This document shows, piece after piece, positions 1-64,000 of a DNA stretch of 64,000 nucleotides. Under the pieces are notes generated by a model that was not told the origin of the DNA, searched no databases, and worked only from the letters and a program-made list of their open reading frames with translations. Source of the DNA: Candidatus Magasanikiibacteriota bacterium (GTDB taxonomy: Bacteria > Patescibacteriota > Patescibacteriia > Magasanikbacterales > GWA2-37-8); NCBI GenBank assembly GCA_041666265.1, contig JBAYHH010000003.1:2020-66019 (forward strand), read 5' to 3'. Made by a program: the position numbers and the translations under genes. Positions within the stretch are counted from its first letter, which is position 1. Every line of letters starts with the position of its first letter.

Positions 1-80
1 ACCTTTATATTATATATTCATTCTCCGTTTAGAGCAAATGCGCAAACCAAAATCCGCCGTGAGGCGGATTTTGAATGCCG

Positions 81-151
81 TGGACCACGGGGGAATCGAA
101 CCCCAAAAGCAGGTGTGGTAATACCGCCTACGAGACCACTCGCGCGTGGCC
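81..151 (-). tRNA. tRNA-like gene, anticodon unresolved
   Basis: Minus-strand read GGCCACGCGCGAGTGGTCTCGTAGGCGGTATTACCACACCTGCTTTTGGGGTTCGATTCCCCCGTGGTCCA. Shows a 7-bp acceptor stem (GGCCACG/CGTGGTC), a canonical T-loop TTCGATT flanked by GGGG/CCCC and a 3' CA. The D-arm (CGAG-TGGT-CTCG) is very short, the T-stem has only 4 bp and no clean 5-bp anticodon stem folds by hand, so isotype is not called. Confidence 0.5.
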
Positions 152-349
152 CTCGTGTCCTGGCGCCAATATTATATCACAAAAGTAGAAACGAAAAAAC
201 TCCCCGAAGGGAGTTTTGGTGTCGGCGCAAGTATTGATCTTGCAAGCAGTATTACCACAAATATAGAATATCAAATTTGGCGCCATTTGTCAATCCAACT
301 TATCCACACCAGAAAACAAAAATCTACTTGACCAAATCAGCCTAAGTTT

Positions 350-730
350 TTAAATGGTTTGATTTGTCTCATGGGAAATGGTCGGCATAGCCGTGTTCGG
401 CTTCACCGATTTCGGATTAGGCGAATAAAGCGGGTTTTTAATCTTCCATTTTTGCACAAATTGTCCAATCCCTCTTTTCTCCAGTTTATTTTTTACGGTA
501 GTGTGGGTCTGCGACCATTTCACCAAGCTCTCAAAGTTCACTTTATAGCGGCCGGCCACGACCACATAGGTGACCTCTTGCGAGGCGATAGCGCGGCGGA
601 TAGTCGCCTGATTGACACCAAAAAGACGAGCGGCTTCGGATACCGAAACCCGAATCATCTCCTTGGGGTCAGTCGGTTTGGGAGTTAAATTGACTGTTTC
701 TGGAGTCATATTGTGGATAACTTTGGTCAA
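350..730 (-). CDS. helix-turn-helix DNA-binding protein, excisionase/MerR-like HTH_17 family
   Basis: 126-aa ORF with the motif VSEAARLFGVNQATIRRAIASQEV..Y.VVAGRYKV typical of excisionase-family HTH domains. Start codon uncertain (several in-frame Met). It sits divergent to the sigma-factor operon across a repeat-rich region. Confidence 0.6.
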   Translation of the reverse strand: MTKVIHNMTPETVNLTPKPTDPKEMIRVSVSEAARLFGVNQATIRRAIASQEVTYVVVAGRYKVNFESLVKWSQTHTTVKNKLEKRGIGQFVQKWKIKNPLYSPNPKSVKPNTAMPTISHETNQTI

Positions 731-754
731 GTTTGTAAGCTCAATATAGCTCTG

Positions 755-982
755 TTTGTATACACTAGTCTACACAAATAATAGCACATTTGGGTGTTTT
801 TGTCAAGGGTGGGGGAATCAATGACTATTTTAGAGTATTTTTTATAGCGATTGTGGGGTATTTCCCCTATTTCAAATATTTGATAAAAGTTTGTATACAC
901 TAATCTACACAAACGCAAATTAAAATTGCTAATTTTAGCCAAATCAGTTTTACTAAAATTTGTATACACTAATCTACACAAA
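755..982. promoter_or_regulatory. array of three 24-bp dyad-symmetric direct repeats, putative operators
   Basis: Copies TTTGTATACACTA(G/A)TCTACACAAA at 755-778, 890-913 and 959-982. Each is an inverted pair of half-sites TTTGTATACA and TTTGTGTAGA (reverse complement), with an internal palindrome TGTATACA. Lies in the divergent intergenic region. Confidence 0.7.
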
Positions 983-994
983 CGACGAAATTCC

Positions 995-1130
995 AAATCA
1001 AAAATCTCAAATTCCAAATAAATCACAAATATCAAATTTCAACACCTAAACGAGCTTTTTCAGTATACACGCATATTTGGGATTTGGTATTTGTGATTTA
1101 TTTGGTATTTGTAATTTGATGTTTGATTTT
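995..1130. repeat. AT-rich imperfect inverted repeat, 17-bp perfect core with extended imperfect arms
   Basis: Left core CCAAATAAATCACAAAT (1014-1030) is the exact reverse complement of ATTTGTGATTTATTTGG (1089-1105). Flanks continue to match about 70 percent over about 20 more bp. Arms are built from phased CAAAT/ATTTG pentamers. Confidence 0.7.
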
Positions 1131-1143
1131 TCCCACCGTATAT

Positions 1144-1172
1144 TTGACCTTTCCCCTCATATATAGTATAGT
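1144..1172 (+). promoter_or_regulatory. sigma70-like promoter TTGACC-N17-TATAGT upstream of the ECF sigma gene
   Basis: TTGACC at 1144-1149, a 17-nt spacer, and TATAGT at 1167-1172, about 70 nt upstream of the ATG at 1245. Confidence 0.5.
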
Positions 1173-1244
1173 ATGCCCTACCCACCCAGTCAGTCTGCCT
1201 ATCCACGGGGGTGTAACATTTTACCCTTTTTTGCGTCTTCTATA

Positions 1245-1796
1245 ATGTCTGGAACTATTAAGGAAAAACTGCTCCTCTACCGCCTGCAATCAAAACGAGA
1301 TCCGGACGCCTTTACCGAGCTTTACGATCTATATGTTAAACGAATCTATCGGTTCGTTTATTTTAAAGTATCTGGCAAAGAAGAAGCCGAGGATATCACC
1401 TCCGAGGTGTTTCTCAAGGCTTGGAACTATATCATTAACAATAAAGAAAAAGAGATAAAAAGTTTTAGCGGCCTATTGTATCGGCTCGCGCGCAACGCGA
1501 TTATCGACATGTATCGCCGCCGATCGACTCAACCCCAGACCACGGTGATCCCCGAAGAGTTCGAATTAAGCGATGGGGGAAAGTGGTATGCGGATTTGAG
1601 CCGCAACGCCGACGCTGGACATGTGATCGCCGGACTGAAAAAATTAAAACAAGAATATCAAGAAGTGCTGACGCTAAAATATGTGGACGAACTCGAAGCC
1701 GACGAGATCGCGGAGATCACAGGCAAGGGCGCGATCGCCACGCGTGTCACTCTGCACCGCGCTTTAAAAAAGTTAAAAGAAATCTTGGGTGAGTAA
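1245..1796 (+). CDS. RNA polymerase sigma-70 factor, ECF subfamily
   Basis: Sigma-70 region 2 (DAFTELYDLYVKRIYRFVYFKV...ITSEVFLKAWNY) and region 4 HTH (LKYVDELEADEIAEITGKGAIATRVTLHRALKKLKE). The ORF opens at 1173 but the first plausible Met-initiated N-terminus is MSGTIKEK at 1245. Confidence 0.85.
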   Translation: MSGTIKEKLLLYRLQSKRDPDAFTELYDLYVKRIYRFVYFKVSGKEEAEDITSEVFLKAWNYIINNKEKEIKSFSGLLYRLARNAIIDMYRRRSTQPQTTVIPEEFELSDGGKWYADLSRNADAGHVIAGLKKLKQEYQEVLTLKYVDELEADEIAEITGKGAIATRVTLHRALKKLKEILGE

Positions 1797-3135
1797 TATG
1801 ACTAATAACTTAAAGTCACAACTCAAAGCGCTCAAACATTCTCAAGTTAATCCCTCGAGCGATTGGTTAAATTCCAACCGCGCTTTGTTGTTGTCGCAAA
1901 TCAAAAATACCGTGAGCGCCGATCGCCCGACCGAGAAATTCAACCTCAATAATATCTGGTCGCTTTTGTCTGTCTTTGTTCCTCAAACTTTGGTTTTCAA
2001 TTTTGTTCGTCCGATCGCCGTGCTTCTCATTGTCGCGCTCGTCGGCACAAGTGGTTGGGTCGCGACCGTGGATGCTTCTTATGAGTCGCTCCCGGGCGAG
2101 TGGTTGTATCCGGCCAAACGCGCGGTCGAAAAAACACAGGTGACGATTGCTTCGGTCACCGGCGATAAAAATTCCGAGGCCAAACTGCACGCCGAGTTTG
2201 CCAAACGCCGCGCCACCGAAGTAAAGAAAATCATGACCGCCGAAAAACCGGCCAGCGCCAAAGTGGTCCAGGACACCGTGCAAGATCTCAAAACCGAAAT
2301 TCAAAATGTCAATTCCAAGTTAAACGCCATCAAATCCGACGCGGTCGCCGGTAACGCGCAAAATGTTTCCGCCGACACGGTCAAAGAAGTTAAAACCACC
2401 ACCGATGAGGTCAAGGTGGTATTGGGGTTGATCAAAGATGATCTGCAGTCCGGCACCGGCACTATCGATAATGCTCTCAACAAATCCGTTTCCGAAGTCA
2501 AAGACATGGCCAATGCCACCGCCGTCAATGCGATGGGCGTGATGGTTGAGCAACATTTGAGCGGGGACACGAGCGTCACCAAAGAAGAAGTGAAAAAAGA
2601 ATTGGACAAGACCTTAGCCAGCGCCGCCGCCGATATCGTCGAAAACAAACAAAATGTCGAGGGCGTAAAAACCATCGTGGACGCGGTGACGAGCGAGGTC
2701 AAAGACTTGACCAAAGAAAGCCAGCTCGCCAGCTCAACCATCTCGACCACTACTACCAAAAATCTCACCGATCAAATGACCGATATCGCGAGCACCACCA
2801 AGGCCGCCGCCGTGAAGACCGACGCCGCCGCCGTCGCGGGTGATAAAAAAATCGCCGAGGCCAAAGAAAAAATGAGCCAAAATGATTTATCCGGCGCGAT
2901 GGATTCGGTCAAAGAATTAACCGCCGTCGCTAAAGAAGCGGAAAAAATCAAAGACACCGCGCTCCAAACCGTGCAGACCGTGCAGAATGTTTTGCCGATC
3001 GCGAATTTAGTCAAAGATTTGCCGGTCGTGAGCACGACCGCCGCCAAAGTGGAAATAAAATTTAATAACACCACGCCAGTCGCCACCGGCACATTACCAC
3101 TCAAAATAATCGTCGTCACCAGCACGAAGAAGTGA
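1789..3135 (+). CDS. membrane-anchored anti-sigma-factor-like protein with a long Ala/Lys/Val/Thr-rich coiled-coil region
   Basis: Start overlaps the stop of the sigma gene (GTG at 1789 or ATG at 1798). One predicted TM helix (IAVLLIVALVGTSGWVA), followed by low-complexity coiled-coil-like sequence. Classic sigma/anti-sigma operon position. Confidence 0.55.
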   Translation: MSNMTNNLKSQLKALKHSQVNPSSDWLNSNRALLLSQIKNTVSADRPTEKFNLNNIWSLLSVFVPQTLVFNFVRPIAVLLIVALVGTSGWVATVDASYESLPGEWLYPAKRAVEKTQVTIASVTGDKNSEAKLHAEFAKRRATEVKKIMTAEKPASAKVVQDTVQDLKTEIQNVNSKLNAIKSDAVAGNAQNVSADTVKEVKTTTDEVKVVLGLIKDDLQSGTGTIDNALNKSVSEVKDMANATAVNAMGVMVEQHLSGDTSVTKEEVKKELDKTLASAAADIVENKQNVEGVKTIVDAVTSEVKDLTKESQLASSTISTTTTKNLTDQMTDIASTTKAAAVKTDAAAVAGDKKIAEAKEKMSQNDLSGAMDSVKELTAVAKEAEKIKDTALQTVQTVQNVLPIANLVKDLPVVSTTAAKVEIKFNNTTPVATGTLPLKIIVVTSTKK

Positions 3136-3157
3136 CACCACTTCGCAGTGGTGTCAT
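3134..3157 (+). terminator. perfect 10-bp stem hairpin overlapping the stop codon, no U-tract
   Basis: TGACACCACT-tcgc-AGTGGTGTCA immediately after/overlapping the TGA at 3133-3135, followed directly by a TGTCATCCTGAGC-type repeat. Confidence 0.4.
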
Positions 3158-3187
3158 CCTGAGCCTGCCTTAGCAGGCGAAGGATCT
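3153..3187 (+). repeat. nested-hairpin intergenic repeat, family A (TGTCATYCYGAGC...GAAGRATCT)
   Basis: tgtcatcctgagc-CTGCCTTAGCAGGC-gaaggatct. Terminal arms ATCCT/AGGAT pair and the insert is itself palindromic. Confidence 0.8.
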
Positions 3188-3424
3188 ATCACCGTTTGTC
3201 TTTCTTGCATTGCCCATTTGTGTGGGCACCGCAAGAGAGGGAAAATTCATTATAACAGTTCCATGCAAAAGTCGAGGGTCCATAGTGACTCGCTGGAGCT
3301 TTGTATCGCATGAGATTTGCGCGTAGTATATACACGCGTAAACCATGTGAAACAACTTTAATTCGGTTGACCTCTGCGCTTTATCGCGCGGGGCGCGCAA
3401 TCGGTTAGAGTATTAACTAATATT

Positions 3425-6400
3425 ATGAACTTAATTAAAAAAGTATTTACATTCAGCGTAGTAGCGACTACTATCATGTGGTCTCTCGGCGTTGCGGCCC
3501 TCGTACCGGCTGTAGCCCAAGCTGACGATGTATGTCCTTCCGGCTTGGTTGCTGGCGATATGGTCAAAGTGGCCACTTCTCCGGTGATCTATGTCTTGGA
3601 CAACCAAATGAAGGTTGCTACCTTTATCAACAATGCCACTTCCGGCACCGGTAGCGCCAAAGTATATTACAGCGGTTATAAATCATGGAATCTTGACGAG
3701 AACTATTCTTTCAAGGCCGTGTCTTTTGACTGCTTAAATAAACTCGGATGGTCCACCCAATCGGTTGGTCCTCGCCCGGGTTCTTATGTGATCAAACACC
3801 CGGCTGATGGCAATTTGTATGCCGTTGGTTTGGGTCGCACTTGCTACAAAGTTACTGACGCCCTCGCGAAGCAACTTTATGGCACCAATTACAAGGCTTA
3901 TCCGTTGTCCACTACCCAGGAATTTTCCGGTATGTGCGCCAATGGCGTAGGTGTTGATTGGACTGAAGCCAAAGCCCACCCGGGTATGTTGGTTTCCAAA
4001 GATGGAAAAACTTATTTCGTGAATTCCGACAAGACACTCACCGAGATTACTGCTGAAGGCATGACTGCCAACCGCGTGAAATCTTCTTGGGTGCGCGCGT
4101 TGGATGCCGCTTTGTTGCCGGCCGTCGGCACTGCCGTCGCTGTCACCAAATATGAATCCGCGTTGGGTGATCGCTCACAATCGGGCGTCGCTTCCGCTGG
4201 AAATGACACTGTCGCGACTGGTGCGTTGACTGTCTCTTTGAGCGCCAACACTCCGGCTGCGACCAATTTACCGGATGGCACTTCCTTTAATCCGATTTTA
4301 AAGTTTACTTTAAATGCGGGTCCGGAAGCTGTCACTGTTAGTGGTGTTACCCTCAAAAAGGGTGGCTATGTTCTCAATACCAACATTTCCGGTATTGATA
4401 TCGTGGATGGCAGTGATGTCCGCCATGGTAATGTAGTTTCCTCTGTCAATTCCGACAATGAAGTTCTTATTTTGTTCGGTTCCAACCCAGTGGTTGTACC
4501 AGCCGGCGGTTCTGTCACTTTGACTGCTCGTGTTAACCTCGGCGCTTCTGCCGGTGGTAGCACCGTGAAGTTAGGTGTCAAATCCGTTGTTTCTACCGCC
4601 GCTACCGTTGGTGGTTCATTCCCATTCTATGGCAATGAATTCAATACTGTTGATGGCGCCAATGCCGTTGCTACCGCTTATTTTGATGCATTATCCGTGT
4701 CTGGTTCTGCCGGTACAGATCTGAATGCCGATGCTGATAATGAGCAAGAAATTACCAAATTTCGCTTACAGGAGTATGGTAGCAAAGAGGATCTCAAATT
4801 ATATAAATTAGTCCTCTTCAACTACGGCAATGCTGCGGATGCTGATTATAAGGATGTGCAATTGGTTTCTGCCGATGGTACAGTGCTTGCCACTGCTCAA
4901 CCGGCCAGCCAGTATGTAACCTTTGATCTTTCCGCTTCTCCGTATCTCATTGCCAAGGGTCAATACAAAGATCTTACTGTTCGTGCCAAAATCGTGAGCG
5001 GTACTTCCAAAACCATTCAATTCGTCGCTTATAATGACTACGATGTAATGGTTAAGGGTTCTGACTCCGGTTCTTATGTGTTGCCCACGGTTTCCGGTGG
5101 TGCTGGTTATGAATCTACTTTTCCAGTAGGTGATTTAGGTGCTGCAAGTGTTACTACTTTCAACAAAGTAACTATCGCCGCTGGTACTCTTAGTTTCAAC
5201 AAAGATACCACTTCCCCAACTTCCGCAGTTGCTCCAGGTGCCTCCAATGTTGTCTTGGCTAAATATTATGTCAAGCCGACTGGCGAAAACATGGAGTTAC
5301 GCAAAGTTAGTTTTGGTATTATCCAAACTGACTCCGCCCTTACCGGTAATGTCTATGTAAAAGTAGATGGTGCTACCGTGTGGAGTGGAGCCGTCAATAC
5401 CACTGAATTTCCTTTAGCTGGTACTGTTGGAACCAAGACCCTCAACACTTATCCGATTTTGACTGCCGGCAAGAATGCGTACATTACCGTTGAAGGTTCC
5501 GTGCCTTCCACTGCCACTTCGACCGTGCGCTATACAGTCAATGATTTTGACATCACTGAAGTCAAAAAATTGACCAGCAATACAATTGCCGATCCCGCAG
5601 TCAATACTGCTGATGGCAATCAAATCTCGGTGAATGCGGCTTCGTTATCCGCCAAGACTCTGTCCACTCCGGTGGCCCAGAATATCATTAGCGGTGCAAC
5701 TGGTTTCACTTTCGCCCAGTTCGAACTTAGTGCTAACACTTCTGGTGAAGATGTGCGTATTTCGTCCATTGTTGTTTCAAATGTGGGTACTGGTACTACT
5801 ACTAATATCCTCAATTTGGCTCTCTGGGATGGAACCACTCAATTAACCACCAGCAACAACACTGGTACCGGCGCTGCTTCCACCACCTTCTCCTTGACTA
5901 GCCCGTTGGTTATTACCAAGGGAACTACCAAGACATTGGTGTTAAAAGCTGATTACATTGGCACAACTGCTAATGTCACCCACAAGTTCATGTTGCACAC
6001 CGTTACCGCTACTGGCAAGGATACTGGCACCTCTGTCACTCCTTCCGTTTCCGGTATGGGTCAAGCCATGACTACTGCCTCTGGTCCGACTGTCACTTTG
6101 TCTCTTGTGTCTGGTACCGGCGCCGCGCCGAGTGCCAACCAAGTGGTACAAGTTGCCACCAATGATGGTACTTATTTTGCCTTCAAGATCACTCCGTCCA
6201 ACGAAGCGATCAAGTTGACAACTCTTAAGTTAACCGCCACTGGTACTGGTCTCAATACCAACGATGTGACTAACTTACGGTTATATCGTAACAGTGAAAC
6301 TACTCCGTTCCAGAGCTTGGGTGAAATGACCTGCTCGAGCAATTCCTGTACTGCTACCTGGGGCGGTAGTACTACCGACAACTTATTGCCGGAAGCTGTA

Positions 6401-7102
6401 CAGCCTGGTAGTCCGGTCACCGTCTATTTGAAAGCGGATGTTGGTGCGGCTGGTGTAGCCAAACTTGGAGATGATTTCACCTTCAAGATCAATGCTACCA
6501 CCACCGATTTCGTAGCCAAGGGTGCTACTACCAATGGCTCTGCTCATATTACCGGCACCCCGACAGCTTCTGGCGCCACTCACATTGTACCGTTCACGGT
6601 CAAGGTAGAAAGCGTTTCGCCGACTACCCCGGCCACAATCGGTCTTAGTACTGGTGCTACTGTTGGTGTGTTCAAGGTAACCAACCTTGGTAACGCCCAG
6701 GTTGCTCTTACCAAGCTCAGTTTTGCCAACGGCGGAGCCTCGACATCTTCATTGAATTTTGCTTTGAAGTATTCTACTGACGGCGGCGCGCAAACCGATA
6801 CTACCGGTGGCACTGCTTCAACCACAGCGACCAATCGCGTTGACTTCGGTACTCTTGATACTGCTGTTACTATTAACGGTGGTTCTTGGAGATACTTCAC
6901 AGTCAAGACATCTGGAACTGCTGTCAATTATGATACTTTCCAGTTGTCGGTGAGTTTGTTGGGCGACATTGTGTATAAAGTCAAAGATATCGATCTTGGT
7001 TATGACGGCGATACTGCCGGCGGTATTACTGATACTTATGCCAACACTGGTCTATATACCAGCGGTCTCCCGGCTCTCGAAAGCGTTACTGCTCGTAGCT
7101 AA
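3425..7102 (+). CDS. large secreted Thr/Ser/Gly/Val-rich cell-surface (S-layer-like) protein
   Basis: 1225-aa ORF with a signal peptide (MNLIKKVFTFSVVATTIMWSLGVAALVPAVAQA). The rest is low-complexity T/S/G/A/V-rich sequence with beta-strand-like periodicity and no recognisable enzymatic motifs. Confidence 0.7.
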   Translation: MNLIKKVFTFSVVATTIMWSLGVAALVPAVAQADDVCPSGLVAGDMVKVATSPVIYVLDNQMKVATFINNATSGTGSAKVYYSGYKSWNLDENYSFKAVSFDCLNKLGWSTQSVGPRPGSYVIKHPADGNLYAVGLGRTCYKVTDALAKQLYGTNYKAYPLSTTQEFSGMCANGVGVDWTEAKAHPGMLVSKDGKTYFVNSDKTLTEITAEGMTANRVKSSWVRALDAALLPAVGTAVAVTKYESALGDRSQSGVASAGNDTVATGALTVSLSANTPAATNLPDGTSFNPILKFTLNAGPEAVTVSGVTLKKGGYVLNTNISGIDIVDGSDVRHGNVVSSVNSDNEVLILFGSNPVVVPAGGSVTLTARVNLGASAGGSTVKLGVKSVVSTAATVGGSFPFYGNEFNTVDGANAVATAYFDALSVSGSAGTDLNADADNEQEITKFRLQEYGSKEDLKLYKLVLFNYGNAADADYKDVQLVSADGTVLATAQPASQYVTFDLSASPYLIAKGQYKDLTVRAKIVSGTSKTIQFVAYNDYDVMVKGSDSGSYVLPTVSGGAGYESTFPVGDLGAASVTTFNKVTIAAGTLSFNKDTTSPTSAVAPGASNVVLAKYYVKPTGENMELRKVSFGIIQTDSALTGNVYVKVDGATVWSGAVNTTEFPLAGTVGTKTLNTYPILTAGKNAYITVEGSVPSTATSTVRYTVNDFDITEVKKLTSNTIADPAVNTADGNQISVNAASLSAKTLSTPVAQNIISGATGFTFAQFELSANTSGEDVRISSIVVSNVGTGTTTNILNLALWDGTTQLTTSNNTGTGAASTTFSLTSPLVITKGTTKTLVLKADYIGTTANVTHKFMLHTVTATGKDTGTSVTPSVSGMGQAMTTASGPTVTLSLVSGTGAAPSANQVVQVATNDGTYFAFKITPSNEAIKLTTLKLTATGTGLNTNDVTNLRLYRNSETTPFQSLGEMTCSSNSCTATWGGSTTDNLLPEAVQPGSPVTVYLKADVGAAGVAKLGDDFTFKINATTTDFVAKGATTNGSAHITGTPTASGATHIVPFTVKVESVSPTTPATIGLSTGATVGVFKVTNLGNAQVALTKLSFANGGASTSSLNFALKYSTDGGAQTDTTGGTASTTATNRVDFGTLDTAVTINGGSWRYFTVKTSGTAVNYDTFQLSVSLLGDIVYKVKDIDLGYDGDTAGGITDTYANTGLYTSGLPALESVTARS

Positions 7103-7154
7103 GCTCCTCGATTAGCTTTTATCCCCGCGTTATTCACTTGAATAATTCGAGATA

Positions 7155-7216
7155 AACAAATCGAAACCATACCCGCCCTTCGCTTGAGGGGCGGGTTTTG
7201 GTACTTATCCACAGGC
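7155..7216 (+). terminator. rho-independent terminator within a conserved repeat module, family B, copy 1
   Basis: AAATCGAAACCATA-CCCGCCC-ttcgcttgag-GGGCGGG-TTTTGGTACTTATCCACAGG: 7-bp GC stem plus U-tract. The same module recurs at 8945-9010 and 9700-9765. Confidence 0.8.
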
Positions 7217-7263
7217 GATTTGGCTTAAATTAGCTATTTCTCGCCAAATTGTAGTAATATCAG

Positions 7264-7292
7264 TTGTCATTTAGTATTACTTTATGTATAAT
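7264..7292 (+). promoter_or_regulatory. sigma70-like promoter TTGTCA-N17-TATAAT
   Basis: TTGTCA at 7264-7269, a 17-nt spacer, and TATAAT at 7287-7292. The 13-bp TTGTCATTTAGTA motif is directly repeated at 7297. The gene starts at 7320. Confidence 0.5.
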
Positions 7293-7319
7293 AGTATTGT
7301 CATTTAGTAATAATATAAT

Positions 7320-8507
7320 ATGTCAAATGTATTTTTTAGTCGTAAGATTTACGGCCAAATCAAAGAGCATGTATTAGCGAAACAAATAACAGTTTTGACC
7401 GGTATGCGTCGCGTCGGCAAGACTACCATGGTAAAACAATTGCTTTCCGAGATAGTTTCCAAGAATAAAATTTATTTGGATTTGCAACAAATAAACAATC
7501 GTGAATTGTTTTCCGAAAAGAATTTTGATAATATTATCACTCGCTTGAGCCAGCTTGGTTTAAGTCTGGATGAAAAAATGTTTATCGCGATTGACGAAAT
7601 TCAGCTTTTTCCCGAAATCAGCGGTGTTTTGAAGTATCTCTATGACAGTTACGATATTAAATTTATTGTTACCGGTTCCAGCTCGTATTATTTAAAGGAT
7701 TTGTTCAGTGAATCATTGGCCGGTCGCAAGCGCGTATTCGAATTGTTCCCTTTGGATTTCGGGGAATATTTGACTTTCAAAAATATTGTTTGGGCGAACG
7801 CGGACTTTTTGGGCAAACAATTTGATGTCTATGAGTTTGAGCGGTTGCGTATTTTTTATGAAGATTATGTGGAGTATGGCGGTTTTCCAGAGGTGGTATT
7901 GGCCACGAAGTCTGAAGATAAGAAATCTATTCTCAATGACATTATTAGCTCGTATGTTAATATTGATATTAAAACATTGTCTGACTTTCGTGAAAGTAGC
8001 AATGTTTATAATCTTATTAAAATGCTGGCGGCGCGTGTGGGTACTCGGTTGGATTATGCCAAGCTATCTCGGCACAGCGGGATCGCTCGTACCACCGTTA
8101 GTAATTATGTGTCCTTATTTGAAAAAACTTATTTGATTTCTTTGGTGCCGGTGCACACCAATGATACCGATCGAGAAATCGTCAAGGCCAAAAAAGTCTA
8201 TTTTGCCGACAATGGTTTGGTGAATATTTTAGCCGATGTGGATAGTGGTTCAAAGTTTGAAAATGCTGTGTATAATCAGTTGCGACACAAAGGCGAGGTG
8301 CGGTATTTTGCGTTAAAAAATGGCCGAGAAATCGATTTTATTTTTGATGAAAAAATCGCCATGGAAGCGAAGGAGACGCCGACCGAATCAGACGCAATCG
8401 CTTTGGAAGGCTTGACCCAGTTAACCAAGGTAAAAAAATGTCGGCTGATTGGCCGTCATCATTCGCCCCGATATTCAGATTATATTTGGGCCGGGGATAT
8501 TAAATAA
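7320..8507 (+). CDS. AAA+ family ATPase (DUF4143-type)
   Basis: Walker A TGMRRVGKTT, Walker B-like IAIDEIQ, about 395 aa, architecture typical of the widespread AAA/DUF4143 ATPases. Confidence 0.7.
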   Translation: MSNVFFSRKIYGQIKEHVLAKQITVLTGMRRVGKTTMVKQLLSEIVSKNKIYLDLQQINNRELFSEKNFDNIITRLSQLGLSLDEKMFIAIDEIQLFPEISGVLKYLYDSYDIKFIVTGSSSYYLKDLFSESLAGRKRVFELFPLDFGEYLTFKNIVWANADFLGKQFDVYEFERLRIFYEDYVEYGGFPEVVLATKSEDKKSILNDIISSYVNIDIKTLSDFRESSNVYNLIKMLAARVGTRLDYAKLSRHSGIARTTVSNYVSLFEKTYLISLVPVHTNDTDREIVKAKKVYFADNGLVNILADVDSGSKFENAVYNQLRHKGEVRYFALKNGREIDFIFDEKIAMEAKETPTESDAIALEGLTQLTKVKKCRLIGRHHSPRYSDYIWAGDIK

Positions 8508-8563
8508 TCAATTTCTATGGCTTACGCCAAAAAATATTTCAGGATCACTAAAGATTTGCTTGT

Positions 8564-8899
8564 ATGGATAAACAATTATACAGCGCCGCGCAAGTAAAGC
8601 GTTGCGCTCAAAATTTTGTGCGTTATTTACACACGGAATGTCGTTTACCGGTACGGCAAGCGTTTTTATTTGGTTCTTATGCTCAAGGGCGACCGCGTTT
8701 GTGGAGTGATGTGGATATATGTGTGGTCTCTCCTAAATTTAAAAACAGCGCGAGTGCTTTGGAGTATCTTAATGTGCGTCGGCGTCGTTCCGATATTTTA
8801 CATGGCATCGAGCCGCATGGGTTCACTGTCCGTGATTTCGCGGACAATAGCAACCCGCTGGTGGCCGAGATCAAGAAAAACGGCATCCGCATTGTTTAG
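8564..8899 (+). CDS. nucleotidyltransferase-domain protein (MNT-like, no adjacent HEPN partner)
   Basis: The motif FGSYAQGRPRLWSDVDICVV is the minimal nucleotidyltransferase GS-x(n)-DxD signature. Confidence 0.65.
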   Translation: MDKQLYSAAQVKRCAQNFVRYLHTECRLPVRQAFLFGSYAQGRPRLWSDVDICVVSPKFKNSASALEYLNVRRRRSDILHGIEPHGFTVRDFADNSNPLVAEIKKNGIRIV

Positions 8900-8944
8900 T
8901 TGTTTTGCGCCATAAAATCACCCCCCCCGCATTACTTACTTGGA

Positions 8945-9010
8945 TAATCTCGAATAAATAAATCGAAACCATACCCGCCCTTCGCTTGAGGGGCGGGTTT
9001 TGGTTATGTG
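8945..9010 (+). terminator. family B terminator/repeat module, copy 2
   Basis: aaatcgaaaccatacccgcccttcgcttgaggggcgggttttggt, identical hairpin to copy 1. Confidence 0.8.
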
Positions 9011-9057
9011 GTTTCGCAATTTGCGTAATTTAACAAAATCAGGTATAATAATTACAT

Positions 9058-9357
9058 ATGAGTCCCAATATACAAGAAATTAAAAAAATTGCCTCGCCTT
9101 TTTTTAGAAGCCATGGCGTTAAGCGGGCGGCGGTGTTTGGTTCGGTGGCTCGCGGTGAAGCTACGAGAAATAGCGATATCGATATAGTCGTCGAATTCAG
9201 GGGTAAAAAAAGCCTGCTTGATTTAGTGGCGCTGGAGTTGGATTTGGGAGAGCAGTATAGCCGGAAAGTGGATGTTGTAACCTATAATTCACTTCACCCT
9301 TTATTGCGCGATCGTATTCTCAAAGACCAACATATTATCTATGGGCAAGGATCCTAA
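9058..9357 (+). CDS. MNT-type nucleotidyltransferase antitoxin (HepT/MNT type VII TA system)
   Basis: AAVFGSVARGEATRNSDIDIVVEF NTase motif; 99 aa; overlaps the downstream HEPN gene by 17 nt. Confidence 0.8.
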   Translation: MSPNIQEIKKIASPFFRSHGVKRAAVFGSVARGEATRNSDIDIVVEFRGKKSLLDLVALELDLGEQYSRKVDVVTYNSLHPLLRDRILKDQHIIYGQGS

Positions 9358-9688
9358 AATTTTTCTGGCGCATATCTTAGAAAGCATCGATCTGATTGAA
9401 GGGTACACCAAAGGAAAAAAGGAAACGGATTTTGTCCGTTCGGTTGATTTGCAGGATAAAGTAATTCGTCGTTTGGAAATTGTGGGCGAAGCTGTTCGTC
9501 ATCTTCCGGAAACTTTGCGCCAGAATTATCCGGAGACGCCTTGGCGGCAGATTGCCGGTACGCGCGATAAATTTATTCACGAATACTTTGGCGTGGATAT
9601 GGCTTTGACATGGGAGATCGTAAAGCGTGACTTGCCTAAATTAAAAAAGCAGATTTTAAAAATTGAAGAAGATTTGAGTAAAAATTAG
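9341..9688 (+). CDS. HepT-like HEPN (DUF86) RNase toxin
   Basis: 115 aa with the R-x4-H-x-Y HEPN motif (RDKFIHEY), placed immediately downstream of the MNT gene. Confidence 0.8.
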   Translation: MGKDPKIFLAHILESIDLIEGYTKGKKETDFVRSVDLQDKVIRRLEIVGEAVRHLPETLRQNYPETPWRQIAGTRDKFIHEYFGVDMALTWEIVKRDLPKLKKQILKIEEDLSKN

Positions 9689-9699
9689 GCAAAAAAGTT

Positions 9700-9765
9700 T
9701 GATAAAACCAATCGAAACCATACCCGCCCTCGCCAGGGGGCGGGTTTTGGTACTTATCCACAGGT
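9700..9765 (+). terminator. family B terminator/repeat module, copy 3
   Basis: accaatcgaaaccatacccgccctcgccagggggcgggttttggtacttatccacagg. The loop sequence differs from copies 1-2 but the stem and flanks are conserved. Confidence 0.8.
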
Positions 9766-9959
9766 GTTTTGGCTAACTGGTGCGGTTTTTCATCATGCGT
9801 AAGTCATTTTGATTGCCAAACTCACGGAATTTATACTAAATTTCGGGACTTAAGTCACGATATTCAGTGAAATTTCGGGAGTTGTTTTCTGTGGTTGATA
9901 CGATAACGCAAGTGTAGTATAATCAAAATACGATTTAGATAAATAGTAATCATTTTTTT

Positions 9960-10730
9960 ATGCTCAAAATCGGCATTATCGGCGGATCCGGTCTCGACGA
10001 TCCGAAAATTTTAGAAAATTCGCGCGATTGGGAAGTGAAAACACCCTATGGCGCGACCTCGTCACTTTTGAAATTAGGCGAGATCGCTGGGGTCGAAGTG
10101 GCTTTGATCGCTCGCCATGGACGCGAGCACACCGTCCCGCCCACGCAGGTCAATTACCGCGCCAACATTTGGGCGCTCAAAGATTGGGGAGCGACGCATA
10201 TCCTCGCGACTACCGCCGTGGGGTCACTGCGCGCAGAGATCGGGCGCGGACACTTGGTGGTGCTGGATCAGTTTATAGATTTTACTCGTCATCGTTTTTC
10301 TTCGTTTTACGAGTCGTTTGAGGCGGGAAAAAACGGCCACACGCCGATGGCTGATCCGTTTGATGAGAAATTGCGTGATTTGTTTATCGCCGGGTGCCGT
10401 GATTTGAGTTTGACCCATCATCCGCGCGGGACAGTGGTGACGATCGAGGGGCCGCGGTTTTCCACGCGCGCCGAGAGTCACATGTTTCGCGCCTGGGGAG
10501 CCGATGTGATCAATATGAGCATCGCGCCCGAGGCCGCGCTCGCGCGCGAGCTCGGTTTGCCCTATGGCGCGGTCGCGATGTCCACGGATTATGATTGTTG
10601 GAAAGCCGACGAGGAGCCGGTAACCCACGAGGCTGTGCTCAAAGTCTTCGCGCAAAACGCGCACAATGTCACCAATTTATTGGTCGAGGTGATCAAGAAG
10701 ATAAAAGCTGTTTATCAACTGTCATCCTGA
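9960..10730 (+). CDS. mtnP: S-methyl-5'-thioadenosine phosphorylase (PNP family 2)
   Basis: IGIIGGSGLDDP N-terminus, ...ALIARHGREHTVPP..., ...VINMSIAPEA...: MTAP-type phosphorylase. The stop codon TGA lies inside a family A repeat (cTG TCA TCC TGA). Confidence 0.85.
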   Translation: MLKIGIIGGSGLDDPKILENSRDWEVKTPYGATSSLLKLGEIAGVEVALIARHGREHTVPPTQVNYRANIWALKDWGATHILATTAVGSLRAEIGRGHLVVLDQFIDFTRHRFSSFYESFEAGKNGHTPMADPFDEKLRDLFIAGCRDLSLTHHPRGTVVTIEGPRFSTRAESHMFRAWGADVINMSIAPEAALARELGLPYGAVAMSTDYDCWKADEEPVTHEAVLKVFAQNAHNVTNLLVEVIKKIKAVYQLSS

Positions 10731-10747
10731 GCGAAGCGAAGGATCTC
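10720..10747 (+). repeat. family A repeat (minimal unit)
   Basis: tgtcatcctgagcgaagcgaaggatct. Confidence 0.8.
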
Positions 10748-10770
10748 CATCGGTCATTACATATATTTTT

Positions 10771-11305
10771 TATGCCTGAAATTTTAAAACAAAAAATTCG
10801 CACGGTGCCGGATTGGCCCAAAAAGGGGATTATGTTTCGCGACATCACGACCTTGCTTGGCGACGCAGTTGGATTTAAGCGAATGTTGGATTTGCTTCAC
10901 GCGCATTACCGAGATTTTAAAATTGACAAAATTTGCGGGATCGAAGCGCGCGGGTTTATTGTGGGCGCGCCTTTGGCCGATCGGCTCGGCGTCGGTTTTG
11001 TGCCGATTCGCAAAAAAGGCAAATTACCGGCCGAGACGATCAGTGAAGAATACGCGCTCGAATACGGCACGGATAAGATCGAAATGCATTTGGATGCGCT
11101 CTTGCCCGGTGAAAAAGTTTTGCTCGTTGATGATCTCATTGCCACCGGCGGTACGGCCCTCGCCGGCTGTAATCTGATCAAAAAAGCGGGTGGGGAAGTG
11201 GTGGAGTGTTGTTTTGTGGTGGATTTGCCTGATCTCGGAGGAAAGAAAAAACTCGAGTCCTCCGGCTTTAAATCTTTTGCGCTCATGGAATTTGCGGGTG
11301 ATTAG
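10771..11305 (+). CDS. apt: adenine phosphoribosyltransferase
   Basis: MPEILKQKIRTVPDWPKKGIMFRDIT..., VLLVDDLIATGGTALA PRPP-binding motif: classic APRT. The ORF-track start at 10595 is an artefact from translating the upstream repeat (VILSEAKDLH). Confidence 0.9.
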
Positions 11306-11309
11306 TAAT

Positions 11310-11408
11310 TGTCATTCCCGCGAAAGCCTGCCTGTCCGGTAGGTAGGCGGGAATCTACGCTGTCATTCTGACCTGCCTGCCGGCAGGCAGGGCGAAACGA
11401 AGAATCTA
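11310..11408 (+). repeat. two family A repeats with long GC-rich palindromic inserts
   Basis: tgtcattcccgcgaaagcctgcctgtccggtaggtaggcgggaatct and tgtcattctgacctgcctgccggcaggcagggcgaaacgaagaatct. Confidence 0.8.
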
Positions 11409-11520
11409 TTCGCTCGGCAAAAAAAGTTATCCACAGGCCAAAATTCCAAAAGTGTGCTATACTATTTGCGGGGAGGGAAAACAATCCGCCAGCGTGCGGA
11501 TTGTTTTTATAAAAGGGTAT

Positions 11521-11592
11521 CACTGTCATCCCGACCCATCGCATTGTCATCCTGACTCTCAACGCTGTCATCCTGAGCGAAGCGAAGGATCT
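11521..11592 (+). repeat. three tandem partial/complete family A repeats
   Basis: tgtcatcccgac..., tgtcatcctgac..., tgtcatcctgagcgaagcgaaggatct. Confidence 0.75.
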
Positions 11593-11631
11593 CCAAGTCA
11601 AATATTCATATTCACTTTTAATTAAAATAAT

Positions 11632-12153
11632 ATGATCGGCCAAACGCGTTCGTCGGTAATTATCCTCGCGATAATTATTTTTGTTTTAGGATTGGTTTTG
11701 ATCGTTGGCGGGTATGGTTGGTTTTTAAAAAAACAAGCACGCGTTTTGGTGGGCACGGCCCGGCCGACATTTCCCTATAGTGATTACAGTCAAGCCGATT
11801 TGAATCGGCTTTATCCGCAAGAAATTGATTATTCCGGCGTGCCCGACAAGCAAACACCCGAGCAGACCCATGCGTTATTTTTGTCCGCTTTGAAAAAAGG
11901 AGATTTTGACGCGGCGGTGAATTGTTGTTTTCGAGCGGGGGATAGAGAGAAGACAAAAGAGTTTTTGAATGGCGTCAAACAAAAAGGGATGTTGAATTTG
12001 ATGATTAGTGATATTACAAATATTGATCCCGACTTTCGATCAGAGAATAAAGCGACTTATGTTTACGATGGTACATGGAATGGGAAAAAGATCGCGAATT
12101 TTATGCAATTTATGAAATCTCTGGATGGTATTTGGTATATTGAAAAATTGTAA
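11632..12153 (+). CDS. hypothetical membrane-anchored protein
   Basis: 173-aa ORF with an N-terminal TM helix (VIILAIIIFVLGLVLIVGGYGWFL) and no recognisable motifs. Confidence 0.45.
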   Translation: MIGQTRSSVIILAIIIFVLGLVLIVGGYGWFLKKQARVLVGTARPTFPYSDYSQADLNRLYPQEIDYSGVPDKQTPEQTHALFLSALKKGDFDAAVNCCFRAGDREKTKEFLNGVKQKGMLNLMISDITNIDPDFRSENKATYVYDGTWNGKKIANFMQFMKSLDGIWYIEKL

Positions 12154-12171
12154 TTTGATTCAATTCTTTGT

Positions 12172-15100
12172 ATGCGCAGGAGGATATTTTTGTTAGTGGT
12201 ATGCTCGCTCGGCTTTTTGTTTCCCGGGCGGGCTTTTTGTTATGACACCAATGTCGCTCATCCCAATATTGTGGGGTTGGCGGCCGAAGCGTATAACACC
12301 GCTTTTCCAGACAAACAATTGAGTACCGACGATATTGCTCAAATCAAACAAGGGGCGATCGACGAAGATGTGCCAACCCGCTGGCTCAATCATTTTTATG
12401 ACCCGATCCATAATCACGGTGTTTGGTTTTTGGGAAATTTTTCAACTGCGGTGGACTGGGCGCAAGACCCCAATAGCCAAACGAATTTTTCTTTGGGCGA
12501 CGAAAGTTGGCAAAGAGCGCTTAAATATATGGCCGATGGTGATCGCGCCTCGGCGATGCGCGCTTTGGGTCACGCTGTGCATTTATTATCTGATATGAGC
12601 GTGCCGGCGCATACGCGTAATGATATTCACCCGGCTGGCGATTCATTGGAGCAATATGTGAAAAATAATTGGAGCAAGATTTCGTTTAATCCGAAATATT
12701 CATTTCAAACAGTGAAAAGTTTGAATGACGCGTTTTATAATTTGGCTAAATTTTCCAATGGAAATTTTTATAGTGATGATACAATTGAGAGTGATAGATA
12801 CAAGATAGTTAGCATTCGTGGATATGATGCCAAGGTAATTGATAAGCATGAATATTTGTTAGCAAAAGATAGGGACGGCAATATATTATTTGCTACTGAT
12901 GGTTCCGATTGGAAGGTGAGTAATAAAACTGTGAATTTAAGTAATATCCTCTCCTCCTACTCCTCCCGCCTCATCCCGGCCGCAGTATCCAATAGCGCCG
13001 GTCTAATTGATTTATTTTTTCGTGAAGTAGCCAAAAATGAAAAACAAAAAGTGCCGATTTTCAAAATCACTGTCACCGGTATTTGGGATAGTATCAAAGG
13101 ATCGATTGTCACCGGAGCCGAATATTTAAGCAATCTTTTGGGTGTGGGCGATGGGCCGAGTTTGACCACTCCACTATTGCGTCAATTAGACATAAAAATG
13201 ACCGAATTGGGTGAGGCCGCCCAAAACGACGGGGTTTTCAGCGACCCCAATGATGCGGCGGATACGGTGATAGAGCCTGTTGCCGGTGAAAATTTGGGCT
13301 CACAGATACCACCTACGCCTCCGCCACCGGCGAGCGGGTCGAGAAATCAGCCCCCAATAACCAACCCAACGACAAACCCGACGATTGGTGGTGGATCAAA
13401 TGACGGCACTGGCACCGGCGGTGGCTCGTCATCGGGCGGTGGCTCGTCTTCCGGCGATCCGACTATCACTCCGACCTCTACCATAGAAACACCGACCCCG
13501 ACCACCACACCCACTTCGACACCCTCTGATCCGGATCCGACTCCTACCACCACGCCTTCATCCACACCGATCATCGCGCCATCCGCACCCACATTGTCCG
13601 CGATATTTTCCGATACGATTTACACCACTTCGTCCGACGCGATTATTTCCGGCTCTTGTTCCACTACCACTGTCCAAATTTTTTATTATTTTTCCTCATC
13701 CACAATTGCGTCACCGCCGTCCATCGAAACCGGCACGATTTTTCCATCTATCGATAGTTGGTCAGTCTCGACCACTCTGATCGCCGGTCACAATTATTTT
13801 TATTTTGTCGCCATTGACTCGGCCGGCATCACTTCGACGCTTTCGGCGCCGGCGCATTTTATATTTGACACCGTCGCTCCGCCGATTCCGATCATCACTG
13901 TGACCAATAATTCCGATATTTCCTCCGCCAGTTTGCGTGTGGCGCTAAGCAGTATCGATGCGCTTTCACCGCCCACTTTTTTTGATTTATCCGTCGCCCC
14001 CTCGTCGACTACCGGTACCGTATGGCAGGAAATTTTTTCCAATTCCACCACCGTCGAATACGATTTTTCCGGCGCGCGTGGTCAAAGCTATTTTTTTCGC
14101 GCCCGCGCTCGCGACTATCTCGGCAATACTTCGGACTGGAGCGATGCGGTCGCGTCGAGCACGCTGTCATATATCGATTGGAGCAAACAAATCGTCATCA
14201 ACGAGATCGCCTGGGCCGGCACCAGTAATCTGACCGCGAGTGATGAGTGGATCGAATTATACAATAATTCCGATAGCGACATATTTTTTGCCAGTACCAG
14301 TAGCGGCCAAAGTTATGTGCTCAAAGTAAATAATACCGCGCTTTCGTGGAGAACAATCGCCAACGCGACCATTCCGGCGCGCGGATATTATTTGCTCGAG
14401 CGCACCGGTGATACCACCGTCGCCAATGTTAGCGCCGATGTCGTGTTTACTTTGGGTAGCGGTATTTCCAATACCGCCGCCAAAGTCGAGTTGTTTAGTC
14501 CGACCGGAGAAAAAATTGATGAGGTGGATTGTTCGGCCGGTTGGTTTGCCGGCGGCGGGACCAATTACCGGTCGATGGAACGCCTCAATGTTTTGGCGCG
14601 CGGGAGCGAGGCGAGTAATTGGCGGACCAATATCGGTCCGCGCTCGGGTCCGCAAACTTCGCGCGGCGGCACTCTGTATGGCTCGCCCAAGACATCGAAT
14701 TTCGGCAACGCGATCATCATGGAAGGCGCGCAAGAAAGCGCGACAGCGACATTGCATAGTTACGACAATCCGTTATTTTTATGGTATTACACGGTGCCGG
14801 TCGGCAAGACGCTCAATATTGAAGCCGGGACAGTGATCAAAAGTTATGCCAACGATGTGAAATTTACGATCAATGGAAATTTAAATATTAATGGCACGCC
14901 CGAAGCGCCGGTGATCTTGACTTCCGGCCGCGATCAGTCTTTTGCCGATGCGAAATTAAATACTACCGTCGGCACATTGCCGGCCGGCGATCCCGCCCCG
15001 GGTGATTGGCAGGGGATACAATTGTTCGCGGGCGCGCAGGCGACGGTGGAAAATTTGGATTTGCGCTATGCGGGTCATGCTTTTCGACCGCCGGGCGCGG

Positions 15101-16062
15101 GCATGTGGACACCCAATGTGAGTCAGGCTCTTCGTGCAGACAACGCGCACTTGACCGTGGCTAATTCAAAATTTAATAATAATTTAGGGACTGCGATTTA
15201 TACCAAAAATACCACCACCACTGTGCGTGATTCGGTTTTTGCGAGTGGGGATAGAGGCATCGAGACTTTCGGCAACCCCTTGAATATTTCCAATTGCAGT
15301 TTTTCCGGATTTACCAATGCGCAGGGTGCTGCCTATATTGCCGATAAATTGCCGACCGTGTCGGGTCTGTCGTTTTCCGACAATACCGTCGATCGATTGT
15401 ATATGGATTTTGTCGTTATTTCCGAACCGACAGTTTTATTTGCCAAAGAATTGGCGCAATCAGTGATCGTATCCAATATTTCGGTGCCGGTATCCACGAC
15501 CCTCACGATCGAGCCGGGCGCGAACATCAAAATGATCAGTTCGGGCAATTTCGATGTTTCGGGATCGCTCCAGGCCGTCGGCACGGCCGAGAGTCCGATC
15601 ATCATCGAGCCGTTCGCTGATGGCAACCGGTGGGGGCAAATTTTATTTCATAATTCCACCTCTTCGCTCGCGTATGTTGATTTGAAAAAAGGAAATTACA
15701 AATCGCCATCGTGGCCCGCTGACAATGGCGTGATTTGGGCGGAAAATTCTGATTTGGAAATGCGTCGTGTGCGAATCTTGGATACTGACCGGCCGTATTA
15801 TTCAGTGCAAGGAGTAAATTCGCGCCTCTCACTGACGGATTGCGAAATAAGTGATGCGACCAAATATGTCAATAGCTCAAACTATGCCTATGGCGTGCGG
15901 GCGCGGGGTGGCAGTTTGGCTTTGGATAATACCAATTTTTCCAATATTTATGGCGGGGTATATGGTACCGACAGTGTGGTTTTGACATTGTCCAATATGT
16001 CGCCGTTTAATTTCAACAATATTGATGTGATTTGGTCGCCGGTGGATTTGGGAGCGATTTAG
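12172..16062 (+). CDS. large secreted multidomain protein: Zn-dependent phospholipase C/P1-nuclease-like domain, Pro/Thr linker, lamin-tail domain, right-handed beta-helix repeats
   Basis: Signal peptide. NHFYDPIHNHG and ALGHAVHLLSDMSVPAHTRNDIHP match the HFWDPD and YLGEAMHYFGDIDTPYH Zn-ligand motifs of bacterial zinc PLC. A PT-rich linker spans about aa 380-470. INEIAWAGT...DEWIELYN...GYYLLER is a lamin-tail domain. The C-terminus carries repeated NxxG/beta-helix-like segments. Confidence 0.65.
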   Translation: MRRRIFLLVVCSLGFLFPGRAFCYDTNVAHPNIVGLAAEAYNTAFPDKQLSTDDIAQIKQGAIDEDVPTRWLNHFYDPIHNHGVWFLGNFSTAVDWAQDPNSQTNFSLGDESWQRALKYMADGDRASAMRALGHAVHLLSDMSVPAHTRNDIHPAGDSLEQYVKNNWSKISFNPKYSFQTVKSLNDAFYNLAKFSNGNFYSDDTIESDRYKIVSIRGYDAKVIDKHEYLLAKDRDGNILFATDGSDWKVSNKTVNLSNILSSYSSRLIPAAVSNSAGLIDLFFREVAKNEKQKVPIFKITVTGIWDSIKGSIVTGAEYLSNLLGVGDGPSLTTPLLRQLDIKMTELGEAAQNDGVFSDPNDAADTVIEPVAGENLGSQIPPTPPPPASGSRNQPPITNPTTNPTIGGGSNDGTGTGGGSSSGGGSSSGDPTITPTSTIETPTPTTTPTSTPSDPDPTPTTTPSSTPIIAPSAPTLSAIFSDTIYTTSSDAIISGSCSTTTVQIFYYFSSSTIASPPSIETGTIFPSIDSWSVSTTLIAGHNYFYFVAIDSAGITSTLSAPAHFIFDTVAPPIPIITVTNNSDISSASLRVALSSIDALSPPTFFDLSVAPSSTTGTVWQEIFSNSTTVEYDFSGARGQSYFFRARARDYLGNTSDWSDAVASSTLSYIDWSKQIVINEIAWAGTSNLTASDEWIELYNNSDSDIFFASTSSGQSYVLKVNNTALSWRTIANATIPARGYYLLERTGDTTVANVSADVVFTLGSGISNTAAKVELFSPTGEKIDEVDCSAGWFAGGGTNYRSMERLNVLARGSEASNWRTNIGPRSGPQTSRGGTLYGSPKTSNFGNAIIMEGAQESATATLHSYDNPLFLWYYTVPVGKTLNIEAGTVIKSYANDVKFTINGNLNINGTPEAPVILTSGRDQSFADAKLNTTVGTLPAGDPAPGDWQGIQLFAGAQATVENLDLRYAGHAFRPPGAGMWTPNVSQALRADNAHLTVANSKFNNNLGTAIYTKNTTTTVRDSVFASGDRGIETFGNPLNISNCSFSGFTNAQGAAYIADKLPTVSGLSFSDNTVDRLYMDFVVISEPTVLFAKELAQSVIVSNISVPVSTTLTIEPGANIKMISSGNFDVSGSLQAVGTAESPIIIEPFADGNRWGQILFHNSTSSLAYVDLKKGNYKSPSWPADNGVIWAENSDLEMRRVRILDTDRPYYSVQGVNSRLSLTDCEISDATKYVNSSNYAYGVRARGGSLALDNTNFSNIYGGVYGTDSVVLTLSNMSPFNFNNIDVIWSPVDLGAI

Positions 16063-16166
16063 ATTTGATTAACATGGGTAAATATTCGCCGTATCTTCGT
16101 TTGACACTATCGTCGTTTTTCGCTACAATATTGACGCTGGCATGGCCAGTCAAGTTTTGTTTTATT

Positions 16167-16258
16167 TGTCATTCTGAGCCTTGCCCACTGGCAGGCAGGC
16201 GAAGCGAAGAATCTCCATTCGTTTGTGTAGATCCTTCATTAACATTCAGGATGACAGT
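16167..16258. repeat. family A repeat plus inverted partial copy
   Basis: tgtcattctgagccttgcccactggcaggcaggcgaagcgaagaatct at 16167-16214 (+), and caggatgacagtg at 16240-16258, the reverse complement of the repeat head. Confidence 0.75.
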
Positions 16259-16278
16259 GTTTAAACTTTGTAATTTCT

Positions 16279-18396
16279 ATGAAAAAACAAATCGAAATGT
16301 TTATTAAAGGCCTTATTTACGCCTCGTTTTTTGTCCCACTCATCGTTATTCCCTCGTCGTTTATATTTCCGTTTATCGTTCCAAAAATTCTCGCCTTTCG
16401 TACGATTACCGAGCTGATGATGTGCGCTTACGCCTTGCTTTTGGTGATTAATTGGCGTGAGTATCGGCCGAAATTTACCGCGCTCAATTTGGCTTTGGGC
16501 GCGTTTTTGTTGAGTTTTGCTTTGTCGACATTTATTGGGGTTGATCCGTATCATAGTTTTTGGGATAACCACGAGCGTATGTTGGGCCTGTTCACCATCG
16601 CGCATTTTGTCGCCTATTATTTTATTTGCACCGCGGTTTTCAAGACCTGGAGCGATTGGAAGTGGGTGTTGCGGATGTTTTTGATTGGGGGGTCGATCGT
16701 GATGTTTATTGGGGTGTTGCAAGCATGGGTCAATCCGAGTTTGCTTTTAAACAATGGTGCCGCCACGCGTGTGGCCAGTAGCTTGGGCAACGCTATATAT
16801 GTTGGTGGGTATGGTTTATTTTTGTCTTTCGTAGCAGTTTTACTATTTTTGCGTGAAAATAATCCGGTTTGGCGTTGGGTTTATGCAATTCTTGGTATTT
16901 TTGGTGTTTTGGGGTTATTTTACAGCGGTACGCGCGGGTCAATGCTTGGTTTTGTAGCTGGCGCGGGTGTCGCCATGATCGGATATATTATTGCGTTGAA
17001 AGAATACAAAAAAACCCGCCTTGCTTTGATTGGTTTGGCGATTGCCGGAGTGATTTTAATTTCTTTATTTTACATTTTTCGACAAACTGCTTTTGTGAGA
17101 AATTTGCCGGCAGTGGGTCGCACTGTCAACACATCGTTGTCCGATATTGAACGCAGCCCGCGTTGGATTGCGTGGCAAATCGCCATCGAAAGTTGGAAAG
17201 ATCGTCCGATTTTTGGCTGGGGTCCAAATAATTTCTTTTATGCCTTTAACGCGCATTATAATCCCAAGTCGTTGAATTTTGGTTATGGTGAAACCTGGTT
17301 TGATAATGCGCACAATATTATCGTCAATACCTTGGCAGTGCAGGGTGCGTTTGGTTTGATTATATATTTAGCAGTGTTCGTAGTTGGTATCATTAGTTTG
17401 GTAATAGCTTGGAAGAATAATCAACTAAATTATCATATCGCGATTATTGGTAGCGCGTTTTTGGTAGCGCACCTCGTCGGCAATGTGACGGTATTTGAAA
17501 ATCCCACTTCGTATTTGTATTTTATGTTTTGGTTGGCGCTCATAAATAGCGTTTCTGCCACACCTGTCATCCTGAGCGCAGCGAAGGATCTTCACTGTCA
17601 TCCTGAGCCTTGCCTATCGGCAGGCAGGCGTAGCGAAGGATCTAATCGTGTCATTCCCGCGAAAGCGGGAATCCACGGTGGCGACAAGCCCATCAGCTCC
17701 GGCCTTGTCATTGGCGCCGGCGTATTCGCCTTGCTTTTAATTTTTATTTTCAATATCCAACCGGCGCGCGCCAATATGCAGACGCTCGACGCGATTCGTT
17801 ATCTTTCGCAAGATCCCGTTCTCGGTGTTTCTTATACCAAAACCGCGTTGGCGTTTAATTCACCACACATCGATGATATTCGCGCTGACATTGGCCGTAC
17901 TGCCACCCAGATGCTATCGGGCTCGGCCGATAAGCTCGGCAAAGAGCGTAGTCAAGAAATTTTTGAAATCGTTTATCCCGAGTTACAAAAAAATTTGATT
18001 TTACATCCTTTGGACATTCGCAATCAAATCACTTTATCGCAAATGGCGCAGATTGGCTATCAGATCACCAATAATGGTAAATATATCATGGAGGCGCAAA
18101 CGATGCTTGAAGATGCCTTGGTTAAGTCTCCTCGTCGCCAGCAGATTATTTACAGCTTGTCCGCGCTTAAGATGCAGTTAAATCAGGCTCCCGAAGCGGT
18201 GAAATTGCTCGAGCAGACTATCGCGGACAATCCCAATATTGGCGAGAGTTATTGGCGCTTGGCTTATGCGTATAAATTTTTGAATCAAGCAGATAAAATA
18301 GACGAAGTTTTGGCTTTGGCCGAAAAAAATAGCGTTATATTTACCGATGCGGAAAAAAATATTATCGCGCAAATAAAAACCATGCCGGCTAAATAA
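16279..18396 (+). CDS. O-antigen ligase-like (Wzy_C/WaaL family) polytopic membrane protein fused to a C-terminal TPR domain; carries an in-frame family A repeat insertion
   Basis: Multiple TM helices and a Wzy_C-like loop (YSGTRGSMLGF...FGWGPNNFFYAFNAHY...AHNIIVNTLAVQGAFGL). C-terminal TPR-like repeats. Residues encoded by 17561-17683 (TPVILSAAKDLHCHPEPCLSAGRRSEGSNRVIPAKAGIHGG) are a translation of three family A repeats. Confidence 0.75.
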   Translation: MKKQIEMFIKGLIYASFFVPLIVIPSSFIFPFIVPKILAFRTITELMMCAYALLLVINWREYRPKFTALNLALGAFLLSFALSTFIGVDPYHSFWDNHERMLGLFTIAHFVAYYFICTAVFKTWSDWKWVLRMFLIGGSIVMFIGVLQAWVNPSLLLNNGAATRVASSLGNAIYVGGYGLFLSFVAVLLFLRENNPVWRWVYAILGIFGVLGLFYSGTRGSMLGFVAGAGVAMIGYIIALKEYKKTRLALIGLAIAGVILISLFYIFRQTAFVRNLPAVGRTVNTSLSDIERSPRWIAWQIAIESWKDRPIFGWGPNNFFYAFNAHYNPKSLNFGYGETWFDNAHNIIVNTLAVQGAFGLIIYLAVFVVGIISLVIAWKNNQLNYHIAIIGSAFLVAHLVGNVTVFENPTSYLYFMFWLALINSVSATPVILSAAKDLHCHPEPCLSAGRRSEGSNRVIPAKAGIHGGDKPISSGLVIGAGVFALLLIFIFNIQPARANMQTLDAIRYLSQDPVLGVSYTKTALAFNSPHIDDIRADIGRTATQMLSGSADKLGKERSQEIFEIVYPELQKNLILHPLDIRNQITLSQMAQIGYQITNNGKYIMEAQTMLEDALVKSPRRQQIIYSLSALKMQLNQAPEAVKLLEQTIADNPNIGESYWRLAYAYKFLNQADKIDEVLALAEKNSVIFTDAEKNIIAQIKTMPAK
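17565..17676 (+). repeat. three family A repeats lying in-frame inside the CDS at 16279..18396
   Basis: tgtcatcctgagcgcagcgaaggatct; tgtcatcctgagccttgcctatcggcaggcaggcgtagcgaaggatct; tgtcattcccgcgaaagcgggaatc. The last is a perfect 8-bp stem with a GAAA tetraloop. Confidence 0.8.
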
Positions 18397-18397
18397 T

Positions 18398-18503
18398 TTG
18401 TCATTCTGACTTGCCTGCCGCCTGCCTGTCCGGTAGGCAGGGTAGGCAGGGTGTAGCCGAATAATCTATTCCTGTGTCATTCTGAGTATAGCCGAAGAAT
18501 CTA
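18398..18503 (+). repeat. two family A repeats immediately after the stop codon
   Basis: tgtcattctgacttgcctgccgcctgcctgtccggtaggcagggtaggcagg...gaataatct and tgtcattctgagtatagccgaagaatct. Confidence 0.8.
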
Positions 18504-18524
18504 TTTCACATAAATCAAATATTT

Positions 18525-19580
18525 ATGAAAAAAGCCATAATTACCGGTATCACCGGTCAGGACGGATCATATCTTGCCGAACTGCTAATAGAAAAAGGTT
18601 ATCAGGTGCACGGAATTGTTCGTCGTAGCAGTAGTTTTAATACCGGTCGGATTGATCATATTTATCAGGATCCGCACGATGATAATCGCAGGTTATTTAT
18701 GTCTTATGGAGATTTGACTGACGGTAGTAATCTTAGCCGTCTGATTGGGAAAATCAAGCCGGATGAAATATATAATCTCGGCGCCCAAAGTCATGTGCGC
18801 ACCAGTTTTGACATGCCGGTATACACGGGCAATGTCGATGGCTTGGGCACTTTACGCCTTCTTGATGCGATCAAAGATTCGGGCGTCAAAGTCAAATTTT
18901 ATCAAGCCGGATCTTCGGAAATGTTTGGTAAAATTCAAGAGAATCCCCAAAAAGAAACCACGCCGTTTTATCCGCGTTCGCCCTATGGCTGTGCCAAGGT
19001 TTACTCGCATTTTTTGTGCGTGAATTATCGCGAAGCGTACAACATGTTTATTTGTAATGGTATCTTGTTTAATCACGAATCACCGCGTCGTGGTGGCACT
19101 TTTGTGACTAAAAAAGTCACTAATGCTTTTGCTAAGATTAAATTAGGTAAACAAGAAAAAGTATATTTGGGAAATTTGGATGCGAAGCGCGATTGGGGAT
19201 ACGCCAAAGAATATGTGGAGGTGATGTGGAAGATGCTACAGCAAGACCAACCCGATGATTATGTTGTGGCTACCGGTGAGACCCATAGCGTGCGTGAATT
19301 TGTCGAGGAAACGGCTGGTTTGGTAGGATACCAAATTAAGTGGGAAGGCGAAGGTATTAAAGAAAAAGGCGTTGATGTCAAATCCGGTCAGACTTTAGTG
19401 GAGATTGATCCGTATTATTATCGTCCAACCGAGGTGGATTTCCTATTGGGCGATGCTTCCAAAGCAAAAGAAAAATTGGGTTGGGAGCCAAAAACCAAAT
19501 TTAAAGAGCTGGTAAAAATTATGATGACCGCTGAATTTGAAGAGCGGGGATTAGAACCGAGTGATTACCTGTCTTTTTAG
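18525..19580 (+). CDS. gmd: GDP-mannose 4,6-dehydratase
   Basis: [40 protein letters not shown]...: near-textbook Gmd N-terminus and length (351 aa). Confidence 0.92.
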
Positions 19581-19584
19581 CACA

Positions 19585-19717
19585 CTGTCATTCCGAACGA
19601 ATGTGAGGAATCTTTACCCAGTTGTCATCCTGAGCGTTAGCGAAGGATCTTAATCACCTACAATTCACCTGTCATTCTGAGCGAAGCCCGACCTTAGTTG
19701 GGCGGAGTCGAAGAATC
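19585..19717 (+). repeat. three family A repeats in the gmd-fcl intergenic spacer
   Basis: tgtcattccgaacgaatgtgaggaatct; tgtcatcctgagcgttagcgaaggatct; tgtcattctgagcgaagcccgaccttagttgggcggagtcgaagaatct. Confidence 0.8.
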
Positions 19718-19725
19718 TTTCGTAT

Positions 19726-20679
19726 ATGGAAAAAACCTCCAAAATATACATCGCCGGCCACCGTGGTCTCGTCGGTTCGGCTATTGTCCGTCGTCTGCAA
19801 AAAGACGGCTATGCCAATTTGGTTTTACGCACGCACGCGGAATTAGACTTATTGAGTCAGCAAGCAGTCGCGGATTTTTTTGCCATAGAAAAACCGGAAT
19901 ATGTATTTTTGGCCGCCGCCAAAGTGGGTGGAATTCTCGCTAACAATACTGAGCCAGCGCAGTTTATTTATGAAAATTTACAGATACAAAACAATATTAT
20001 TCATTGCTCGTATTTAAACAAGGTAAGAAAGCTTTTGTTTTTGGGATCTTCGTGTATCTATCCGCGTCTCTGTCCGCAACCAATGAAAGAGGATCATCTA
20101 TTGACCGGACTTTTAGAACCCACCAATGAGCCCTATGCTTTAGCCAAAATCTCTGGTATTAAAATGTGTCAAAGCTACAATCGTCAATATGGCACCAATT
20201 TTATCGCTGTCATGCCGACAAATTTATATGGTCCGGGAGATAATTTTGATTTAAATTCTTCGCATGTCATGCCGGCTCTGATTCGCAAATTTCATGATGC
20301 TAAAATAAACAATGCGCCTACGGTGACGGCGTGGGGGACCGGTAGCCCCAAGCGTGAATTTTTGCATGTTGATGATATGGCTGATGGTTGTGTATTTGTG
20401 ATGAATAATTTCAATCCCACCAAAGAACAAAATGACAAAGGTGAGATATTTTTCAATTTAGGCACCGGAGTCGATGTCACTATCAAGGAATTAACCGAGC
20501 TAGTTAAAAAGACGGTGGGTTTTAATGGTCGTATAGCATGGGATATCACCAAGCCGGATGGCGCGCCACGCAAGCTTCAAGACATGAATAGAATGCATGC
20601 TTTGGGATGGAATCATAAAATTGATTTAGCAGAGGGTGTAAGATTTACTTACGAATGGTATTTGGCAAATGTTAATTAA
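19726..20679 (+). CDS. fcl: GDP-L-fucose synthase (GDP-4-keto-6-deoxy-D-mannose 3,5-epimerase/4-reductase)
   Basis: [19 protein letters not shown]..., ...[16 protein letters not shown]...: Fcl/WcaG signature; 317 aa. Confidence 0.9.
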
Positions 20680-22096
20680 TATGGACAAGATTCAGCTCAA
20701 AGAATATTTTAATAGATTGTCGCGGGTGCGACAGAAGCGGGGCGTCCGGAATCGGTATTACCACAACGATATCTATAAATTATTGAATTTTTTGATCCCC
20801 AAAGACGCATCAGTATTAGATGTGGGCTGCGGCGACGGTGAAATATTATCTCGTTTAGGTCGTCCAAAGAGTGTTGGTATCGATTTCAGTCCGGTTGTGA
20901 TAGCTTCGGCCGAACAACAGCATCCGGCAATTGAATTCTTAGAAATGGATGCTGAATATTTGTGTTTAAACAAAAAGTTTGATTATGTTGTAATATCTGA
21001 TACCATCGGTTTTCTAAGTGATATTCAGTCGGCGTTGTCTGGTTTGCATCGAATTTGTCATCCCAAGAGCAAGATCATCATTACTTATTATAATTATTTA
21101 TGGGAGCCTATATTAAAATTGGCGGAAAAACTACACCTTAAAACATCCGAACCGATACAGAATTGGGTTTCGTGTTCCGATGTTGATAATTTATTATATT
21201 TGGCAGGTTTTGAAATAGTAAAAAGAGGAGAGCGATTGCTTTTTCCCAAATATTTTCCGCTACTTTCATCTTTTCTGAATTTTTATTTGGCCAAAATGCC
21301 GCTCTTGCGCCATTTATGTTTAATTAATTATGTGGTAGCGCGCCCTCGTCCGGCCGGAAAAGTGTTGCCCGACCGTGATCCATCCGTCACAGTTTTGATT
21401 CCCGCACGCAATGAAAAGGGGAATATTGAAACCGCCGTGCAACGAGTTCCCAAACTCGGTTCGCATACCGAAATAATTTTTGTGGAAGGCAATTCCACTG
21501 ATAGCACTTGGGAAGAAATTGGTAGAGTCAAAGCAAAATATTCAAATTTGGATATAAAGATGATGAAGCAAGATGGTAGGGGCAAGGGTGACGCTGTGCG
21601 CAAAGGATTTGATGTCGCCAGTGGTGATATTTTAATGATTCTGGATGCAGATTTAACTGTGCGCCCCGAAGAATTACCTAAATTTTACCAGGCGATCGCA
21701 TCTGGGGCAGGGGAGTTTATCAATGGCTCGCGTTTAGTATATCAGCTCGAAGATCAATCAATGCGTTTGTTAAATATTTTTGGCAATAAGTTTTTTAGTC
21801 TAATGTTTAGCTGGTTATTAGATCAGAGATTAAAAGATACGCTTTGTGGCACCAAGGTTATTTGGAAAGATGATTATGAAAGAGTAAAATCTGGCAGATC
21901 TTTTTTTGGAGATTTTGATCCGTTCGGTGACTACGATCTTCTTTTTGGCGCAGCTAAGCTTAATTTGAAAATTGTCGATTTACCCATTCGCTATCAGGCC
22001 AGAACCTATGGCACTACCAATATTTCTCGTTTTCGTCACGGCTGGCTATTATTGCAAATGTGTTTTTTTGCCATGAAGAAAATCAAGTTTATATAA
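20669..22096 (+). CDS. bifunctional class I SAM-methyltransferase / family 2 glycosyltransferase
   Basis: N-terminal [12 protein letters not shown] methyltransferase motif I. C-terminal GT2 domain ([15 protein letters not shown]...[10 protein letters not shown]). An alternative ATG at 20681 avoids overlap with fcl. Confidence 0.7.
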
Positions 22097-22125
22097 CAAG
22101 GCTGTGGATAACTTTTTGACACCTT

Positions 22126-22154
22126 TTGACACCCAATGACACCAGGGGTATAAT
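22126..22154 (+). promoter_or_regulatory. consensus sigma70 promoter TTGACA-N17-TATAAT overlapped by three TGACACC direct repeats
   Basis: TTGACA at 22126-22131, an exact 17-nt spacer, and TATAAT at 22149-22154. TTGACACC, TTGACACC and TGACACC repeat at 22116, 22126 and 22135. The downstream HTH gene starts at 22184. Confidence 0.6.
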
Positions 22155-22183
22155 ACAGGATGTCATTATGATTTTGGCTAACT

Positions 22184-22432
22184 ATGGCAGAAATCAAGCC
22201 AAACGAGGTGTATACAACCCAAGAAGCACAAGAATTGCTTAAAATTAGCAATAGCACCATGAAACGCCTTATAAAGCGTGGTCTTATTCGTGCTAATAAA
22301 ATCGGCAAGCAATATCGCATTTTGGGGCATGATATTTTGAAAATGTTATCACCAGAAGTGGACAAGAAAGCCACTAATTTATACCAAAAGGTTAAAATGA
22401 AGACCATCGAAAAAACAAAAAATTGGGATTAA
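22184..22432 (+). CDS. small HTH DNA-binding protein (excisionase/HTH_17 family)
   Basis: 82 aa; YTTQEAQELLKISNSTMKRLIKRGLIRANKIGKQYRI is a typical excisionase-family HTH. Confidence 0.6.
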   Translation: MAEIKPNEVYTTQEAQELLKISNSTMKRLIKRGLIRANKIGKQYRILGHDILKMLSPEVDKKATNLYQKVKMKTIEKTKNWD

Positions 22433-22476
22433 TTATTTTGTCAATTATAATTTTAATACGACATTTTGTGGGTTAT

Positions 22477-24018
22477 ATGGCTAATTTAGGTCACCAAGTA
22501 ATTAAAAATTCAATTTATAGTTTTATTGGTTTTATCTGGCCTATTTTATTAGCATTTATTGCCACTCCTCTTCTAATCAGAGGGCTTGGTTCGGCTAAGT
22601 TCGGCTATTATATTCTACTTAACGCCAGCGTTGCTTTCTTTGCGTTGTTGGATTTTGGCTTAAGTTATACTTTCATTAAAAAATTATCAGAAGAACCAGA
22701 GAACGCCGGCAATGAATCGGTCAAAAAACTTTTTAGTTCCACTTTTTGGGCCTATTTGGTTATTGGTCTATTGGTATTTTTATTATTATGTTTTTTGCCC
22801 AACCTATTTAACTCATGGTTTAGAATTCCGGATGGTTATGCTTATTCCCATCAGTTAATATTCTTTTGTCTTGGCTTGACTTTTCTCTTCAAGATGTTGT
22901 CGGTTACAATTGGGCAAATTCCTTATGCATTGCAACGATCGGATATTACTACTAAAGTGGCTTTGCTCAATGTTACTTTGGTGCAAGTTGCCAGCGTCAT
23001 CCTGGTACTTACCGGGCACGGCATCGCCTCATTGGTGATTGTACAGTTATTTTCTTCCGTCATTGTTTTTTTGCTTTATTTTTTTATCAGTCGATCAATC
23101 CTGCCCAATCTCAAATTGGAGTTTTATTTTTCCCCTTATTTTTTTAAAGGAATAGCTAAAGATGGTTTTTGGAATTTTATTGCCAGCGGAGCCGGCAATT
23201 TATTAACACAATTAGATAAATTCGTAGTCGGTATATTTTGTGGTTCAACCGGAGTCACTTATTACACTTCGTCTCAGATGATTCCAGAGAAGATCCATTG
23301 TACGGCTTTCAGTTTGTCTATCTGTTTTTTTCCGGTGTTTTCTCGCGCCAGTATTAGCGGGCCAGACGACGGGGTAAGAAAAATATTCAGACGCGGTTTT
23401 AGTATGGTTGCTTTTGTTTCTGGCGGCCTATCTTTGGCTGTGCTTATATATAATTATCAGTTATTAAAATATTGGTTAGGTACGGAAATAGCTGACAACG
23501 CCTCGTTGGCTGTTATTTTTTTGGTTGGCACTTATTTTCTAACATCCTTGGGTAGTTTTGGTAGTTTTTTTGTCAGTGGTTGGAGAAAGCTCAAATTCTC
23601 CGCCTTTACCGCTGTATTGATGGCCGTATTAGATATAATTTTTATGTTTATTTTAATCCCCAGATTTCAGGTGGCCGGAGCAGCTGCCGCTTATCTGCTG
23701 AGTGTGTTGCCGATTCCATTCTTTATTTTATACATTGAAAAAAATTATTTAAAATCCGAAACTATTGGCGCGATTAAATTTTATTTGAAGCATATTTTAA
23801 AAATGGCTATAGTGATTATTCCGGTTTATCTATTTTCGGTGGCTTTCTTTATTCCAATAGCTTCCAGTTTGCTTTCCACGATCTTATTGGGCGGAATATC
23901 TTTTTTATTGTATGTCGGTATTTATTGGTTATTAGGATTTTTTAACCCGGATGATATTAGCTTGCTAAAGGAGTTTATGCAGAGATCTTTGTTAAAATTT
24001 AATTTGAAACATGAATAA
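22477..24018 (+). CDS. polysaccharide/O-antigen flippase (Wzx, MOP superfamily)
   Basis: About 12 TM helices; N-terminus MANLGHQVIKNSIYSFIGF resembles Wzx starts. The ORF-track start at 22423 is probably too far upstream. Confidence 0.65.
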   Translation: MANLGHQVIKNSIYSFIGFIWPILLAFIATPLLIRGLGSAKFGYYILLNASVAFFALLDFGLSYTFIKKLSEEPENAGNESVKKLFSSTFWAYLVIGLLVFLLLCFLPNLFNSWFRIPDGYAYSHQLIFFCLGLTFLFKMLSVTIGQIPYALQRSDITTKVALLNVTLVQVASVILVLTGHGIASLVIVQLFSSVIVFLLYFFISRSILPNLKLEFYFSPYFFKGIAKDGFWNFIASGAGNLLTQLDKFVVGIFCGSTGVTYYTSSQMIPEKIHCTAFSLSICFFPVFSRASISGPDDGVRKIFRRGFSMVAFVSGGLSLAVLIYNYQLLKYWLGTEIADNASLAVIFLVGTYFLTSLGSFGSFFVSGWRKLKFSAFTAVLMAVLDIIFMFILIPRFQVAGAAAAYLLSVLPIPFFILYIEKNYLKSETIGAIKFYLKHILKMAIVIIPVYLFSVAFFIPIASSLLSTILLGGISFLLYVGIYWLLGFFNPDDISLLKEFMQRSLLKFNLKHE

Positions 24019-24895
24019 TAACAAAAATAATTTAACTCCAGAATATTCTATCGGGGTAGTTACTTACATATCGAGATTCGAAGAGTTTTTTATACCTTTA
24101 ATCAAACAGTTGGTTAGTGTGTTTCCCGATAAAGAAATCATTTGTATTATCAACGGGCACCACGATACCTTTTTTCAAATTAATTATTTAAAGCGCGTAA
24201 CTGCTTTTTTAAGCCAGTATCCCAATGTGCGTTATATCACGCACGAAAAACATCAGCCACTCGCCAAATGTTTTAATTGGTTGTTACTCATGACATTCGC
24301 GCCGAGGATGTTGGTTTTAAACGATGATGTTAGTTTGAACTTATTGTTTCGTCAAGATTTTGAAAAACATCTCCAGGAGAACGATTTGTTTTTCGTGATC
24401 AATCGTAGTTGGTGCCATTTTTTGGTTTCAAAGAAATTGGTAAAAGAAATTGGTTGGTTTGACGAAAGATTACCAGGTACCGGCTATGAAGATGGTGATT
24501 ATCATATTCGTATGGTTGAAAAAGGTCAACCGGTTACCAGGGTGGAGTGCCGAGGTCTAATTAATTATGTTGCGCTACAAAACAACCCAGGATGGGCCAC
24601 CATTTCAAAAAAAGTAAGCACGGGACGCTCTGATAAATCTGCTGTCATAAATCGTGACTTTTTTTATTCAAAATATTCTACTGATGGTATATTAAAACCA
24701 GGCATGGAAACCCCTCTTTTTTATGATTATTCATGCTTAGATAATGAAGGCAATTTTGGGGTGTCAAAATTCATATACAAAGACGCCAAACCACCGCTCG
24801 GTCGGATTTTGATGCTACCGGTTTACGCAATTTATAGTTACACTCGTAAGATAGTTAGAATTATATATAGAAGCGTCAAAAAAATATTCAAATAA
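24011..24895 (+). CDS. hypothetical protein, possible GT-A fold glycosyltransferase
   Basis: IGVVTYISRFEEF N-terminus and GWFDERLPGTGYEDGDYHIRM resemble GT2-type motifs. Weak call. Confidence 0.4.
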   Translation: MNNNKNNLTPEYSIGVVTYISRFEEFFIPLIKQLVSVFPDKEIICIINGHHDTFFQINYLKRVTAFLSQYPNVRYITHEKHQPLAKCFNWLLLMTFAPRMLVLNDDVSLNLLFRQDFEKHLQENDLFFVINRSWCHFLVSKKLVKEIGWFDERLPGTGYEDGDYHIRMVEKGQPVTRVECRGLINYVALQNNPGWATISKKVSTGRSDKSAVINRDFFYSKYSTDGILKPGMETPLFYDYSCLDNEGNFGVSKFIYKDAKPPLGRILMLPVYAIYSYTRKIVRIIYRSVKKIFK

Positions 24896-24902
24896 TGTTA
24901 TT

Positions 24903-25535
24903 ATGAAAATTATTGAAGTTAAAAATTTGATTATTCCCGATGTTAAAGTGGTGCGTTTTGAAAGATTTGTTGATAGTCGGGGTTATTTTACCGAAATGTT
25001 TCATCGTCATGAAATCGACAGCGACACCCGGTTTGGTTTTTTAAAGAAATCAGATCTAATTCAAATAAATGAAAGTTTTGTTAAAGCAGGCGTGATTAAA
25101 GGTCTTCATTTTCAGTGGCAACCACCCTTGGGCAAATTACTCCGAGTTATTTCCGGACATATGATTGATATGGTTTTGGATATTCGTAAGGGCTCTCTCA
25201 CCGAAGGTAAAATTATTTTATATGACATGCCGGTTTCGCAATCAGATAATTATGGCGAATGGATTTGGTTGCCTCCCGGTATTGCTCACGGTAATATATT
25301 CTTGGAAGATAGTATTATAGAATATTTATTTACCGCCCCCTATAATAGCGCTGGCGAGAGTAGTATTTTTCCATTTTCAGAGGATATTGACTGGTCGTTG
25401 TGTGATCCAATTTTAAAGGATAAATTTAAAAAATTTGAATCCGGTAATTTTGTCATTAGCGATAAAGATAAAACAGGCCAATCATTTTTGGAGTGGAATC
25501 ACCACAATCAATCAAAAAATTTTATATATGTATAA
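24903..25535 (+). CDS. dTDP-4-dehydrorhamnose 3,5-epimerase-like cupin (RmlC family)
   Basis: FVDSRGYFTE, GLHFQ, KLLRVISGHMIDMVLDIRKGS, PPGIAHGNIFLED: the RmlC catalytic motif pattern. Confidence 0.75.
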   Translation: MKIIEVKNLIIPDVKVVRFERFVDSRGYFTEMFHRHEIDSDTRFGFLKKSDLIQINESFVKAGVIKGLHFQWQPPLGKLLRVISGHMIDMVLDIRKGSLTEGKIILYDMPVSQSDNYGEWIWLPPGIAHGNIFLEDSIIEYLFTAPYNSAGESSIFPFSEDIDWSLCDPILKDKFKKFESGNFVISDKDKTGQSFLEWNHHNQSKNFIYV

Positions 25536-26760
25536 ACATAGCACTCATTGTAGGATTTGTAATAGTGAAAATTTATCCAAATTTTTAGATTTTGGCAACC
25601 AACCTCTGGCTAATTCGTTTTTAAAAAATAAAGAAGAGTTTGTATCGGAAAAATTTTATCCTTTGGCTGTATATTTTTGCCATGACTGTAATTTAGCTCA
25701 ACTTTTAGATGTGGTAGACAAAGAAGAAATGTTTTCTCATTATATTTATTTTAGTTCGGGCATGCCCAAGCTTTCTAATCATTTTAAGGATTATGCCGAA
25801 GATGTTATCAAACGTTTTCTAGGTCCCGGCGAGCTTGTCGTTGAGATCGCCAGTAACGATGGGATATTATTAAAATTTTTTAAAGATTCGGGTTATAAAA
25901 TTTTAGGTATTGATCCAGCAGTAAATGTTGCCAAGGTTGCTCAGGATATGGGCGTTAACACAGTAGTTGATTTTTTCCGCGAGGATCTGAGCCTGGAGAT
26001 AGCGAAAAAGCATGGCACGGCCAAAGTGATTTTAGCCAATAATGTCGTGGCTCACATTGATGATCTCCATGATTTGGCCAAAGGTATTAATAATTTGCTT
26101 GCTGATGACGGGGTTTTTATTTTGGAAGCGCCCTATTTTGTGGATATGTTTGAAAATACCACTTATGATACAATTTACCACGAACACTTATCATATCTGG
26201 CAGTTCGGCCATTGCAAAAGTTTTTTGAATTGTTTGGGATGGAGATATTTGATGTAGAGATACACGAGGTACAGGGGAGGTCGTTACGGGTTTTCGTTGG
26301 TCGTAATGGCAAACATGACATCAGTGAGAGTGTTCAAAAATTTGTAAACAAAGAATTGGATTTAGGTTTGGATTCATGGTCGGTTTATACCGCGCTGGCA
26401 GAAAAAATTTCCCAGCAAAAACAAGATCTTACCAGGCTTTTGCAAGACCTAAAAAATTCCGACAAAAAAATTGCCGCGTATGGAGCGCCAGCCAAGGGCA
26501 ATACCATGTTAAATTATTGTGGTATTGGACCAGATGTTTTAGACTATGCTTTGGAAGATTTACCGGCCAAACAGGGTTTGTTGACTCCTGGAATGCATGT
26601 TCCAACTTTTGATAGCGCTTATGCGCACGCGCACTTACCCGATTATTTTTTAATGTTAGCCTGGAATTACCAGAAGCCGATTTTAGAAAAAGAGCAACAA
26701 TATATTAAAGACGGAGGTAAGTTTATCATCCCGGTAGAAGGAATAAAAATTGTTGGTTAA
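25528..26760 (+). CDS. SAM-dependent NDP-hexose C-methyltransferase (TylC3/NovU-like, with N-terminal Zn-ribbon)
   Basis: HCRICNSENLSKFLDFGNQPLANSF Zn-ribbon, ELVVEIASNDG methyltransferase motif, and a C-terminal C-methyltransferase-type domain. Confidence 0.7.
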   Translation: MYKHSTHCRICNSENLSKFLDFGNQPLANSFLKNKEEFVSEKFYPLAVYFCHDCNLAQLLDVVDKEEMFSHYIYFSSGMPKLSNHFKDYAEDVIKRFLGPGELVVEIASNDGILLKFFKDSGYKILGIDPAVNVAKVAQDMGVNTVVDFFREDLSLEIAKKHGTAKVILANNVVAHIDDLHDLAKGINNLLADDGVFILEAPYFVDMFENTTYDTIYHEHLSYLAVRPLQKFFELFGMEIFDVEIHEVQGRSLRVFVGRNGKHDISESVQKFVNKELDLGLDSWSVYTALAEKISQQKQDLTRLLQDLKNSDKKIAAYGAPAKGNTMLNYCGIGPDVLDYALEDLPAKQGLLTPGMHVPTFDSAYAHAHLPDYFLMLAWNYQKPILEKEQQYIKDGGKFIIPVEGIKIVG

Positions 26761-26763
26761 TTT

Positions 26764-27636
26764 ATGTCAAAAAGGAATATAAAAAAAATATTAATTTGCG
26801 GCAAAGGTCAGCTCGGTCAAGAGTTGTATAATTTTTTGCGATTAAAATATGATGTAGAAATTGTGGATCAGAGCAAATTGGATATCACCGATAAAGAAAA
26901 GGTTTCTAAGTTTATCAATAAAAGTTTGCCCCATTGCATCATAAACGCTGCTGCTTATACTCAAGTTGAGCGAGCGGAACAGGAGGTAGAAGAGGCTTTC
27001 CGAGTGAATGCTTACGGTCCTTATTATTTAGCCGTCGTCGCCAAAAATGTTGGCGCGATCCTTATTCATATTAGTTCAGATTATGTATTTGATGGAACTA
27101 AAAAGTTCTTTGTGGAAACAGATGCACCCAACCCCTTAAATATTTACGGAGCATCCAAGTTGCTTGGGGAAATATTGGTTCAGATTGCCTATCCTAATTA
27201 TTATATTTTTCGCACTAGCGCCATTTTTGGTCGGTATACCAGCCAAAGTCGGACTAATTTCGTCGATCGGATAATTGGTTTGGCCCGAGGTGGCAGGGCT
27301 ATCAAAGCTGTCACCGATCAATTTACATCACCAACCTATGCCACCGATTTGGCAGTTAAAATTTCAGAATTTATTAAAAAACAGCCCCCCAGTGGCATTT
27401 ATCATATTACCAATAGCGGATCTTGTTCGTGGTATGACTTCGCTGTTAAAATATTAAGTACCATGAATTTGACCACAAAAGTTAAACCAACAAAGACCGC
27501 AAAAGTTTTAGGTCCGATATCTCGTCCATGTTATAGTATTTTACATAGTCAGTTATTAAAAAACAGCGGATTTGATACCTTGCCTTCTTGGCAAAATGCT
27601 CTCAAAAGATATTGCCGGGAAAAATATAATATTTAA
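26764..27636 (+). CDS. rmlD: dTDP-4-dehydrorhamnose reductase (RmlD family)
   Basis: ILICGKGQLGQEL, ...CIINAAAYTQVERAEQE...AFRVNAYGP...ILIHISSDYVFDG: RmlD signature. Confidence 0.8.
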   Translation: MSKRNIKKILICGKGQLGQELYNFLRLKYDVEIVDQSKLDITDKEKVSKFINKSLPHCIINAAAYTQVERAEQEVEEAFRVNAYGPYYLAVVAKNVGAILIHISSDYVFDGTKKFFVETDAPNPLNIYGASKLLGEILVQIAYPNYYIFRTSAIFGRYTSQSRTNFVDRIIGLARGGRAIKAVTDQFTSPTYATDLAVKISEFIKKQPPSGIYHITNSGSCSWYDFAVKILSTMNLTTKVKPTKTAKVLGPISRPCYSILHSQLLKNSGFDTLPSWQNALKRYCREKYNI

Positions 27637-27663
27637 CATTATTTTAAGTATAACTATCAATCT

Positions 27664-28452
27664 ATGAAGACTATTATTCTGTGTGGGGGAACAGGCACTC
27701 GCATGAAAGAGGAGACAGAATTCAAACCTAAACCACTTGTTGAAGTTGGGGGCAAGCCAATTCTTTGGCATATCATGAAGATATATGCTCACTATGGTTT
27801 TAATGATTTTATTCTAGCTCTTGGATACAAGAGCAATATGATCAAAGATTACTTTCTTAACTGGCGTGCTTTTGTAAATGATTTTTCCTTAAATACCAAG
27901 ACCGGCGAAATGATTTTTCACAATAATGATTGTGATGATTTTAAGATTACTTTCGCGGAAACCGGTCTTACTAGTCTTACCGGCGAGCGGGTGCGTCGAT
28001 TGAAAAATTATATTACCGACGATCATTTTATGGTAACTTATGGTGACGGTGTAAGCGATATAGACATTTCTGAATTAATAAATTTTCATAAAAATCAAAA
28101 GACATTGGCCACTATCACTGGTGTGCGTCCCGGCAATCGTTTTGGTTTTTTGAATATTGATCACGAAGCCAAAAAAGCAGTTGATTTTTTTCAGCACAAA
28201 GTGACCAATACCGGCAAAGAAGAATCTTCCAAAGATTATATTAATGGTGGTTTCATGGTATTTGACAAAGAGGTGTTAGATATGATTGCAGAGGACAGCA
28301 TGATCGAATCAGTTTTTCCTGTTTTGGCGGAGCAAGGGCAACTCTCGGTTTATTTGCATTCGGGAAAATGGAAGTGCATGGATACTCATAAAGAAGTGGA
28401 AGAGATGAATGAGCATTGGACCAAAGATCCTTTTTGGAAAATTTGGAAATAA
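27664..28452 (+). CDS. ddhA: glucose-1-phosphate cytidylyltransferase
   Basis: MKTIILCGGTGTRMKEETEFKPKPLVEVGGKPILWHIMKIYAHYGFNDFILALGYK: near-identical to the RfbF/DdhA consensus. Confidence 0.9.
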   Translation: MKTIILCGGTGTRMKEETEFKPKPLVEVGGKPILWHIMKIYAHYGFNDFILALGYKSNMIKDYFLNWRAFVNDFSLNTKTGEMIFHNNDCDDFKITFAETGLTSLTGERVRRLKNYITDDHFMVTYGDGVSDIDISELINFHKNQKTLATITGVRPGNRFGFLNIDHEAKKAVDFFQHKVTNTGKEESSKDYINGGFMVFDKEVLDMIAEDSMIESVFPVLAEQGQLSVYLHSGKWKCMDTHKEVEEMNEHWTKDPFWKIWK

Positions 28453-28456
28453 TTTT

Positions 28457-29530
28457 ATGAAAAATTTTTATAACAATAAAAAAGTATTGATCACTGGGCA
28501 TACTGGGTTTAAAGGATCGTGGCTTACCCAGATGCTCATTAATTGGGGGGCAAAAATAATCGGAGTTTCTCTACCGCCCAATACTACCCCCAATCTCTTT
28601 GATTCTTTGGGGTTGAAATCAAAACTATATAAAAATTATTTTGAGGATATTCGTGATTATAATAAAATGAAGGAAATCTTTGAGCACGAAAAACCGGAAA
28701 TAGTTTTTCATTTAGCCGCTCAGCCATTGGTTCGTGACAGTTATGATGATCCTTTGACCACTCATTCCTCAAATATTATGGGTACGGCTAATATTTTACA
28801 GGCAATCAAAGAAGTTGGTGGAGTAAAATCAGCTGTAATTATTACTACTGATAAAGTTTACGAAAACAAGGAATGTCTTTATCCATATCGCGAAACAGAT
28901 GCTTTGGGCGGCTACGATCCTTATAGTGCCAGCAAAGCCGCCGCCGATATCGTGGTTAATTCTTATATTCAATCATTTTTCAATCCCAAAGATTTTGGCT
29001 TGGGACATAATACCTTGATAGCCATTGCCAGAGCTGGCAATGTCATTGGCGGCGGTGATTGGGCTAAAGATAGGTTGGTGCCCAATATGGTCAGGGCAAT
29101 TTTTGAATATGATGAGTCGGTAACGATTAGAAATCCACAAGCTGTCCGGCCGTGGCAACATGTTCTTGAACCACTGGTTGGCTATCTAATGCTTGGTCAG
29201 CGTCTTTACAATGGCGACAGAGAGATGTCTGGAGCATGGAATTTTGGACCACACGAAGAAGGCGTTGTGTGTGTCGAAGAATTAGTCCAGAAGGGTATCG
29301 GAGTGTTGGGAAAGGGCAGTCATAAGGTGATCAAAGATTACTCCAAACATGAAGCCGGATTATTAAAATTAGATATTAGCAAAGCAGTTAATATTTTGGG
29401 TTGGCGTCCTAAGTGGAACTTTCATGATGGCCTTAGGATTACTTTTGAATGGTATGATCAATATTATCGTGATCCTCAAAATATTGAAGAATTGACTAAT
29501 CAGCAAATAAGATTTTATCTCGGTGATTAA
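28457..29530 (+). CDS. ddhB: CDP-glucose 4,6-dehydratase
   Basis: FYNNKKVLITGHTGFKGSWLTQML: RfbG/DdhB N-terminus. The ATG at 28457 is preferred over the track start. Confidence 0.88.
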   Translation: MKNFYNNKKVLITGHTGFKGSWLTQMLINWGAKIIGVSLPPNTTPNLFDSLGLKSKLYKNYFEDIRDYNKMKEIFEHEKPEIVFHLAAQPLVRDSYDDPLTTHSSNIMGTANILQAIKEVGGVKSAVIITTDKVYENKECLYPYRETDALGGYDPYSASKAAADIVVNSYIQSFFNPKDFGLGHNTLIAIARAGNVIGGGDWAKDRLVPNMVRAIFEYDESVTIRNPQAVRPWQHVLEPLVGYLMLGQRLYNGDREMSGAWNFGPHEEGVVCVEELVQKGIGVLGKGSHKVIKDYSKHEAGLLKLDISKAVNILGWRPKWNFHDGLRITFEWYDQYYRDPQNIEELTNQQIRFYLGD

Positions 29531-29559
29531 AATTATAGAGCGATAGACTTTTGATGTGT

Positions 29560-30423
29560 ATGAGTAAAATTAAAGTCGGTATAATCGGCACTGGCAATAT
29601 TGGAACGGATCTTCTTTGTAAAATACAGAGATCCGATATTTTGGAATGCAGTATTTTTGCGGGGCGCGATCCTGAATCAAACGGAATAAAAAGGGCGGAA
29701 AATATGGGGATCAAAACTTCTTTTGACTCTATTCATGCTATTGAAGATGACCCATCTATATGCGAAGTTGTTTTCGATGCTACTTCTGCCAGAGCACACA
29801 TAGAACATGCGCGTATATTAAAAAAATTAGGTAAGTTTGTGATAGATATTACACCATCGCGAATAGGTAAGATGTGCATTCCGGCTATAAATATTGATCA
29901 GGCGTTGCAAAGTGACAATGTTAACATGGTAACATGTGGCGGGCAAGCATCAGTACCGATTGCCAAAGCTATCATGGAAATACATCCGGAAACGGAGTAT
30001 ATTGAAGTGGTGGCTAGCATTTCTTCCAAATCAGCTGGTTTGGGCACTAGGGCTAACATTGACGAATACACCCAAACCACTAAAGATGCGATCGAAATTT
30101 TTTCTGGCGTACCAAAAGCTAAGGCCATTATAATTTTGAATCCAGCCGAACCGCCAATTTTGATGAGCAATACCATATATTCTAAAATAAATAATCCCAA
30201 TTTAGAAAAAATAAAGAATAAAATATTGGAAGTTGAGGCGCAAATTCGTAAATATGTTCCTGGTTATAAAATATCACTCGGACCTGTTTACGAAAACGGG
30301 CGCCTCACCATTATGATAGAAGTAGTTGGAGTTGGGGATTATTTACCAGAATATTCGGGTAATTTAGATATAATAACTTGCGCCGCCGTACAGGTAGCAG
30401 AAGAATACGCTAAAAGAAAATAA
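29560..30423 (+). CDS. acetaldehyde dehydrogenase (acylating), DmpF/MhpF family
   Basis: MSKIKVGIIGTGNIGTDLL, NVNMVTCGGQASVPIA, EVVASISSKSAGLGTRANIDEYTQTT, ILNPAEPP: hallmark motifs of EC 1.2.1.10 enzymes. Confidence 0.85.
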   Translation: MSKIKVGIIGTGNIGTDLLCKIQRSDILECSIFAGRDPESNGIKRAENMGIKTSFDSIHAIEDDPSICEVVFDATSARAHIEHARILKKLGKFVIDITPSRIGKMCIPAINIDQALQSDNVNMVTCGGQASVPIAKAIMEIHPETEYIEVVASISSKSAGLGTRANIDEYTQTTKDAIEIFSGVPKAKAIIILNPAEPPILMSNTIYSKINNPNLEKIKNKILEVEAQIRKYVPGYKISLGPVYENGRLTIMIEVVGVGDYLPEYSGNLDIITCAAVQVAEEYAKRK

Positions 30424-30425
30424 TT

Positions 30426-31469
30426 ATGAATAAAACTATTTTTTTCGATTCCACTTTACGCGATGGTTCTCACGCTGTCCGGCACCAGATTAGTACGGAA
30501 TCAATTAGTGATTATTGTAGAAAAGTAGATGGAGCAGGCCTGTATGTTGTTATAGTTGGTCATGGTAATGGTTTGGGGGCGTCTTCATTGCAGGTTGGTT
30601 TGTCTGCGCATTCGGACTCAGAAATGTTGTTGGCCGCTCGTCGAGAGTTGCACAAAACAAAGTTGGGAGTTTTTCTACTGCCAGGTTTCGGAACCATTAA
30701 AGATGATTTAGCCCCAGCCCTTGATATAGGGGTGGAAGTAGTTTGCGTGGCTTCGCATTGTACCGAAGCCGATACCACTAGACAGCACATCGAATATGTT
30801 AGTAATAGAGGAAAAGAGGCATACGGTGTATTAATGATGTACCATAGGTCCTCCAGAGAAAAACTGTTGGAAGAGGCTCAAAAGATGCAGGATTATGGCG
30901 CTCAGGGTGTGATATTAATGGATTCCGCCGGCGCTTCAACTCCAGAAATGGTTTCTTCCGTTATTGGTTATCTATCAGAAAATCTAAAAATTCCCGTAGG
31001 TTTTCACGCGCACAATAATTTAGGTATGGCAGTGGCAAATTCACTTTTGGCTATTGAATCAGGGGCGGGAATAATCGATGGAACTTTGCGCGGTTTTGGC
31101 GCTGGGGCAGGCAATTGTCAACTGGAGGTGTTGGTGGCTTTGATGAAAAAAATGGGCATGAAAATAGATGTTGATTTATATGAATTATTAGATGTGAGCG
31201 AAGAGGTGGTTTCTAAAATTATGACTCAACCGCAAGAGATAAGTTCCTTAAGTATAGTCAGCGGTTTAGCTGGTGTTTTTTCTGGCTTTACTCCTCATGT
31301 TAAAGATGCTGCCACCAGATTTAATGTTGATCCAAGGGATATCTTTTTGGAATTAGGTAAGTTAAAAGTAGTTGGAGGGCAAGAAGATGTTATTGTCAGA
31401 GTAGCGATGAATTTGGCCGAAAAACGAAAGAATAGTGACATTAGTTACCAAATAGAGTCTTTGTCTTAA
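30426..31469 (+). CDS. 4-hydroxy-2-oxovalerate aldolase-like (DmpG/MhpE/BphI family, DRE-TIM pyruvate aldolase)
   Basis: DSTLRDGSHAVRHQ, VASHCTEAD, QHIEYVSN, GFHAHNNLGMAVANSLLAIESGA, C-terminal MVGGQEDVIV: DmpG signature blocks. Confidence 0.85.
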   Translation: MNKTIFFDSTLRDGSHAVRHQISTESISDYCRKVDGAGLYVVIVGHGNGLGASSLQVGLSAHSDSEMLLAARRELHKTKLGVFLLPGFGTIKDDLAPALDIGVEVVCVASHCTEADTTRQHIEYVSNRGKEAYGVLMMYHRSSREKLLEEAQKMQDYGAQGVILMDSAGASTPEMVSSVIGYLSENLKIPVGFHAHNNLGMAVANSLLAIESGAGIIDGTLRGFGAGAGNCQLEVLVALMKKMGMKIDVDLYELLDVSEEVVSKIMTQPQEISSLSIVSGLAGVFSGFTPHVKDAATRFNVDPRDIFLELGKLKVVGGQEDVIVRVAMNLAEKRKNSDISYQIESLS

Positions 31470-31482
31470 CCTTGTAAATAAT

Positions 31483-33261
31483 ATGATGTTAGCAGATTAT
31501 ATTTTCAAGTTTCTATCCGAAAAAGGTGTTGACCAGGTCTTTATGGTAACTGGCGGCCAAGCCATGTTTTTAGACGATGCGGTATATAAAAATAAAAAAA
31601 TGAAATTTATTTGTACGCACCACGAACAGGCTGCTGGCATGTCGGCAGATGCTTATGGGCGTATAAAAAATAAACCGGCAGTAGCATTAGTAACGGCCGG
31701 GCCAGGCGCGGTTAATGTTATTACCGGTGTAGTCGGTGGCTGGGCGGATTCTGCGCCGATGATTATTTTGTCTGGTCAATCAAATTTATCTTATGTAGAG
31801 TATCAAGAAAAAACCGGCATCAGGCAATATGGCGTTCAAGGAATAAATATTAAGCCGATAGTTGGAAAGATTGTTAAATATTTTGTCACAGTGGATAACC
31901 CGGAAAATATTTTGTATTACCTTGAAAAAGCTTATTATTTGGCCACTAGTGGTCGTCCTGGTCCGGTTTGGATTGATGTTCCGATTGATATGCAAAGAGC
32001 TGTTGTTCCAGAAGGGCATCTAAGAGTTTTTGATGAATATGAAAAACTCAACTCAATCGATAAAGAGGATATTAGCAAAATTATTAATCTTTTGAGTAAA
32101 GCTAAACGGCCAGTTGTTTTGGCTGGACAAGGGGTCAGATTGTCGGGAGGAACGGATGAGTTTGATAAGTTTATTAAAAAAGCGAACATTCCGATTCTAA
32201 CATCAAGATTGGGTATTGATTTGATAAATAGCGACAATAAACTCTATGTTGGTCGCCCGGGTACTTATGGCGAGCGATCAGCCAACTTTGCTATTCAAAA
32301 CTCTGATTTAATGTTGATAATTGGTTGTAGGTTGGCTACGCCATTAGTTGGGCACGATGCAAAAGATTTTGGCCGAAATGCCAAAAAAATAGTGGTGGAT
32401 ATTGATCCAAAAGAACTTGATAAGCCGGGTTTGGCAATTGATATTAAAATCACGGCCGATGTCGGTATTTTTCTCAAAGAAATAAATAACGAGATTATTA
32501 ACTCTAATTTGCCTGATTATAGTCAGTGGATCGCACAGTGTAATCGTTGGAAGGAAAAATATCCGGTCGTGTTGTCTGAATACAAAGACGAGAAACCGGT
32601 CAATTCTTATTATTTTACCGACAAGCTTTCTCAAGCAGCTTCTAGCAAAGATTTGATTTTGGTTGACACCGGGTCCTGCTTTCATGTTGTCTGTCAGTCA
32701 TGGAAAATTAAAGAAGGTCAAAAATTTTTGACAACTGGCGGGCTTTCATCAATGGGCTATTGGGCGGCCAGCATTGGTGCTTGCGAGGCAAACAATCGAA
32801 TCAACACCGTAGTTATCACTGGGGATGGAAGTTTGCAGATGAATCTACAAGAATTAGCCACCATTAAACACAATAAATTACCAATTAAAATATTCATTTT
32901 TAATAATAATGGCTATTTATTGATCAGACACACTCAAAATAATTTTATGGAAGGCCGCTTGATAGGTGAAAGTCCCGATACGGGTGTTTGGTGCCCGGAT
33001 TCTTTGAAGATTGCCGAGGCCTACGGCATTCATGCGATTAGAATTGATTCGGTTGTAGGCATGGAAGAAAAAATAAAAGAGGTTTTAGAATATGACGGTC
33101 CGGTGGTTTGTGATGTAATGACCCCGCAGCTGCAATTATTAATTCCCAGGGTAGCTTCGGATAAAATGCCTGACGGCCGGTTGGTTTCTAGGCCCTACGA
33201 GGACATGTTTCCATTTTTAAGTAGAGAAGAATTACAAAGTAATTTAGTTAAAGATAATTAG
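31483..33261 (+). CDS. thiamine-diphosphate-dependent enzyme, acetolactate synthase large-subunit-like (YerE-like candidate)
   Basis: 592 aa. N-terminal pyrimidine-binding domain (VTGGQAMFLDDA...VTAGPGAVNVITGVVGGWADSAPMIILSGQ) and C-terminal ThDP motif (VITGDGSLQMNLQELAT...FNNNGY). Confidence 0.85.
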   Translation: MMLADYIFKFLSEKGVDQVFMVTGGQAMFLDDAVYKNKKMKFICTHHEQAAGMSADAYGRIKNKPAVALVTAGPGAVNVITGVVGGWADSAPMIILSGQSNLSYVEYQEKTGIRQYGVQGINIKPIVGKIVKYFVTVDNPENILYYLEKAYYLATSGRPGPVWIDVPIDMQRAVVPEGHLRVFDEYEKLNSIDKEDISKIINLLSKAKRPVVLAGQGVRLSGGTDEFDKFIKKANIPILTSRLGIDLINSDNKLYVGRPGTYGERSANFAIQNSDLMLIIGCRLATPLVGHDAKDFGRNAKKIVVDIDPKELDKPGLAIDIKITADVGIFLKEINNEIINSNLPDYSQWIAQCNRWKEKYPVVLSEYKDEKPVNSYYFTDKLSQAASSKDLILVDTGSCFHVVCQSWKIKEGQKFLTTGGLSSMGYWAASIGACEANNRINTVVITGDGSLQMNLQELATIKHNKLPIKIFIFNNNGYLLIRHTQNNFMEGRLIGESPDTGVWCPDSLKIAEAYGIHAIRIDSVVGMEEKIKEVLEYDGPVVCDVMTPQLQLLIPRVASDKMPDGRLVSRPYEDMFPFLSREELQSNLVKDN

Positions 33262-34431
33262 ATGTTGTTATACAGCGACAACTTAAAGGAATCGTCCACA
33301 TTGAGAATAAACTCAATCGCCAATCAGAAAAAAAATAATGGTGAAAAAGTATATAATTTTAGTGTTGGCGAACCGGTAATTGAAAATCACGCTCTCATCG
33401 TAGAAGGGGTTTGTAATGCTCTTAAAAGAAATCGTACTCAATATCCGCCTGTTGCCGGCATAAATGAACTTTTGAGATTATGCGCCGACTGGATGAATAC
33501 AAATTATAATTGTTCATATAATTCTCAAGAAACAATGGTAACCTGTGGGGGAAAATATGGAATATTTCTAGCCCTACAAGCATTATTGGATGTCGGCGAT
33601 GAAGTAGTAATTATTTCTCCTTATTGGGTTTCGTATCCCGAAATGATAAAAATTTTTCATGGCATTCCTCGGGTTTACACAACCAAAGAAGAATCTGATT
33701 GGCGGGTGGATGCTATGGAATTACAAAAACTTATTAACAAAAAAACAAAAGCAATTATTATCAATAACGCCTCTAATCCTACCGGACATATTTTTTCCAA
33801 ACAAGAATTGGTTGATATTCTTGAAATGGCACATGATCAAAGTATTTTCGTAATTTCCGACGAGGTTTATAGTGGTTTGGTTTATGAATATAATCAATTT
33901 ATATCGGCCGGAAGTTTTGCTGAGTTTAAAGATAAGGTAATTATAATTCAAAGTTGTTCGAAAAATTTTGGCATGACCGGTTGGAGGGTAGGTATGATAT
34001 TTGGGCCGCAGGAAATTGTTAAGTGTCTGGCAGTCATTCAGAGCCAGAGCATAACCAATACTTCCATAGTAAGCCAGTGGGCGGCAATTACAGCTATTCA
34101 GAATGCTGATACAATTACTGGCGAGGTTAGAAAAATAGTACAAGGTAGAAGAGATGTTTTTGTTAGAGTGTTTAATGAATTATTTTCCGAAAAAATCAAA
34201 GCGCCTCAATCTTCCCTGTATTGTTTTGTGTCATTGAAAAAAATGGGAGTTTTCGGAAAAAATGCGGATGAGTTTTCTGCAGATTTAATTGAACAAGCGA
34301 ATATTGCCTTGACATCTGGTGGTGGCTTTGGTGACGATAATTATGTAAGATTTTCTTTCGGTATTAGTGAGGCGGAAATTATTGATGGTTTGCGGGTTCT
34401 AAAAAATTTTACGGAAAATAAAAAATTTTGA
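33262..34431 (+). CDS. class I/II pyridoxal-phosphate aminotransferase (AspC-like fold)
   Basis: NNASNPTGHIF, VISDEVYSGL, and the SCSKNFGMTGWRVGM lysine-containing motif of class I aminotransferases. Confidence 0.8.
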   Translation: MLLYSDNLKESSTLRINSIANQKKNNGEKVYNFSVGEPVIENHALIVEGVCNALKRNRTQYPPVAGINELLRLCADWMNTNYNCSYNSQETMVTCGGKYGIFLALQALLDVGDEVVIISPYWVSYPEMIKIFHGIPRVYTTKEESDWRVDAMELQKLINKKTKAIIINNASNPTGHIFSKQELVDILEMAHDQSIFVISDEVYSGLVYEYNQFISAGSFAEFKDKVIIIQSCSKNFGMTGWRVGMIFGPQEIVKCLAVIQSQSITNTSIVSQWAAITAIQNADTITGEVRKIVQGRRDVFVRVFNELFSEKIKAPQSSLYCFVSLKKMGVFGKNADEFSADLIEQANIALTSGGGFGDDNYVRFSFGISEAEIIDGLRVLKNFTENKKF

Positions 34432-35246
34432 TTATGACTGCCACAGAATTGAAGCGAATTGCTTCAAAAATAAGAATTAATATTTTAAATTTAATTTACA
34501 AAACGAAAAGTTCGCATATCGGATCTTGTTTTTGTATTGTTGATATTCTCGCTGTTTTATATTTTAAAATAATGAATATCAATCCACAGAACATTAAAGA
34601 TGAGAATCGAGATATTTTTATTTTAAGCAAGGGGCACGCGGTAGTGGCTTTATATATTGTTTTGGCCGAAGCCGGTTTTTATGATTTTTCTGTTTTGGAT
34701 AAGTATGCTACTGATGGGTCAAAGTTGGCTGGCCATGTTATTAAAAATAGCCTCCCTGGCATCGAGGTATCGTCTGGGTCTTTGGGGCACGGCCTGTCTA
34801 TGGCTGTGGGCATGGCTTTAGCCGCTAAACTTGATAATAAAAGCAGAAAGATTTTTTGTTTGATGGGGGATGGCGAATGTAATGAAGGTTCGGTGTGGGA
34901 AGCAACTATGTTTGCCGCTCAACACAAGCTCAGCAATCTATATATCATTGTTGACTATAATAATCAACAAGGTATGGGCGAAGCAGATAAGATAATATCT
35001 CAGAATAATCTCGCTGAGAGATTTAGATCTTTTGGTTGCAACTCTATCGATGTTGATGGACATGATATTGGTGCCTTGCTGGGCGCTTTTGGCGGCAAAG
35101 TTGATACTAGGCCAGTGGTTATTGCAGCCAAAACAATAAAAGGAAAAGGCGTAAGTTTTATGGAGAATAATGTTGATTTTCACTATAAAAGCCCAACCGA
35201 TGAGCAGCATGCCTTGGCTTTAAAAGAACTAACAGAATCAGTATGA
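34428..35246 (+). CDS. transketolase, N-terminal (ThDP-binding) subunit
   Basis: GSCFCIVDILAVLYF, SKGHAVVALY, GSLGHGLSMAVGMALA, GDGECNEGSVWEA: split-transketolase N-subunit motifs. Confidence 0.85.
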   Translation: MIMTATELKRIASKIRINILNLIYKTKSSHIGSCFCIVDILAVLYFKIMNINPQNIKDENRDIFILSKGHAVVALYIVLAEAGFYDFSVLDKYATDGSKLAGHVIKNSLPGIEVSSGSLGHGLSMAVGMALAAKLDNKSRKIFCLMGDGECNEGSVWEATMFAAQHKLSNLYIIVDYNNQQGMGEADKIISQNNLAERFRSFGCNSIDVDGHDIGALLGAFGGKVDTRPVVIAAKTIKGKGVSFMENNVDFHYKSPTDEQHALALKELTESV

Positions 35247-36175
35247 GAAATTTAGTCATAAATTATATATTTGAAGAAGCTAAAAAGAATCCGAATATTA
35301 TTTTGATGACGGCTGATTTGGGTTATTCGGTGATGGAGAAGTTTATGCAGGAATTACCTAAACAATTTATCAACACCGGCATTGCCGAACAAAACATGAT
35401 CGGAGTTGCGGCCGGCCTAGCTCTAAGCGGTAAAAAAGTTTTCGTCTATACCATTGCTCCGTTCGCTACTATGAGATGTTTTGAACAGATTAGGGTTGAT
35501 GTGTGTTATCAGAATTTAGATGTAACAATAATAGGGGTGGGAGGGGGTTTGGCTTATGGTACTCTGGGTACCACTCATTACGCCTTAGAGGATTTAGCCA
35601 CCATGAGATCTTTGCCCAACATGAAAGTTATGTGTCCGGCCGATCCCAACGAAGCGGCGCTGGTTGTTAAAAAAGCCATGAAAATCGAAGGTCCGAGTTA
35701 TATTAGATTAAATCGTGGTGGTGAAAAAAATGTTATCGACGATATTGATTATTCTGGTATTGAAATAGTTAGCCCGATAAAAATAATTGAGAATAAGGGA
35801 AGTGTTGTTATTTTTTCCTGTGGCAACATTTTATCAGAAGCTTACAAGGCCGCTAATAATTTGGTTAAAAATAACAAACATGTTTCTCTTTTCAGCCTTC
35901 CGTTTCTAAAACCAGTTGATAAAGAGGCGGTGGTTAATATTTTAAAGGATTACAAAGCTATCTTTACGGTAGAGGAGCATAATATTATTGGTGGTTTAGG
36001 TTCGATAATAGCAGAAATGATTGCCGAAGAAAATTTAAATGTTAAATTGGTGAGGCTGGGCATCGAAGATAAATATTTTGATTTTATTGGCAAACAAGAT
36101 TACATGCGCGATCAAGCTGGTATATCTGCTCAAAAGATTGAACAAAAAATTATAAATAGCTTTTATGAAAGATAA
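35243..36175 (+). CDS. transketolase, C-terminal (pyrimidine-binding) subunit
   Basis: INTGIAEQNMIGVAAGLAL, FVYTIAPFATMRCFEQIR, GGGLAYGTLGTTHYALEDLATMRSLPNMKV. Confidence 0.85.
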   Translation: MRNLVINYIFEEAKKNPNIILMTADLGYSVMEKFMQELPKQFINTGIAEQNMIGVAAGLALSGKKVFVYTIAPFATMRCFEQIRVDVCYQNLDVTIIGVGGGLAYGTLGTTHYALEDLATMRSLPNMKVMCPADPNEAALVVKKAMKIEGPSYIRLNRGGEKNVIDDIDYSGIEIVSPIKIIENKGSVVIFSCGNILSEAYKAANNLVKNNKHVSLFSLPFLKPVDKEAVVNILKDYKAIFTVEEHNIIGGLGSIIAEMIAEENLNVKLVRLGIEDKYFDFIGKQDYMRDQAGISAQKIEQKIINSFYER

Positions 36176-37052
36176 AAAAAAGATATTTTTAACAGGCGGC
36201 GGAGGATTTGTTGGAAAAAATATTCTGGAACAACTTGGTGACAAATATGAATTTATTGCGCCCCGCAGTAGTGAGCTTGATTTGACCAATTCCGATAAAG
36301 TGTTTAGTTTTGTGCAATCTCTGCGACCAGATTTGGTAATACATGCGGCCAAAAAAGGCGGTTCCAGAAAAGATCCAAATTCTACTGATATTTGTTTTAA
36401 AGATTTGCAAATGTTTTTTAATATTGTTCGTAGTCGAAAATATTTTGGTAGGATGATAATGTTTGGTAGCGGAGCCGAGTACGACAAAAGATTTGATATC
36501 GCCGAAGTTAAAGAAGATTTTTTTGAAACTCGCATGCCGGTGGATCAGTACGGTTTTTATAAATATATCTGCGCCCAATATGCCGCCAGAGTTGATTTTA
36601 TCACCCACTTGCGTATTTTTGGGGTATTTGGCAAATATGAGGATTTCACCATTCGTTTTATCTCCAATAATATTTGTCGAGCACTATTTGGCCTACCTAT
36701 CTCCGTTAATCAGGATACTTTTTTTGAATATATTTTCGTAGATGATTTTATTAAGATCTTGGATTATTTTATTAATAATCCCAGTAAAGAAAAATTTTAC
36801 AACATCGGAAATGGTAGTAAATTATCATTATTGGATATTGGTAATAAAATATTAAAAAAATCGGGGAAAGATATTCCAATCCTGCTTAAAAAAACTGGGT
36901 TAAACAAGGAATACACTTGTAATATTGATCGTCTGAAAAATGAAATTCCCGACCTGTCTTTTATATCGATTGATGAAGCGATTGATAAATTATTTTTATA
37001 TTATTCCAAAAATATTAAAAATATTAAAAAAGAAGATATTTTATTTGATTAA
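36165..37052 (+). CDS. NAD(P)-dependent sugar epimerase/reductase (extended SDR)
   Basis: IFLTGGGGFVGKNI Rossmann motif; 295 aa. Confidence 0.65.
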   Translation: MKDKKKIFLTGGGGFVGKNILEQLGDKYEFIAPRSSELDLTNSDKVFSFVQSLRPDLVIHAAKKGGSRKDPNSTDICFKDLQMFFNIVRSRKYFGRMIMFGSGAEYDKRFDIAEVKEDFFETRMPVDQYGFYKYICAQYAARVDFITHLRIFGVFGKYEDFTIRFISNNICRALFGLPISVNQDTFFEYIFVDDFIKILDYFINNPSKEKFYNIGNGSKLSLLDIGNKILKKSGKDIPILLKKTGLNKEYTCNIDRLKNEIPDLSFISIDEAIDKLFLYYSKNIKNIKKEDILFD

Positions 37053-37057
37053 CTAAT

Positions 37058-38368
37058 ATGTCACTAAACGAAAAAATTATTCAGGGCATAAATGAAGAAT
37101 ATCAGAAAATGTTTCCGGTAAAAAAATTTGTTCCGGGAGTTTCGGCCGTGCCGGTTTCCGGAAAAGTATTTGATGAGCGCGAAATTCTGAACGGTGTAGA
37201 AGCGATTCTGGATGGTTGGTGGACCGAAGGTAGATTTAGTGATCAGTTTGAGAGTAAATTAGCGCGTTGGCTTGGGGTTAAAAATGTTACCTTAGTAAAT
37301 TCTGGGTCTTCCGCCAATCTCATTGCTGTATCGGCACTAACCTCCAAAAAATTAGGAGATAGATGTTTGCGACCGGGAGATGAAGTGATTACTGTTGCCG
37401 CTGCTTTTCCCAGCACTGTGAATCCGATTATTCAAAATGGCCTTGTTCCAGTATTTGTTGATGTTGAGCTCGGCCATTATAATGCCTCTATGGACGAAGT
37501 TAGGAAAGCCATCTCCCCCAAGACGAAAGCGATATTTATTGCCCACACTCTCGGTAATCCTTTTGATCTGGATAGTATGGTGCAATTTTGCAAAGAGCAT
37601 CATTTGTGGCTGATTGAAGATAATTGCGATGCCCTTGGGGCGATGTATGGAGATAAGAAAACCGGTACATTTGGTCATATCGCGACCTGCAGTTTTTACC
37701 CCGCGCACCACATAACTTTAGGTGAGGGTGGGGCAGTGTTCACTAGCGACGATGTCTTGGCGCGTATTATTCGTTCTGTGCGCGATTGGGGCAGAGACTG
37801 CCATTGTAAGACCGGTCAAGACAATACTTGTGGTATGCGCTTTGGTTGGCAATTAGGTAAATTACCGTTTGGTTATGACCATAAATATGTTTACTCCGAA
37901 ATCGGCTATAACCTTAAGTTAACAGATATGCAGGCGGCTATCGGTTTGGCTCAGTTAGATAAGCTGGATAATTTTGTCGCTAAACGGCGAAATAATTTTG
38001 ATACACTTTACAATGGTCTAACGAAGTTTGAAAAATATTTTATCTTACCAAAGCATCAGGATAAGGCGAAGCCAAGCTGGTTTGGTTTTCTGTTAACCGT
38101 AAAACCAGACGCCCCGTTTACCAGAGAAGAAATCATCACTCATTTACAGAATGAGCAGGTTGCTACCAGGTATTTATTTGGAGGTAATTTATTGAAACAG
38201 CCGTATTTTGTTGATAACGAGATTAATTATCGAGTAATTGGCGATTTACCAAACACTGATCTTATTATGAATAATACTTTTTGGGTCGGAGTATATCCTG
38301 GTATTACTACGGAGATGGCCGAATATATAGTTTCTTCCATTCAATCATTTTGTCAGAAATATGCCTAA
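37058..38368 (+). CDS. ddhC: CDP-6-deoxy-D-xylo-4-hexulose-3-dehydrase (E1, PMP-dependent, [2Fe-2S])
   Basis: DegT/DnrJ/EryC1 fold with ILDGWWTEGRF. The active-site Lys is replaced by His (SFYPAHHIT), plus a C-x-C-x7-C cysteine motif (DCHCKTGQDNTC), both characteristic of E1 rather than aminotransferases. 436 aa. Confidence 0.85.
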   Translation: MSLNEKIIQGINEEYQKMFPVKKFVPGVSAVPVSGKVFDEREILNGVEAILDGWWTEGRFSDQFESKLARWLGVKNVTLVNSGSSANLIAVSALTSKKLGDRCLRPGDEVITVAAAFPSTVNPIIQNGLVPVFVDVELGHYNASMDEVRKAISPKTKAIFIAHTLGNPFDLDSMVQFCKEHHLWLIEDNCDALGAMYGDKKTGTFGHIATCSFYPAHHITLGEGGAVFTSDDVLARIIRSVRDWGRDCHCKTGQDNTCGMRFGWQLGKLPFGYDHKYVYSEIGYNLKLTDMQAAIGLAQLDKLDNFVAKRRNNFDTLYNGLTKFEKYFILPKHQDKAKPSWFGFLLTVKPDAPFTREEIITHLQNEQVATRYLFGGNLLKQPYFVDNEINYRVIGDLPNTDLIMNNTFWVGVYPGITTEMAEYIVSSIQSFCQKYA

Positions 38369-39245
38369 AACATTATTGCTTACCGGTGGAACTGGATTTT
38401 TAGGGAGCAATTTATTAAAAAAATTATTATCAGAAAATTATCGAATTGTTTTGGCAAAGCGATCCTTTTCTAATATTTGGCGTATTAGCGATAACATATC
38501 GAAAGTTAAATTTTATGATATTGATAGGCAGGATTTATCGGTAATATTTGATGAGCAAAAGATCGATGTAATATTACATTGTGCCACTGATTATGGAAGG
38601 AAACAAGTAAACCCACTTCAGATTATTGAGGCCAATTTGATTCTACCTCTAAAATTATTACAGTTGGGAAAAGAGCGGGGAGTAAAGTATTTTATCAATA
38701 CTGATACGGTTTTGGATAAGCGTGTTAATGATTACACATTATCCAAGAAGCAATTCATAGATTGGCTTGGTACATACAAACACGATTTGGTTTGTATTAA
38801 TATGGCCTTAGAACATTTTTTTGGGCCAGGTGATGATAAGACAAAATTTGTGTCGTTTATTTTGGACAATCTATATAACAATGTCGACAAAATTGATCTC
38901 ACTAAAGGCGAACAGAAAAGAGACTTTGTTTATATCGACGATGTGGTCAGCGCTTTTATGGTGGTCATAAACAATCTCGACAAATGGCGGCACGGTTTTT
39001 TTCATTATGAGGTTGGCACCAATCAACTAACCTCAATTAAAGAGTTTGTGGGCAAGATTAAAGCAATTATTGGTAATGGTAAAACCTTATTAAATTTTGG
39101 CGCTCTTCCATACCGAGAGGGCGAGGTGATGACTTCGAGCGCTGATACAACAGCTATTCATCTATTGGGTTGGTCACCGCGATACGATGTTGATTCTGGG
39201 TTACGCGAAACAATCGCTATGGAAAATAAATTGAGAAATATTTAA
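38361..39245 (+). CDS. NAD(P)-dependent nucleotide-sugar reductase/epimerase (abequose/paratose-synthase-like or YerF-like)
   Basis: LLLTGGTGFLGSNLLKKLL Rossmann motif; 294 aa; sits in the CDP-dideoxyhexose block. Confidence 0.65.
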   Translation: MPKTLLLTGGTGFLGSNLLKKLLSENYRIVLAKRSFSNIWRISDNISKVKFYDIDRQDLSVIFDEQKIDVILHCATDYGRKQVNPLQIIEANLILPLKLLQLGKERGVKYFINTDTVLDKRVNDYTLSKKQFIDWLGTYKHDLVCINMALEHFFGPGDDKTKFVSFILDNLYNNVDKIDLTKGEQKRDFVYIDDVVSAFMVVINNLDKWRHGFFHYEVGTNQLTSIKEFVGKIKAIIGNGKTLLNFGALPYREGEVMTSSADTTAIHLLGWSPRYDVDSGLRETIAMENKLRNI

Positions 39246-39260
39246 TATGAAATATTTAAT

Positions 39261-40277
39261 ATGAAATATTTAATCACCGGTGGTTGTGGTTTCCTTGGGT
39301 CAAATTTGGCGCAACAAGTCATAAACAGGGGAGAGGAACTAATAATTTTAGATAATTTATCTCGTTTTGGTTCCGAAGAAAATTTATTATGGTTGCGGAG
39401 TTTGGGTCAATTCAAATTTATAAAGGCAGACATTAGAAATGTTGGCGATGTTGAGCGGATAATTAAAGACGAAAAACCGGATGTAGTATTTCATTTGGCT
39501 GGTCAGGTGGCCATGACCAATTCAATTGCAGATCCCAGAAAAGACTTTGAAACAAATGCCGGTGGCACTTTTAATTTATTAGATTCTGTCAGAAAATTTT
39601 CACCAGATTCGATTGTGATATACTCCTCGACCAATAAAGTTTATGGTGATTTGGAGCGGTTAGAATATTTGGAAACAAACAAACGCTACATCACACCCCA
39701 ATATCCCAATGGCTTACCGGAGTCTACTCCGCTCAGTTTTTCTTCGCCCTACGGATGTTCAAAAGGTTCCGCGGACCAGTATATGTTAGATTTTCACCGT
39801 GTTTACGGTTTAAGGACAATAGTATTTCGGCATTCCTCCATGTATGGTGGTAGGCAATTTCCAACTTATGATCAAGGCTGGATTGGTTGGTTTTGCGAAC
39901 AGGCTTTAAAAACAAAGCAGGGGAGTTTGTCAGAGTCGTTCACTATATCTGGTAATGGTAAGCAGGTGAGAGATGTTTTGCACGCCGAGGATATGGTTAA
40001 TTTGTATTTTTTGGCGGCAGAAAAAGCCGAATCTATTACCGGTGAAGTTTTTAATATCGGCGGCGGCGCGCAGAATAGCCTATCTTTATTGGAGCTTTTT
40101 GACATTTTAGAAGATGAATTAATAGTAAAATTAAGTTACCGACAGTTACCACATAGAGAAAGCGATCAAAAAGTCTTTATAGCCGATATCAATAAAGCCG
40201 GTAGATTAATTGGCTGGCAGCCAAAGGTAAACGCTCGACAAGGGATACAAAAAATGATAGAATGGATCAATCAATAA
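39261..40277 (+). CDS. CDP-paratose/tyvelose 2-epimerase homolog
   Basis: [105 protein letters not shown]: block-by-block match to RfbE/Tyv. Confidence 0.85.
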
Positions 40278-40984
40278 GAATGAAATTTATGGAAAATAAA
40301 GAATTGAGCATCATAATCCCGGCGTATTTAGAAGAAGAAAACCTTAGAATAATTCTGCCGCGTCTTAATGCTATTCTTCAAGAAATTGGTGATAATTGCG
40401 AAATTCTGGTGGTGGATACTATGGAAAAGATGGATAATACCAAAATGGTTTGCGAAGAATATGGGGCTACTTATATCAACAGGATAGGCGGTAATGATTA
40501 CGGAGACGCCATCAGAACCGGTATCAGCCGTGCCAGCGGGCAATATACAATTTTTATGGACGCAGACGGGTCTCATGACCCAGAATTTATAAAGAATTTG
40601 TACAATATCAAAGATAATTACGATGTAGTGATAGCGTCAAGATATATAGCCGGTGGGAATACTGATAATAGTAAATTGTTGATACTAATGAGTTTGGTTG
40701 TCAATGTTGCTTATTCTTTAATATTAAATATTAAGTGCAAGGATATCTCTAATAGTTTTAAATTATATAAGACGGATGATTTAAGAGATTTAAGGTTGAT
40801 GTGCAATAATTTTGATATTGTCGAAGAAATTTTGTTTAAATTGAAAAAGAAAAAGCACAATCTGCGCATAAAAGAATTGCCATTTCTTTTCAAAAAGAGA
40901 ATATTCGGTCATACTAAGAGAAATTTATTTGTGTTTATGCTTTCTTATATCGTCACAATAGTTAAGTTAAGATTTTCTAAGTAA
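40262..40984 (+). CDS. family 2 glycosyltransferase (DPM1/GtrB-like)
   Basis: [14 protein letters not shown]...ILVVD...[10 protein letters not shown]. Confidence 0.7.
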
Positions 40985-41000
40985 TTTTTGTGTTAAAAAT

Positions 41001-42257
41001 ATGAACAGTGGGATAATAGAAATTTTACAAAAATTAACTAAGCCAATTTTTTTGTTATATGCCATTATCGCTACTTTCTCCGTAGCCAATTTTCCGGCTG
41101 TAAAATTTGCTCAATTTTTTGGAATTAGCCAAGATGACTCTATAATATTGCGTGGTTTTATTTTTTTTATTGCCATTATAATATTATTTTATTTTTCCTT
41201 CAAAAATATTAACAGTCTAAAATCTTATCTATCACGAGATGTCTTTTTTCGTTCAGCCATAATATTTTTAGCATTATCGGCGCTGGTCTCTACTTTGCGC
41301 GTCATGTTTATGGGCGATGTTTATGCGCACATTGCCATATCACCATTTGGCCAAGATACCGGATTTTTTTATCGTAGGATTTTAGAGCCAGCCTTAGCGT
41401 ATTTTTTGCAGTTTAAGGGTCCATTTTTATATACTATTTTGCATTTTCTAATAACATACTCATGTATTTACATGATTATCTTATGGCTTGAAAAAAAGCT
41501 ATTGGTGAAGTTAAAAATTTGGCAACTGGTAAGTATTATGACCGCCGGCATGATGATTATGCAGTTTCAATCTCCGGGATATCCAGATCAGATAATATTG
41601 CTGTTATGTTTGTTGTCAATGTTTATTCCAATGGATAAATACAGCAGAATAAGCTTGCTGTCATTAATGTTTTTGTCTCACGAATCCGCTGCATTATTTT
41701 TGGGATTTGTTTTCATTTGGTTTTATTTTCCCAAGGAAGAGCGAAAATTTTACGTGCCGATAGTCGCGTTTAATTATTTTTTATGGCTGGCCAATTATAA
41801 TTTTAGTTTTGTGGGATTATTTTTAGGTCATTTGACGCTGGGCAACGACAATGCGCTGGGTATTCTTTTAAAAAATATAAAATTGGCGATATTGTCCGTA
41901 TTTTTTGCCTACAAATTTTTATGGCTATTTGTTTTATCCGGCCTATATTATTGTATAAAAAATAAAGACAATAAATTATTTTGGCAGATAGCTGTCATGG
42001 TTTTTGCGCCTTTAATATTGGTTGTCGTTCCGGATACTTCGCGTGTTGTGGCTTGGGGCTATGTTGGTGTTTTTTTAGCTATTACTTATTCTTACAAGTA
42101 TCTGCGCAGCCGAGCGTTTAATCTGATTTTGACAGTCAACCTACTATTGCCCAGTGTAGCAGTCGGAATAAGTACTGGCGGCGCCGTTTCTTATCCCGGT
42201 TTATATGGTTTAGTCATTCATTTATTTAAGTTATTTGTTAAAAATTACCTAATGTAA
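41001..42257 (+). CDS. hypothetical polytopic membrane protein (candidate polymerase/GT-C)
   Basis: About 10-12 hydrophobic segments and no soluble-domain motifs. Confidence 0.45.
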   Translation: MNSGIIEILQKLTKPIFLLYAIIATFSVANFPAVKFAQFFGISQDDSIILRGFIFFIAIIILFYFSFKNINSLKSYLSRDVFFRSAIIFLALSALVSTLRVMFMGDVYAHIAISPFGQDTGFFYRRILEPALAYFLQFKGPFLYTILHFLITYSCIYMIILWLEKKLLVKLKIWQLVSIMTAGMMIMQFQSPGYPDQIILLLCLLSMFIPMDKYSRISLLSLMFLSHESAALFLGFVFIWFYFPKEERKFYVPIVAFNYFLWLANYNFSFVGLFLGHLTLGNDNALGILLKNIKLAILSVFFAYKFLWLFVLSGLYYCIKNKDNKLFWQIAVMVFAPLILVVVPDTSRVVAWGYVGVFLAITYSYKYLRSRAFNLILTVNLLLPSVAVGISTGGAVSYPGLYGLVIHLFKLFVKNYLM

Positions 42258-42273
42258 AGTTAAATGATCTGGT

Positions 42274-44241
42274 ATGGTGAACAAAAGAAATGTTTATTTG
42301 TGTCAGGTAGGCAATAAGTACGGAGATAATGTTTTTTTACCGTATTCTACAGGTGTGATTATTAGTTATTGTCTTTCTATCGAACAAATAAAGGAAAATT
42401 TTGAATTTAAAGATAATTTGTTTCTAAAAGAAAATATTGAAGATGTGATAAAAAGGTTGGACAATCCGGCAGTTTTTGGTTTTTCTTCCTATATCTGGAA
42501 TTTTGAATATAATAAAAGTTTAGCCAAGCAAATAAAGACTAAATTTCCCGAATGCCTAATTGTATTTGGTGGCCATCATGTTCCATTTTTTTCGGAAGGT
42601 TTTTTTGTCGACCATGAATATATAGACATCTTGGTTCATGGCGATGGGGAATTTATTTTTTCGGAGATTTTATTAGAATTATTGTCGCCAAAACCGGATT
42701 TTACTAAAGTCAAAAATATTAGCATTAATGTTGGTGGAAAAACTTTAAAAATGGAGATGGATCGGTATAAGATAGATATTAATCAAATTCCTTCCCCATA
42801 TCTTAATGGAGTTTTTGATGAAATAATTAAGTTGCCATATTCTTTTACCGCCAGCATAGAGACTAATCGCGGCTGTCCTTATGGATGTGCGTATTGCGAT
42901 TGGGGATCACCATTAACAAGTTGCAAAAGTATCATCCCTTTTGACAAAGAAAGGGTGGACAATGAAATTGAATGGTTTGGTAAGAATAAAATAGAATATG
43001 TTATGGGTTGTGATTCTAATTTTGGAATATTGCCCAGAGACAATAAATTTATAGACAAATTCATTGAAGTCAAAAATCAATATGGTTTTCCGCGTAAATT
43101 TAGAGTAGCTTATGCCAAAAATAGTAATCAGGCAATTTTTGAAATGAACAGAAAGCTCAATGAAAGTAAGATGTGCAAGGGGGTAACACTGTCATTCCAG
43201 AGTTTGTATAATGAAACTCTGAAAGCAATCGGCAGAATTAATTTGCGCTTAGAGAATTTCAAAGAACTTTTACAGCAGTATAACAATGAAGGCATACCCA
43301 CTTATACCGAAATAATATTAGGTTTGCCCAACGAAACCTATGATACTTTTTGTGAAGGTCTAAATATTCTATTGGAAAACGGACAGCATAGCTCCATTAA
43401 TGTTTATAATTGCGAGGTTTTTCCCAACTCGATGATGGGCGATACTAAATACAAGGAGTTTTACGGCATCAAATCGGTCCGTATTCCAGTTGTTTTGTCT
43501 CATTCTTTGCCAGATATCAACGAAATTCGCGAGTATGATGAAATAGTGATTGGAACCAACACCATGTCGATTGACGAGTGGAAAGAATCTTGTATTTTTT
43601 CTTGGGCCATCCAATGTTTTCATTGTTTGGGTCTGACACAGTATATATCTATTTTTGCCCGCAATGAACATAATATTACCTACTCACAATTTTACAGGGA
43701 TTTAATTGATTATGGCAGGAATAACCAGGGCTCTATAATTGGTCGCGAATTGAGTGTTGTATCTAAAATTATAGATGGTGTTATCGGTGGTAATAGTTGG
43801 GAATTTGTAATTGATAAATTTGGGGAAATAAGTTGGACTATCGAAGAAGGATCTTTTCTGAACATTGTTGTGGGTAAAAAAGAATTTTATGATGAATTAA
43901 AAGAGTATTTATTATCATATCTAGATAAGGACGAATCTGGCAAAATTTTAGATTTGATAAATTATTCATCCCAAATGGTGATTGATCCTTTTTGCAAACA
44001 AATTATGGAATTGGATTTGAGTTATGATTTTAATCGGTATTTTAACGAGTTTTATAGGGGTACCGATAAGCCGGTGTTAACAAGTCGCAAGAATAAGCTT
44101 ATTTTTTCAGGGATTGAAGAATTTGGCGGAGATTTACCCGGTTATGCTAGAGAAATTATTTGGTACGGTAGAAAAGGCGGAAGATTCTTCCATGGTCAAA
44201 ATAAGATTAGCACCAAATATAGTGATCAATCACCAAATTAA
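42274..44241 (+). CDS. cobalamin-binding radical SAM enzyme (class B radical SAM, methyltransferase-like)
   Basis: N-terminal B12-binding-like domain followed by a CxxxCxxC motif (RGCPYGCAYCDWG). 655 aa. Confidence 0.75.
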   Translation: MVNKRNVYLCQVGNKYGDNVFLPYSTGVIISYCLSIEQIKENFEFKDNLFLKENIEDVIKRLDNPAVFGFSSYIWNFEYNKSLAKQIKTKFPECLIVFGGHHVPFFSEGFFVDHEYIDILVHGDGEFIFSEILLELLSPKPDFTKVKNISINVGGKTLKMEMDRYKIDINQIPSPYLNGVFDEIIKLPYSFTASIETNRGCPYGCAYCDWGSPLTSCKSIIPFDKERVDNEIEWFGKNKIEYVMGCDSNFGILPRDNKFIDKFIEVKNQYGFPRKFRVAYAKNSNQAIFEMNRKLNESKMCKGVTLSFQSLYNETLKAIGRINLRLENFKELLQQYNNEGIPTYTEIILGLPNETYDTFCEGLNILLENGQHSSINVYNCEVFPNSMMGDTKYKEFYGIKSVRIPVVLSHSLPDINEIREYDEIVIGTNTMSIDEWKESCIFSWAIQCFHCLGLTQYISIFARNEHNITYSQFYRDLIDYGRNNQGSIIGRELSVVSKIIDGVIGGNSWEFVIDKFGEISWTIEEGSFLNIVVGKKEFYDELKEYLLSYLDKDESGKILDLINYSSQMVIDPFCKQIMELDLSYDFNRYFNEFYRGTDKPVLTSRKNKLIFSGIEEFGGDLPGYAREIIWYGRKGGRFFHGQNKISTKYSDQSPN

Positions 44242-44252
44242 TATCTAATCTC

Positions 44253-45197
44253 ATGAATATGGAAAAGAAGAAAATTGATATACTTGTACCGTGTTATAAC
44301 GAAGTGCAGAATATTGGCGAGTTATACCTAGAAGTTAAAAAAGTGATAGGTAATTTTGTTAATTATCACTTTGAGTTTTTGTTTATAGATAACGCCTCAA
44401 CCGATGGCACCGATATTTTATTAAGGAAGATGGCGTCAGAGGATAAGCAAATTAAAGTTATATTAAACAGCCGTAATTTTGGCTGTATCAGATCACCTTA
44501 TTATGGTTTGTTACAAACCAACGCCGATGCCGTGATTATGATGGCGGCCGATTTTCAAGAGCCGCCAGAACTTATTCCTGAATTTATAAAAAGATGGGAG
44601 GAAGGAAGTCAGATGGTGATTGGTATAAAAAATAAAAGCAAGGAAAGTAAATTGATGTTTTTTCTCCGTCAGGTGTATTATTTTTTGATAAAAAAATTCT
44701 CCGAAGTAGAGCAGGTTTCCAATTTTACCAATTTCGGCCTGTATGACAAATCGTTTATAGATATTTTGCGAAATTTAGAGGAGTATTCTCCTTATTTTAG
44801 AGGATTGGTATGCGAGTTTGGTCTTAAGCGCTCCGAGGTATTTTATGTTCAGCCAGTTAGAAAACACGGTAAAAGCAGTAATAATTTTTATACTCTCTAT
44901 GATATGGCCATGAATGGTTTTGTAAATCATTCAAAATTACCTTTGCGTTTGGCAAGTTTAATCGGTTTTTTGTGTTCTTTTGTCAGTTTGTTGGTTGCGA
45001 TTGTGTATTTTTTTTACAAATTGCTATTTTGGAATGAATTTCAACTCGGTCTAGCCCCACTGGTAATTGGCATATTCTTTTTTTCCGCGGTTCAGTTATT
45101 TTTTATTGGTATTGTTGGTGAATATGTCGGAGCCATTTATACGCAAGTTAAAAAGCGCCCTTTGGTGACAGAAAGAGAGAGAATAAATTTTAATTAG
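44253..45197 (+). CDS. polyprenyl-phosphate glycosyltransferase (GtrB/ArnC-like GT2 with C-terminal TM helices)
   Basis: IDILVPCYNE, DNASTDGT, DADFQEPPE, plus two C-terminal TM helices. Confidence 0.8.
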   Translation: MNMEKKKIDILVPCYNEVQNIGELYLEVKKVIGNFVNYHFEFLFIDNASTDGTDILLRKMASEDKQIKVILNSRNFGCIRSPYYGLLQTNADAVIMMAADFQEPPELIPEFIKRWEEGSQMVIGIKNKSKESKLMFFLRQVYYFLIKKFSEVEQVSNFTNFGLYDKSFIDILRNLEEYSPYFRGLVCEFGLKRSEVFYVQPVRKHGKSSNNFYTLYDMAMNGFVNHSKLPLRLASLIGFLCSFVSLLVAIVYFFYKLLFWNEFQLGLAPLVIGIFFFSAVQLFFIGIVGEYVGAIYTQVKKRPLVTERERINFN

Positions 45198-45206
45198 AGA
45201 TAATGT

Positions 45207-47957
45207 ATGATTGATTTTTTAAAGAAAAATTTTTTAGCCATAATATTATCGTCACTTTTTGTTTTTGTCGTTATCTGGGCAGGGAACACCATATCAGTGA
45301 TTACCTGTCGCGGGGTTCTTGAGCCACTCACCATTAAAATAGATGGTTTAGACGAATATAGCCTTTCTTCTGTTAAGGTTTTGGCCATCCTCTCGCGCGC
45401 CGGCAATACTATAAATTTAGTTAAGGTGCCGGAGCACACGGGAGAATGGAATAATTATGGCCAAACATTCATAAAAAAGATAGTGCTTGGTTTAAAAAGC
45501 GAGCATTTGGATAAACTAAAACAAATAACGATCAGTCTGGGGTACAAGAATTTTATTTTTAGTCGTGATCAGTTTTTAGCCGAGTGGACTAAAAATAGTA
45601 ATCAAGAAGATAATTTTTCTTTAGCAAGTAATTTATATGATAAGGGAGGAAACCATAATTACCTGGTATATGAGGCGCCAGAACAAGTAAAGGCCGCACC
45701 ACTAAACATCCCTTTTTCACCCACTATTTTTTCCAGTATAAATTTTGGTGGTAGTGGCAAGCTGATTACTCAGCCATTGATAGCCAGTATTAAATCATTT
45801 ATTTTGGTAGAGATTGTAATGTTTGTTTTTTGCTTTATTCTACTCTATCTTCAAAGGAAAAATGATGGCGAGGTTAATGGCGGAGAAGATGATATACACA
45901 AGCGCCAGTTCATTATTTTTGGTTTGAGCATTGTCGTCGTTTTGTTGTTTTTGTTTTTATTTGATATTTTATTAGCACATTTTTATCAGCCAGATTTATC
46001 TCAAATATTGAAAGGTGCTTCTGGAATTTATCGAGACTTCATGTTGTCTAGTTTTGTGCCCAAACCAACGGAGCGAGCGCAATTTGTCCTCAGCGTATTA
46101 CTAAGTCCAATCTTGTTATTTTGCTCTTATAAATTAATAAATAAATACATTATCAAATTGAACGAAGGTATAATTAGGCGTCTGTATTATGTTTTAAGTA
46201 TCATTTTTCCTTTGGCAATTTTTGCCGTTGCTTATATTGGATTAGCCGTTAGTAATTTTCTTTACATAAAAGATAGTTATTTCTTTAATGGAATTGGCGA
46301 GTATTTATATGTTATTTTAGCGTTTCCGATTGGGGCTTACTTTGTTTATTCATCGAAAATGGAAAATAATAAAATAATTAAATTATTATTTTATTTATTT
46401 TATAGTTTGTTAATCTTGGTGATATTTTTTATCAATATTTTTGCCTTAAATGATGTTGTTTTGACCACCAAACTGTCATCTGCCCCCCACTTTAATCCGG
46501 TATTAAACCCAATAACGCAGGTAATAGTTGGCAAAACCATGCTGGTCGATCTGACTGGGCAATACGGGCTTTCGCCAATTTTTTTATCAGGTGTTTTTAA
46601 GTTGATAAATTTTAGTGTTCTATCATTTACTTCACTGATGGGTTTATTGTTGGCGCTAAGTTATTTTTTCATTTTTGTTTTTCTTCGGAGATTGATCAAG
46701 AGCAATGTTATTTTATTGTTAGGTTTTTCAACAGTGGTTTTTTATTTCTTCCAAAACGGTACTAATCCGAGTCCGTATTTTCAATATTGGCCAATTAGAA
46801 TTTTTTTTCCGTGTTTGATTTTGTTTCTAGCTTCTTTTTATATTAAAAATAAAAGTAAACTTCTTTATTTAGCGATATCTTTGGCCAGCACTCTGTCAAT
46901 TTTATGGAACACCGATTCGGGCGCGGTGGTATTCATTGCGTGGATTGCCACACTTTGTTATTCCGAATTATTTAACGCCAATAGAAAAATAATTGTCAAA
47001 AATATAATTTTGCATATAATTTTTGGGTTATTTGTATTGGGTTTGGTTTTGGCGACATATTCCATTTATGCATTTTTGAGAAGTGGGGCTTTGCCGGACC
47101 TTACTATATTATTGTTGTTTCAGAGGATTTTCTTATTAGGTTTTATGCTGATACCAATGCCGTTTCCGCATGTTTGGTTGTTGGCTGCCACAGCCTTTTT
47201 GGTTGGCCTGTTGATAGCCATTCGCAGTTGGTGCAATCAGGATAAAAGCGATAAGAATATTTTGATTTTCTTACTTTCGGTAATGGGTGTTGGCCTATTT
47301 AGCTATTATGAAGGCCGGTCTCATGATTATACTTTTTTTTGCCCCATGTATATTGTTTTGATTTTGTTAGCTGTTTTGGCAGATTTAATTTTTCAGGAGA
47401 GTATTGCCAACAAAAAATCTTATGGTAGTGGAATTATATTTTTAATGATATTGTTTTTTATTTTTTCTTCCCCATTAAATATAATTGCCAATAGCAAGCA
47501 ATACTATAGTTGGACCAAAAAAGGATTAAGCGCTTTTGTAGATAAAACCGAAACAATATTAACTAGGAATGTTGATTTTATAAAAAAATATACTGTTAGA
47601 GGAGAAAAAATTATTATTTTGTCGGAAAATTCACTAGATGGTTTGTATTATGGGGAGTCGGGCACGCGGTCCGCCTTAGATTTGCCTTCTTCAACTGAGG
47701 TGTTATTAAAACAAGAGGTTGATTATCTATTTAATGTGTTAAGGTGTAACCGTAGTTACAAATTGTTTTTTTATCCGTTTGAATATAGAGAAACAATTAT
47801 GCCCGATAAGTATTATTTTTATGACGAAAGAGTCATTAAAATTATCAAGAATGATTACGCGGTGGTAGAGAAAAGTAGTGACGATATGGTTTTATTGATT
47901 AGAAAAACTAGCGCGTCGAGTACTTGTGATATTCCCAAATTAAAATATCAAATATGA
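45207..47957 (+). CDS. very large polytopic membrane protein, candidate GT-C glycosyltransferase or polymerase
   Basis: 916 aa with more than 20 hydrophobic segments, immediately downstream of the GtrB-like gene. No motif-level assignment. Confidence 0.45.
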   Translation: MIDFLKKNFLAIILSSLFVFVVIWAGNTISVITCRGVLEPLTIKIDGLDEYSLSSVKVLAILSRAGNTINLVKVPEHTGEWNNYGQTFIKKIVLGLKSEHLDKLKQITISLGYKNFIFSRDQFLAEWTKNSNQEDNFSLASNLYDKGGNHNYLVYEAPEQVKAAPLNIPFSPTIFSSINFGGSGKLITQPLIASIKSFILVEIVMFVFCFILLYLQRKNDGEVNGGEDDIHKRQFIIFGLSIVVVLLFLFLFDILLAHFYQPDLSQILKGASGIYRDFMLSSFVPKPTERAQFVLSVLLSPILLFCSYKLINKYIIKLNEGIIRRLYYVLSIIFPLAIFAVAYIGLAVSNFLYIKDSYFFNGIGEYLYVILAFPIGAYFVYSSKMENNKIIKLLFYLFYSLLILVIFFINIFALNDVVLTTKLSSAPHFNPVLNPITQVIVGKTMLVDLTGQYGLSPIFLSGVFKLINFSVLSFTSLMGLLLALSYFFIFVFLRRLIKSNVILLLGFSTVVFYFFQNGTNPSPYFQYWPIRIFFPCLILFLASFYIKNKSKLLYLAISLASTLSILWNTDSGAVVFIAWIATLCYSELFNANRKIIVKNIILHIIFGLFVLGLVLATYSIYAFLRSGALPDLTILLLFQRIFLLGFMLIPMPFPHVWLLAATAFLVGLLIAIRSWCNQDKSDKNILIFLLSVMGVGLFSYYEGRSHDYTFFCPMYIVLILLAVLADLIFQESIANKKSYGSGIIFLMILFFIFSSPLNIIANSKQYYSWTKKGLSAFVDKTETILTRNVDFIKKYTVRGEKIIILSENSLDGLYYGESGTRSALDLPSSTEVLLKQEVDYLFNVLRCNRSYKLFFYPFEYRETIMPDKYYFYDERVIKIIKNDYAVVEKSSDDMVLLIRKTSASSTCDIPKLKYQI

Positions 47958-48865
47958 GCAATCCGATTTTGAGTATTTGCATTCCCACCTATAATAGAGC
48001 CAATTTTTTAAAAAAGAATTTGGATAGTATCATTTCGCAGTTTAATGATCGCAATATTAAAGAGTTGGTAGAAGTAGTAATATCTGATAATGCCAGCACG
48101 GATGATACTGCCATGGTCGTAAAATCATTTCAAGAAAGATTTGATAATATAAAGTTTTTTGAGAATGATCAAAATTTGTTGTTTGATAGGAATTTACTAA
48201 ATGTAATAGAAAAAAGTTCTGGTGAGTATTGTTTGACCATCGGCGATGATGATGCCCTGTTTTCAGGTAGTTTGGCCACCATTATTAGCAAATTAAAATC
48301 TATTCGTGCTGATTATTTTATTCTCAACAGTTGGGGGTATGACCATGATTTGAATCGACCATTGCTTTCACGCCCTAACACACAGCTTATCAACGATGTG
48401 ATTTTTAACAGTTTGGCAGATTTTGTCCGATCAATTAAAAAACACCGTGATTTAATAGGATATTTTGGCGGCATGTCTACTCAATTGTTTTTGCGGAATA
48501 TCTGGATGAATTATGAACACAAGAATGATTTTCTCGATACCCAAAGTATGCACACACTTGTCTTACTTAGTGCTTACAAAAATAGCAGGTTTGCCTTATT
48601 GGCATTCCCAGCTGTTAAAACCAGAAGTGATAACATGCGCTGGAACGCTATTCCTGGCCTAGAAACCACTATTCGTCGTAGCAAAGCCACTGTGGAGAGT
48701 GTTTTGTGGATTAAAAAACAATACAGCCTATCGATTTCCGGTTGGAAAATAAAAGTTTATTATCTAACCCGAGGATACTGGGTGGCTTTTAAAGAATTTA
48801 CTAAGAAGATTTTGTTAGAAATGGGACTTAAAAAAATTATTGATTTTTATCGTAGTTTAAAATAA
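47954..48865 (+). CDS. family 2 glycosyltransferase
   Basis: LSICIPTYNRANFL...VVISDNASTDDT. Confidence 0.75.
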   Translation: MSNPILSICIPTYNRANFLKKNLDSIISQFNDRNIKELVEVVISDNASTDDTAMVVKSFQERFDNIKFFENDQNLLFDRNLLNVIEKSSGEYCLTIGDDDALFSGSLATIISKLKSIRADYFILNSWGYDHDLNRPLLSRPNTQLINDVIFNSLADFVRSIKKHRDLIGYFGGMSTQLFLRNIWMNYEHKNDFLDTQSMHTLVLLSAYKNSRFALLAFPAVKTRSDNMRWNAIPGLETTIRRSKATVESVLWIKKQYSLSISGWKIKVYYLTRGYWVAFKEFTKKILLEMGLKKIIDFYRSLK

Positions 48866-48877
48866 TCCGATTTAATT

Positions 48878-49711
48878 ATGAGCAGTATTTCATTTGTAAT
48901 ATTTACAAAAAACGAAGAAAACAGAATAGGATATGTTATTCGTAATTTTATAAAATACGGTGAAGTTTTGGTATTTGATGATGGTAGTACCGATAAAACC
49001 GAGGATGTGGTCAAAGCGGCGGGGGGGCAGTACATCCTTCGTCCCAAGTCAGACGCTATGTATGTTGAAAGGCAGGATATGTATAATTTTATAAAGCCAT
49101 ACTTAAAAACCGATTGGATTTATTGGGGATATGCTGACAACATGGCATCCAAAATTCTACTGGATAAGATCTCGGAAGTTATTATAGATGGTAATATAAA
49201 GTATGTAAGGGTTCCTTTATATACTTATCTTTACGGTAACACCAAGATCCCCATGTTTAAAGGCTATGCCCCGATGTTTTTTAGGAAAGATTATATTGAT
49301 TTTACCGATAACATCATACACGGCATGGGGAAATTTATAGGAAAGAAAAATGAAATTTTAACCCTACCAAGCCGCGAGGAATACGCCATTCGCCATTATA
49401 GTCTATACGATATGAAAAAATTTGTTTTGAATCATCTGCGCTATGCGGAAGCAGAGGCGCAAAGTAAATTTGAAAGGGGAAAAAAATTTAGTATTTTTTT
49501 GATGATTGGAGCAATGATAAGGTATTTGGTTCTTTTCTATAAATTCTCTTTTAGGAATGGGGTTAAAGGTTTGGTGGTGGCTCTAATGTATTCGTATTTT
49601 AGACTGATGGTTTATGCTAAACTTTATGAATTAGAGAATGGTATTAGCTTAGAGTCGATTGAAGCAGATTTTATTGAGTCAAGAGAGAAAATTTTAAATG
49701 ATATTGAATAA
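48878..49711 (+). CDS. family 2 glycosyltransferase
   Basis: ISFVIFTKNEENRIGYVI...VLVFDDGSTDKT. Contains a G7 tract at 49021-49027. Confidence 0.7.
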   Translation: MSSISFVIFTKNEENRIGYVIRNFIKYGEVLVFDDGSTDKTEDVVKAAGGQYILRPKSDAMYVERQDMYNFIKPYLKTDWIYWGYADNMASKILLDKISEVIIDGNIKYVRVPLYTYLYGNTKIPMFKGYAPMFFRKDYIDFTDNIIHGMGKFIGKKNEILTLPSREEYAIRHYSLYDMKKFVLNHLRYAEAEAQSKFERGKKFSIFLMIGAMIRYLVLFYKFSFRNGVKGLVVALMYSYFRLMVYAKLYELENGISLESIEADFIESREKILNDIE

Positions 49712-49716
49712 TTTTT

Positions 49717-50508
49717 ATGATTACATTGATAACCTCGTCGTATCAGTCGGAAAAATATCTTAAAACATACATTACCAAGGTAGTGGAGGCGAGTAATTTT
49801 TTAGAAGACAAGATTAATTTTGAGATTATTGTTATTGCCAATGCGCCCACAAAAAAAGAGGTAGAAGCGTTTGAAAATTTAAATAAGGAAAAATGGTTCA
49901 GATATGTGGAAGTACCGAGAGAGTCGGTTTTTGCTTCAATTAATCGTGGGGTGGATTTGGCAAAAGGCGATGTGGTGGGGTTGTGGAATGTTGACGATGT
50001 TCGTTTTCCGGAAGCATTGATCGACAGTGACCGCTTGTTTAAAAATAATATTGATATAGTTTATTTTCCTTTCATTATAAAGTGGTATTTAAATTTAATC
50101 GGCATTAATTTTTTAATAAAGAGAAAAATAATCAAGCCGCCATTATTTGATAAAAAAAAATTTACTAGCGAAATGCATTGCGGCCCTTTTTTTCTTTTCA
50201 GAAAAGATTTTTATAAGCAAGTTGGTCCATTTGACGAGCAATTTAAAATATCAGGCGACCTTGATTGGTGTATCCGTGCCGCTAAAATTTCTGATAAATT
50301 TGTTTTGTCAGAAAAAGATGGCGGGGTGTTTAGGGTTGATGGTGGCGGTCTTAGCGCGGGAAGAAAGAAGCAGCATCTCTTGGAGGATAATATTATTAAG
50401 GCGCGCCACCACCTTTCCAATGAATTAAAAAATTTTAGCGCGAAGGAATTTTCGGGATTTAAAATTAACATGATTCAACGAAATAATAATTTTACAAATT
50501 ATTTGTAG
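49717..50508 (+). CDS. putative glycosyltransferase (GT-A-like)
   Basis: ITLITSSYQSEKYL N-terminus. Weak GT2-like similarity. Confidence 0.5.
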   Translation: MITLITSSYQSEKYLKTYITKVVEASNFLEDKINFEIIVIANAPTKKEVEAFENLNKEKWFRYVEVPRESVFASINRGVDLAKGDVVGLWNVDDVRFPEALIDSDRLFKNNIDIVYFPFIIKWYLNLIGINFLIKRKIIKPPLFDKKKFTSEMHCGPFFLFRKDFYKQVGPFDEQFKISGDLDWCIRAAKISDKFVLSEKDGGVFRVDGGGLSAGRKKQHLLEDNIIKARHHLSNELKNFSAKEFSGFKINMIQRNNNFTNYL

Positions 50509-50532
50509 TTTGATATTAGTATTACATGATAT

Positions 50533-51465
50533 ATGGGATTAGTAATTCTCGATCGATCACCAAAATTGAATATATTTTCTTTAGAATATTTAAAAAATAT
50601 TGGTCGTTCCATATTTAAGAAAACCAGAGGCCCTCAAGCGGTTACCACTGGTCTGTTGTTTGGCTTAAACGAACTCCGGTATGGATATAAATATAATCCA
50701 AAAGAAAAAAAAATTGATTTCGATGATATTGTTTATGTGAACGGGAGTATCAGGGCGCTTAAATGGGCAATTAAGGCAAAAAGAGACGGGAAAATAAGAA
50801 ATTTAATTGCCGGCCCGGTAATGACAGTTTTGCCAGATGATAAGTCAGGGATAATGTTAGATAAAAATATAGACAGGATTTTATTTCCTTCTCAATGGAC
50901 AAAAGATTTTTGGTTGTCGTTGGCTCCTTGGTTGGGTGAAAAAATACAAATCTGGCCAGCCGGCGTGAGTGACCCCGGAATGGTCAAAAATAGAAAAAAT
51001 AGCAGTTTTATAATATATCAAAAAAATGCGCCGGTAGCACTGTTGAGTCATATTATAAATTATTTTGAAACAAAAAATATAAATTATAAAATAATAAAAT
51101 ACGGAAGCTATAAAAAGAGTTTTTATCTTAAAATGCTGGAGAATAGTACGGGAATGGTGTATTTGTCGGAGTCAGAGAGTCAGGGGTTGGCATTGTGCGA
51201 GGCTTGGATGTATAATATACCAACCATAGTGTGGAATAGGGGATATTGGGAGTATGGTAAATATAAGTGGTTCGACACAAAGATAAGCGCTCCATATTTG
51301 ACCGAAGAATGCGGAAGGTTTTTTGCAGGAAAGGATGATTTCATAGAGAAATGGCATGATTTTGAAAATAATCTGAATGTGTATAAGCCTCGTACCTATG
51401 CCGTGGATCACTTTTCCAACAAGGTGTCGGCCAATATATTTGTGGATTTATTAAAGATTTGTTGA
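50533..51465 (+). CDS. putative GT-B glycosyltransferase (EX7E motif)
   Basis: ESESQGLALCEAWMYNIPTI carries the E-x7-E motif of GT1/GT4 enzymes. Confidence 0.5.
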   Translation: MGLVILDRSPKLNIFSLEYLKNIGRSIFKKTRGPQAVTTGLLFGLNELRYGYKYNPKEKKIDFDDIVYVNGSIRALKWAIKAKRDGKIRNLIAGPVMTVLPDDKSGIMLDKNIDRILFPSQWTKDFWLSLAPWLGEKIQIWPAGVSDPGMVKNRKNSSFIIYQKNAPVALLSHIINYFETKNINYKIIKYGSYKKSFYLKMLENSTGMVYLSESESQGLALCEAWMYNIPTIVWNRGYWEYGKYKWFDTKISAPYLTEECGRFFAGKDDFIEKWHDFENNLNVYKPRTYAVDHFSNKVSANIFVDLLKIC

Positions 51466-52184
51466 TTTATATTATGTTGTCAGAATACTTTTTACGCGTC
51501 AAATTACAGTTTAGAAAGCCAATAAACTATATTTATAGTTTTAGCTTTTTCAAACAATTTATTGGTCCAAACAAATTATTTTTTGATATTGGTGCTAATG
51601 TAGGCAACCGTACTAGAGTTTTTAATCGGTTGGGCGTAAAGGTGGTCGCTTTAGAGCCTCAGTCAAATTGCGCCGATAAACTCGCAAAAGAGTTTGTTAA
51701 TAAGAATGTGGTAATAGTACGCAAAGGCGTTGGAAGAGGGATGGGGGAGATGAGAATGAGTGTTTGTACAAATGTGAGCAGCATTTCTACTTTTTCCGAA
51801 GATTGGAAAACCGGACGATTCAAAAATTTTAAGTTTGATAAGGAGATTGTGGTTCCTATGACCACACTGGATAAATTAATAGCAGAATACGGTAGTCCAG
51901 ATTTTTGCAAAATAGATGTAGAAGGCTATGAGTTTGAAGTTTTTGCTGGCTTAACTAAAAAAATAGATTGCTTGAATTTTGAGTTCACCAGTGAATTTTT
52001 TAAAAATACAATTAAATGTCTCGAAAGATTGATAGTGATTGGTTTTAAAGAATTTAATTTTACTTTAGGTGAGGAGCCATTTTTTATTTTGCAGTCATGG
52101 GTTAACAAAGACATGTTACATGCTATTATTGAAGAAAAAATTAAAAATAATACTGATTTGTGGGGGGATATTTATGCTAGATAA
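51459..52184 (+). CDS. FkbM-family SAM-dependent methyltransferase
   Basis: FFDIGANVGNRTRVF...VVALEPQ, a signature of the FkbM family. Confidence 0.75.
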   Translation: MLIYIMLSEYFLRVKLQFRKPINYIYSFSFFKQFIGPNKLFFDIGANVGNRTRVFNRLGVKVVALEPQSNCADKLAKEFVNKNVVIVRKGVGRGMGEMRMSVCTNVSSISTFSEDWKTGRFKNFKFDKEIVVPMTTLDKLIAEYGSPDFCKIDVEGYEFEVFAGLTKKIDCLNFEFTSEFFKNTIKCLERLIVIGFKEFNFTLGEEPFFILQSWVNKDMLHAIIEEKIKNNTDLWGDIYAR

Positions 52185-52193
52185 TTAAAATTT

Positions 52194-54128
52194 ATGTTTA
52201 TGCAATTTTTGGTAGCGTTTTTTTGGGGGATTGTAGTACTGCTGGCTTTTATTGGCTATGGCAGACTTCTTAATTTAATTTTATCTCCCGGAAAAAAATT
52301 TGATCTGGGCATGCAGGCGGCCTTTGGTTTAATCTTGAGTATAACGATCGGAGGTTTTTTGAATTTTATCGCCGTTATTTCGGTATTATCAATAAAAATT
52401 TTTATTACTTTTGGTTTTTTATCGTTTTTATTTTTTTGGCTTAAAAATTTTCGAACATGGCCAATACTAATACATCAAGTATTTTCATTTGTCAAAGAAA
52501 ATATAATTTTTGCCGTGGCCGTGACTGTGATTTTCGTGATTATTTTAGGTCGTTATAGTGTTGCGGTTTCCTTTTTCGGTTTTAATGGCACCGATGATCA
52601 TTATAGTTATATGGCTTTTCCGGCACAGATGTTACAGATCGGCTCGCTTAGTAACGATCCCTTTAACGAGCGCCGTCTGGAGTCGTCTCTTGGCGGTCAG
52701 TATTTTTTGCACGCCATCATTCTTTCCGTCACCTCTTTTAAGAACTTACATCTCACAGACAATGGATTGGGTTATTTAATTTTAGTGCTTTTATTGGTTG
52801 GTTTTCTTAGAGAAAAGAAAATCGGGAAGTTTCTTGGCATCAGTGTTGTTTTTTTAATGACGGTTGTTGTCTCTCCCGTGCTTAATATTACCGCCAGCTA
52901 CACCGCCGCTGTTGTATTTTTTCTTTTTTTTAGATTGTCCTATCCGATTTTAGGATTCAAAAATCATTCCAATCTGTTTAGTGCGCTAATGATTGCTTTG
53001 CCATTATCGGCAATTTGCGCTCTAAAATCCACCTACATTGTTGTCGCGGCAATGTTGTTTATTGGGCATTATTTTGTGTATTTTCGTCGTATTGGCAATT
53101 ATCGGCCGGTAATCAAGGAGCTGGTTGTGACGGTGTCAGCAATTTTTATTTTCCTTCTGCCATGGATGTTATCAATGTTGTCATCTTCGGGGACAATGCT
53201 TTGTCCAATTTTTGGTCGCGGTTATCAAGGAACCGCTTATGGGGCTTTTGAGCATGTTGTTCAATTTGATTTGTACAGCTTATTGCGCTTGCTTTTTGAA
53301 AGTTTTAGTAGTTTTACCACACTACTACCGTTTGCTGTAATCGGTATTATGGCCTATGGTTTAGTTGGCGGTGAAGAAAAGCATTTTTTCTGGGTCATAT
53401 TTTTAAGCTCATTATCCGGTTTGTTGGCATTGATTTTGCTCATGGGCGGATATAGTTTGTATTATTATAGTTTTGCATTTCTTTTTTCAAGCATTTTATT
53501 TGTTGCTTGTTTATTGTTCGCCGGGGATTTGCGTTTTCGTATTTTTCCTATTTTTAATGATCGCCTGGTTGGATTAGCTTTGGTAACTTTTTTATTTGGT
53601 GCATTTTTACAGAGAGATTTGGCAGTGGTGGACAATATAAAATATAGCCTAAACATCGATGGTGGCCGACCGAAGATCGGGCTTATCAATTCTGATTTAG
53701 TAAGTGAGAAAGAGCTTAAACAATATTCGGATTTGCAAAAATCAGTCCCGGCTGGAGAAATAATTATTGCCCGACTCGACAAGAATTTTTTGTTTGATTT
53801 TAAAAGAAACAGGATTTATATAAATGATTCGCCGGGTGGATCCAGTTTGCCTCCCGGAATTCCATTAAAAAGCGGTAGCGAATCTATGGCTAACTATTTT
53901 TTATCCCACAATATTAAATATATCACATATTCTTACGGAAATGAGGCAAATTTTTCTTTTGCGTCCGTATCTGGGATGCTGAAACCGCATGTAAATCGGT
54001 TATTGCGCTCCATTACCGAAAATAGTTTAGCTTTTCAGGATTACACCATGGAATTAAGCAAAACAAGAAAAATAATTTATGATGACGGAAAAAATTTTGT
54101 AATCGATTTATCAATTATAACTAAATAA
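52194..54128 (+). CDS. polytopic membrane protein (Wzy-like polymerase candidate) with a C-terminal soluble domain
   Basis: About 14 hydrophobic segments in the first 480 aa, then a hydrophilic C-terminal domain. Confidence 0.45.
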   Translation: MFMQFLVAFFWGIVVLLAFIGYGRLLNLILSPGKKFDLGMQAAFGLILSITIGGFLNFIAVISVLSIKIFITFGFLSFLFFWLKNFRTWPILIHQVFSFVKENIIFAVAVTVIFVIILGRYSVAVSFFGFNGTDDHYSYMAFPAQMLQIGSLSNDPFNERRLESSLGGQYFLHAIILSVTSFKNLHLTDNGLGYLILVLLLVGFLREKKIGKFLGISVVFLMTVVVSPVLNITASYTAAVVFFLFFRLSYPILGFKNHSNLFSALMIALPLSAICALKSTYIVVAAMLFIGHYFVYFRRIGNYRPVIKELVVTVSAIFIFLLPWMLSMLSSSGTMLCPIFGRGYQGTAYGAFEHVVQFDLYSLLRLLFESFSSFTTLLPFAVIGIMAYGLVGGEEKHFFWVIFLSSLSGLLALILLMGGYSLYYYSFAFLFSSILFVACLLFAGDLRFRIFPIFNDRLVGLALVTFLFGAFLQRDLAVVDNIKYSLNIDGGRPKIGLINSDLVSEKELKQYSDLQKSVPAGEIIIARLDKNFLFDFKRNRIYINDSPGGSSLPPGIPLKSGSESMANYFLSHNIKYITYSYGNEANFSFASVSGMLKPHVNRLLRSITENSLAFQDYTMELSKTRKIIYDDGKNFVIDLSIITK

Positions 54129-54151
54129 AATTTAATTTTTAATAATGATCT

Positions 54152-55861
54152 ATGAAAATACTTGGTTTAAGCAGTTATTCCCATGAGGCCAGCGCCGCTC
54201 TTATTGTTGATGGTCAGTTAGTCTCATTTGTCGAAGAAGAGCGCATTAATCGTGAGAAACATACATGGAAATTTCCAAAAAATGCAATTACCGCCTGTTT
54301 AAAAGAGGCCAAGTTATCTATTAGGGATATTGACCATTTTACTTTTTTCTGGGTGCCATCCAAGGAATTAACCGGTAATTTATTACATTTTGCAAAGTTT
54401 TTTCCAGAGAGTATAAATCTATTTAAAGCCTCGTCCGGTTCTGATGATTTAACTTTTTTAACAAGATTAAATTTGATGCGAAACATCGGGCGTACTTTAA
54501 AAAATGAGTTTGGTTTATCGCAGATACCGCATGTTCATTATATCGAACATCATTTATCTCATGCGGCCAGTGCTTTTTTTGTTTCTCCTTATCAGGATGC
54601 TGCTATTTTAACAATGGACGGTCGCGGTGAATCAACGTCAACATTCTTGGCGGTCGGACATCAGAATAAAATTGAGAGGATAAAAGAAATTAAAGTTCCG
54701 CATTCTTTGGGACATTTATACGCAGCCGTTACCGATCATTTAGGATTCAAACCTTTTTTTGATGAGTGGAAGGTTATGGGAATGTCCGCATATGGAAAAA
54801 ATACTTATGTTAAAGATTTTCAAGATGTGGTTTCTTTGCTCAGCGACGGAACATATCGGCTTAATTTGGAATATTTTAAATTTCATACCCATGGCCAATC
54901 TCAATGGGTGAGTGATTTGTTCATAAAAAAATTTGGTCCTAAGAGAAAATATCAGGATCCATACGAACCACGACATTATGATATTGCTTATGGATTACAA
55001 AAAATTGTAGAAAATGCCGGAGTAAATTTAGCCAAACATCTATACGAAATAACGCAACTTCCCAACCTTTGTATGACCGGCGGAGTTGTTTTGAATTGTC
55101 TAATGAACAAAAGAATAGTCGAGGAGACGCAGTTTAAGGAATTCTTTTTTCAGCCAATTGCCAATGACGCAGGAACATCTTTGGGCAGTGCTTTGTATTT
55201 TCATCATCAAATTCTTAATCAGCCCCGTAAATTCATTTTTGATTCGGTTTATTGGGGGCCACAGTATAGTCCGGCGGAGATAGAAGATGTGCTAATCAAA
55301 ATGAGGGTTAAATATAAACGCTGTGATAATATTGCACGAGAAACAGCCCCACATATCGCCCAAGGTAAAATTGTTGGCTGGTTTCAAGGGAGAATGGAGG
55401 CAGGTCCTCGAGCTTTGGGTAATCGCAGTATCGTCGTCACTCCCGTTAACTCAGCAATGAAGGACAAGCTTAATGAACGCGTTAAAAAACGCGAGCATTT
55501 TCGTCCGTTCGCGCCATCAGTATTAGAAGAAAAAGCATCGGAGTATTTTAATATGCCCAAGGGGCAGTTATCGCCTTACATGATTCTTGTTGCCGATGTA
55601 AAGGAATATAAAAAGAATGTTATTCCAGCGGTTACGCATGCTGATGGGACATCGCGGGTTCACACGGTAAACCGAAATACTAATCCCCGATATTGGGAAC
55701 TAATTTCCGAGTTCGAAAAAATTACCGGTGTCGCGGTTATTATCAATACTTCTTTTAATGAGAATGAGCCAATCGTCTGTACACCACAGGATGCAGTTAG
55801 TTGTTTCTTGAGAACGGAGTTTGATGTGTTGGCTATCGGAGATTTCTTGGTTGAAAAATAA
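54152..55861 (+). CDS. carbamoyltransferase (NodU/CmcH/TobZ family)
   Basis: MKILGLSSYSHEASAALIVDGQLVSFVEEERINREKH N-terminus and C-terminal carbamoyltransferase-domain motifs; 569 aa. Confidence 0.85.
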   Translation: MKILGLSSYSHEASAALIVDGQLVSFVEEERINREKHTWKFPKNAITACLKEAKLSIRDIDHFTFFWVPSKELTGNLLHFAKFFPESINLFKASSGSDDLTFLTRLNLMRNIGRTLKNEFGLSQIPHVHYIEHHLSHAASAFFVSPYQDAAILTMDGRGESTSTFLAVGHQNKIERIKEIKVPHSLGHLYAAVTDHLGFKPFFDEWKVMGMSAYGKNTYVKDFQDVVSLLSDGTYRLNLEYFKFHTHGQSQWVSDLFIKKFGPKRKYQDPYEPRHYDIAYGLQKIVENAGVNLAKHLYEITQLPNLCMTGGVVLNCLMNKRIVEETQFKEFFFQPIANDAGTSLGSALYFHHQILNQPRKFIFDSVYWGPQYSPAEIEDVLIKMRVKYKRCDNIARETAPHIAQGKIVGWFQGRMEAGPRALGNRSIVVTPVNSAMKDKLNERVKKREHFRPFAPSVLEEKASEYFNMPKGQLSPYMILVADVKEYKKNVIPAVTHADGTSRVHTVNRNTNPRYWELISEFEKITGVAVIINTSFNENEPIVCTPQDAVSCFLRTEFDVLAIGDFLVEK

Positions 55862-55920
55862 ACAAGAATAAAGATTACCATTCATTACACAAATTTTTTA
55901 GTCAATAATTTATTCTATAT

Positions 55921-56663
55921 ATGAGTGAAGTATTTAGACCAATTTCAAATACACCGCCGGACACAGTGATAAATACAATTAAATTTTATGGCAGAATGAT
56001 TATAGATTTGCAAATATTTACCATTTTTAAAGATCTGAAAAAAACCGTAGTATCTTTTGAAGGAAATATATTAGACATTGGGTGTGGACTATCTCCATAT
56101 AAGTTTTTGTTGAAAACTGGGGGGGGACACGATATTTCGGCATTGATATTGTGGATGCAGATAAATTTGATTATAAAAATTCAAGCATCACACCTTTTGA
56201 TGGCGAAGAAATTCCCTTCGAGAATGACAAGTTTGATGGGTTAATGTGTACGGAAGTGCTTGAGCATGTTTATCACTACCAAAAATTAATAGATGAAATG
56301 TATCGTGTTATGAAAAAGGGAGGAATGGGTATTTTAACAGTTCCGTGGGGCGGTAGATACCATTACATACCTTTTGATTATTTCCGTTATACGCCCAGCA
56401 GTTATAAAATTATGTTTGACAAATTTAGCAAAGTGGAAATTTCGCCCAGGGGAACAGATATTGCAAATATTGCTAATAAGTTAATTGTGATCTGGGCAAG
56501 AGGGATTGTGCCATTTAAAATTTTTAAATTAATTTTTTTACCAGTTTGGATAATCTCATTATTATTTTTGGGTATAGTTGTGGTTCTGGCTCACTTATCA
56601 TTGAGTTATAATATTGGGAGCCAAGATGATCCTCTCGGATATACAATTAGAATAGTAAAATAA
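55921..56663 (+). pseudogene. class I SAM-methyltransferase (Methyltransf_11-like) interrupted by a frameshift at a G8 tract
   Basis: ORF 55921..56244 carries motif I (ILDIGCGLSPYKFLL). ORF 56151..56663 in the +2 frame carries motifs II/III (FDGLMCTEVLEHV...MKKGGMGILTV). They are joined only if the G-run at 56119-56126 is G9 or G6. Confidence 0.65.
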
Positions 56664-56699
56664 TCAAATTGTTGGTTTAAAAAACAAGAAGTATAAAAT

Positions 56700-57551
56700 A
56701 TGATTATAACGAAAATTAAGTGCGGGCTCGGCAATCAGATGTTTCAGTATGCGTTGGGTAGGCGTCTGGCGCTGGACTGGAAAGACGAACTAAAGGTTGA
56801 TTTATCTTGGTTCGATAATATTCAAGTTGGCGACATACCCAGGGAGTTGGAGATCGACGATTTTAATATTGTTTTAAAAGAAGCTACTGAGTCGGAGATT
56901 GCCAAATCATCGCCGTATTTTTTTTCGAGGACAGTCGATAAAATCCGCGGATGTATAAACAGAAATCATTTTTATCATTTCTATCCACAGATTTTAAAAA
57001 AGAAAAAGAACATCTATTTAGATGGCTATTTTCAAAGTTATAAATATTTTGAATCAATCAGGCATGTATTATTAGCGGAATTTATTTTAAAAAGTGGTTA
57101 TCACCAAAAAGTTGATGAAATAAAAGTGGCAATTGAGAGTGTTGATCAATCTGTGGCCATGCATATTCGTCGCGGTGATTACGCTACTATACGAAAAGGA
57201 TATCACGGGTTGTGTGATTTGTCTTATTATCAAAAAGCCTTGGCGATGATAAAAAGTCATTACCCGAATATTACATTATTTATTTTTTCGGATGATATTG
57301 AGTGGGCAAAAAGTAATTTAAAATACGACAGTCCAATGGTGTTTGTCTCACAACCAGAATTATGTCCCGCAGAAGAAATGTGGTTGATGAGTCTGTGTAA
57401 ACACCACATTATTGCTAACAGCACATATAGTTGGTGGTCGGCGTGGCTCAATCAAAATCCAGAAAAGATTGTCATTGCTCCCAAGCGCTGGATACGGGCA
57501 GCTGACATCAACACCGAAGATTTAATTCCGAGTAATTGGCTGCAAATATAA
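56700..57551 (+). CDS. alpha-1,2-fucosyltransferase (GT11 family)
   Basis: CGLGNQMFQYALGRRLA, the GT11 hallmark; 283 aa. Confidence 0.8.
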   Translation: MIITKIKCGLGNQMFQYALGRRLALDWKDELKVDLSWFDNIQVGDIPRELEIDDFNIVLKEATESEIAKSSPYFFSRTVDKIRGCINRNHFYHFYPQILKKKKNIYLDGYFQSYKYFESIRHVLLAEFILKSGYHQKVDEIKVAIESVDQSVAMHIRRGDYATIRKGYHGLCDLSYYQKALAMIKSHYPNITLFIFSDDIEWAKSNLKYDSPMVFVSQPELCPAEEMWLMSLCKHHIIANSTYSWWSAWLNQNPEKIVIAPKRWIRAADINTEDLIPSNWLQI

Positions 57552-57554
57552 ACT

Positions 57555-58301
57555 ATGTCGCAGGTGAGTGTTATAATGGTTTCTCATAATCGCGATAATT
57601 TTATCGGGCTTGCGATTGATAGTGTTTTGTCGCAATCATTTTTTGATTGGGAGATGATTATTATTGACGACTGTTCGACAGATAATACCGGTGCACTCGT
57701 TGGCAAGTATGGCGACCCTCGAATTAAATATTTTAAAAATGAAAGCCGAATGGGTATTGTGCAATCGCGCAACAAGGCTCTATCGATCGCGCGTGGTGAA
57801 TATGTGGCAATATTAGATAGCGATGATATTTGGCAGGATAAAGATAAGCTTAAAAAGCAGGTTGAGTTTCTCCAAAATAATCATGATTATGTTTTGTGTG
57901 GAGGAATGGCTGAGATTATTGATGGGAGCGGTAAAAAAGTTGGAGAAATAAATTTTAAGGAAAAAGATGATGAAATAAGAAAAATAATGCTATTAAGCAA
58001 TCAGCTTGTTCATTCTTCGGTGCTGTACAGAAAAGATCCGGCGGTCGCGGTCGGTGGATATGGTAATTATGAAGTGGGGGAGGACTATGATTTGTTTTTA
58101 AAATTGGGTTTGGTTGGCAAGTTTAAAAATTTGTCTGACCATTTAGTGTTTTACCGTCGTCATACTGGTGGGGTGACATGGCACGATCGACGAAAATCCG
58201 CGTTGTGCCATTTAAAAATTATAATTCAATATCGTAACAGATATCCTAATTATCTTTTTGCCGTACTCAAAGCCTATGTACGAGTAATAATATCATGGTA
58301 G
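57555..58301 (+). CDS. family 2 glycosyltransferase
   Basis: VSVIMVSHNRDNFIGLAIDSVLSQ...IIIDDCSTDNT. Confidence 0.75.
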   Translation: MSQVSVIMVSHNRDNFIGLAIDSVLSQSFFDWEMIIIDDCSTDNTGALVGKYGDPRIKYFKNESRMGIVQSRNKALSIARGEYVAILDSDDIWQDKDKLKKQVEFLQNNHDYVLCGGMAEIIDGSGKKVGEINFKEKDDEIRKIMLLSNQLVHSSVLYRKDPAVAVGGYGNYEVGEDYDLFLKLGLVGKFKNLSDHLVFYRRHTGGVTWHDRRKSALCHLKIIIQYRNRYPNYLFAVLKAYVRVIISW

Positions 58302-58302
58302 T

Positions 58303-59415
58303 ATGAAAATCCTCCACCTCATCACCAAATCCGAACTGGGCGGGGCGCAGACGCATGTAGCTCAACTTTGCAATTATTTTAAAATGAACGGAGTCGATGT
58401 AGTGGTTATGAGCTATCCGGGTGGGTGGCTGGAAGATGAGGTTAATAAAATAGGAGTTAAGTTTTTTCCAAATAAATATTTTTCCAATAGTCCCAATCCC
58501 ATTAAAATTTGGTTGGCGGCCAAGGAGATAAACAAAGTTTTGCTGAGCTTTGCTCCTGACATCGTTCATTGTCACGGCTCCGCTGCGGGCGTGCTAGGGC
58601 GATTGGTGGTTCGTGGTAAAATAAAAACAATTTTTACCGCTCACGGATGGAGTTTTAACAAGGGGGTGCCATTGTGGTTGAAGGTGTTTGGCGTCATCAG
58701 TGAAAAAATTTGTGGATTTTATACATCAAAAATTATCGCGGTATGTAATTTCGTGAAAGAGTACGGGATAAAATATCGGGTAGCCGAATCGGATAAATTT
58801 ACAGTTATTTATAATGGTATCGAAGTCGTTGATGGTAGATCCGTTGCTCCGCTCAGGGTAGCAGACAATCGTGGTAAGCAGAAGATAAAAATGGTGTTTG
58901 TCGGTCGTCTGGCAGCTCCCAAAGACCCGTTTATATTGATGGAAGCCCTTGCTAAAAGTGCAATTAAAGATGATGTTGAATTAAGTATCATTGGATCGGG
59001 TCCACAAGACAGCCGGGTAGCGAAACAAATGAATTCATTAGGATTAACCCAAGTAAAGCTTCTCGGATCCTTGCCCCGCCATCAAGTATTTGATATATTA
59101 AAGCAGTCTGATGTATTTGTATTAACCACCAATTGGGAGGGTTTTCCGTACGCAGTGCTCGAAGCAATGAGTTGTGGTCTGCCGGTGATCGCATCTGATG
59201 TGGGCGGTATTAAAGAAATGATAACACCCGATACGGGAATTTTGGTAAAAAAAGGTGACGCCAATCAATTAAAAATGGCCTTAGAAAAGTTAGTATTAGA
59301 TTCTGAAATGAGGCGACGAATGGGTGATGCCGCTCGAGAAAAGGTAATAAATAGTTTTTCATTGGATAAAATGTTTCAAGAAACTGCCAAAGTTTACGAA
59401 GAAGTATCACGATAG
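58303..59415 (+). CDS. family 4 (GT-B) glycosyltransferase
   Basis: MKILHLITKSELGGAQTHV...; C-terminal E-x7-E region (EGFPYAVLEAMSCGLPVIAS). Confidence 0.8.
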   Translation: MKILHLITKSELGGAQTHVAQLCNYFKMNGVDVVVMSYPGGWLEDEVNKIGVKFFPNKYFSNSPNPIKIWLAAKEINKVLLSFAPDIVHCHGSAAGVLGRLVVRGKIKTIFTAHGWSFNKGVPLWLKVFGVISEKICGFYTSKIIAVCNFVKEYGIKYRVAESDKFTVIYNGIEVVDGRSVAPLRVADNRGKQKIKMVFVGRLAAPKDPFILMEALAKSAIKDDVELSIIGSGPQDSRVAKQMNSLGLTQVKLLGSLPRHQVFDILKQSDVFVLTTNWEGFPYAVLEAMSCGLPVIASDVGGIKEMITPDTGILVKKGDANQLKMALEKLVLDSEMRRRMGDAAREKVINSFSLDKMFQETAKVYEEVSR

Positions 59416-59503
59416 ATTCCCATTCGGCTGTCGCTCAGGGCAGGCTTTCGATTCGCGGAGTTTACCCTGAGCAGAGCCGAATGGGCTTCGCTCAAAATGA
59501 CAA
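59413..59503 (-). repeat. family A repeat (reverse orientation, long palindromic insert)
   Basis: Reverse complement reads ttgtcattttgagcgaagcccattcggctctgctcaggg...ccctgagcgacagccgaatgggaatct. Confidence 0.75.
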
Positions 59504-59514
59504 ATAAATGATTT

Positions 59515-60252
59515 ATGAAAAAAAATAACCAAATGAAAGTCGGAATATTGGGTTATGGCGAGGTGGGCAAGGCCATCGCTAATTTTATTAACAAGCCACT
59601 GATTAAAGATATCGGCCGTGACGATTTTATCGGTAAGAAGATCGGGGTTTTGCATGTTTGTATACCTGATAGCGTTAATTTTGAAAAAATTGTCGGTGAA
59701 AATATATTGTCAACCAAACCAAAGTTGGTGATTATTCATTCTACTGTGGCCGTCGGTAAAACAAAGAATTTGTTTCAAAAGTTTGGCAATGTCGTCCACT
59801 CACCCGTTAGAGGCGTTCACCCCAATCTCTATCAAGGCATTAAAACTTTTATTAAATTTGTCGGAGCTGACAACAAAAAACTGGGAAAAAAAGCGGCTGA
59901 ACACCTGCGCGAAATCGGTATAAAAAATGTAAAAGTTTATACACCATCCGCGACTACCGAATTGGGGAAATTATTAGACACTACTTATTACGGGTTTTGT
60001 ATCGCGTATCACGCCTATGCCAATAAATTATGTAAAAAAACGGGCGCGGATTTTGAAGGTGCAATGACTGATTTTAATATTAGTTACAATGAAGGATATA
60101 AAAAATTAGGTAAGAAAAATGTCATTCGACCGGTTTTGTATCCACCCCAAGACGACAAAATTACCGGACATTGTGTGGTACAAAATACTGAAATTTTAAA
60201 CAAGATTTTTGGGGAAGACGAAATACTGAAATGTATTTTGAGGCACAAGTAG
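59515..60252 (+). CDS. hypothetical NAD(P)-binding dehydrogenase-like protein
   Basis: VGILGYGEVGKAIA Rossmann motif. The central region weakly resembles the UDP-glucose/GDP-mannose dehydrogenase middle domain, but at 245 aa it is too short for a canonical member. Confidence 0.4.
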   Translation: MKKNNQMKVGILGYGEVGKAIANFINKPLIKDIGRDDFIGKKIGVLHVCIPDSVNFEKIVGENILSTKPKLVIIHSTVAVGKTKNLFQKFGNVVHSPVRGVHPNLYQGIKTFIKFVGADNKKLGKKAAEHLREIGIKNVKVYTPSATTELGKLLDTTYYGFCIAYHAYANKLCKKTGADFEGAMTDFNISYNEGYKKLGKKNVIRPVLYPPQDDKITGHCVVQNTEILNKIFGEDEILKCILRHK

Positions 60253-60299
60253 TGAAGATTCTTCGACTCCGCCCTTTGGGCTTCGCTCAGAATGACAAT
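60252..60299 (-). repeat. family A repeat (reverse orientation)
   Basis: Reverse complement reads ttgtcattctgagcgaagcccaaagggcggagtcgaagaatct. Confidence 0.75.
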
Positions 60300-60323
60300 T
60301 TTCTATTTTACTAAACTAAAATT

Positions 60324-61223
60324 ATGTCCCACCTCATCGTCACCGGCGGAGCCGGATTTATCGGCTCGCATCTCACGGATAAATTAATCGCGCTTGGTCA
60401 CTCCGTCACTGTGGTGGATAATTTAATGCTCGGCAAGAAGGAATTTATCAACAAAAAAGCGAAGTTTGCTAAAGCCGATATTCGCGACTACAAAAAATTA
60501 TCAAAAATTTTTAAAAGCGCCGATGCGGTGTTTCATCTCGCTGCCGATCCGCGCTTGCCGGTTTCGATCGAAGATCCGATCGGCACCCATGAGATCAATG
60601 TCACCGGCACGCTCAATGTCCTCATGGCGGCTAAGGAGAACAGTGTCGCCAAAGTTATTTTTTCATCGTCGTGCGTCGTTTATGGCGATCAGCCTTTGCC
60701 GATCAAAGAGGGTGATTCATTTCATCCGGTGAGCCCTTATGGGTTGCACAAATTAATGAGCGAAAAATATTGCCAAATTTTTAGCGCGCTCTATGGTATT
60801 AAAACCGTGTGCCTGCGTTATTTTAATGTCTATGGCCCGCGCAAGCTCGATGCCGGCGGTTATCCGATGGTGATCCCGATTTTTCTCGGTCAAAAAAAAC
60901 GCGGTGAAAAACTGACCATCGTTGGTGATGGTGAATCCACGCGCGACTATGTGTCGGTATATGATGTGGTGGAAGCGAATATCAAAGCCTGGCAATCGAG
61001 CGTGGACGACGGGCGGGGGATAAACATCGGATCGGGACAGCAGGTGAGTGTGAATGCGATCGCGCAAATGATTGGTGGCAAGACGGTCAACATTGCTCCA
61101 CGATCTGGCGAAATGAGATTTGTGCAAGCGGACAATTCGTTGGCCAAAAATTTATTAGGCTGGGAACCAAAAGTGAAATTTGAGGAGGGGATCGAAGAGC
61201 TGAAAAAAGCATGGGGATTATAA
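60324..61223 (+). CDS. NAD-dependent epimerase/dehydratase (UDP-hexose 4-epimerase-like)
   Basis: LIVTGGAGFIGSHL, ...SSSCVVYGD..., SPYGLHK YxxxK motif. Confidence 0.8.
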   Translation: MSHLIVTGGAGFIGSHLTDKLIALGHSVTVVDNLMLGKKEFINKKAKFAKADIRDYKKLSKIFKSADAVFHLAADPRLPVSIEDPIGTHEINVTGTLNVLMAAKENSVAKVIFSSSCVVYGDQPLPIKEGDSFHPVSPYGLHKLMSEKYCQIFSALYGIKTVCLRYFNVYGPRKLDAGGYPMVIPIFLGQKKRGEKLTIVGDGESTRDYVSVYDVVEANIKAWQSSVDDGRGINIGSGQQVSVNAIAQMIGGKTVNIAPRSGEMRFVQADNSLAKNLLGWEPKVKFEEGIEELKKAWGL

Positions 61224-61230
61224 ATAACAA

Positions 61231-61256
61231 AAAAGAGCCTCGTGGCTCTTTTTTTG
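61231..61256. terminator. bidirectional rho-independent terminator between convergent genes
   Basis: aaaAGAGCCtcgtGGCTCTttttt: 6-bp stem, tetraloop, U-tract on the + strand and an A-tract on the other side that serves rpmA on the minus strand. Confidence 0.8.
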
Positions 61257-61298
61257 TATCGATTTTAGATTCATCGGTTCACTCCGGATGACAACGGC

Positions 61299-61574
61299 TT
61301 ACGCCACCACATGCGCGTATTTCGCGAGTTTGAGTGTGCCGTCGAAGCGCAGGCGTTTGGACTGAGTGAATTTCACCTTGCCGTTCGCTTTGGCGAACAG
61401 GGTGTCATCGGTGCCTTTGGCGACATTTTTGCCCGGGTGAATGCGAGTACCGCGTTGTTTGACGATAATCATGCCGGTTTTGATGGCTTGGCCATTATGG
61501 ACCTTGACTCCGAGGCGTTTGGCCTGTGAATCGCGGCCCAATCGGGTAGAGCCACCTGCTTTTTTATGTGACAT
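61299..61574 (-). CDS. rpmA: 50S ribosomal protein L27
   Basis: [25 protein letters not shown]...RQRGT..H.G.N...G.D.TLFA...G.V.F: canonical L27. Confidence 0.9.
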
Positions 61575-61760
61575 ATGGGATTATATCAAAAATCAAAGAT
61601 AATAACTCAAAAATATAGTAGCGATATTATAGCGTATTTCAACAACCTTGTCAAGACGGAGTTGGGGTGGTAGAATAAAAGGGTAAATTATCGGTATAAA
61701 CTCGATTTATCGCCAAAAATCGCTATTTTTACTTTATAATTTTTTATATTTGATTTTTTT

Positions 61761-62114
61761 ATGTTTTACTCCCCTAAACTGTTTGTCCGTGATTTGTGGA
61801 TCGGCATTCCGCTTGTCGTCACAGTCAGTTGTGTAGCGATTGTTTCGTGGTATGTCGTCGCCCATATTCACCCCACCGACGCCCAAATATTTTTACACTA
61901 CAATGCCATTTTTGGCATTGACCTAATTGGCCCTTGGTGGCAGATGTATTTTTTACCGATTTTTGCCACCGCGATTTTTTTGATAAATTTTTCCGTGGCG
62001 CTATGGTTTTATCGCGCGGACAAATTTTTGGCGCGCCTGCTCGCGGTTCTCGCGGCGGTGTGGGAAATATTTTTGGTAGTCGCGACGATTTTGATAGTGG
62101 GGTTAAATATTTAA
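61761..62114 (+). CDS. small hypothetical membrane protein
   Basis: 117 aa with 3-4 hydrophobic helices. Confidence 0.4.
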   Translation: MFYSPKLFVRDLWIGIPLVVTVSCVAIVSWYVVAHIHPTDAQIFLHYNAIFGIDLIGPWWQMYFLPIFATAIFLINFSVALWFYRADKFLARLLAVLAAVWEIFLVVATILIVGLNI

Positions 62115-62123
62115 AAATAAATT

Positions 62124-62198
62124 CAGTGTCGTTAATATATTGCGTCCAAGCGACACTGCGCAGCACAAGGAGCGGGACGCAGTATATTAACGACACTG
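62124..62198. repeat. 24-bp near-perfect inverted repeat with a 27-bp spacer, in the leader of rmlB
   Basis: CAGTGTCGTTAATATATTGCGTCC at 62124-62147 versus the reverse complement of 62175-62198, CAGTGTCGTTAATATACTGCGTCC (23 of 24 match). The spacer contains a third CGACACTG. Confidence 0.8.
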
Positions 62199-62205
62199 AG
62201 CCATT

Positions 62206-63210
62206 ATGCGTATTCTCGTCACCGGCGGCGCCGGATTTATCGGATCCAACTTCATTCGCCATATTTTAAATAAATACCCGGGTTATTCGGTGGTGAATTT
62301 AGATTTGCTTACCTATGCCGGAAATCTGGAAAATTTGCGCGATCTGGAAAAAAAACCGGCATACACTTTTGTCCAAGGCGACATCGCCGATAAAACATTG
62401 GTTGACCAGCTTGTAAAAAATACCGACGCCATCGTGCATTTCGCCGCCGAGTCGCATGTCGATCGCTCGATTTTGGACAGCTCGGCTTTTATTCATACCA
62501 ATATCATTGGCACGCATACTTTGCTTGAAGCCACGAAAAACAATGGCCTGAAACGCTTTCATCATGTTTCTACCGACGAAGTCTATGGCGCGTTGTCACC
62601 GACTGATCCGGCCTTTTGCGAAACCACGCCCTACAGTCCGCGCAGTCCGTATAGCGCCAGCAAAGCCGCGTCCGATCATTTGGCGCGCGCGTATTTTCAC
62701 ACCTACAATTTGCCGATTACCATTTCGAACTGCTCCAACAATTACGGACCCTACCAATTTCCCGAAAAATTACATGGGTTGTTTATTACCAATTTGCTCG
62801 AGGGCAAGAAAGTCCCGGTGTATGGCGATGGCCTTCAAGTGCGTGATTGGCTTTTTGTCGAAGATCATTGTCGCGCGATTGACATGATCCTTCATGATGG
62901 AAAAATTGGCGAGACCTATTGCGTGGGTGGAGCATGCGAAAAACCCAACATTGAAATCGCTCGCGCTATTTTGCGTTGGCTGAATTTGGGGGATGAGATG
63001 ATCGAGCATGTCGCGGATCGCCCCGGGCATGATCGTCGATATGCCATTGATTTTTCGAAAATAAAAAATGAGTTAGGATGGAGTCCCGAGGTGGATTTCG
63101 AACAGGGCATGAAAGCCACAGTCGAGTGGTATCAAAATAATCGCGCCTGGTGGCAAAAAATAAAAAGCGGGGAATATTTGGATTATTATAAAAAACAATA
63201 TCAAAAATAA
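62206..63210 (+). CDS. rmlB: dTDP-glucose 4,6-dehydratase
   Basis: MRILVTGGAGFIGSNFIRHILNKYPGYSVVNLDLLTYAGNLENL...: textbook RmlB. Confidence 0.92.
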   Translation: MRILVTGGAGFIGSNFIRHILNKYPGYSVVNLDLLTYAGNLENLRDLEKKPAYTFVQGDIADKTLVDQLVKNTDAIVHFAAESHVDRSILDSSAFIHTNIIGTHTLLEATKNNGLKRFHHVSTDEVYGALSPTDPAFCETTPYSPRSPYSASKAASDHLARAYFHTYNLPITISNCSNNYGPYQFPEKLHGLFITNLLEGKKVPVYGDGLQVRDWLFVEDHCRAIDMILHDGKIGETYCVGGACEKPNIEIARAILRWLNLGDEMIEHVADRPGHDRRYAIDFSKIKNELGWSPEVDFEQGMKATVEWYQNNRAWWQKIKSGEYLDYYKKQYQK

Positions 63211-63214
63211 ATTT

Positions 63215-64000
63215 ATGAAAAGTAAAAAAATGACAGTGGCGGTGCTCGGCACCGGTAATATGGGGACAGCGCTCGCGGTGATGCTATCGCGGGGCGGACA
63301 TAGCGTGCGTCTGTGGAATTATGAAGGCGACCAAGAGCCGCTCAATCAAGTGAGAGAAGCGCGTGAAAATAAAAAATATTTGCCGGGCGTGTCATTGCCG
63401 GAAAATATCAGCGCTGAACCGGATTTGGAAAATGCGGTGCAGGGCGCTACAGTGGTATTTTTTGTAGTGCCGAGTAATTTCGTGGAGGCGATCATCAAAC
63501 GAGTGGCTGGTTTTTTGCCTTGCGGAGTAGTGTGTGTGGACGCGACCAAAGGCATGGATGAGAAATCGCTCGGATTGACAAGCGATGTAATCGAAAAATT
63601 ATTGCCAAAATGTTTGAGTCAAGCAGTGGTCAGTCTCTCGGGGCCGGCGATCGCGACCGATATGGTCAAGGGTGGGTGGACGGCGATGAATATCGCGTCC
63701 AAAAGTGAGCGCGCGCTCACCGTCGTGCATGAGGTACTCGCCGGCGATACGCTCAAGCTGATCGCCACGAATGATATGGTCGGCGTGGAAGTGGCCGGAG
63801 CTTTTAAAAATGTGTATGCGATCGCCATGGGGATTTGCGATGGTCTAAAATATCCACTCAATACCAAATCCGCTTTGTTGGTCATCGCTCTCCAAGAAAT
63901 CGCCGGACTGATCAAAAAAATGGGCGGACAGCGTGAGACCGTGTATGGTCTCGCCGGGCTTGGCGATCTCGTCGGCACCGGACTTTGTGGCACCAGCCGC
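63215..64000 (+). CDS. gpsA: glycerol-3-phosphate dehydrogenase [NAD(P)+], 3'-truncated by the window end
   Basis: MTVAVLGTGNMGTALAVMLSRGGHSVRLWNYEGD...NKKYLPGVSLPENI...VVPSNF...: GpsA signature. Absent from the ORF track because there is no stop inside the window. Confidence 0.85.
   Translation, partial: MKSKKMTVAVLGTGNMGTALAVMLSRGGHSVRLWNYEGDQEPLNQVREARENKKYLPGVSLPENISAEPDLENAVQGATVVFFVVPSNFVEAIIKRVAGFLPCGVVCVDATKGMDEKSLGLTSDVIEKLLPKCLSQAVVSLSGPAIATDMVKGGWTAMNIASKSERALTVVHEVLAGDTLKLIATNDMVGVEVAGAFKNVYAIAMGICDGLKYPLNTKSALLVIALQEIAGLIKKMGGQRETVYGLAGLGDLVGTGLCGTSR

Follow-up and report, generated by a model that had tools for sequence, protein, structure and literature searches.

The window analysed here, a stretch of 64,000 nucleotides from a metagenomic contig of a Candidatus Magasanikiibacteriota bacterium, contains 18 full copies and two half units of a short hairpin repeat, 20 units in all, distributed among genes that include those for a PNP_UDP_1 protein, a phosphoribosyltransferase, a Wzy_C–TPR protein, a GDP-mannose dehydratase and ribosomal protein L27 (Table 1). 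The first-pass annotation of this DNA had listed at least 20 copies, and the count was borne out, at a level far above chance: a search with TGTCATYCYGAGC, allowing up to two mismatches, returned 23 matches compared with 3.2 ± 1.9 in shuffled sequences, and none of 100 shuffles reached 23. Of three copies placed at 11524-11592, the array itself was found but two members are 21-nt half units and one is full. The minus-strand unit at 16229 is absent from that list; with the copy at 16167 it makes up the one convergent (tag-outward) dimer that the window contains.

Table 1. Repeat units of the window, with their distinguishing features and gene landmarks.
Position	Strand	Unit	Arms, apex and other features	Gene context
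3152..3187	+	Type-1 copy	Arms ATCCT/AGGAT; apical mini-palindrome CCTGC-CTTA-GCAGG	17 nt past stop of gene 1789-3135
10720..10746	+	Minimal 27-nt type-1 unit	TGTCATCCTGAGCGAAGCGAAGGATCT	Supplies, inside tag region, TGA stop of PNP_UDP_1 gene 9960-10730
11310..11356	+	NTS-like (type-2) shell	TGTCATTCCCGCG...CGGGAATCT; CCTGCCTGTCCGGTAGGTAGG palindrome within apex	5 nt past stop of phosphoribosyltransferase gene
11361..11407	+	Type-1 copy	Arms ATTCT/AGAAT; perfect apical palindrome CCTGCCTGCCGGCAGGCAGG	
11524..11592	+	Half-unit array	5' halves 11524-11544 and 11545-11565 (21 nt each, TGTCATCCYGAC + 9 nt), then full minimal unit 11566-11592	
16167..16214	+	Type-1 copy	CTTGCCCACTGGCAGGCAGG insert; left half of convergent dimer	
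16229..16256	-	Type-1-like copy	TGTCATCCTGAATGTTAATGAAGGATCT; right half of convergent dimer	
17565..17591	+	Minimal type-1 unit	Apex GCGCAGC	Within gene 16279-18396; read as ..VILSAAKDL..
17596..17643	+	Type-1 copy	CTTGCCTATCGGCAGGCAGG insert	Within gene 16279-18396; read as ..CHPEPCLSAGRRSEGS..
17649..17674	+	Canonical NTS/dRS3-type unit	TGTCATTCCCGCGAAAGCGGGAATCC; 8-bp stem, GAAA loop	Within gene 16279-18396; read as ..VIPAKAGIH..
18399..18467	+	Type-1 shell	One arm mismatch; CCTGCC-type palindrome nested in another at apex	3 nt past stop of gene 16279-18396
18475..18502	+	28-nt type-1 unit	TGTCATTCTGAGTATAGCCGAAGAATCT	
19586..19613	+	28-nt unit	Arms ATTCC/GGAAT	6 nt past stop of GDP-mannose dehydratase gene
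19623..19650	+	28-nt type-1 unit	Arms ATCCT/AGGAT	
19670..19718	+	Type-1 copy	Apical extension GCCCGACC-TTAG-TTGGGCGG	
59414..59502	-	Composite copy	Type-1 5' half, long internal palindrome (predicted DNA fold -23 kcal/mol, z = -4.6), GGGAATCT 3' end	3' end donates TAG stop of gene 58303-59415
60256..60297	-	Type-1 copy	GCCCAAAGGGC apical extension	Antisense to flanking genes
61267..61293	-	Degenerate copy	TGTCATCCGGAGTGAACCGATGAATCT	6 nt past stop of minus-strand L27 gene (61299-61574)

Sixteen of the 20 units are on the same strand as the adjacent genes, where they directly follow a stop codon or separate two co-oriented genes; four copies are antisense or convergent. The earlier description of the copies as almost exclusively confined to such intergenic sites is correct for most of them but not for the three at 17565-17674, which are in frame and translated within the 705-aa Wzy_C–TPR gene. 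The repeat-bearing stretch of this protein is a variable linker, and homologous proteins from other MAGs, in independent assemblies, have peptides derived from the repeat in the corresponding position.

A unit consists of an unpaired 5' TGTC tag, a stem that starts with an A-T and a T-A pair and continues with three covarying pairs, a variable apex, and a C after the stem; the TGTC-AT...AT-C frame is present in all 18 full copies. In the dominant form, type-1, the tag is followed by ATYCY, a tandem G·A and a GC-GNA-GC mini-hairpin, giving five Watson-Crick pairs, two G·A mismatches, two further pairs and a 3-nt loop, while the canonical NTS-type continuous stem occurs in two window copies; the minimal GAAA-tetraloop unit that had been pointed out by eye is present at 17649. 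Compensatory covariation of the arms (ATCCT/AGGAT, ATTCT/AGAAT and ATTCC/GGAAT in the window) had also been proposed, and a formal alignment test with shuffles upholds it. Arm pairing was perfect in 13 of 14 window copies found by a search imposing no complementarity, double-sided changes occurred at five of seven stem pairs, and 35 covarying double-sided cells were observed against 10.0 ± 2.9 in shuffles; no shuffle out of 500 scored as high as the real alignment, and slide controls were far lower. Among hairpins at the Ssn loci described below, all three variable pairs were complementary in 130 of 145, compared with 28 expected. The proposal that selection acts on the hairpin rather than on the primary sequence holds only in its first part, because sequence is conserved as well, namely in the unpaired 5' TGTC, the AT with which the stem opens, the tandem GA and the C on the 3' side, a pattern that fits a sequence-specific protein partner. 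The GTC 5' of the palindrome and the C 3' of it are invariant among 42 distinct aligned units, as are the first two stem pairs (pairs 5-28 and 9-27) in the alignment. Predicted single-strand folds of the hairpins come out as expected.

Variable and sometimes nested apical palindromes are a real feature of the family, but the CCTGCC...GGCAGG insert, which had been described as general, is found in only six copies, and the remaining copies have different apical sequences. This palindrome is restricted to hairpin apices, occurs in both hairpin classes and is once nested inside itself; it may be a second-order element with hairpin loops as its targets. Arrays of tandem 5' half units ahead of full copies recur in many genomes and, together with the apex-restricted palindrome, hint at how the element grows.

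The repeats had been called REP/MITE-like, of a family not recognized; the likeness to REPs stands, but the family can be named. Judged by their sequence, they are members of the TGTC/CGTC-tagged REP superfamily (Neisseria dRS3/NTS, Rickettsia RPE-4/6 and the Ssn-related motifs, SRM), and copy 17649 is the Neisseria NTS (CGTCATTCCCGCGMAVGCGGGAATCYRG) except for a T in place of C at the first tag base. Rfam gave no matches at gathering thresholds across the whole window, and the five matches obtained at E ≤ 10 for 10.6-19.8 kb were all far below gathering scores and not credible; one of these five, to FtrB at 17637-17745, overlaps copy 17649.

According to Chenal 2025 (PMC11893778), SRM/NTS hairpins are bound as ssDNA by small GIY-YIG Ssn nucleases (cd10448-type) and nicked just upstream. 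In the NTS mutagenesis described there, the GTC 5' of the palindrome was critical for cleavage and the 3' C for binding, whereas the identity of the loop was dispensable and its extension tolerated, a tolerance that the variable apices found here match; SsnA did not bind an RNA version of the site. The biochemistry is confined to sites of the NTS type, taken from Wolbachia and three species of Neisseria. The SRM search pattern given in the same source, HGTCWYN(0-2)YYVSBRHN(0-5)WNVSBRGN(0-2)RNCYNB, matches one of the 20 window units (17649), and 17 full copies and both half units fail it, the type-1 units because its V and S positions fall on T or A.

The pattern of the 27-nt unit was found on more than 120 genome contigs from more than 20 phyla, four CPR groups included, and on more than 120 viral contigs in IMG/VR, so that the family is not specific to the CPR lineage, a question that the first-pass annotation had raised. 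Copies are gained and lost between related genomes: in a syntenic Magasanikbacteria contig, orthologous junctions carry different copy numbers and types, and the Wzy-to-GMD spacer, which is 129 nt long with two copies here, is 1 nt long there, with none. Where hairpins lie next to each other across genomes, convergent dimers dominate (158 of 271 adjacent pairs).

The association with nuclease genes was measured at 80 metagenome loci encoding 92-100-aa single-domain GIY-YIG proteins (Pfam PF01541, E = 6e-16), which we call Ssn-like on the basis of their size and PF01541 domain; NCBIfam models gave no match to these proteins. The density of tagged hairpins was 5.4/kb at distances of up to 100 nt from the gene and 0.14-0.27/kb beyond 400 nt, an approximately 30-fold enrichment to which mostly type-1 hairpins contribute. 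A hairpin lay within 150 nt of the gene at 48 of the 80 loci, and on both sides at 27. The flanks of the Ssn ORFs were of type-1 only in 43 of 87 cases and of NTS type only in seven, never of both, and the flanking hairpins point their tags outward (upstream, 35 of 42 in plus orientation; downstream, 32 of 44 in minus orientation). CPR ssn genes lie in the same hairpin-bracketed cassette, and one Ssn-like protein (L228) is encoded by a gene flanked by NTS-type hairpins. No GIY-YIG ORF was found in the window or in 12 kb of its flanks (76 kb of contig in all). Unbiased clustering of the 3,233 ORFs within 400 nt of hairpins at 240 loci revealed no recurrent transposase.

Taken with the published behaviour of NTS, these observations make it probable that the repeats, as members of the tagged superfamily, are ssDNA hairpin sites for an Ssn-family GIY-YIG nuclease. 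When DNA becomes single-stranded, during replication, DNA uptake or transfer, the tagged hairpin would form, and a small single-domain Ssn nuclease would read its base and flanks and then cut one strand a short way (a few nucleotides) upstream of the tag. Because the nuclease would ignore the apex, this part would be free to hold arbitrary or nested palindromes. The nuclease gene would normally be framed by a pair of hairpins with their tags outward, in the manner of a miniature insertion sequence, with solo hairpins being either non-autonomous progeny of the cassette or sites kept for the nuclease. Copies would be retained at sites where the damage is slight, such as those behind stop codons, where some of them provide the stop itself, and the variable linker of a protein. 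We infer that the Ssn associated with type-1 sites cuts them, that the source genome encodes such an enzyme, and that the repeat owes its spread to Ssn. Several observations count against this explanation: the 76 kb of contig hold no GIY-YIG gene, type-1 units fail the SRM search pattern, the CPR ssn genes examined have NTS-type rather than type-1 flanks, adjacent copies in the window are mostly in tandem on the same strand whereas convergent dimers predominate elsewhere, and the minimal type-1 unit has weak predicted ssDNA stability (-2.7 kcal/mol, z = -0.8). Nearest-neighbour parameters probably credit G·A pairs and GNA loops with too little stability. More tentatively, type-1 may form a specificity class of its own among Ssn-type ssDNA nuclease sites, one that is very widespread, so far undescribed and served by its own ssn genes; if so, it is a class that the published SRM search pattern overlooks.

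A role mainly in RNA appears unlikely; the units would then be stem-loops in 3'-UTRs or between cistrons, terminating or pausing transcription or shielding the 3' ends of mRNA from exonuclease attack, a function that has been proposed for the REPs of E. coli. The coding-strand, post-stop position of most units agrees with such a role, as do their RNA folds (-7 to -18 kcal/mol), and Di Nocera, De Gregorio & Rocco 2013 (PMC3733652) suggest that many tagged REPs are transcribed. Against it, the copies have no T-tract, their tails running ATCT and then mixed sequence, and a terminator scan called none of them, although canonical terminators exist elsewhere in the genome (e.g. 7179, 8973 and 9729). 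Nor would an RNA role account for the four antisense or convergent copies, the three inside coding sequence, or orthologous spacers in the relative that have no copy or a different one; an RNA stem does not need the unpaired TGTC, the 3' C or near-identity across phyla, and the failure of SsnA to bind its site as RNA points the same way. The RNA or terminator function implied by the earlier description thus finds no specific support, and individual copies may have a secondary effect at the RNA level.

Two further explanations keep the hairpins as DNA sites but assign them to other enzymes. That they are targets of the site-specific recombinases of other elements, as dRS3 is for a Neisseria filamentous prophage, with no dedicated enzyme, would suit the confinement of the CCTGCC...GGCAGG palindromes to apices, as if hairpins were insertion targets, and the frequency of hairpins on viral contigs; it is very unlikely, since no recombinase or integrase lies beside the window copies or recurs in the 240 loci, and it leaves the multiplication of the hairpins and their bracketing of ssn genes unexplained. 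Still less credible is a classical REP/REPIN mobilized by a RAYT (an IS200/IS605-type Y1 HUH transposase) whose gene would lie in another part of the genome. The short tagged palindromes, high copy number and predominance of convergent dimers do look REP-like, but the tag is TGTC rather than GTAG, Di Nocera 2013 reports no tyrosine transposase flanked by CGTC-type repeats, the ORF clustering revealed no Y1 cluster, and the gene bracketed by these hairpins encodes a GIY-YIG nuclease. Chance or an assembly artefact, for which the metagenomic origin of the contig and nothing else speaks, can practically be dismissed in view of the excess of matches over expectation and the recurrence of the units in hundreds of independent assemblies. 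The suspicion of an artefact is refuted because the assembler k-mer of 141 (a value inferred from the contig name) exceeds the length of the units (26-89 nt) and independent assemblies encode the same repeat peptides.

The hairpin family is seen here in a CPR bacterium, mostly in a variant form of which we found no description and which is possibly a new class. The repeats resemble NTS/SRM in their GTC-containing 5' tag, stem starting with AT, C after the stem and free loop, in the bracketing of the nuclease gene by hairpins, and in the hundreds of solo copies in many phyla. They differ in that most window copies are type-1, with a 5-bp Watson-Crick stem, tandem G·A and GC-GNA-GC apex, and in that the 76 kb examined contain no ssn gene; the host, a member of the Magasanikbacteria, belongs to a group that we did not find discussed in the sections of PMC11893778 on which we draw.

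The CGTC-tagged REPs of PMC3733652, reported from five phyla among which CPR is not included, share with our repeats a tag that is often TGTC, A-T and T-A as first stem pairs and a short tail on the 3' side; they too lie downstream of genes, include in-frame units within genes and have no associated transposase. They were defined by 8-9-bp stems and 4-5-nt loops, a definition that copy 17649 satisfies, and candidates with more than one stem mismatch were discarded, which places type-1 outside the set because of its two G·A mismatches. The same study equates RPE-4 and RPE-6 with CGTC-4 and CGTC-1, and our repeats are, by description, like RPE in being palindromic and translated in frame (the three copies in the Wzy_C–TPR linker), but most copies are intergenic and the host is, as far as known, not an obligate intracellular bacterium. 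With the REP/BIME and REPIN–RAYT systems of Proteobacteria the family has in common short tagged ssDNA hairpins, high copy number, inverted dimers and a 'domesticated' enzyme whose single-copy gene stands between repeats of its own, the differences being a TGTC instead of a GTAG tag and a GIY-YIG nuclease, with another fold and chemistry, in place of the Y1 HUH transposase, RAYT.

The 13-mer TGTCATYCYGAGC, with up to two mismatches, matched the window 23 times, far above the 3.2 ± 1.9 matches in dinucleotide-preserving shuffles, and sequence inspection together with a search for the tag with a complementary arm gave a total of 18 full copies and two half units; 14 full copies and both half units lie on the plus strand and four full copies on the minus strand. 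The copies listed in the first-pass annotation were confirmed to within a few bases, one on the minus strand (16229-16256) having been missed, and the possibility it had raised of an assembly artefact is excluded for the repeats. All copies are confined to 3-20 kb and 59-61.3 kb of the window, with none in the 38-kb low-GC glycosyltransferase island between these stretches. This island (21000-59000; GC 0.33-0.38) is dense with glycosyltransferase and polysaccharide-biosynthesis genes and has hairpin-free spacers of 60 nt or less, the GC of its copy-bearing flanks being 0.42-0.50; it may be a recent acquisition, or may simply offer no room for insertions. The GC skew of the plus strand is positive across the whole window and, if positive skew marks the leading strand, most hairpin sites lie on the lagging-strand template, an assignment that is confounded with gene orientation. 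Six exact copies of the DnaA-box consensus TTATCCACA are present, but no replication origin is indicated within the window, because the skew keeps its sign.

Every copy begins with TGTC and ends in ...AT-C-(T/C); in the stem that follows the TGTC, pairs one and two are invariably A-T and T-A, and the next three pairs vary. In the dominant form, type-1 (16 of the 18 full copies, including the composite at 59414-59502 and the degenerate copy at 61267-61293), the stem extends as GA/GA (tandem G·A) with a GC-GNA-GC cap, the minimal unit being the 27-nt TGTCATCCTGAGCGAAGCGAAGGATCT. The two type-2 copies, which start at 17649 and 11310, are built on an uninterrupted G+C stem, for example TGTCATTCCCGCGAAAGCGGGAATCC. 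Folding of the units predicted the expected hairpins, type-2 giving a strong prediction (z = -4.9) and minimal type-1 a weak one (z = -0.8 for DNA); nearest-neighbour parameters underestimate the stability of d(GCGNAGC) mini-hairpins and of tandem sheared G·A pairs. A separate palindrome with a 10-bp stem, TGACACCACT-TCGC-AGTGGTGTCA (3133-3156), overlaps both the stop-codon region of the gene at 1789-3135 and the TGTCA tag of the copy at 3152.

Pairing was examined with a hairpin search that imposed no complementarity at the three variable pairs. All three were complementary in 13 of 14 hairpins in the window (5.2 expected after shuffling), in 509 of 559 at pattern-derived loci (194.5 expected) and in 130 of 145 at loci encoding Ssn, a small single-domain GIY-YIG ssDNA nuclease (28 expected), and the same unconstrained search returned at least nine arm types. 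In an alignment of 42 distinct 27-nt units, likewise chosen without a pairing constraint, two-sided changes occurred at five of seven pairs and filled 35 cells, compared with 10.0 ± 2.9 in shuffles, none of 500 of which reached 35; the covariation score was 0.323, compared with 0.153 in shuffles and at most 0.133 in slid controls. The stem is therefore maintained, and the compensatory covariation of the arms first remarked on by eye holds in a proper alignment. The accompanying view, that selection acts on the hairpin rather than on the sequence, is only partly borne out, because the sequence itself is conserved at the tag, at the AT that opens the stem, at the GA dinucleotides and at the 3' C.

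The apex varies among copies. The CCTGCC...GGCAGG palindrome, which had been described as the basis of the inserts, is present in six, and others hold unrelated extensions. It is located only inside hairpin apices, in both hairpin classes, is nested in itself once (in the copy at 18399) and is rare outside the window (3 of 639 copies); a similar palindrome lies near one ssn gene of the Candidate Phyla Radiation (CPR). A half unit consists of the tag, the 5' arm and then 8-20 nt. In 19 sources, 24 arrays of such units, with a period of about 21-30 nt, lie immediately upstream of a full hairpin, the array in the window having two 21-nt 5' half units and then one full unit. No matching 3' halves were found downstream of the 24 arrays, and simple nested insertion therefore does not explain them.

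Positions of apical palindromes, half-unit arrays and other repeats in the window, and hairpin copies at orthologous junctions (L numbers, fetched loci; L326, syntenic Magasanikbacteria contig)
Feature	Window	Other loci
CCTGCC(TGCC)...(GGCA)GGCAGG palindrome	3164, 11327-11391, 16180-16199, 17609-17628, 18411-18450	L328, about 1320-1345
Half-unit arrays	11524-11592	L244, L247, L249, L097, L182, L200, L328
Junction, Wzy to GDP-mannose dehydratase	129-nt spacer, 2 copies	L326, 1-nt spacer, none
Junction, upstream of Wzy	2 copies	L326, none
Junction, dehydratase to epimerase	3 copies	L326, 1 copy, different apex
Junction, PNP to phosphoribosyltransferase	1 type-1 copy	L326, type-2 dimer
Terminator module	7160-7230, 8960-9010, 9710-9775; TTATCCACAGG also at 11427	
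DnaA-box consensus	300, 7205, 9754, 11427 (+); 720, 22111 (-)	

The copies turn over between relatives. In the related Magasanikbacteria contig L326, which has the same gene order and a Wzy protein 75% identical, the orthologous junctions differ, and a more distant relative has zero copies in 22 kb. Placement after stop codons or between genes, as initially described, does not extend to the three copies at 17565-17674, all of which are within a single gene. The product of this gene (705 aa; Wzy_C + TPR) is colinear with homologues of 680-700 aa, the repeats forming its variable linker, and the repeat-derived peptides CHPERSEGS and AKAGIQ occur at the same place in three homologues. Two genes have stop codons supplied by the repeat. 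L326 also lacks an extra block at 7320-9688 (AAA_14/DUF4143 and two NTP_transf_2/HepT), which is therefore probably an inserted toxin-antitoxin block. A second repeat family, the canonical intrinsic-terminator module AATCGAAACCATACCCGCCC-loop-GGGGCGGGTTTTGGTACTTATCCACAGG, lies 3' of the gene for a 1225-aa protein (3425-7102) and of the first NTP_transf_2 and HepT genes of this block, and includes three of the six DnaA-box copies.

Individual copies may have a role as RNA, but such a role would leave the conserved unpaired flanks, the turnover and the antisense and intragenic copies unexplained. The copies lack T-tracts, on which ground we rejected a reading as intrinsic terminators, and the genome has terminators of its own. 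Rfam gave no credible match, at gathering thresholds or at permissive E-values, and a hammerhead or k-turn reading of CUGA...GAA was rejected on inspection because the units lack the bulge and the core nucleotides.

Lineage specificity, which had been suggested for checking, was not found. The exact pattern TGTCATYCTGAGC-N3-33-CGAAGRATCT matched at least 120 stretches in GTDB species genomes and at least 120 in IMG/VR viral contigs; among the matches listed, the GTDB groups include Nitrospirota, Chloroflexota, Acidobacteriota, Bacteroidota, Firmicutes, Planctomycetota, Verrucomicrobiota, Cyanobacteria, Rickettsiales, Coxiellaceae, Gemmatimonadota and four CPR groups, with others besides. Several of the viral contigs with type-1 hairpins (L001-L120) have phage structural genes in common near the hairpins.

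Because type-1 hairpins fail the published search pattern for the Ssn-related motif (SRM), we tested their association with ssn genes directly. An Ssn-like protein was encoded in 3 of 240 repeat-bearing loci among the matches listed, and in all three the gene was directly flanked by tagged hairpins. In the reverse test, on 80 metagenome loci with genes for relatives of these proteins, the density of tagged hairpins was 5.4 per kb within 100 nt of the gene, 2.4 per kb at 100-200 nt and 0.14-0.27 per kb beyond 400 nt; at least one hairpin lay within 150 nt in 48 loci, and 27 had a hairpin on both sides. Hairpins flanking ssn genes are oriented tag-outward, as in terminal inverted repeats. The two classes are mutually exclusive, the flanks of 87 Ssn ORFs being type-1 only in 43, type-2 only in seven and of both classes in none, in a sample that favours type-1, having been picked as relatives of proteins from type-1-bearing loci; protein identity gave a weak signal with respect to hairpin class. 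Searches of NCBIfam, PADLOC, PHROGs and PDB with the Ssn-like proteins returned nothing informative beyond the GIY-YIG fold.

CPR genomes also contain the hairpin-ssn-hairpin cassette, with type-2 hairpins (contigs L323 and L328-L337), at sites that include a ruvB-ruvC gap (L323) and, in the contexts of two different proteins, TraC-like/PrgI/TrbL (type IV secretion-like) clusters; these are neighbourhoods of DNA recombination or transfer. Ssn-like proteins of 69-78% identity (P0239-P0329) have named sources in Patescibacteria, Planctomycetia, Omnitrophica, Nitrospinae and Anaerolineae, a spread that suggests movement between phyla. Most are on contigs of 0.5-2 kb, which is expected because repeat-flanked genes break assemblies. 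The listed homologues include other Patescibacteria and no named Magasanikbacteria Ssn, and no GIY-YIG gene was found in the window or its 6.5-kb and 5.6-kb contig extensions (76 kb of source genome); the nuclease is presumably encoded elsewhere in this genome.

The best-supported reading makes each repeat an ssDNA hairpin site for a nuclease of the Ssn type, which would read the stem base and flanks and leave the apex free; solo hairpins would then be either non-autonomous relatives of the cassette or sites retained for the nuclease. Under this reading Ssn would act on type-1 sites, and it might also take part in copying the repeats. Mobilisation by a RAYT or other transposase was rejected: unbiased clustering of ORFs near the hairpins, in the 240 loci among the matches listed, gave no recurrent gene other than ssn, returning only phage structural genes, common to at most 12 loci. 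A reading of the repeats solely as recombinase targets is likewise without any associated gene. With an Ssn-type nuclease as the likely protein partner, a repeat scattered through CPR and numerous other genomes now has a name; VILSEAKDL, CHPERSEGS and VIPAKAGI are among the spurious peptides to which it repeatedly gives rise. It affects genes by donating stop codons, making intergenic spacers and, in a conserved membrane protein, providing a linker that is translated. The range of sequence-specific ssDNA cutters could be broadened by type-1 sites and the nucleases that go with them.

The family, not recognised in the first-pass annotation, was identified by searching the literature for the type-2 sequence; this search led through Neisseria to Di Nocera 2013 and Chenal 2025 and matched the family to the CGTC-tagged REP/Ssn-related hairpin system. 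In the accessible text of the former (PMC3733652), the superfamily, dRS3 in Neisseria and RPE-4/6 in Rickettsia, has a tag that is often TGTC, AT-starting stems, a 3' tail, inverted dimers and intragenic units, and no transposase. In that of the latter (PMC11893778), the longer oriented Neisseria repeat NTS, CGTCATTCCCGCGMAVGCGGGAATCYRG, and related SRM hairpins flank genes for GIY-YIG proteins of about 94 aa, named SsnA, which bind the hairpin only as ssDNA and nick a few nucleotides upstream; the three bases 5' of the palindrome are important for cutting and the C 3' of it for binding, and change or extension of the loop is tolerated. The kind of element is thus already known. Searchable paper text gave only unrelated matches to the type-1 sequence, the literature on CPR repeats gave nothing relevant, and the family is absent from the RepRanger paper. 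Type-1, outside both published definitions, appears to be a new class, although it is possibly shown in the figures or supplementary tables of those papers, and the published search pattern misses what is possibly the commonest hairpin class. The CPR, to which the system now extends, appears, from the text of the same papers, to be a new host group, and the apical palindromes and half-unit arrays also appear new. The GTC...C frame of NTS and SRM is kept in all window copies, and the copy at 17649 (17649..17674, plus strand), the only one to match the SRM pattern, is equal to NTS save for T in place of C at the first tag base.

Follow-up and report, generated by a model that had tools for sequence, protein, structure and literature searches.

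A Predicted Zinc Phospholipase C-Like Surface Protein and Its Linked, Putatively NTF2-Like Partner in Candidatus Magasanikbacteria

Introduction

The zinc phospholipases C (PLCs) of bacteria (PF00882, Zn_dep_PLPC), such as B. cereus PC-PLC (1ah7; hereafter PLC_Bc), Listeria monocytogenes PlcB (8cqm) and the N-domain of the Clostridium perfringens alpha-toxin, share the all-alpha fold of the domain described here and, like the protein that carries it, are secreted; their mature N-terminal residue completes the metal site, as that of the present protein is predicted to do. In PLC_Bc, E4, Y56 and F66 form the phosphocholine head-group pocket. The superfamily core H-x3-D-x5-H is also shared with the P1/S1 nucleases and the trypanosomatid surface 3'-nucleotidase/nucleases (PF02265). 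The P1/S1 enzymes start at W1 and have H6 as their first His ligand, P1 nuclease carries Arg48 shortly after its Asp ligand, and the trypanosomatid enzyme offers a physiological analogy, being a zinc phosphoesterase on the surface of an organism auxotrophic for nucleotides. The NTF2-like fold, which typically encloses hydrophobic ligands, is found beside secreted hydrolases in the form of the small Imm-NTF2 immunity proteins of polymorphic toxin systems. A further extracellular enzyme of interest is Shewanella ExeM, in which a lamin-tail domain (LTD) is combined with an OB-fold and an EEP nuclease, and for whose LTD a role in membrane or surface targeting has been proposed (PMC6085458).

In this paper, we describe a gene at positions 12172..16062 of a 64,000-nucleotide stretch of DNA (hereafter the window), which a first-pass annotation, made from the sequence alone, had ascribed to a small-genome, episymbiont-like organism; the source is indeed a CPR bacterium, Candidatus Magasanikbacteria. 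The head of the encoded protein is, as judged from sequence and model comparisons, related to the bacterial zinc phospholipases C and had so far gone unannotated. We propose, with about even confidence, a two-gene module in which an exported, stalked Zn-PLC-like phosphodiesterase would work with a membrane-anchored NTF2-like partner on a lipid of a neighbouring (host) cell.

The Gene, Its Product and the Signal Peptide

The open reading frame 12172..16062 (+), read from the window, encodes a protein of 1296 aa, exactly as first annotated. The identical protein has also been called in two public assemblies that are independent of each other, and its closest full-length relative is 49% identical from end to end; this is a real, conserved gene. 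The product is a large, secreted, multi-domain and repeat-rich protein with binding-type modules, in which a signal peptide, an all-alpha domain, a P/T/S/G-rich linker, an fn3-like spacer, an LTD and two beta-helix modules follow one another. Approximately 25 of the top 150 family representatives share this combination of enzyme and LTD/beta-helix architecture.

The signal peptide, which had been called from the single sequence, is borne out by the family as a whole. It comprises aa 1-23 (12172..12240, +), with MRRR, a hydrophobic core and a terminal AFC, and reads MRRRIFLLVVCSLGFLFPGRAFC up to the predicted cleavage before YD. A hydrophobic core is present in 157 of 158 family pre-sequences (median length 25 aa), position -1 is A, S, G or C in 145 of them, and position -3 is A, V or S in 122. 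The signal peptide is of the Sec type. By the same -3/-1 rule, Tyr24 is the predicted mature N-terminus. Directly after the conserved signal-peptidase site, the corresponding family column holds Y (61), F (48), L (44) or W (8), and the distance from this residue to the first His is five residues in 93 of 158 members and six in 64. Trp is not strictly required of a residue that binds metal through its backbone.

The Catalytic-Type Domain and Its Candidate Metal Ligands

The catalytic-type domain at aa 24-295 (12241..13056, +) was assigned from an AF2 (AlphaFold) model, Foldseek, a profile search, hhalign and ligand conservation. The AF2 model covers residues 1-324, with a pLDDT above 85 in the core, and predicts an all-alpha fold of the Zn-PLC type, into which a beta-hairpin is inserted at aa 218-241, so that structure prediction, the check proposed by the first-pass annotation, returned the all-alpha Zn-PLC/P1 superfamily fold. 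The top 17 Foldseek matches of this model in the PDB are all Zn-PLCs, headed by B. cereus PC-PLC (E 2e-6, target TM 0.65) and including clostridial alpha-toxins and Listeria PlcB. When the family profile was searched against the PDB, only PLCs matched (E 2.8e-4), and hhalign of the family against PLC_Bc gave 91.5% over 113 columns. The two motifs on which the superfamily call had first been based, NHFYDP (residues 73-78) and LGHAVHLLSDMSVPAHTRND (residues 132-151), are both present and align to B. cereus PLC at H69 and at H118/D122/H128, respectively. PF00882 itself matches the isolated domain at E 0.011 and 16.2 bits, which does not reach the gathering cutoff of 26.8, and gives no match with the full-length protein; weak matches occur in 6 of 21 relatives at E <= 0.01 and in 4 of 66 at E <= 0.001 (best E 5e-5). 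The domain belongs to a large unannotated family with 8,600 cluster representatives, mainly from Patescibacteria.

A full set of candidate metal ligands, the second point that the first-pass annotation had wanted checked, is present in the domain, namely the Tyr24 backbone, H30, D66, H74, H137, D141, H147, H153 and E160. The seven His and Asp residues are kept in 163-164 of the 164 sequences of the family alignment, and the E160 column is E or H in 161. The PLC_Bc ligands H14, D55, H69, H118, D122, H128 and E146 align with H30, D66, H74, H137, D141, H147 and E160, respectively, and the spacing H137-x3-D141-x5-H147 is identical to H118-x3-D122-x5-H128 of the PLC. PLC_Bc H142 is without a directly aligned His, and invariant H153, at another spacing, is the candidate assigned to this position by conservation. 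Further invariant residues, E65, R70, W96, W113, R149, D151 and S201, are specific to the family.

This conservation bears on the idea that the PLC-like head has lost its activity and is now a binding module in an adhesin serving attachment only. The large, repeat-rich build with binding-type modules and the position of the domain under the PF00882 cutoff would fit such a protein, but the candidate ligands are near-absolutely conserved over 164 diverse sequences, and the signal-peptidase site that would create the N-terminal ligand is precisely conserved too, as would be expected from purifying selection on an active site. We therefore consider a non-catalytic adhesin most improbable.

A second reading is that of a P1/S1- or 3'-nucleotidase/nuclease-like surface enzyme which degrades DNA, RNA or 3'-nucleotides and so feeds a nucleotide-auxotrophic CPR cell, with the LTD helping to engage the substrate. 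Several features recall such enzymes: the predicted mature N-terminus stands 5-6 residues ahead of the first His, as W1 does relative to H6 in P1/S1, invariant R70 lies four residues past the ligand D66, like Arg48 in P1, and one relative (P0115) joins this domain to an SNase domain. However, hhalign against an approximate S1 nuclease sequence gave 8.9% and only the shared 27-column motif, the PDB profile search found no S1 or P1 at E up to 10, and the nuclease 3w52 was matched by Foldseek with E 0.72 and TM 0.28-0.33. The first-pass annotation had left the choice between phospholipase and nuclease open; on the contrast in hhalign (91.5% against 8.9%) and in Foldseek (E 2e-6 against 0.72), both sequence and model clearly set the N-terminal domain with the PLCs and not with the P1/S1 enzymes. 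Taken together with the evidence from the LTD and the neighbourhood given below, nucleic-acid scavenging appears rather unlikely, though it is the first alternative to be weighed.

PLC-type lipid cleavage is the most likely activity. The phosphocholine pocket is not conserved: F66 of PLC_Bc falls on a variable family column (S60/W52/V19), and in the alignments Y56 has no counterpart, its region being absent from the family, nor has E4 in the shortened family N-terminus. The lack of conserved counterparts for these pocket residues, together with the invariance of R70 and R149, suggests a different, more anionic substrate.

Linker, Spacer and Binding-Type Modules

Behind the catalytic-type domain, a connecting segment (aa 296-378; 13057..13305, +) is partly helical, modelled with low confidence (pLDDT < 50 for residues 295-319) and weakly conserved. 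It leads into a low-complexity linker (aa 379-478; 13306..13605, +), first described as PT-rich, with a composition of 23% P, 24% T, 15% S and 13% G, or 75% of these four residues together. The following beta-sandwich spacer (aa 479-665; 13606..14166, +) is at least partly fn3-like, since its family profile matches fn3 of titin (E 1.3e-9), chitinase A1 (7.8e-4) and FN3con; Pfam fn3 matches 3 of 21 relatives, a Pfam search over the spacer of the protein itself returned no match, and there is a weak NCBIfam MXAN_2561 match at residues 554-661.

The LTD (aa 672-786; 14185..14529, +) was likewise recovered. PF00932 matches it at E 9e-8 and 32.9 bits, 1.4 bits below the cutoff of 34.3, all 21 aligned full-length relatives match as well (best E 1.9e-15), and homologs are annotated as "lamin tail domain-containing protein". 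LTDs co-occur with SNase, OB-fold, HhH, PLD-like and MBL domains, and extracellular nucleases, ExeM among them, as well as loci for DNA degradation contain LTDs (PMC6085458, PMC8289736). Both observations speak for nucleic-acid scavenging, but the LTD of ExeM is dispensable for DNA degradation.

The beta-helix region of the first annotation resolves into two modules. Module 1, a right-handed beta-helix (aa 831-1095; 14662..15456, +), is matched by PF13229 at residues 990-1079 with 34.3 bits in the full-length protein and 40.1 bits (E 3.6e-10) in the isolated region, both above the cutoff of 25.9, and weakly by PF12708. Module 2 (aa 1096-1296 and the stop codon; 15457..16062, +) is 26% identical to module 1 over 217 aa (E 5e-8), which indicates that the two arose by internal duplication. 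The C-terminus, read directly, contains no TM segment and no sortase motif.

The Upstream Partner Gene

The first-pass annotation had omitted the gene directly upstream, which is the most informative new feature of the locus. This partner gene (11632..12153, +; 173 aa) ends 18 nt before the enzyme gene. Its product starts with a short stretch that carries K/R residues, followed by a TM helix at about residues 9-31, the conserved motif RVLxGTARPxFPYSDYS next to the membrane, and a putative alpha+beta ectodomain (residues 76-172) with a nearly invariant CC pair (at least 90%). The exact sequence is that of Candidatus Magasanikbacteria hypothetical protein WCT40_01305, and 58 homologs were found. 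The AF2 model (pLDDT 88.8, above 94 for residues 71-173) has four helices and four strands, and its Foldseek matches are consistently NTF2-like/cystatin-like but weak (best E 5e-3, TM 0.35-0.5); a Pfam search of the partner gave no family. The charge distribution mildly favours an N-in/C-out orientation.

Of 74 related loci, 67 have a partner homolog upstream of the enzyme gene and on its strand, with or without LTD/beta-helix modules in the enzyme. The two genes duplicate as a cassette: paralogous enzyme copies in one MAG each retain their own partner. In non-CPR loci, where the gene contexts of family members differ, the partner domain is extracytoplasmic and forms the C-terminus of a secreted protein. 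Partner and enzyme may, on these sequence comparisons, constitute a conserved surface device.

Genomic Neighbourhood

Upstream of the pair, genes for PNP and APRT adjoin it in the window, which would again suit nucleic-acid scavenging, but such adjacency occurs in only three close relatives, and a hairpin probably separates these genes from the pair. The hairpin (11478..11507, +), read directly, has a perfect 12-bp stem with a 6-nt loop, aaaacaatccgc / gcggattgtttt, followed by T/A-rich sequence. A consensus terminator scan did not list it; it is likely the transcript end of the PNP-APRT genes, setting them apart from the partner-enzyme pair. Across related loci, the recurrent neighbours include no nuclease, nucleotide-salvage or lipid genes, and are envelope-glycan genes instead.

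Downstream, a Wzy_C (O-antigen ligase/polymerase-like) membrane protein of 705 aa with C-terminal TPR repeats is encoded at 16279..18396 (+; PF04932, E 3e-21). The best promoter-like site (11/12) lies ahead of it at 16101-16129, and the gene is probably a separate transcription unit. In 13-14 loci (about 17%), distant Parcubacteria included, a Wzy_C homolog is encoded no more than 6 kb from the enzyme gene, and other recurrent neighbours encode GT4 glycosyltransferases (7 loci), NDP-sugar dehydratases/epimerases (8) and UDP-glucose dehydrogenases (5). In the window, the enzyme gene stands at the head of a glycan-biosynthesis cluster of about 40 kb.

These neighbours raise a third reading, envelope remodelling, whereby the enzyme would work on the producer's own surface and cut either glycopolymers joined by phosphodiester or pyrophosphate links or glycan intermediates attached to lipids, such as teichoic-acid-like polymers or polyprenyl-PP-glycans. 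The beta-helix would bind glycan, and the partner, anchored in the membrane, would hold the enzyme in place. Modules of the beta-helix/NosD type are folds typical of carbohydrate binding or processing, and invariant R70 and R149 would fit a doubly anionic substrate. Nevertheless, we know of no Zn-PLC-fold enzyme that acts on such substrates, small genomes often cluster surface-protein and glycan genes without a common pathway, the loci with the Wzy_C link are phylogenetically non-independent as well as few, and the contexts of the non-CPR members differ. Envelope remodelling accordingly seems to us improbable, somewhat more so than nucleic-acid scavenging.

Proposed Mechanism and Substrate

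In the preferred reading, that of an exported PLC-like enzyme acting on a lipid, the large protein would be exported by Sec, and signal peptidase would leave Tyr24 as the new N-terminus. Like Trp1 of PLC and P1, Tyr24 would then contribute its free amino group and its carbonyl, alongside H30, D66, H74, H137, D141, H147, H153 and E160, to a trinuclear zinc site, where PLC-type chemistry would hydrolyse a phosphodiester bond. A long, flexible P/T-rich stalk would carry the catalytic head, with the fn3-like spacer, the LTD and the two beta-helix modules most likely binding envelope or surface polymers and so positioning the enzyme. The partner, membrane-anchored and with its NTF2-like domain outside the cytoplasm, would cooperate with the catalytic domain; its most likely role is that of a subunit which docks the enzyme at the membrane of the producer itself or regulates it there, as inhibitor or chaperone. 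The preferred substrate would be a membrane or envelope lipid of a neighbouring (host) cell, cleaved at the phosphodiester bond to its head group. The gene, its domain composition, the fold class, the conservation of the ligands and the pairing of the two genes are observed; we infer metal binding, catalysis, substrate and the topology of the pair, as well as the role of the partner, the last from gene linkage and predicted fold.

A more specific version, to which we attach very little probability, casts the pair as a means by which CPR episymbionts harvest lipids: the head on its stalk would strip phospholipids of the host membrane of their head groups, and the partner would capture the diacylglycerol-type product and pass it to the symbiont membrane. 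This idea draws on the folds assigned to the two proteins, on the linkage of their genes and on a topology in which the partner is predicted to face outward. If true, it would provide a concrete route to lipids for bacteria unable to make fatty acids or phospholipids.

Comparison with Known Systems

Relative to the PF00882 PLCs, with which it has about 15% identity, the domain differs in several respects. The PLCs have an invariant N-terminal Trp, 13 residues ahead of the first His in PLC_Bc, whereas the window family has Y, F, L or W at five to six residues; the counterpart of H142 is at another spacing, E4, Y56 and F66 are not kept, and seven extra invariant residues, including R70 and R149, and a beta-hairpin insertion are added. 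PLCs stand alone or carry a PLAT-like domain, in contrast to the stalk of about 1000 aa of linker, fn3, LTD and beta-helix described here, and the upstream partner gene is a further difference. With the P1/S1 nucleases, the family has in common the N-terminal residue, aromatic in P1/S1, shortly before the first His and the Arg soon after the Asp ligand, but only 27 columns align.

ExeM resembles the window protein as a secreted or surface phosphoester hydrolase with an LTD. Its nuclease, however, belongs to the EEP superfamily, unrelated to the Zn-PLCs, its LTD is N-terminal and accompanied by a C-terminal anchor, and no NTF2-like partner gene has been described for it. With the Imm-NTF2 immunity proteins, the partner shares its small size, its putative NTF2-like fold and its tight linkage to a secreted hydrolase, in a pair that duplicates as a cassette. 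Unlike them, it is encoded upstream rather than downstream, is membrane-anchored and probably outward-facing, has a sequence conserved across phyla rather than hypervariable, and is associated with an enzyme free of toxin-delivery domains; immunity genes are not usually found upstream, nor are they usually conserved across phyla.

A secreted protein with a zinc phospholipase C-like head

The open reading frame at 12172..16062 (+) is real and encodes a protein of 1296 aa; an ENA metagenome contig of 117 kb and a Logan assembly each carry an identical copy. Its closest full-length relative (P0065) shares 49% identity end to end, and is labelled in the database merely as 'lamin tail domain-containing protein [Candidatus Magasanikbacteria bacterium]'. 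The first-pass annotation had guessed at a small-genome CPR organism, rightly so, since the 173-aa protein encoded just upstream matches a hypothetical protein of Candidatus Magasanikbacteria at 100% identity, and the nearest relatives among GTDB genomes are overwhelmingly Magasanikbacteria and other Patescibacteria. It is very likely that the product is a secreted multi-domain protein, the head of which is a trinuclear-zinc phosphodiesterase domain of the phospholipase C (PLC) lineage, working with the NTF2-like membrane protein encoded upstream. The domain layout initially proposed from the sequence was recovered throughout, namely a Sec-type signal peptide, the NHFYDP and HAVHLLSDMSVPAH motifs, a PT-rich linker (residues 379–478, 75% P/T/S/G), a lamin tail domain (LTD) and a beta-helix region, for which the PF13229 match exceeds the cutoff. 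The LTD match (PF00932, residues 672–786, E 9e-8) lies 1.4 bits below the curated cutoff, and 21 of 21 full-length relatives match the domain as well, the best of them at E 1.9e-15. Ahead of the LTD lies a spacer that is fn3-like in at least part of its length, with family-profile hits to titin, chitinase A1 and FN3con. The spacer also holds the single NCBIfam match of the enzyme, a weak, sub-threshold one to MXAN_2561. The C-terminal 466 aa form two beta-helix modules related via internal duplication (26% identity, E 5e-8). A full-length phmmer search against the PDB returned low-complexity linker artefacts only.

Fold and candidate metal ligands of the head

By its own sequence, the N-terminal domain gives only a sub-threshold match to Pfam Zn_dep_PLPC (E 0.011; 16.2 bits, cutoff 26.8), and no NCBIfam name was obtained for it. 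A family profile built on an alignment of 20 homologs (A1) matched zinc phospholipases C only among all PDB sequences, the best being Listeria PlcB (E 2.8e-4) and Bacillus cereus PC-PLC (about 5e-4), and hhalign of the family against the PC-PLC sequence gave 91.5% probability across 113 columns. The AlphaFold2 model of residues 1–324, with pLDDT >85 over residues 30–200 and 256–291, is all-alpha except for one beta-hairpin insertion. The all-alpha fold of zinc PLCs and P1 nuclease, as first anticipated, was borne out by structure search with this model, since zinc PLCs, alpha-toxins and PlcB among them, take all of the first 17 places in the Foldseek search of the PDB (for PC-PLC, E 2e-6 and target TM 0.65). 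The best S1/P1-type nuclease, 3w52, reached an E of 0.72 and a TM of about 0.3, and hhalign against an S1 nuclease sequence gave 8.9% probability over the shared H-x3-D-x5-H motif only. On the basis of fold and sequence proximity, we tentatively favour a membrane or envelope lipid head group as the substrate, released by PLC-type cleavage, a proposal that is nearly evenly balanced.

By alignment, the PC-PLC ligands H14, D55, H69, H118, D122, H128 and E146 correspond to H30, D66, H74, H137, D141, H147 and E160 of the window protein, with the same H-x3-D-x5-H spacing as in PC-PLC, and the mapped positions are kept in 163–164 of 164 family sequences (E160 being E or H in 161 of them). Thus, the expected agreement of the zinc ligands with PC-PLC holds for the seven aligned side chains, but H142 has no directly aligned His in the family; D157 is not conserved, and the invariant H153 is likely the counterpart of H142. 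We read these alignments as showing that the family has kept the complete catalytic apparatus of a trinuclear-zinc phosphodiesterase under strong selection. This conservation contradicts the idea that the protein is a non-catalytic adhesin, which we regard as highly improbable. Invariant residues peculiar to the family are E65, R70, W96, W113, R149, D151 and S201, and the two arginines among them hint at a more anionic substrate. In PLC and P1, the mature protein starts with a Trp whose backbone supplies the ninth metal ligand. Among 158 family pre-sequences, 157 have a hydrophobic core, 145 carry A/S/G/C at position -1 and 122 carry A/V/S at position -3, and the predicted cleavage would leave Y, F, L or W as the first mature residue (Tyr24 in the window protein), 5–6 residues ahead of the first His ligand. 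This spacing resembles that of P1/S1 and differs from that of PC-PLC, and, together with an Arg located after the Asp ligand, it speaks for nucleic acid or 3'-nucleotides as the substrate, a reading that we consider unlikely.

Family members and the lamin tail domain

A profile search of 1.84 billion cluster representatives recovered 8,600 proteins at E <= 1e-3, 3,021 of them also passing E <= 1e-30; the Zn-PLC-like domain is N-terminal in all family members, distant ones of which occur in Desulfobacterota, Nitrospirota and Rokubacteria. Cultivable Saccharibacteria have homologs too (loci such as L040, L049 and L061). The full head-stalk-LTD-beta-helix architecture is found in about 25 of the best 150 representatives. 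Among 66 diverse members compared with Pfam, the C-terminal tails were mostly unannotated, with a few beta-propellers, and hence the comparison is uninformative about the substrate. One relative of 1342 aa (P0115) carries a staphylococcal-nuclease (SNase) domain at residues about 420–551, inserted after the PLC-like head and ahead of the LTD/beta-helix tail. This domain, identified by Pfam (E 3e-16) and by BLAST to SNase (8.8e-8), is the family's sole direct domain-level hint at nucleic-acid targeting. The LTD and beta-helix module is also found without the PLC-like head, and other proteins join the LTD to PLD-like, SNase, MBL, OB-fold and HhH domains. This agrees with the literature, in which LTDs of bacteria are seen as companions of secreted or membrane-associated phosphoesterases and nucleases, the LTD's own role being still unknown (PMC6085458, PMC8289736). 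The association of LTDs with nucleases, as well as the SNase-bearing relative, likewise favours a nucleic-acid substrate.

A clear Patescibacteria-type gene pair, with 35–56% identity and Magasanikbacteria-like synteny, is carried by the records behind L005, L008, L017–L020, L041, L063 and L074, which are TPA metagenome bins. Their title, 'uncultured Gammaproteobacteria bacterium', is probably a placeholder or mislabelled taxonomy.

An NTF2-like partner gene

The partner gene (11632-12153 (+), 173 aa) ends 18 nt before the enzyme gene. Partner homologs adjoin the enzyme gene in many relatives surveyed by tblastn, and a partner profile HMM detected one in 67 of the 74 related loci having at least 500 bp of upstream sequence, in all 67 cases upstream, on the same strand, and <=700 bp from or overlapping the enzyme gene. 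The pairing is independent of whether the enzyme has the LTD/beta-helix, and the partner is therefore tied to the catalytic domain. In MAGs with two enzyme paralogs, each paralog has one partner and both genes have diverged (enzyme domain 73% and partner 59% identical in L007/L009; 59% and 45% in L017/L018), so that the pair duplicates as a cassette. Enzyme and partner identities correlate with r = 0.73, which we discounted as a sign of interaction, since shared phylogeny predicts it.

No Pfam family was found for the partner. In its AF2 model (pLDDT 88.8), a TM helix leads via the conserved juxtamembrane stretch RVLxGTARPxFPYSDYS into a compact domain built from four helices and four strands, the PDB neighbours of which are consistently NTF2-like or cystatin-like in weak matches (best E 5e-3). 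The charge distribution mildly favours N-in/C-out, and at four Nitrospirota/Desulfobacterota loci (L078, 3180-7106; L079, 3206-7559; L081, 3906-7161; L083, 3831-8058; locus coordinates) the partner domain makes up the C-terminal end of an Ig-repeat protein that has a signal peptide and whose gene lies upstream of the enzyme gene; the NTF2-like domain is therefore most likely extracytoplasmic. The partner could serve for docking, could inhibit or chaperone the enzyme, or could accept its product. The Nitrospirota/Desulfobacterota module consists of three genes, encoding the secreted Ig-repeat/NTF2-like protein, an ORF of roughly 200 aa and the PLC-like protein; the roughly 200-aa ORF lies between the other two in L081 and L083, and in L079 it seems to begin with a carboxypeptidase-regulatory-like domain.

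Genomic neighbourhood

Unbiased clustering of 641 ORFs near enzyme loci brought out several recurrent neighbours. A Wzy_C ligase/polymerase-like protein, encoded at 16279-18396 in the window, is present at 14 loci, and a secreted, repeat-rich protein of 1225 aa (3425-7102 (+) in the window) at 11. An NDP-sugar dehydratase/epimerase and a PaaX_M-like protein recur at 8 loci each, a GT4 glycosyltransferase at 7 and a UDP-glucose dehydrogenase at 5. The enzyme gene is thus set among genes of cell-envelope and glycan biogenesis rather than of lipid or nucleotide metabolism. This context, the beta-helix modules and the invariant arginines would point to envelope glycopolymers with phosphodiester or pyrophosphate linkages as the substrate, a reading we hold to be rather improbable. 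Nucleic-acid scavenging is suggested by the tempting adjacency of purine-salvage genes just upstream of the pair (PNP, 9960-10730; APRT, about 10805-11305), but this is limited to three close relatives (L004, L010, L025), with a perfect 12-bp hairpin at 11478-11507 in between, and a functional link to PNP/APRT was rejected.

For the secreted, beta-type 1225-aa protein, Pfam gave no match; a DUF5667 protein (1789-3135 (+)) is encoded upstream of it, and the large protein may be a surface-layer or cell-surface component of the same surface-protein neighbourhood. Overlapping nucleotidyltransferase (NTP_transf_2/Polbeta) and HepT-like genes at 9058-9357 and 9341-9688 (+) look like an MNT/HepT-type toxin-antitoxin pair, and the L001 gene calls place a second NTP_transf_2 gene just upstream. 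GC content drops from 0.42–0.51 in the first 20 kb to 0.33–0.38 over about 20000-58000, a roughly 40-kb same-strand polysaccharide-biosynthesis run with strongly positive GC skew, including methyltransferases, glycosyltransferases, a Polysacc_synt flippase and a dTDP-sugar isomerase. This run may be a glycan island that was acquired horizontally or is distinct in composition. Three copies of a 25-nt repeat, GTCATCCTGAGCGAAGCGAAGGATC, are present, where none is expected by chance. Two lie at gene ends or intergenically (10721-10745, 11567-11591), and the third (17566-17590), with a single mismatch, falls within the Wzy_C ORF and is read in frame there (…SAAKDLH…). Intergenic 11306-11631 is dense with related GTCATTC/GTCATCC units, and together these may constitute a small dispersed repeat element.

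Significance and comparison with known systems

To our knowledge, CPR/Patescibacteria are without lipid and nucleotide pathways, and their extraction of these compounds from hosts is largely unknown. If the substrate is a host lipid, in line with the favoured head-group reading, or a nucleic acid, the pair would be a direct molecular handle on episymbiont nutrition, and it may prove to be a device with which CPR episymbionts harvest lipid or nucleic acid from the host. Enzyme and partner provide a defined two-component surface system that can be tried on lipids, nucleic acids and envelope polymers, using CPR-host pairs that can be cultivated, and annotators gain a missing family model. A literature search for CPR or Magasanikbacteria with phospholipase C or lamin tail domain found no relevant paper.

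In PC-PLC, the choline pocket is formed by E4, Y56 and F66, whereas the family alignments hold no conserved counterparts of these residues, and we read the substrate pocket of the family as unlike that of known PLCs. The fold, the chemistry and the association of LTDs with phosphoesterases are already known; what appears undescribed is a large family below curated model thresholds, labelled only 'hypothetical' or 'lamin tail domain-containing', with its own distinct invariant residues and a near-obligate NTF2-like partner.

Follow-up and report, generated by a model that had tools for sequence, protein, structure and literature searches.

Left flank and head of the operon

The window, the whole stretch of 64,000 nucleotides that was analyzed, carries a long array of glycan genes between two flanks; features lie on the + strand unless stated otherwise. 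The left flank holds an anchor gene (16279–18396) for an O-antigen ligase/polymerase-like protein with a Wzy_C domain (Pfam, 3e-21), 12 transmembrane (TM) helices by a TM heuristic, and a C-terminal TPR region (Pfam). Full-length homologues with 42–75% identity occurred in 80 CPR loci, nearly all from Magasanikbacteria/Patescibacteria MAGs, and judged by these homologues the Wzy_C-TPR anchor is the left marker of the glycan slot in Magasanikbacteria. It is followed by gmd and fcl for GDP-L-fucose synthesis (18525–20679; Pfam GDP_Man_Dehyd, 1e-153, and Epimerase), a semi-conserved locus head found directly 3′ of the anchor in about 25 relatives. A fused SAM-methyltransferase and GT2 (MT/GT2; 20669–22096; Pfam, NCBIfam), similar to AglJ/polyprenyl-phosphate hexose transferases, is the first gene with less than 40% GC; its homologues in L015, L024, and L033 are 66–69% identical and occupy the equivalent position.

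A conserved promoter/operator (22103–22154) was recognized by motif match and by its conservation in relatives. A TGTGGATAA box precedes three direct TGACACC boxes with 10-bp spacing, which overlap a perfect TTGACA-17-TATAAT promoter (22126–22154; 12/12 match to the sigma-70 consensus). The three boxes and the −10 element are kept 5′ of the next gene in at least 11 of 15 relatives, and the operator motif occurs once in the window. This next gene codes for an 82-aa HTH_17/excisionase-family DNA-binding protein (22184–22432; NCBIfam 38.7 bits, cutoff 28.8) and is the conserved first gene of a variable operon: the protein is 68–96% identical across 15 relatives, a conservation that exceeds that of the flanks. 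Since the gene and its operator head different glycan cassettes in 15 genomes, the protein fits a locus regulator and is a candidate for that role. About 35–36 genes, all on the + strand with gaps of at most 59 bp, lie downstream of the promoter and the HTH_17 gene and are probably transcribed largely as one unit.

An excisionase-family gene at the left end might also point to a self-mobile integrative element (an integrative island or prophage remnant) with the HTH protein as its Xis, and inverted copies of one repeat subvariant do flank the low-GC tract. We consider this origin very improbable. A Pfam scan of 48 ORFs of at least 120 aa, which took in every island gene and both flanks, revealed no integrase, recombinase, transposase, conjugation, or phage gene, and the window has neither a tRNA nor direct att-like repeats. 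The presence of the HTH gene and operator ahead of such different cassettes also argues against it.

Gene content of the island and its right flank

Annotation with Pfam and NCBIfam bore out the reading of the region as a surface-glycan cassette, proposed in an earlier note made from the sequence: the island encodes a Wzx flippase and more than 10 glycosyltransferases. The Wzx-type flippase (22468–24018; Pfam Polysacc_synt; 13 TM by the heuristic) precedes a module for a C-methylated 6-deoxyhexose (24011–27636; Pfam dTDP_sugar_isom, Methyltransf_13/14, RmlD_sub_bind). The latter comprises a GT-like protein, an RmlC-like epimerase, a sugar C-methyltransferase, and an RmlD reductase (NCBIfam rmlD 285 bits, cutoff 224), and is common to L024 at 59–72% identity.

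The next module (27664–38368) is of the type that makes erwiniose, a branched 3,6-dideoxyhexose, as judged from NCBIfam and the gene set. It encodes Glc-1-P cytidylyltransferase, CDP-Glc 4,6-dehydratase, acetaldehyde dehydrogenase, 4-hydroxy-2-oxovalerate aldolase, a YerE/ErwE-like ThDP enzyme, an SDR reductase, and an RfbH (E1) 3-dehydrase, with a class I/II aminotransferase and a split transketolase interleaved. Four of these enzymes (CDP-Glc dehydratase, RfbH, acetaldehyde dehydrogenase, and the aldolase) scored above the NCBIfam cutoff; the YerE/ErwE-like function of the ThDP enzyme is predicted from family membership and gene set. The module was also present in L006, L016, L020, L021, L062, L085, and L086.

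Further along (38361–44241; Pfam, NCBIfam, TM heuristic) are two SDR epimerases/dehydratases, a GT2, an 8-TM protein, and a radical-SAM C-methyltransferase of the cobalamin-dependent KedN5 family. The 8-TM protein (41001–42257) is a weakly assigned candidate for the Wzy polymerase. A candidate side-branch glycosylation pair (44253–47957; Pfam GT2, TM heuristic) is made up of a GtrB/CsbB-like GT2, which has two TM helices at its C terminus, and a GT-C-like protein of 916 aa and 15 TM helices; the pair accompanies the erwiniose-like module in L085–L087. A Foldseek search with a model of the GT-C-like protein returned only GT-C enzymes among the top 10, all weak matches (E of at least 2e-3, TM 0.26–0.43), so its GT-C assignment is a weak one; in Pfam it matched neither the YfhO nor the GtrC families. 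The closest protein to the product of this gene (45207–47957) among 5.8 billion proteins was 62% identical.

Three GT2 enzymes, a 310-aa protein of no assigned family, an FkbM methyltransferase, a 13-TM protein of 644 aa, and a NodU-like O-carbamoyltransferase are encoded at 47954–55861 (Pfam, NCBIfam, TM heuristic). The frame of the following SAM methyltransferase gene (55921–56663) is broken by a G8 tract (56119–56126), where one extra G gives an intact ORF of 247 aa; a Logan assembly carries the identical G8. A GT11 alpha-1,2-fucosyltransferase-like gene, a GT2, and a GT4 (56700–59415; Pfam) close the tight array. Compositionally, the last island gene is a 245-aa ORF (59515–60252; 37% GC), probably a remnant, which partly matches nucleotide-sugar dehydrogenases (NCBIfam 31 bits, cutoff 190). 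The window had no initiating phosphoglycosyltransferase, E3 reductase (DdhD), or GtrA among its annotated genes.

The right flank has host GC and comprises genes for a GalE-like epimerase, rpmA (− strand), a small ORF, and an RmlB-like dehydratase (60324–63210, unstranded as a block; Pfam). Beyond the dehydratase the contig continues with gpsA and then PBP2 and Mur ligase genes.

Base composition

The earlier note had described a sharp fall from about 50% to 25–33% GC, beginning between fcl and the MT/GT2 gene and ending at 59.4 kb. The window lies in ENA contig ERZ27249449 k141_102428, from a short-read metagenome assembly, and a two-boundary maximum-likelihood segmentation was run on the 76-kb extended contig rather than on the window alone. 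The best low-GC segment was window positions 19874–60324, about 40 kb (log-likelihood gain 444), with 36.5% GC inside and 47.1% beyond (46.9% on the left, 47.8% on the right). Bins of 1 kb had 32–42% GC at 22–58 kb and 38–53% in the flanks. GC3 was 0.28–0.40 in 35 island genes and 0.41–0.64 in 25 outside genes, ranges that do not overlap (Mann–Whitney p = 6e-11). Composition is therefore not uniform by any of the three measures; the drop is real, but the contrast is smaller than those first figures, which overstated it. On the left, the change is gradual, from gmd (42.7%) through fcl (41.5%) and MT/GT2 (39.3%) to Wzx (35.6%). The right edge is at about 60.3 kb, 3′ of the 245-aa ORF, and not at 59.4 kb; a repeat at 59.4–59.5 kb therefore lies inside the low-GC tract.

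Tetranucleotide z-scores of the island correlated at 0.61–0.69 with the left flank and at 0.67–0.75 with L023, the closest relative, and at only 0.06–0.23 with an unrelated contig. The signature is the lineage's own.

Hairpin repeats and assembly

The dispersed repeat family is present as the earlier note described. Its consensus is GTCATYCTGAGC-[0–60 nt hairpin]-GAAGRATCT, with 18 copies against 0.03 expected for the 18-mer; copies are 26–90 nt long and vary in sequence. Three tandem copies between gmd and fcl (19581–19725; consensus search) are the last repeat site ahead of the island. A long hairpin variant (59416–59514, − strand; −43 kcal/mol, z = −5.2) lies within the low-GC tract, and a further copy (60253–60323, − strand) stands at the right compositional boundary; the latter and the copy at 19671 are mutual best matches in inverted orientation. 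Some copies are read in-frame inside a variable loop of a conserved protein. The search of Rfam gave no match to the repeat.

The consensus search found no copy at 20.7–59.4 kb, and a relaxed two-box search there gave one weak match against 2.7 expected by chance. The outer flanks, at −6.5 to 3.1 kb on the left and at 61.3 to 69.6 kb on the right, have no copies either. The earlier note had taken the empty island as one not yet colonized by the repeats of the genome. This does not hold, because the places where these repeats sit, the gaps between genes, are almost lacking in the operon: intergenic DNA amounts to 496 bp in the island (270 bp in gaps of at least 30 bp) and 4.8 kb outside. At the rate seen outside, 16 copies in 4.8 kb, the island should have 0.9–1.6 copies, with P(0) of about 0.2–0.4. 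Zero repeats is what chance predicts.

Repeats at both edges, in a short-read metagenome assembly, raise the question of a chimera: repeats or conserved genes common to two co-occurring populations could have led the assembler to set a low-GC Magasanikbacteria cassette from one between flanks from the other, which has 47% GC. A Logan contig, assembled independently, shows no difference from the island sequence and ends within the 59.4-kb hairpin repeat, and the search for a second, independent assembly spanning either island junction found none. Even so, a chimera seems improbable to us. Repeats of this length, which differ between copies, are too short to span the k-mers of a k = 141 graph. 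The left GC gradient crosses contiguous, overlapping coding sequences (gmd, fcl, MT/GT2) with no repeat where GC falls, and the order gmd, fcl, MT/GT2, HTH gene recurs in L015 and L024. Two junctions would be required, both returning to flanks of equal GC that are adjacent in L037.

The slot in related genomes

Comparison of synteny from gmd-fcl to rmlB agreed with the exchangeable slot that the earlier note had proposed. L023 has the gene order of the window as far as the HTH gene (96% aa identity), gmd and fcl included; past that point it carries another cassette, with an unrelated Wzx and other sugar genes. In L037, gmd abuts rpmA, a right-flank gene of the window, with a 12-bp gap, and the small ORF is next, so both flanks are joined. 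These comparisons showed a fixed slot, bounded by Wzy_C-TPR and gmd-fcl on the left and by rpmA, rmlB, gpsA, PBP2, and Mur ligase on the right. That the slot is more variable than its surroundings was seen only in L023 and L037; at the phylogenetic depth of this comparison, genomes share the 10 kb 5′ of the anchor as poorly as the 10 kb 3′ of it (0.086 vs. 0.074).

The Wzx has no real similarity to that of L023 at the equivalent position and is 79% identical to the Wzx of L033, a distant genome with 36% GC whose anchor is only 54% identical. Modules of the island reappear, reordered or recombined, in L006, L014–L016, L020, L021, L024, L033, L062, and L085–L087. Island proteins are 46–81% identical to their CPR homologues; at 60–80% protein identity and with the tetranucleotide signature of the lineage, the island genes look Magasanikbacteria-like, in favor of a donor from inside this lineage. 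Identity rises and falls with that of the anchor for the sigma factor (rho 0.85) and for the HTH gene (rho 0.72), but not for the island genes.

Origin of the cassette

In relatives, homologues of six island genes match the anchor of the genome they come from in GC3 (r ≥ 0.9 with a mean difference of about 0; regressions on 4–13 genomes each). The same six genes here are 0.10–0.15 below the predicted GC3, or 3–9 residual SD; gmd and fcl deviate by −0.7 to −1.4 SD. These data support a cassette out of compositional equilibrium with its host and, since GC3 is so far below that of homologues in comparably GC-rich hosts, a replacement from a lower-GC relative.

A long-resident, vertically inherited cassette, AT-rich through weak codon selection, low expression, or strand-specific mutation and not through transfer, appears unlikely, although it has several observations on its side. 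Of 48 relatives, 43 have less GC in the 10 kb that follow the anchor than in the 10 kb preceding it (mean −4.0 points, p = 1e-9), and therefore part of the AT-richness may be intrinsic to this type of locus. O-chain clusters are generally lower in GC, as in Pelagibacterales, with 23.8% in the cluster and 29.4% in the genome (PMC11898729). The tetranucleotides match the host lineage, and we found no near-identical donor or sister cassette, DNA identity of the island to any relative being 64–75%. Against this, the dip of −10 points here exceeds that of all 48 relatives (extreme −9.4), and L062, L014, and L039, with comparable anchor GC3 (0.44–0.49), keep the same genes at 0.39–0.50 (here 0.28–0.37). 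The Wzx, unlike that of the closest relative and close to that of a distant genome, is also difficult to reconcile with vertical descent. The earlier note had inferred a recently acquired or rapidly exchanged cassette. For a recent, foreign origin, the low GC3 speaks in favor and the lineage-like tetranucleotides and widespread dip against; as the island is no more similar to relatives than its flanks are, it is composition that argues for "recent."

We therefore consider it likely that the region is a variable surface-glycan cassette in the genome of an ultra-small bacterium, Candidatus Magasanikbacteria (CPR/Patescibacteria), a replacement flexible genomic island, swapped in from a lower-GC relative. 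It is built from modules circulating among Magasanikbacteria, and within a 47%-GC genome its codon composition is still what a host with about 36% GC would show. It probably took the place of a previous cassette through recombination, the left breakpoint falling at or directly behind the conserved HTH_17 head. Going by protein families and gene combinations, the pathways would yield GDP-fucose, a C-methylated 6-deoxyhexose, and an erwiniose-type branched 3,6-dideoxyhexose; GT2, GT4, and GT11 transferases would build the sugars onto a lipid carrier, with further decoration by methylation and carbamoylation. Wzx would then move the glycan unit across the membrane, the polyprenyl-phosphate GT2 and the GT-C-like protein may attach a side-branch sugar outside it, and the anchor or the 8-TM protein may polymerize or attach the glycan.

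Comparison with known systems

The repeats resemble REP/MITE-like hairpins, as short units scattered in intergenic gaps at gene ends, and Rickettsia palindromic elements, as some copies are translated in-frame; their consensus differs from both.

The side-branch pair is like three-component Gtr/CsbB-YfhO glycosylation in that a GT2 with C-terminal TM helices adjoins a large polytopic protein resembling GT-C, and one homologue carries a fused GtrA-like domain. It differs in the lack of a separate GtrA in the window and in the weakness of the fold match.

The gene set at 27664–38368 is that of the Pectobacterium erwiniose cluster (PMC9306805). It shares with the erwiniose (P. atrosepticum ErwE/F/I/J and ddh) and yersiniose (YerE/YerF) pathways the CDP-glucose route (cytidylyltransferase, 4,6-dehydratase, and RfbH/E1), as well as acetaldehyde dehydrogenase and pyruvate aldolase beside an acetolactate-synthase-like ThDP enzyme and an SDR reductase. 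Unlike those pathways, it has no E3 gene and has the aminotransferase and split transketolase interleaved.

Relative to the replacement flexible genomic islands of Pelagibacterales (OBC), Alteromonas, and Enterobacterales (O/K loci), the host here is a CPR bacterium, which is not known to have LPS, and the variable genes follow a conserved HTH_17 gene whose operator has three boxes. The features in common are a fixed slot between conserved genes, wholly different gene sets in the slot of related genomes, GC below that of the genome, a content of nucleotide-sugar pathways, glycosyltransferases, and Wzx, homologous recombination inferred at conserved edges, and a locus that is large for a streamlined genome. 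The island behaves like an ordinary swapped surface-glycan cassette, a further example of this known type.

Composition and edges of the glycan island

A two-boundary maximum-likelihood segmentation was done on 76 kb, made up of the window and a further fetched stretch of the 117-kb ENA metagenome contig ERZ27249449 k141_102428, which encodes the gmd protein and of which the window is a part. The low-GC tract was placed at window positions 19874-60324, with 36.5% GC compared with 47.1% outside it; the flanks were nearly equal (46.9% on the left, 47.8% on the right). GC per 1-kb bin was 38-53% in the flanks and 32-42% across 22-58 kb. The GC3 values of 35 island genes (0.28-0.40) and 25 outside genes (0.41-0.64) did not overlap (p = 6e-11). 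An earlier note, made by inspection of the sequence, had described a fall of about 20 points; the segmentation and the separation in GC3 show that the fall is real, and its size is about 10 points.

The edges proposed in that note, 20.7 and 59.4 kb, had to be moved. The left edge is a gradient that runs through gmd (42.7% GC), fcl (41.5%), a fused methyltransferase-GT2 gene (20669-22096; 39.3%) and the Wzx gene (35.6%). On the right, ORF 59515-60252 still has 37% GC and the edge lies beyond it, therefore at about 60.3 kb. This 245-aa ORF, which lies between two copies of a dispersed repeat, is similar to nucleotide-sugar dehydrogenases in their middle part only and is probably what remains of a truncated gene at the edge of the island.

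Gene content and sugar pathways

Gene calls were based on Pfam, NCBIfam and TM heuristics. All of the island genes lie on the + strand, with gaps of at most 59 bp. After gmd-fcl come the methyltransferase-GT2 fusion and an 82-aa HTH_17/excisionase-family protein (22184-22432), and then a Wzx flippase with 13 TM segments (Pfam Polysacc_synt and Polysacc_synt_3). Wzx is followed by a C-methylated 6-deoxyhexose module (RmlC-like, sugar C-methyltransferase, RmlD). A CDP-sugar module encodes a Glc-1-P cytidylyltransferase, a CDP-glucose 4,6-dehydratase, an RfbH/E1 3-dehydrase, an acetylating acetaldehyde dehydrogenase, a 4-hydroxy-2-oxovalerate aldolase, an acetolactate-synthase-like ThDP enzyme and an SDR. 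The rest of the island codes for a cobalamin radical-SAM C-methyltransferase, an FkbM methyltransferase, a NodU-like carbamoyltransferase, a GT11 fucosyltransferase-like enzyme, seven further GT2, one GT4 and three polytopic membrane proteins without a family match (8, 15 and 13 TM), the 8-TM one at 41001-42257. The 8-TM protein is a candidate for the Wzy polymerase; another is a Wzy_C-domain protein encoded outside the cassette, at 16279. PDB sequence searches with this Wzy_C-domain protein and two large membrane proteins gave no match.

The search for an initiating phosphoglycosyltransferase (WbaP/WecA type) revealed no Bac_transf or Glycos_transf_4 match in the 48 scanned ORFs of at least 120 aa, which include every island gene and both flanks; such a gene could be present in another part of the genome. 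The same 48 ORFs had no integrase or recombinase domains (Pfam), the window scan found no tRNA, and there were no att repeats, the region being flanked only by inverted copies of the dispersed repeat. An origin as a self-mobile element, either an integrative island or a prophage, is thus unlikely, and the integrative-element reading was rejected.

In the CDP-sugar module, the NCBIfam scores were 469 bits for DdhB (cutoff 278), 698 for RfbH (cutoff 423), 396 for the acetaldehyde dehydrogenase (cutoff 282) and 389 for the aldolase (cutoff 286); DdhA, with 279 bits, was slightly under its cutoff of 300. The AHAS-like ThDP enzyme and the SDR adjoin the aldolase/acetaldehyde dehydrogenase pair. The erwiniose cluster of Pectobacterium atrosepticum consists of ErwE/F/I/J plus ddh genes; the aldolase product is 4-hydroxy-2-oxopentanoate, which the ThDP enzyme couples to CDP-4-keto-3,6-dideoxyglucose (PMC9306805). 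The island module appears to be a matching gene set, except that an E3-type reductase (DdhD) was not found in the window. The presence of the aldolase and acetaldehyde dehydrogenase together with a predicted ThDP carboligase and reductase points to a pathway of the erwiniose type.

A GT2 with two C-terminal TM helices is directly followed by a 916-aa, 15-TM protein (45207-47957), and homologues of this pair adjoin the same sugar module in other metagenome contigs. In a set of 5.8 billion proteins, no more than 13 belong to the family of the 916-aa protein (best identity 62%), and one of them (homologue P0004) is fused to a GtrA-like domain; a separate GtrA was not found in the window. We infer that the pair could be a Gtr/CsbB-YfhO-like side-branch glycosylation system. 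The top ten PDB matches of the AlphaFold model of the 916-aa protein (pLDDT 67, pTM 0.69) were all GT-C enzymes (STT3, AftA, DPY19, PglB), with weak scores (E 2e-3 to 8e-2, TM 0.26-0.43), which weakly suggests a GT-C fold.

A G8 tract (56119-56126) in gene 55921-56663 throws a 247-aa SAM methyltransferase out of frame; G9 would restore it. The expected number of runs this long in the island is about 0.13, and G8 is likewise present in the Logan assembly, so that both assemblies agree. The gene is a candidate phase-variable switch or may be a pseudogene. A G7 tract (49021-49027), in frame, lies within a GT2 gene (48878-49711).

A conserved putative regulator at the operon head

A perfect TTGACA-17-TATAAT promoter (22126-22154) precedes the HTH_17 gene, and three direct TGACACC boxes with 10-bp spacing overlap it (22103-22154). 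At least 11 of 15 relatives have the boxes and the -10 element in front of their own HTH_17 homologue. The triple-box arrangement is thus conserved across Magasanikbacteria, and homologous sites occur in the loci L005, L006, L015, L023, L024, L033, L036, L043, L045, L053 and L058. Protein identity across the relatives with a homologue is 68-96%. The DNA of the gene is 85% identical to that of L023, the closest available relative, compared with 70-77% for the flanking genes. Such a pattern would be expected of a regulator specific to the locus and encoded first in a long transcription unit; it would bind the boxes, and the unit is presumably a single transcript. This regulator/operator pair of a glycan locus is directly testable.

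The DnaA-box consensus TTATCCACA has six copies in the window, all intergenic, compared with 0.7 expected (300, 712 on the - strand, 7205, 9754, 11427, and 22103 on the - strand). The copy just upstream of the glycan promoter is kept in several relatives.

The glycan slot in related genomes

The Wzy_C-TPR membrane protein (705 aa; 16279-18396, + strand) was used as the anchor of the left side of the slot. Full-length homologues with 42-75% identity were present in 80 genome loci, almost all of them from Candidatus Magasanikbacteria or Patescibacteria MAGs, which places the organism among the CPR bacteria; the relatives compared are species-level representatives only. The anchor and gmd-fcl are conserved in many of them.

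The anchor gene of L023 is 75% identical, and the two loci are collinear over a stretch that starts at the 3425-7102 gene, includes the anchor, gmd and fcl, and reaches the HTH gene. Past the HTH gene, whose product is 96% identical, L023 encodes a Wzx without meaningful similarity to that of the window, and beyond it different sugar genes, radical-SAM/SPASM genes and a methyltransferase. The gene order in another relative, L037, is Mur ligase, anchor, gmd, rpmA (- strand), small ORF, rodA and rmlB, with only 12 bp between gmd and rpmA; the left and right flanks of the window are therefore adjacent there. Together with the gene content, the arrangements in L023 and L037 support the claim of the earlier note that the locus is an exchangeable surface-glycan cassette.

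The L037 order also bears on whether the contig is an assembly chimera. A Logan contig from an independent assembly has the identical sequence within the island, yet it ends in the hairpin at 59.4 kb, and no second assembly spanning either junction was found, the searches giving the same ENA contig, the island-internal Logan contig or no record. Against this, to bridge a k = 141 graph the repeats would have to be longer and more alike, GC falls gradually on the left within continuous coding sequence, and the flanks are equal in GC and neighbours in L037. We consider a chimera very unlikely.

Other relatives have the same modules in different combinations, for example the erwiniose-like set in L006, L016, L020, L021 and L062, and the C-methyl set in L024. 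The identity of three island genes did not track that of the anchor (rho 0.46, -0.31 and -0.9), whereas an upstream sigma factor (rho 0.85) and the HTH gene (rho 0.72) did; samples were small in both cases. ORF sharing across 46 loci was 0.086 in the 10 kb upstream of the anchor and 0.074 downstream, so the slot was not more variable than its surroundings by this measure, and it is chiefly L023 and L037 that speak for a replacement slot. The locus has a fixed slot, different gene sets in relatives and lower GC, as replacement flexible genomic islands do.

The right-flank block (gpsA, PBP2, Mur ligase) was located upstream of the anchor in eight relatives (L008, L022, L026, L033, L037, L038, L049 and L058), although just PBP2 and Mur ligase were seen in L026 and L033, and just Mur ligase in L049. 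The surroundings of the glycan locus have therefore undergone rearrangement.

Origin of the low GC content

It is known that O-chain clusters are AT-rich as a general rule (PMC11898729), and an intrinsic AT bias alone might explain the low GC. When the 10 kb on either side of the anchor were compared, the downstream side had the lower GC in 43 of 48 relatives (mean -4.0 points, extreme -9.4); therefore, part of the dip in the window is generic. The dip of the island, -10 points, is larger than in all 48.

Homologues of six island genes were used to predict GC3. In the relatives, their GC3 equals that of their own anchor (slopes 0.5-1.0, r at least 0.9, mean difference about 0), also in the equally GC-rich hosts L062, L014 and L039. 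The copies in the window are 0.10-0.15 lower, that is, 3-9 residual SD below the prediction, while gmd and fcl are within 1.4 SD of expectation. Furthermore, the Wzx type of the window is 79% identical to that of L033, a relative whose anchor gene is only 54% identical. Both results weaken the explanation by intrinsic bias alone.

The composition-normalised tetranucleotide correlation of the island was 0.61-0.69 with the left flank, 0.67-0.75 with L023 and 0.06-0.23 with an unrelated contig; the value between the two flanks (0.66) is about equal to the first two. The signature is that of the lineage. These comparisons support acquisition of the cassette, which probably came from a lower-GC member of the same lineage and did not fully ameliorate. 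A near-identical donor cassette was absent from the 80 genome loci, 7 metagenome loci and 5.8 billion proteins searched, and the island DNA is 64-75% identical to relatives, the same as the flanks. The earlier note had inferred that the island was recently acquired or rapidly exchanged: the GC3 deficit supports the acquisition, and since no donor was sampled, "recent" has only a relative sense.

A dispersed hairpin repeat family

The repeat unit consists of GTCATYCTGAGC, a variable hairpin of 0-60 nt and GAAGRATCT. There were 18 copies in the 76 kb, compared with 0.03 expected for the 18-mer; those left of the island are on the + strand, those right of it on the - strand. The family recognized in the earlier note is thus genuine, and it has no copy in 20.7-59.4 kb, where a relaxed two-box search gave one weak match against 2.7 expected by chance. 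The same note took this gap to mean that the island was not yet colonised, which our results do not support. The copies are located in intergenic gaps; island gaps of at least 30 bp total only 270 bp, and the intergenic DNA of the island is 496 bp overall, compared with 4.8 kb outside. If the density were the same as in the outside DNA, the island should have 0.9-1.6 copies, and the probability of zero is 0.2-0.4. The outermost 9.7 kb (left) and 8.3 kb (right) likewise lack the repeat. Because the copies sit in gaps and the island has so few, their absence is uninformative on age, and we rejected it as a sign of recency. Missing intergenic repeats tell no age unless normalised by the available intergenic space.

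The copies at 19671-19717 (+) and 60256-60296 (-) bracket the maximum-likelihood low-GC segment in inverted orientation and are mutual best matches among 16 copies. The a priori chance of this is roughly 0.1, so the pair is only suggestive of a role in recombination.

Three repeat units (17560-17700) are translated in frame within ORF 16279-18396, where they form a linker of the Wzy_C-TPR protein (PVILSAAKDL / HCHPE..RSEGS / VIPAKAGIH). Related repeat-derived peptides (CHPERSEGS, ILAKAGIQ) are found in the same variable loop in L023, L005 and L006. The linker resembles the Rickettsia palindromic elements, which also insert in frame. An Rfam scan of the window at gathering thresholds gave no match.

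Other features of the window

A low-GC islet (7103-9959), missing from L023, encodes an AAA_14 ATPase, two nucleotidyltransferases and a HepT toxin. It is split by three copies of a direct repeat of 80-100 bp (7123, 8925 and 9705), which contains a terminator-like hairpin and a TTATCCACA box, and it looks like a cassette insertion at a repeated site. Between a divergent HTH_17 gene (350-709, - strand) and an ECF sigma factor gene, a 37-nt direct repeat (TTTGTATACACTAATCTACACAAACG core) occurs three times in the region 744-1132, together with an imperfect inverted repeat of 56 nt that is built of AAAT/CAAAT-rich units. The genes at 3425-7102 and 12172-16062 code for proteins of 1225 and 1296 aa, each with a single N-terminal TM/signal segment and one of them with lamin-tail and beta-helix domains. 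Both adjoin the sigma/DUF5667 pair and the glycan locus; a role as surface proteins or glycan acceptors is possible.

Proposed cassette exchange and known glycan islands

CPR bacteria, whose genomes are about 1 Mb in size, are believed to spend their lives attached to other cells. For such a genome, an operon of 40 kb with rare branched-sugar pathways would be a large cell-surface investment. Strain-level surface diversity in groundwater CPR populations could be sought at this one defined locus.

A further idea, which we regard as doubtful, is that Magasanikbacteria, and perhaps other CPR bacteria too, might keep a dedicated site for the exchange of surface-glycan cassettes, with head-anchored swapping, a repeat-marked edge and poly-G switching. 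The conserved head (the DnaA-box-like site, the triple TGACACC operator over a consensus promoter and the 82-aa HTH_17 gene) would be both the locus regulator and the homology anchor for swapping cassettes of 10-40 kb between species. Inverted copies of the hairpin repeat would mark the other recombination edge, and the poly-G tracts would add on/off switching of modifications. If this were true, the coat would change rapidly and be rich in branched sugars, and its make-up could decide how phages, and the host cells that these episymbionts need, recognise them.

Our literature searches on glycan islands gave no account of such loci from CPR bacteria. Proteobacteria, streamlined marine bacteria and even archaea are well known to have fixed-slot, low-GC, exchangeable glycan cassettes, so our main finding is an ordinary one. 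The more interesting details of the locus are its conserved HTH_17 regulator head and the putative erwiniose-type pathway. The locus itself is a replacement flexible glycan island, of a kind known from many bacteria.
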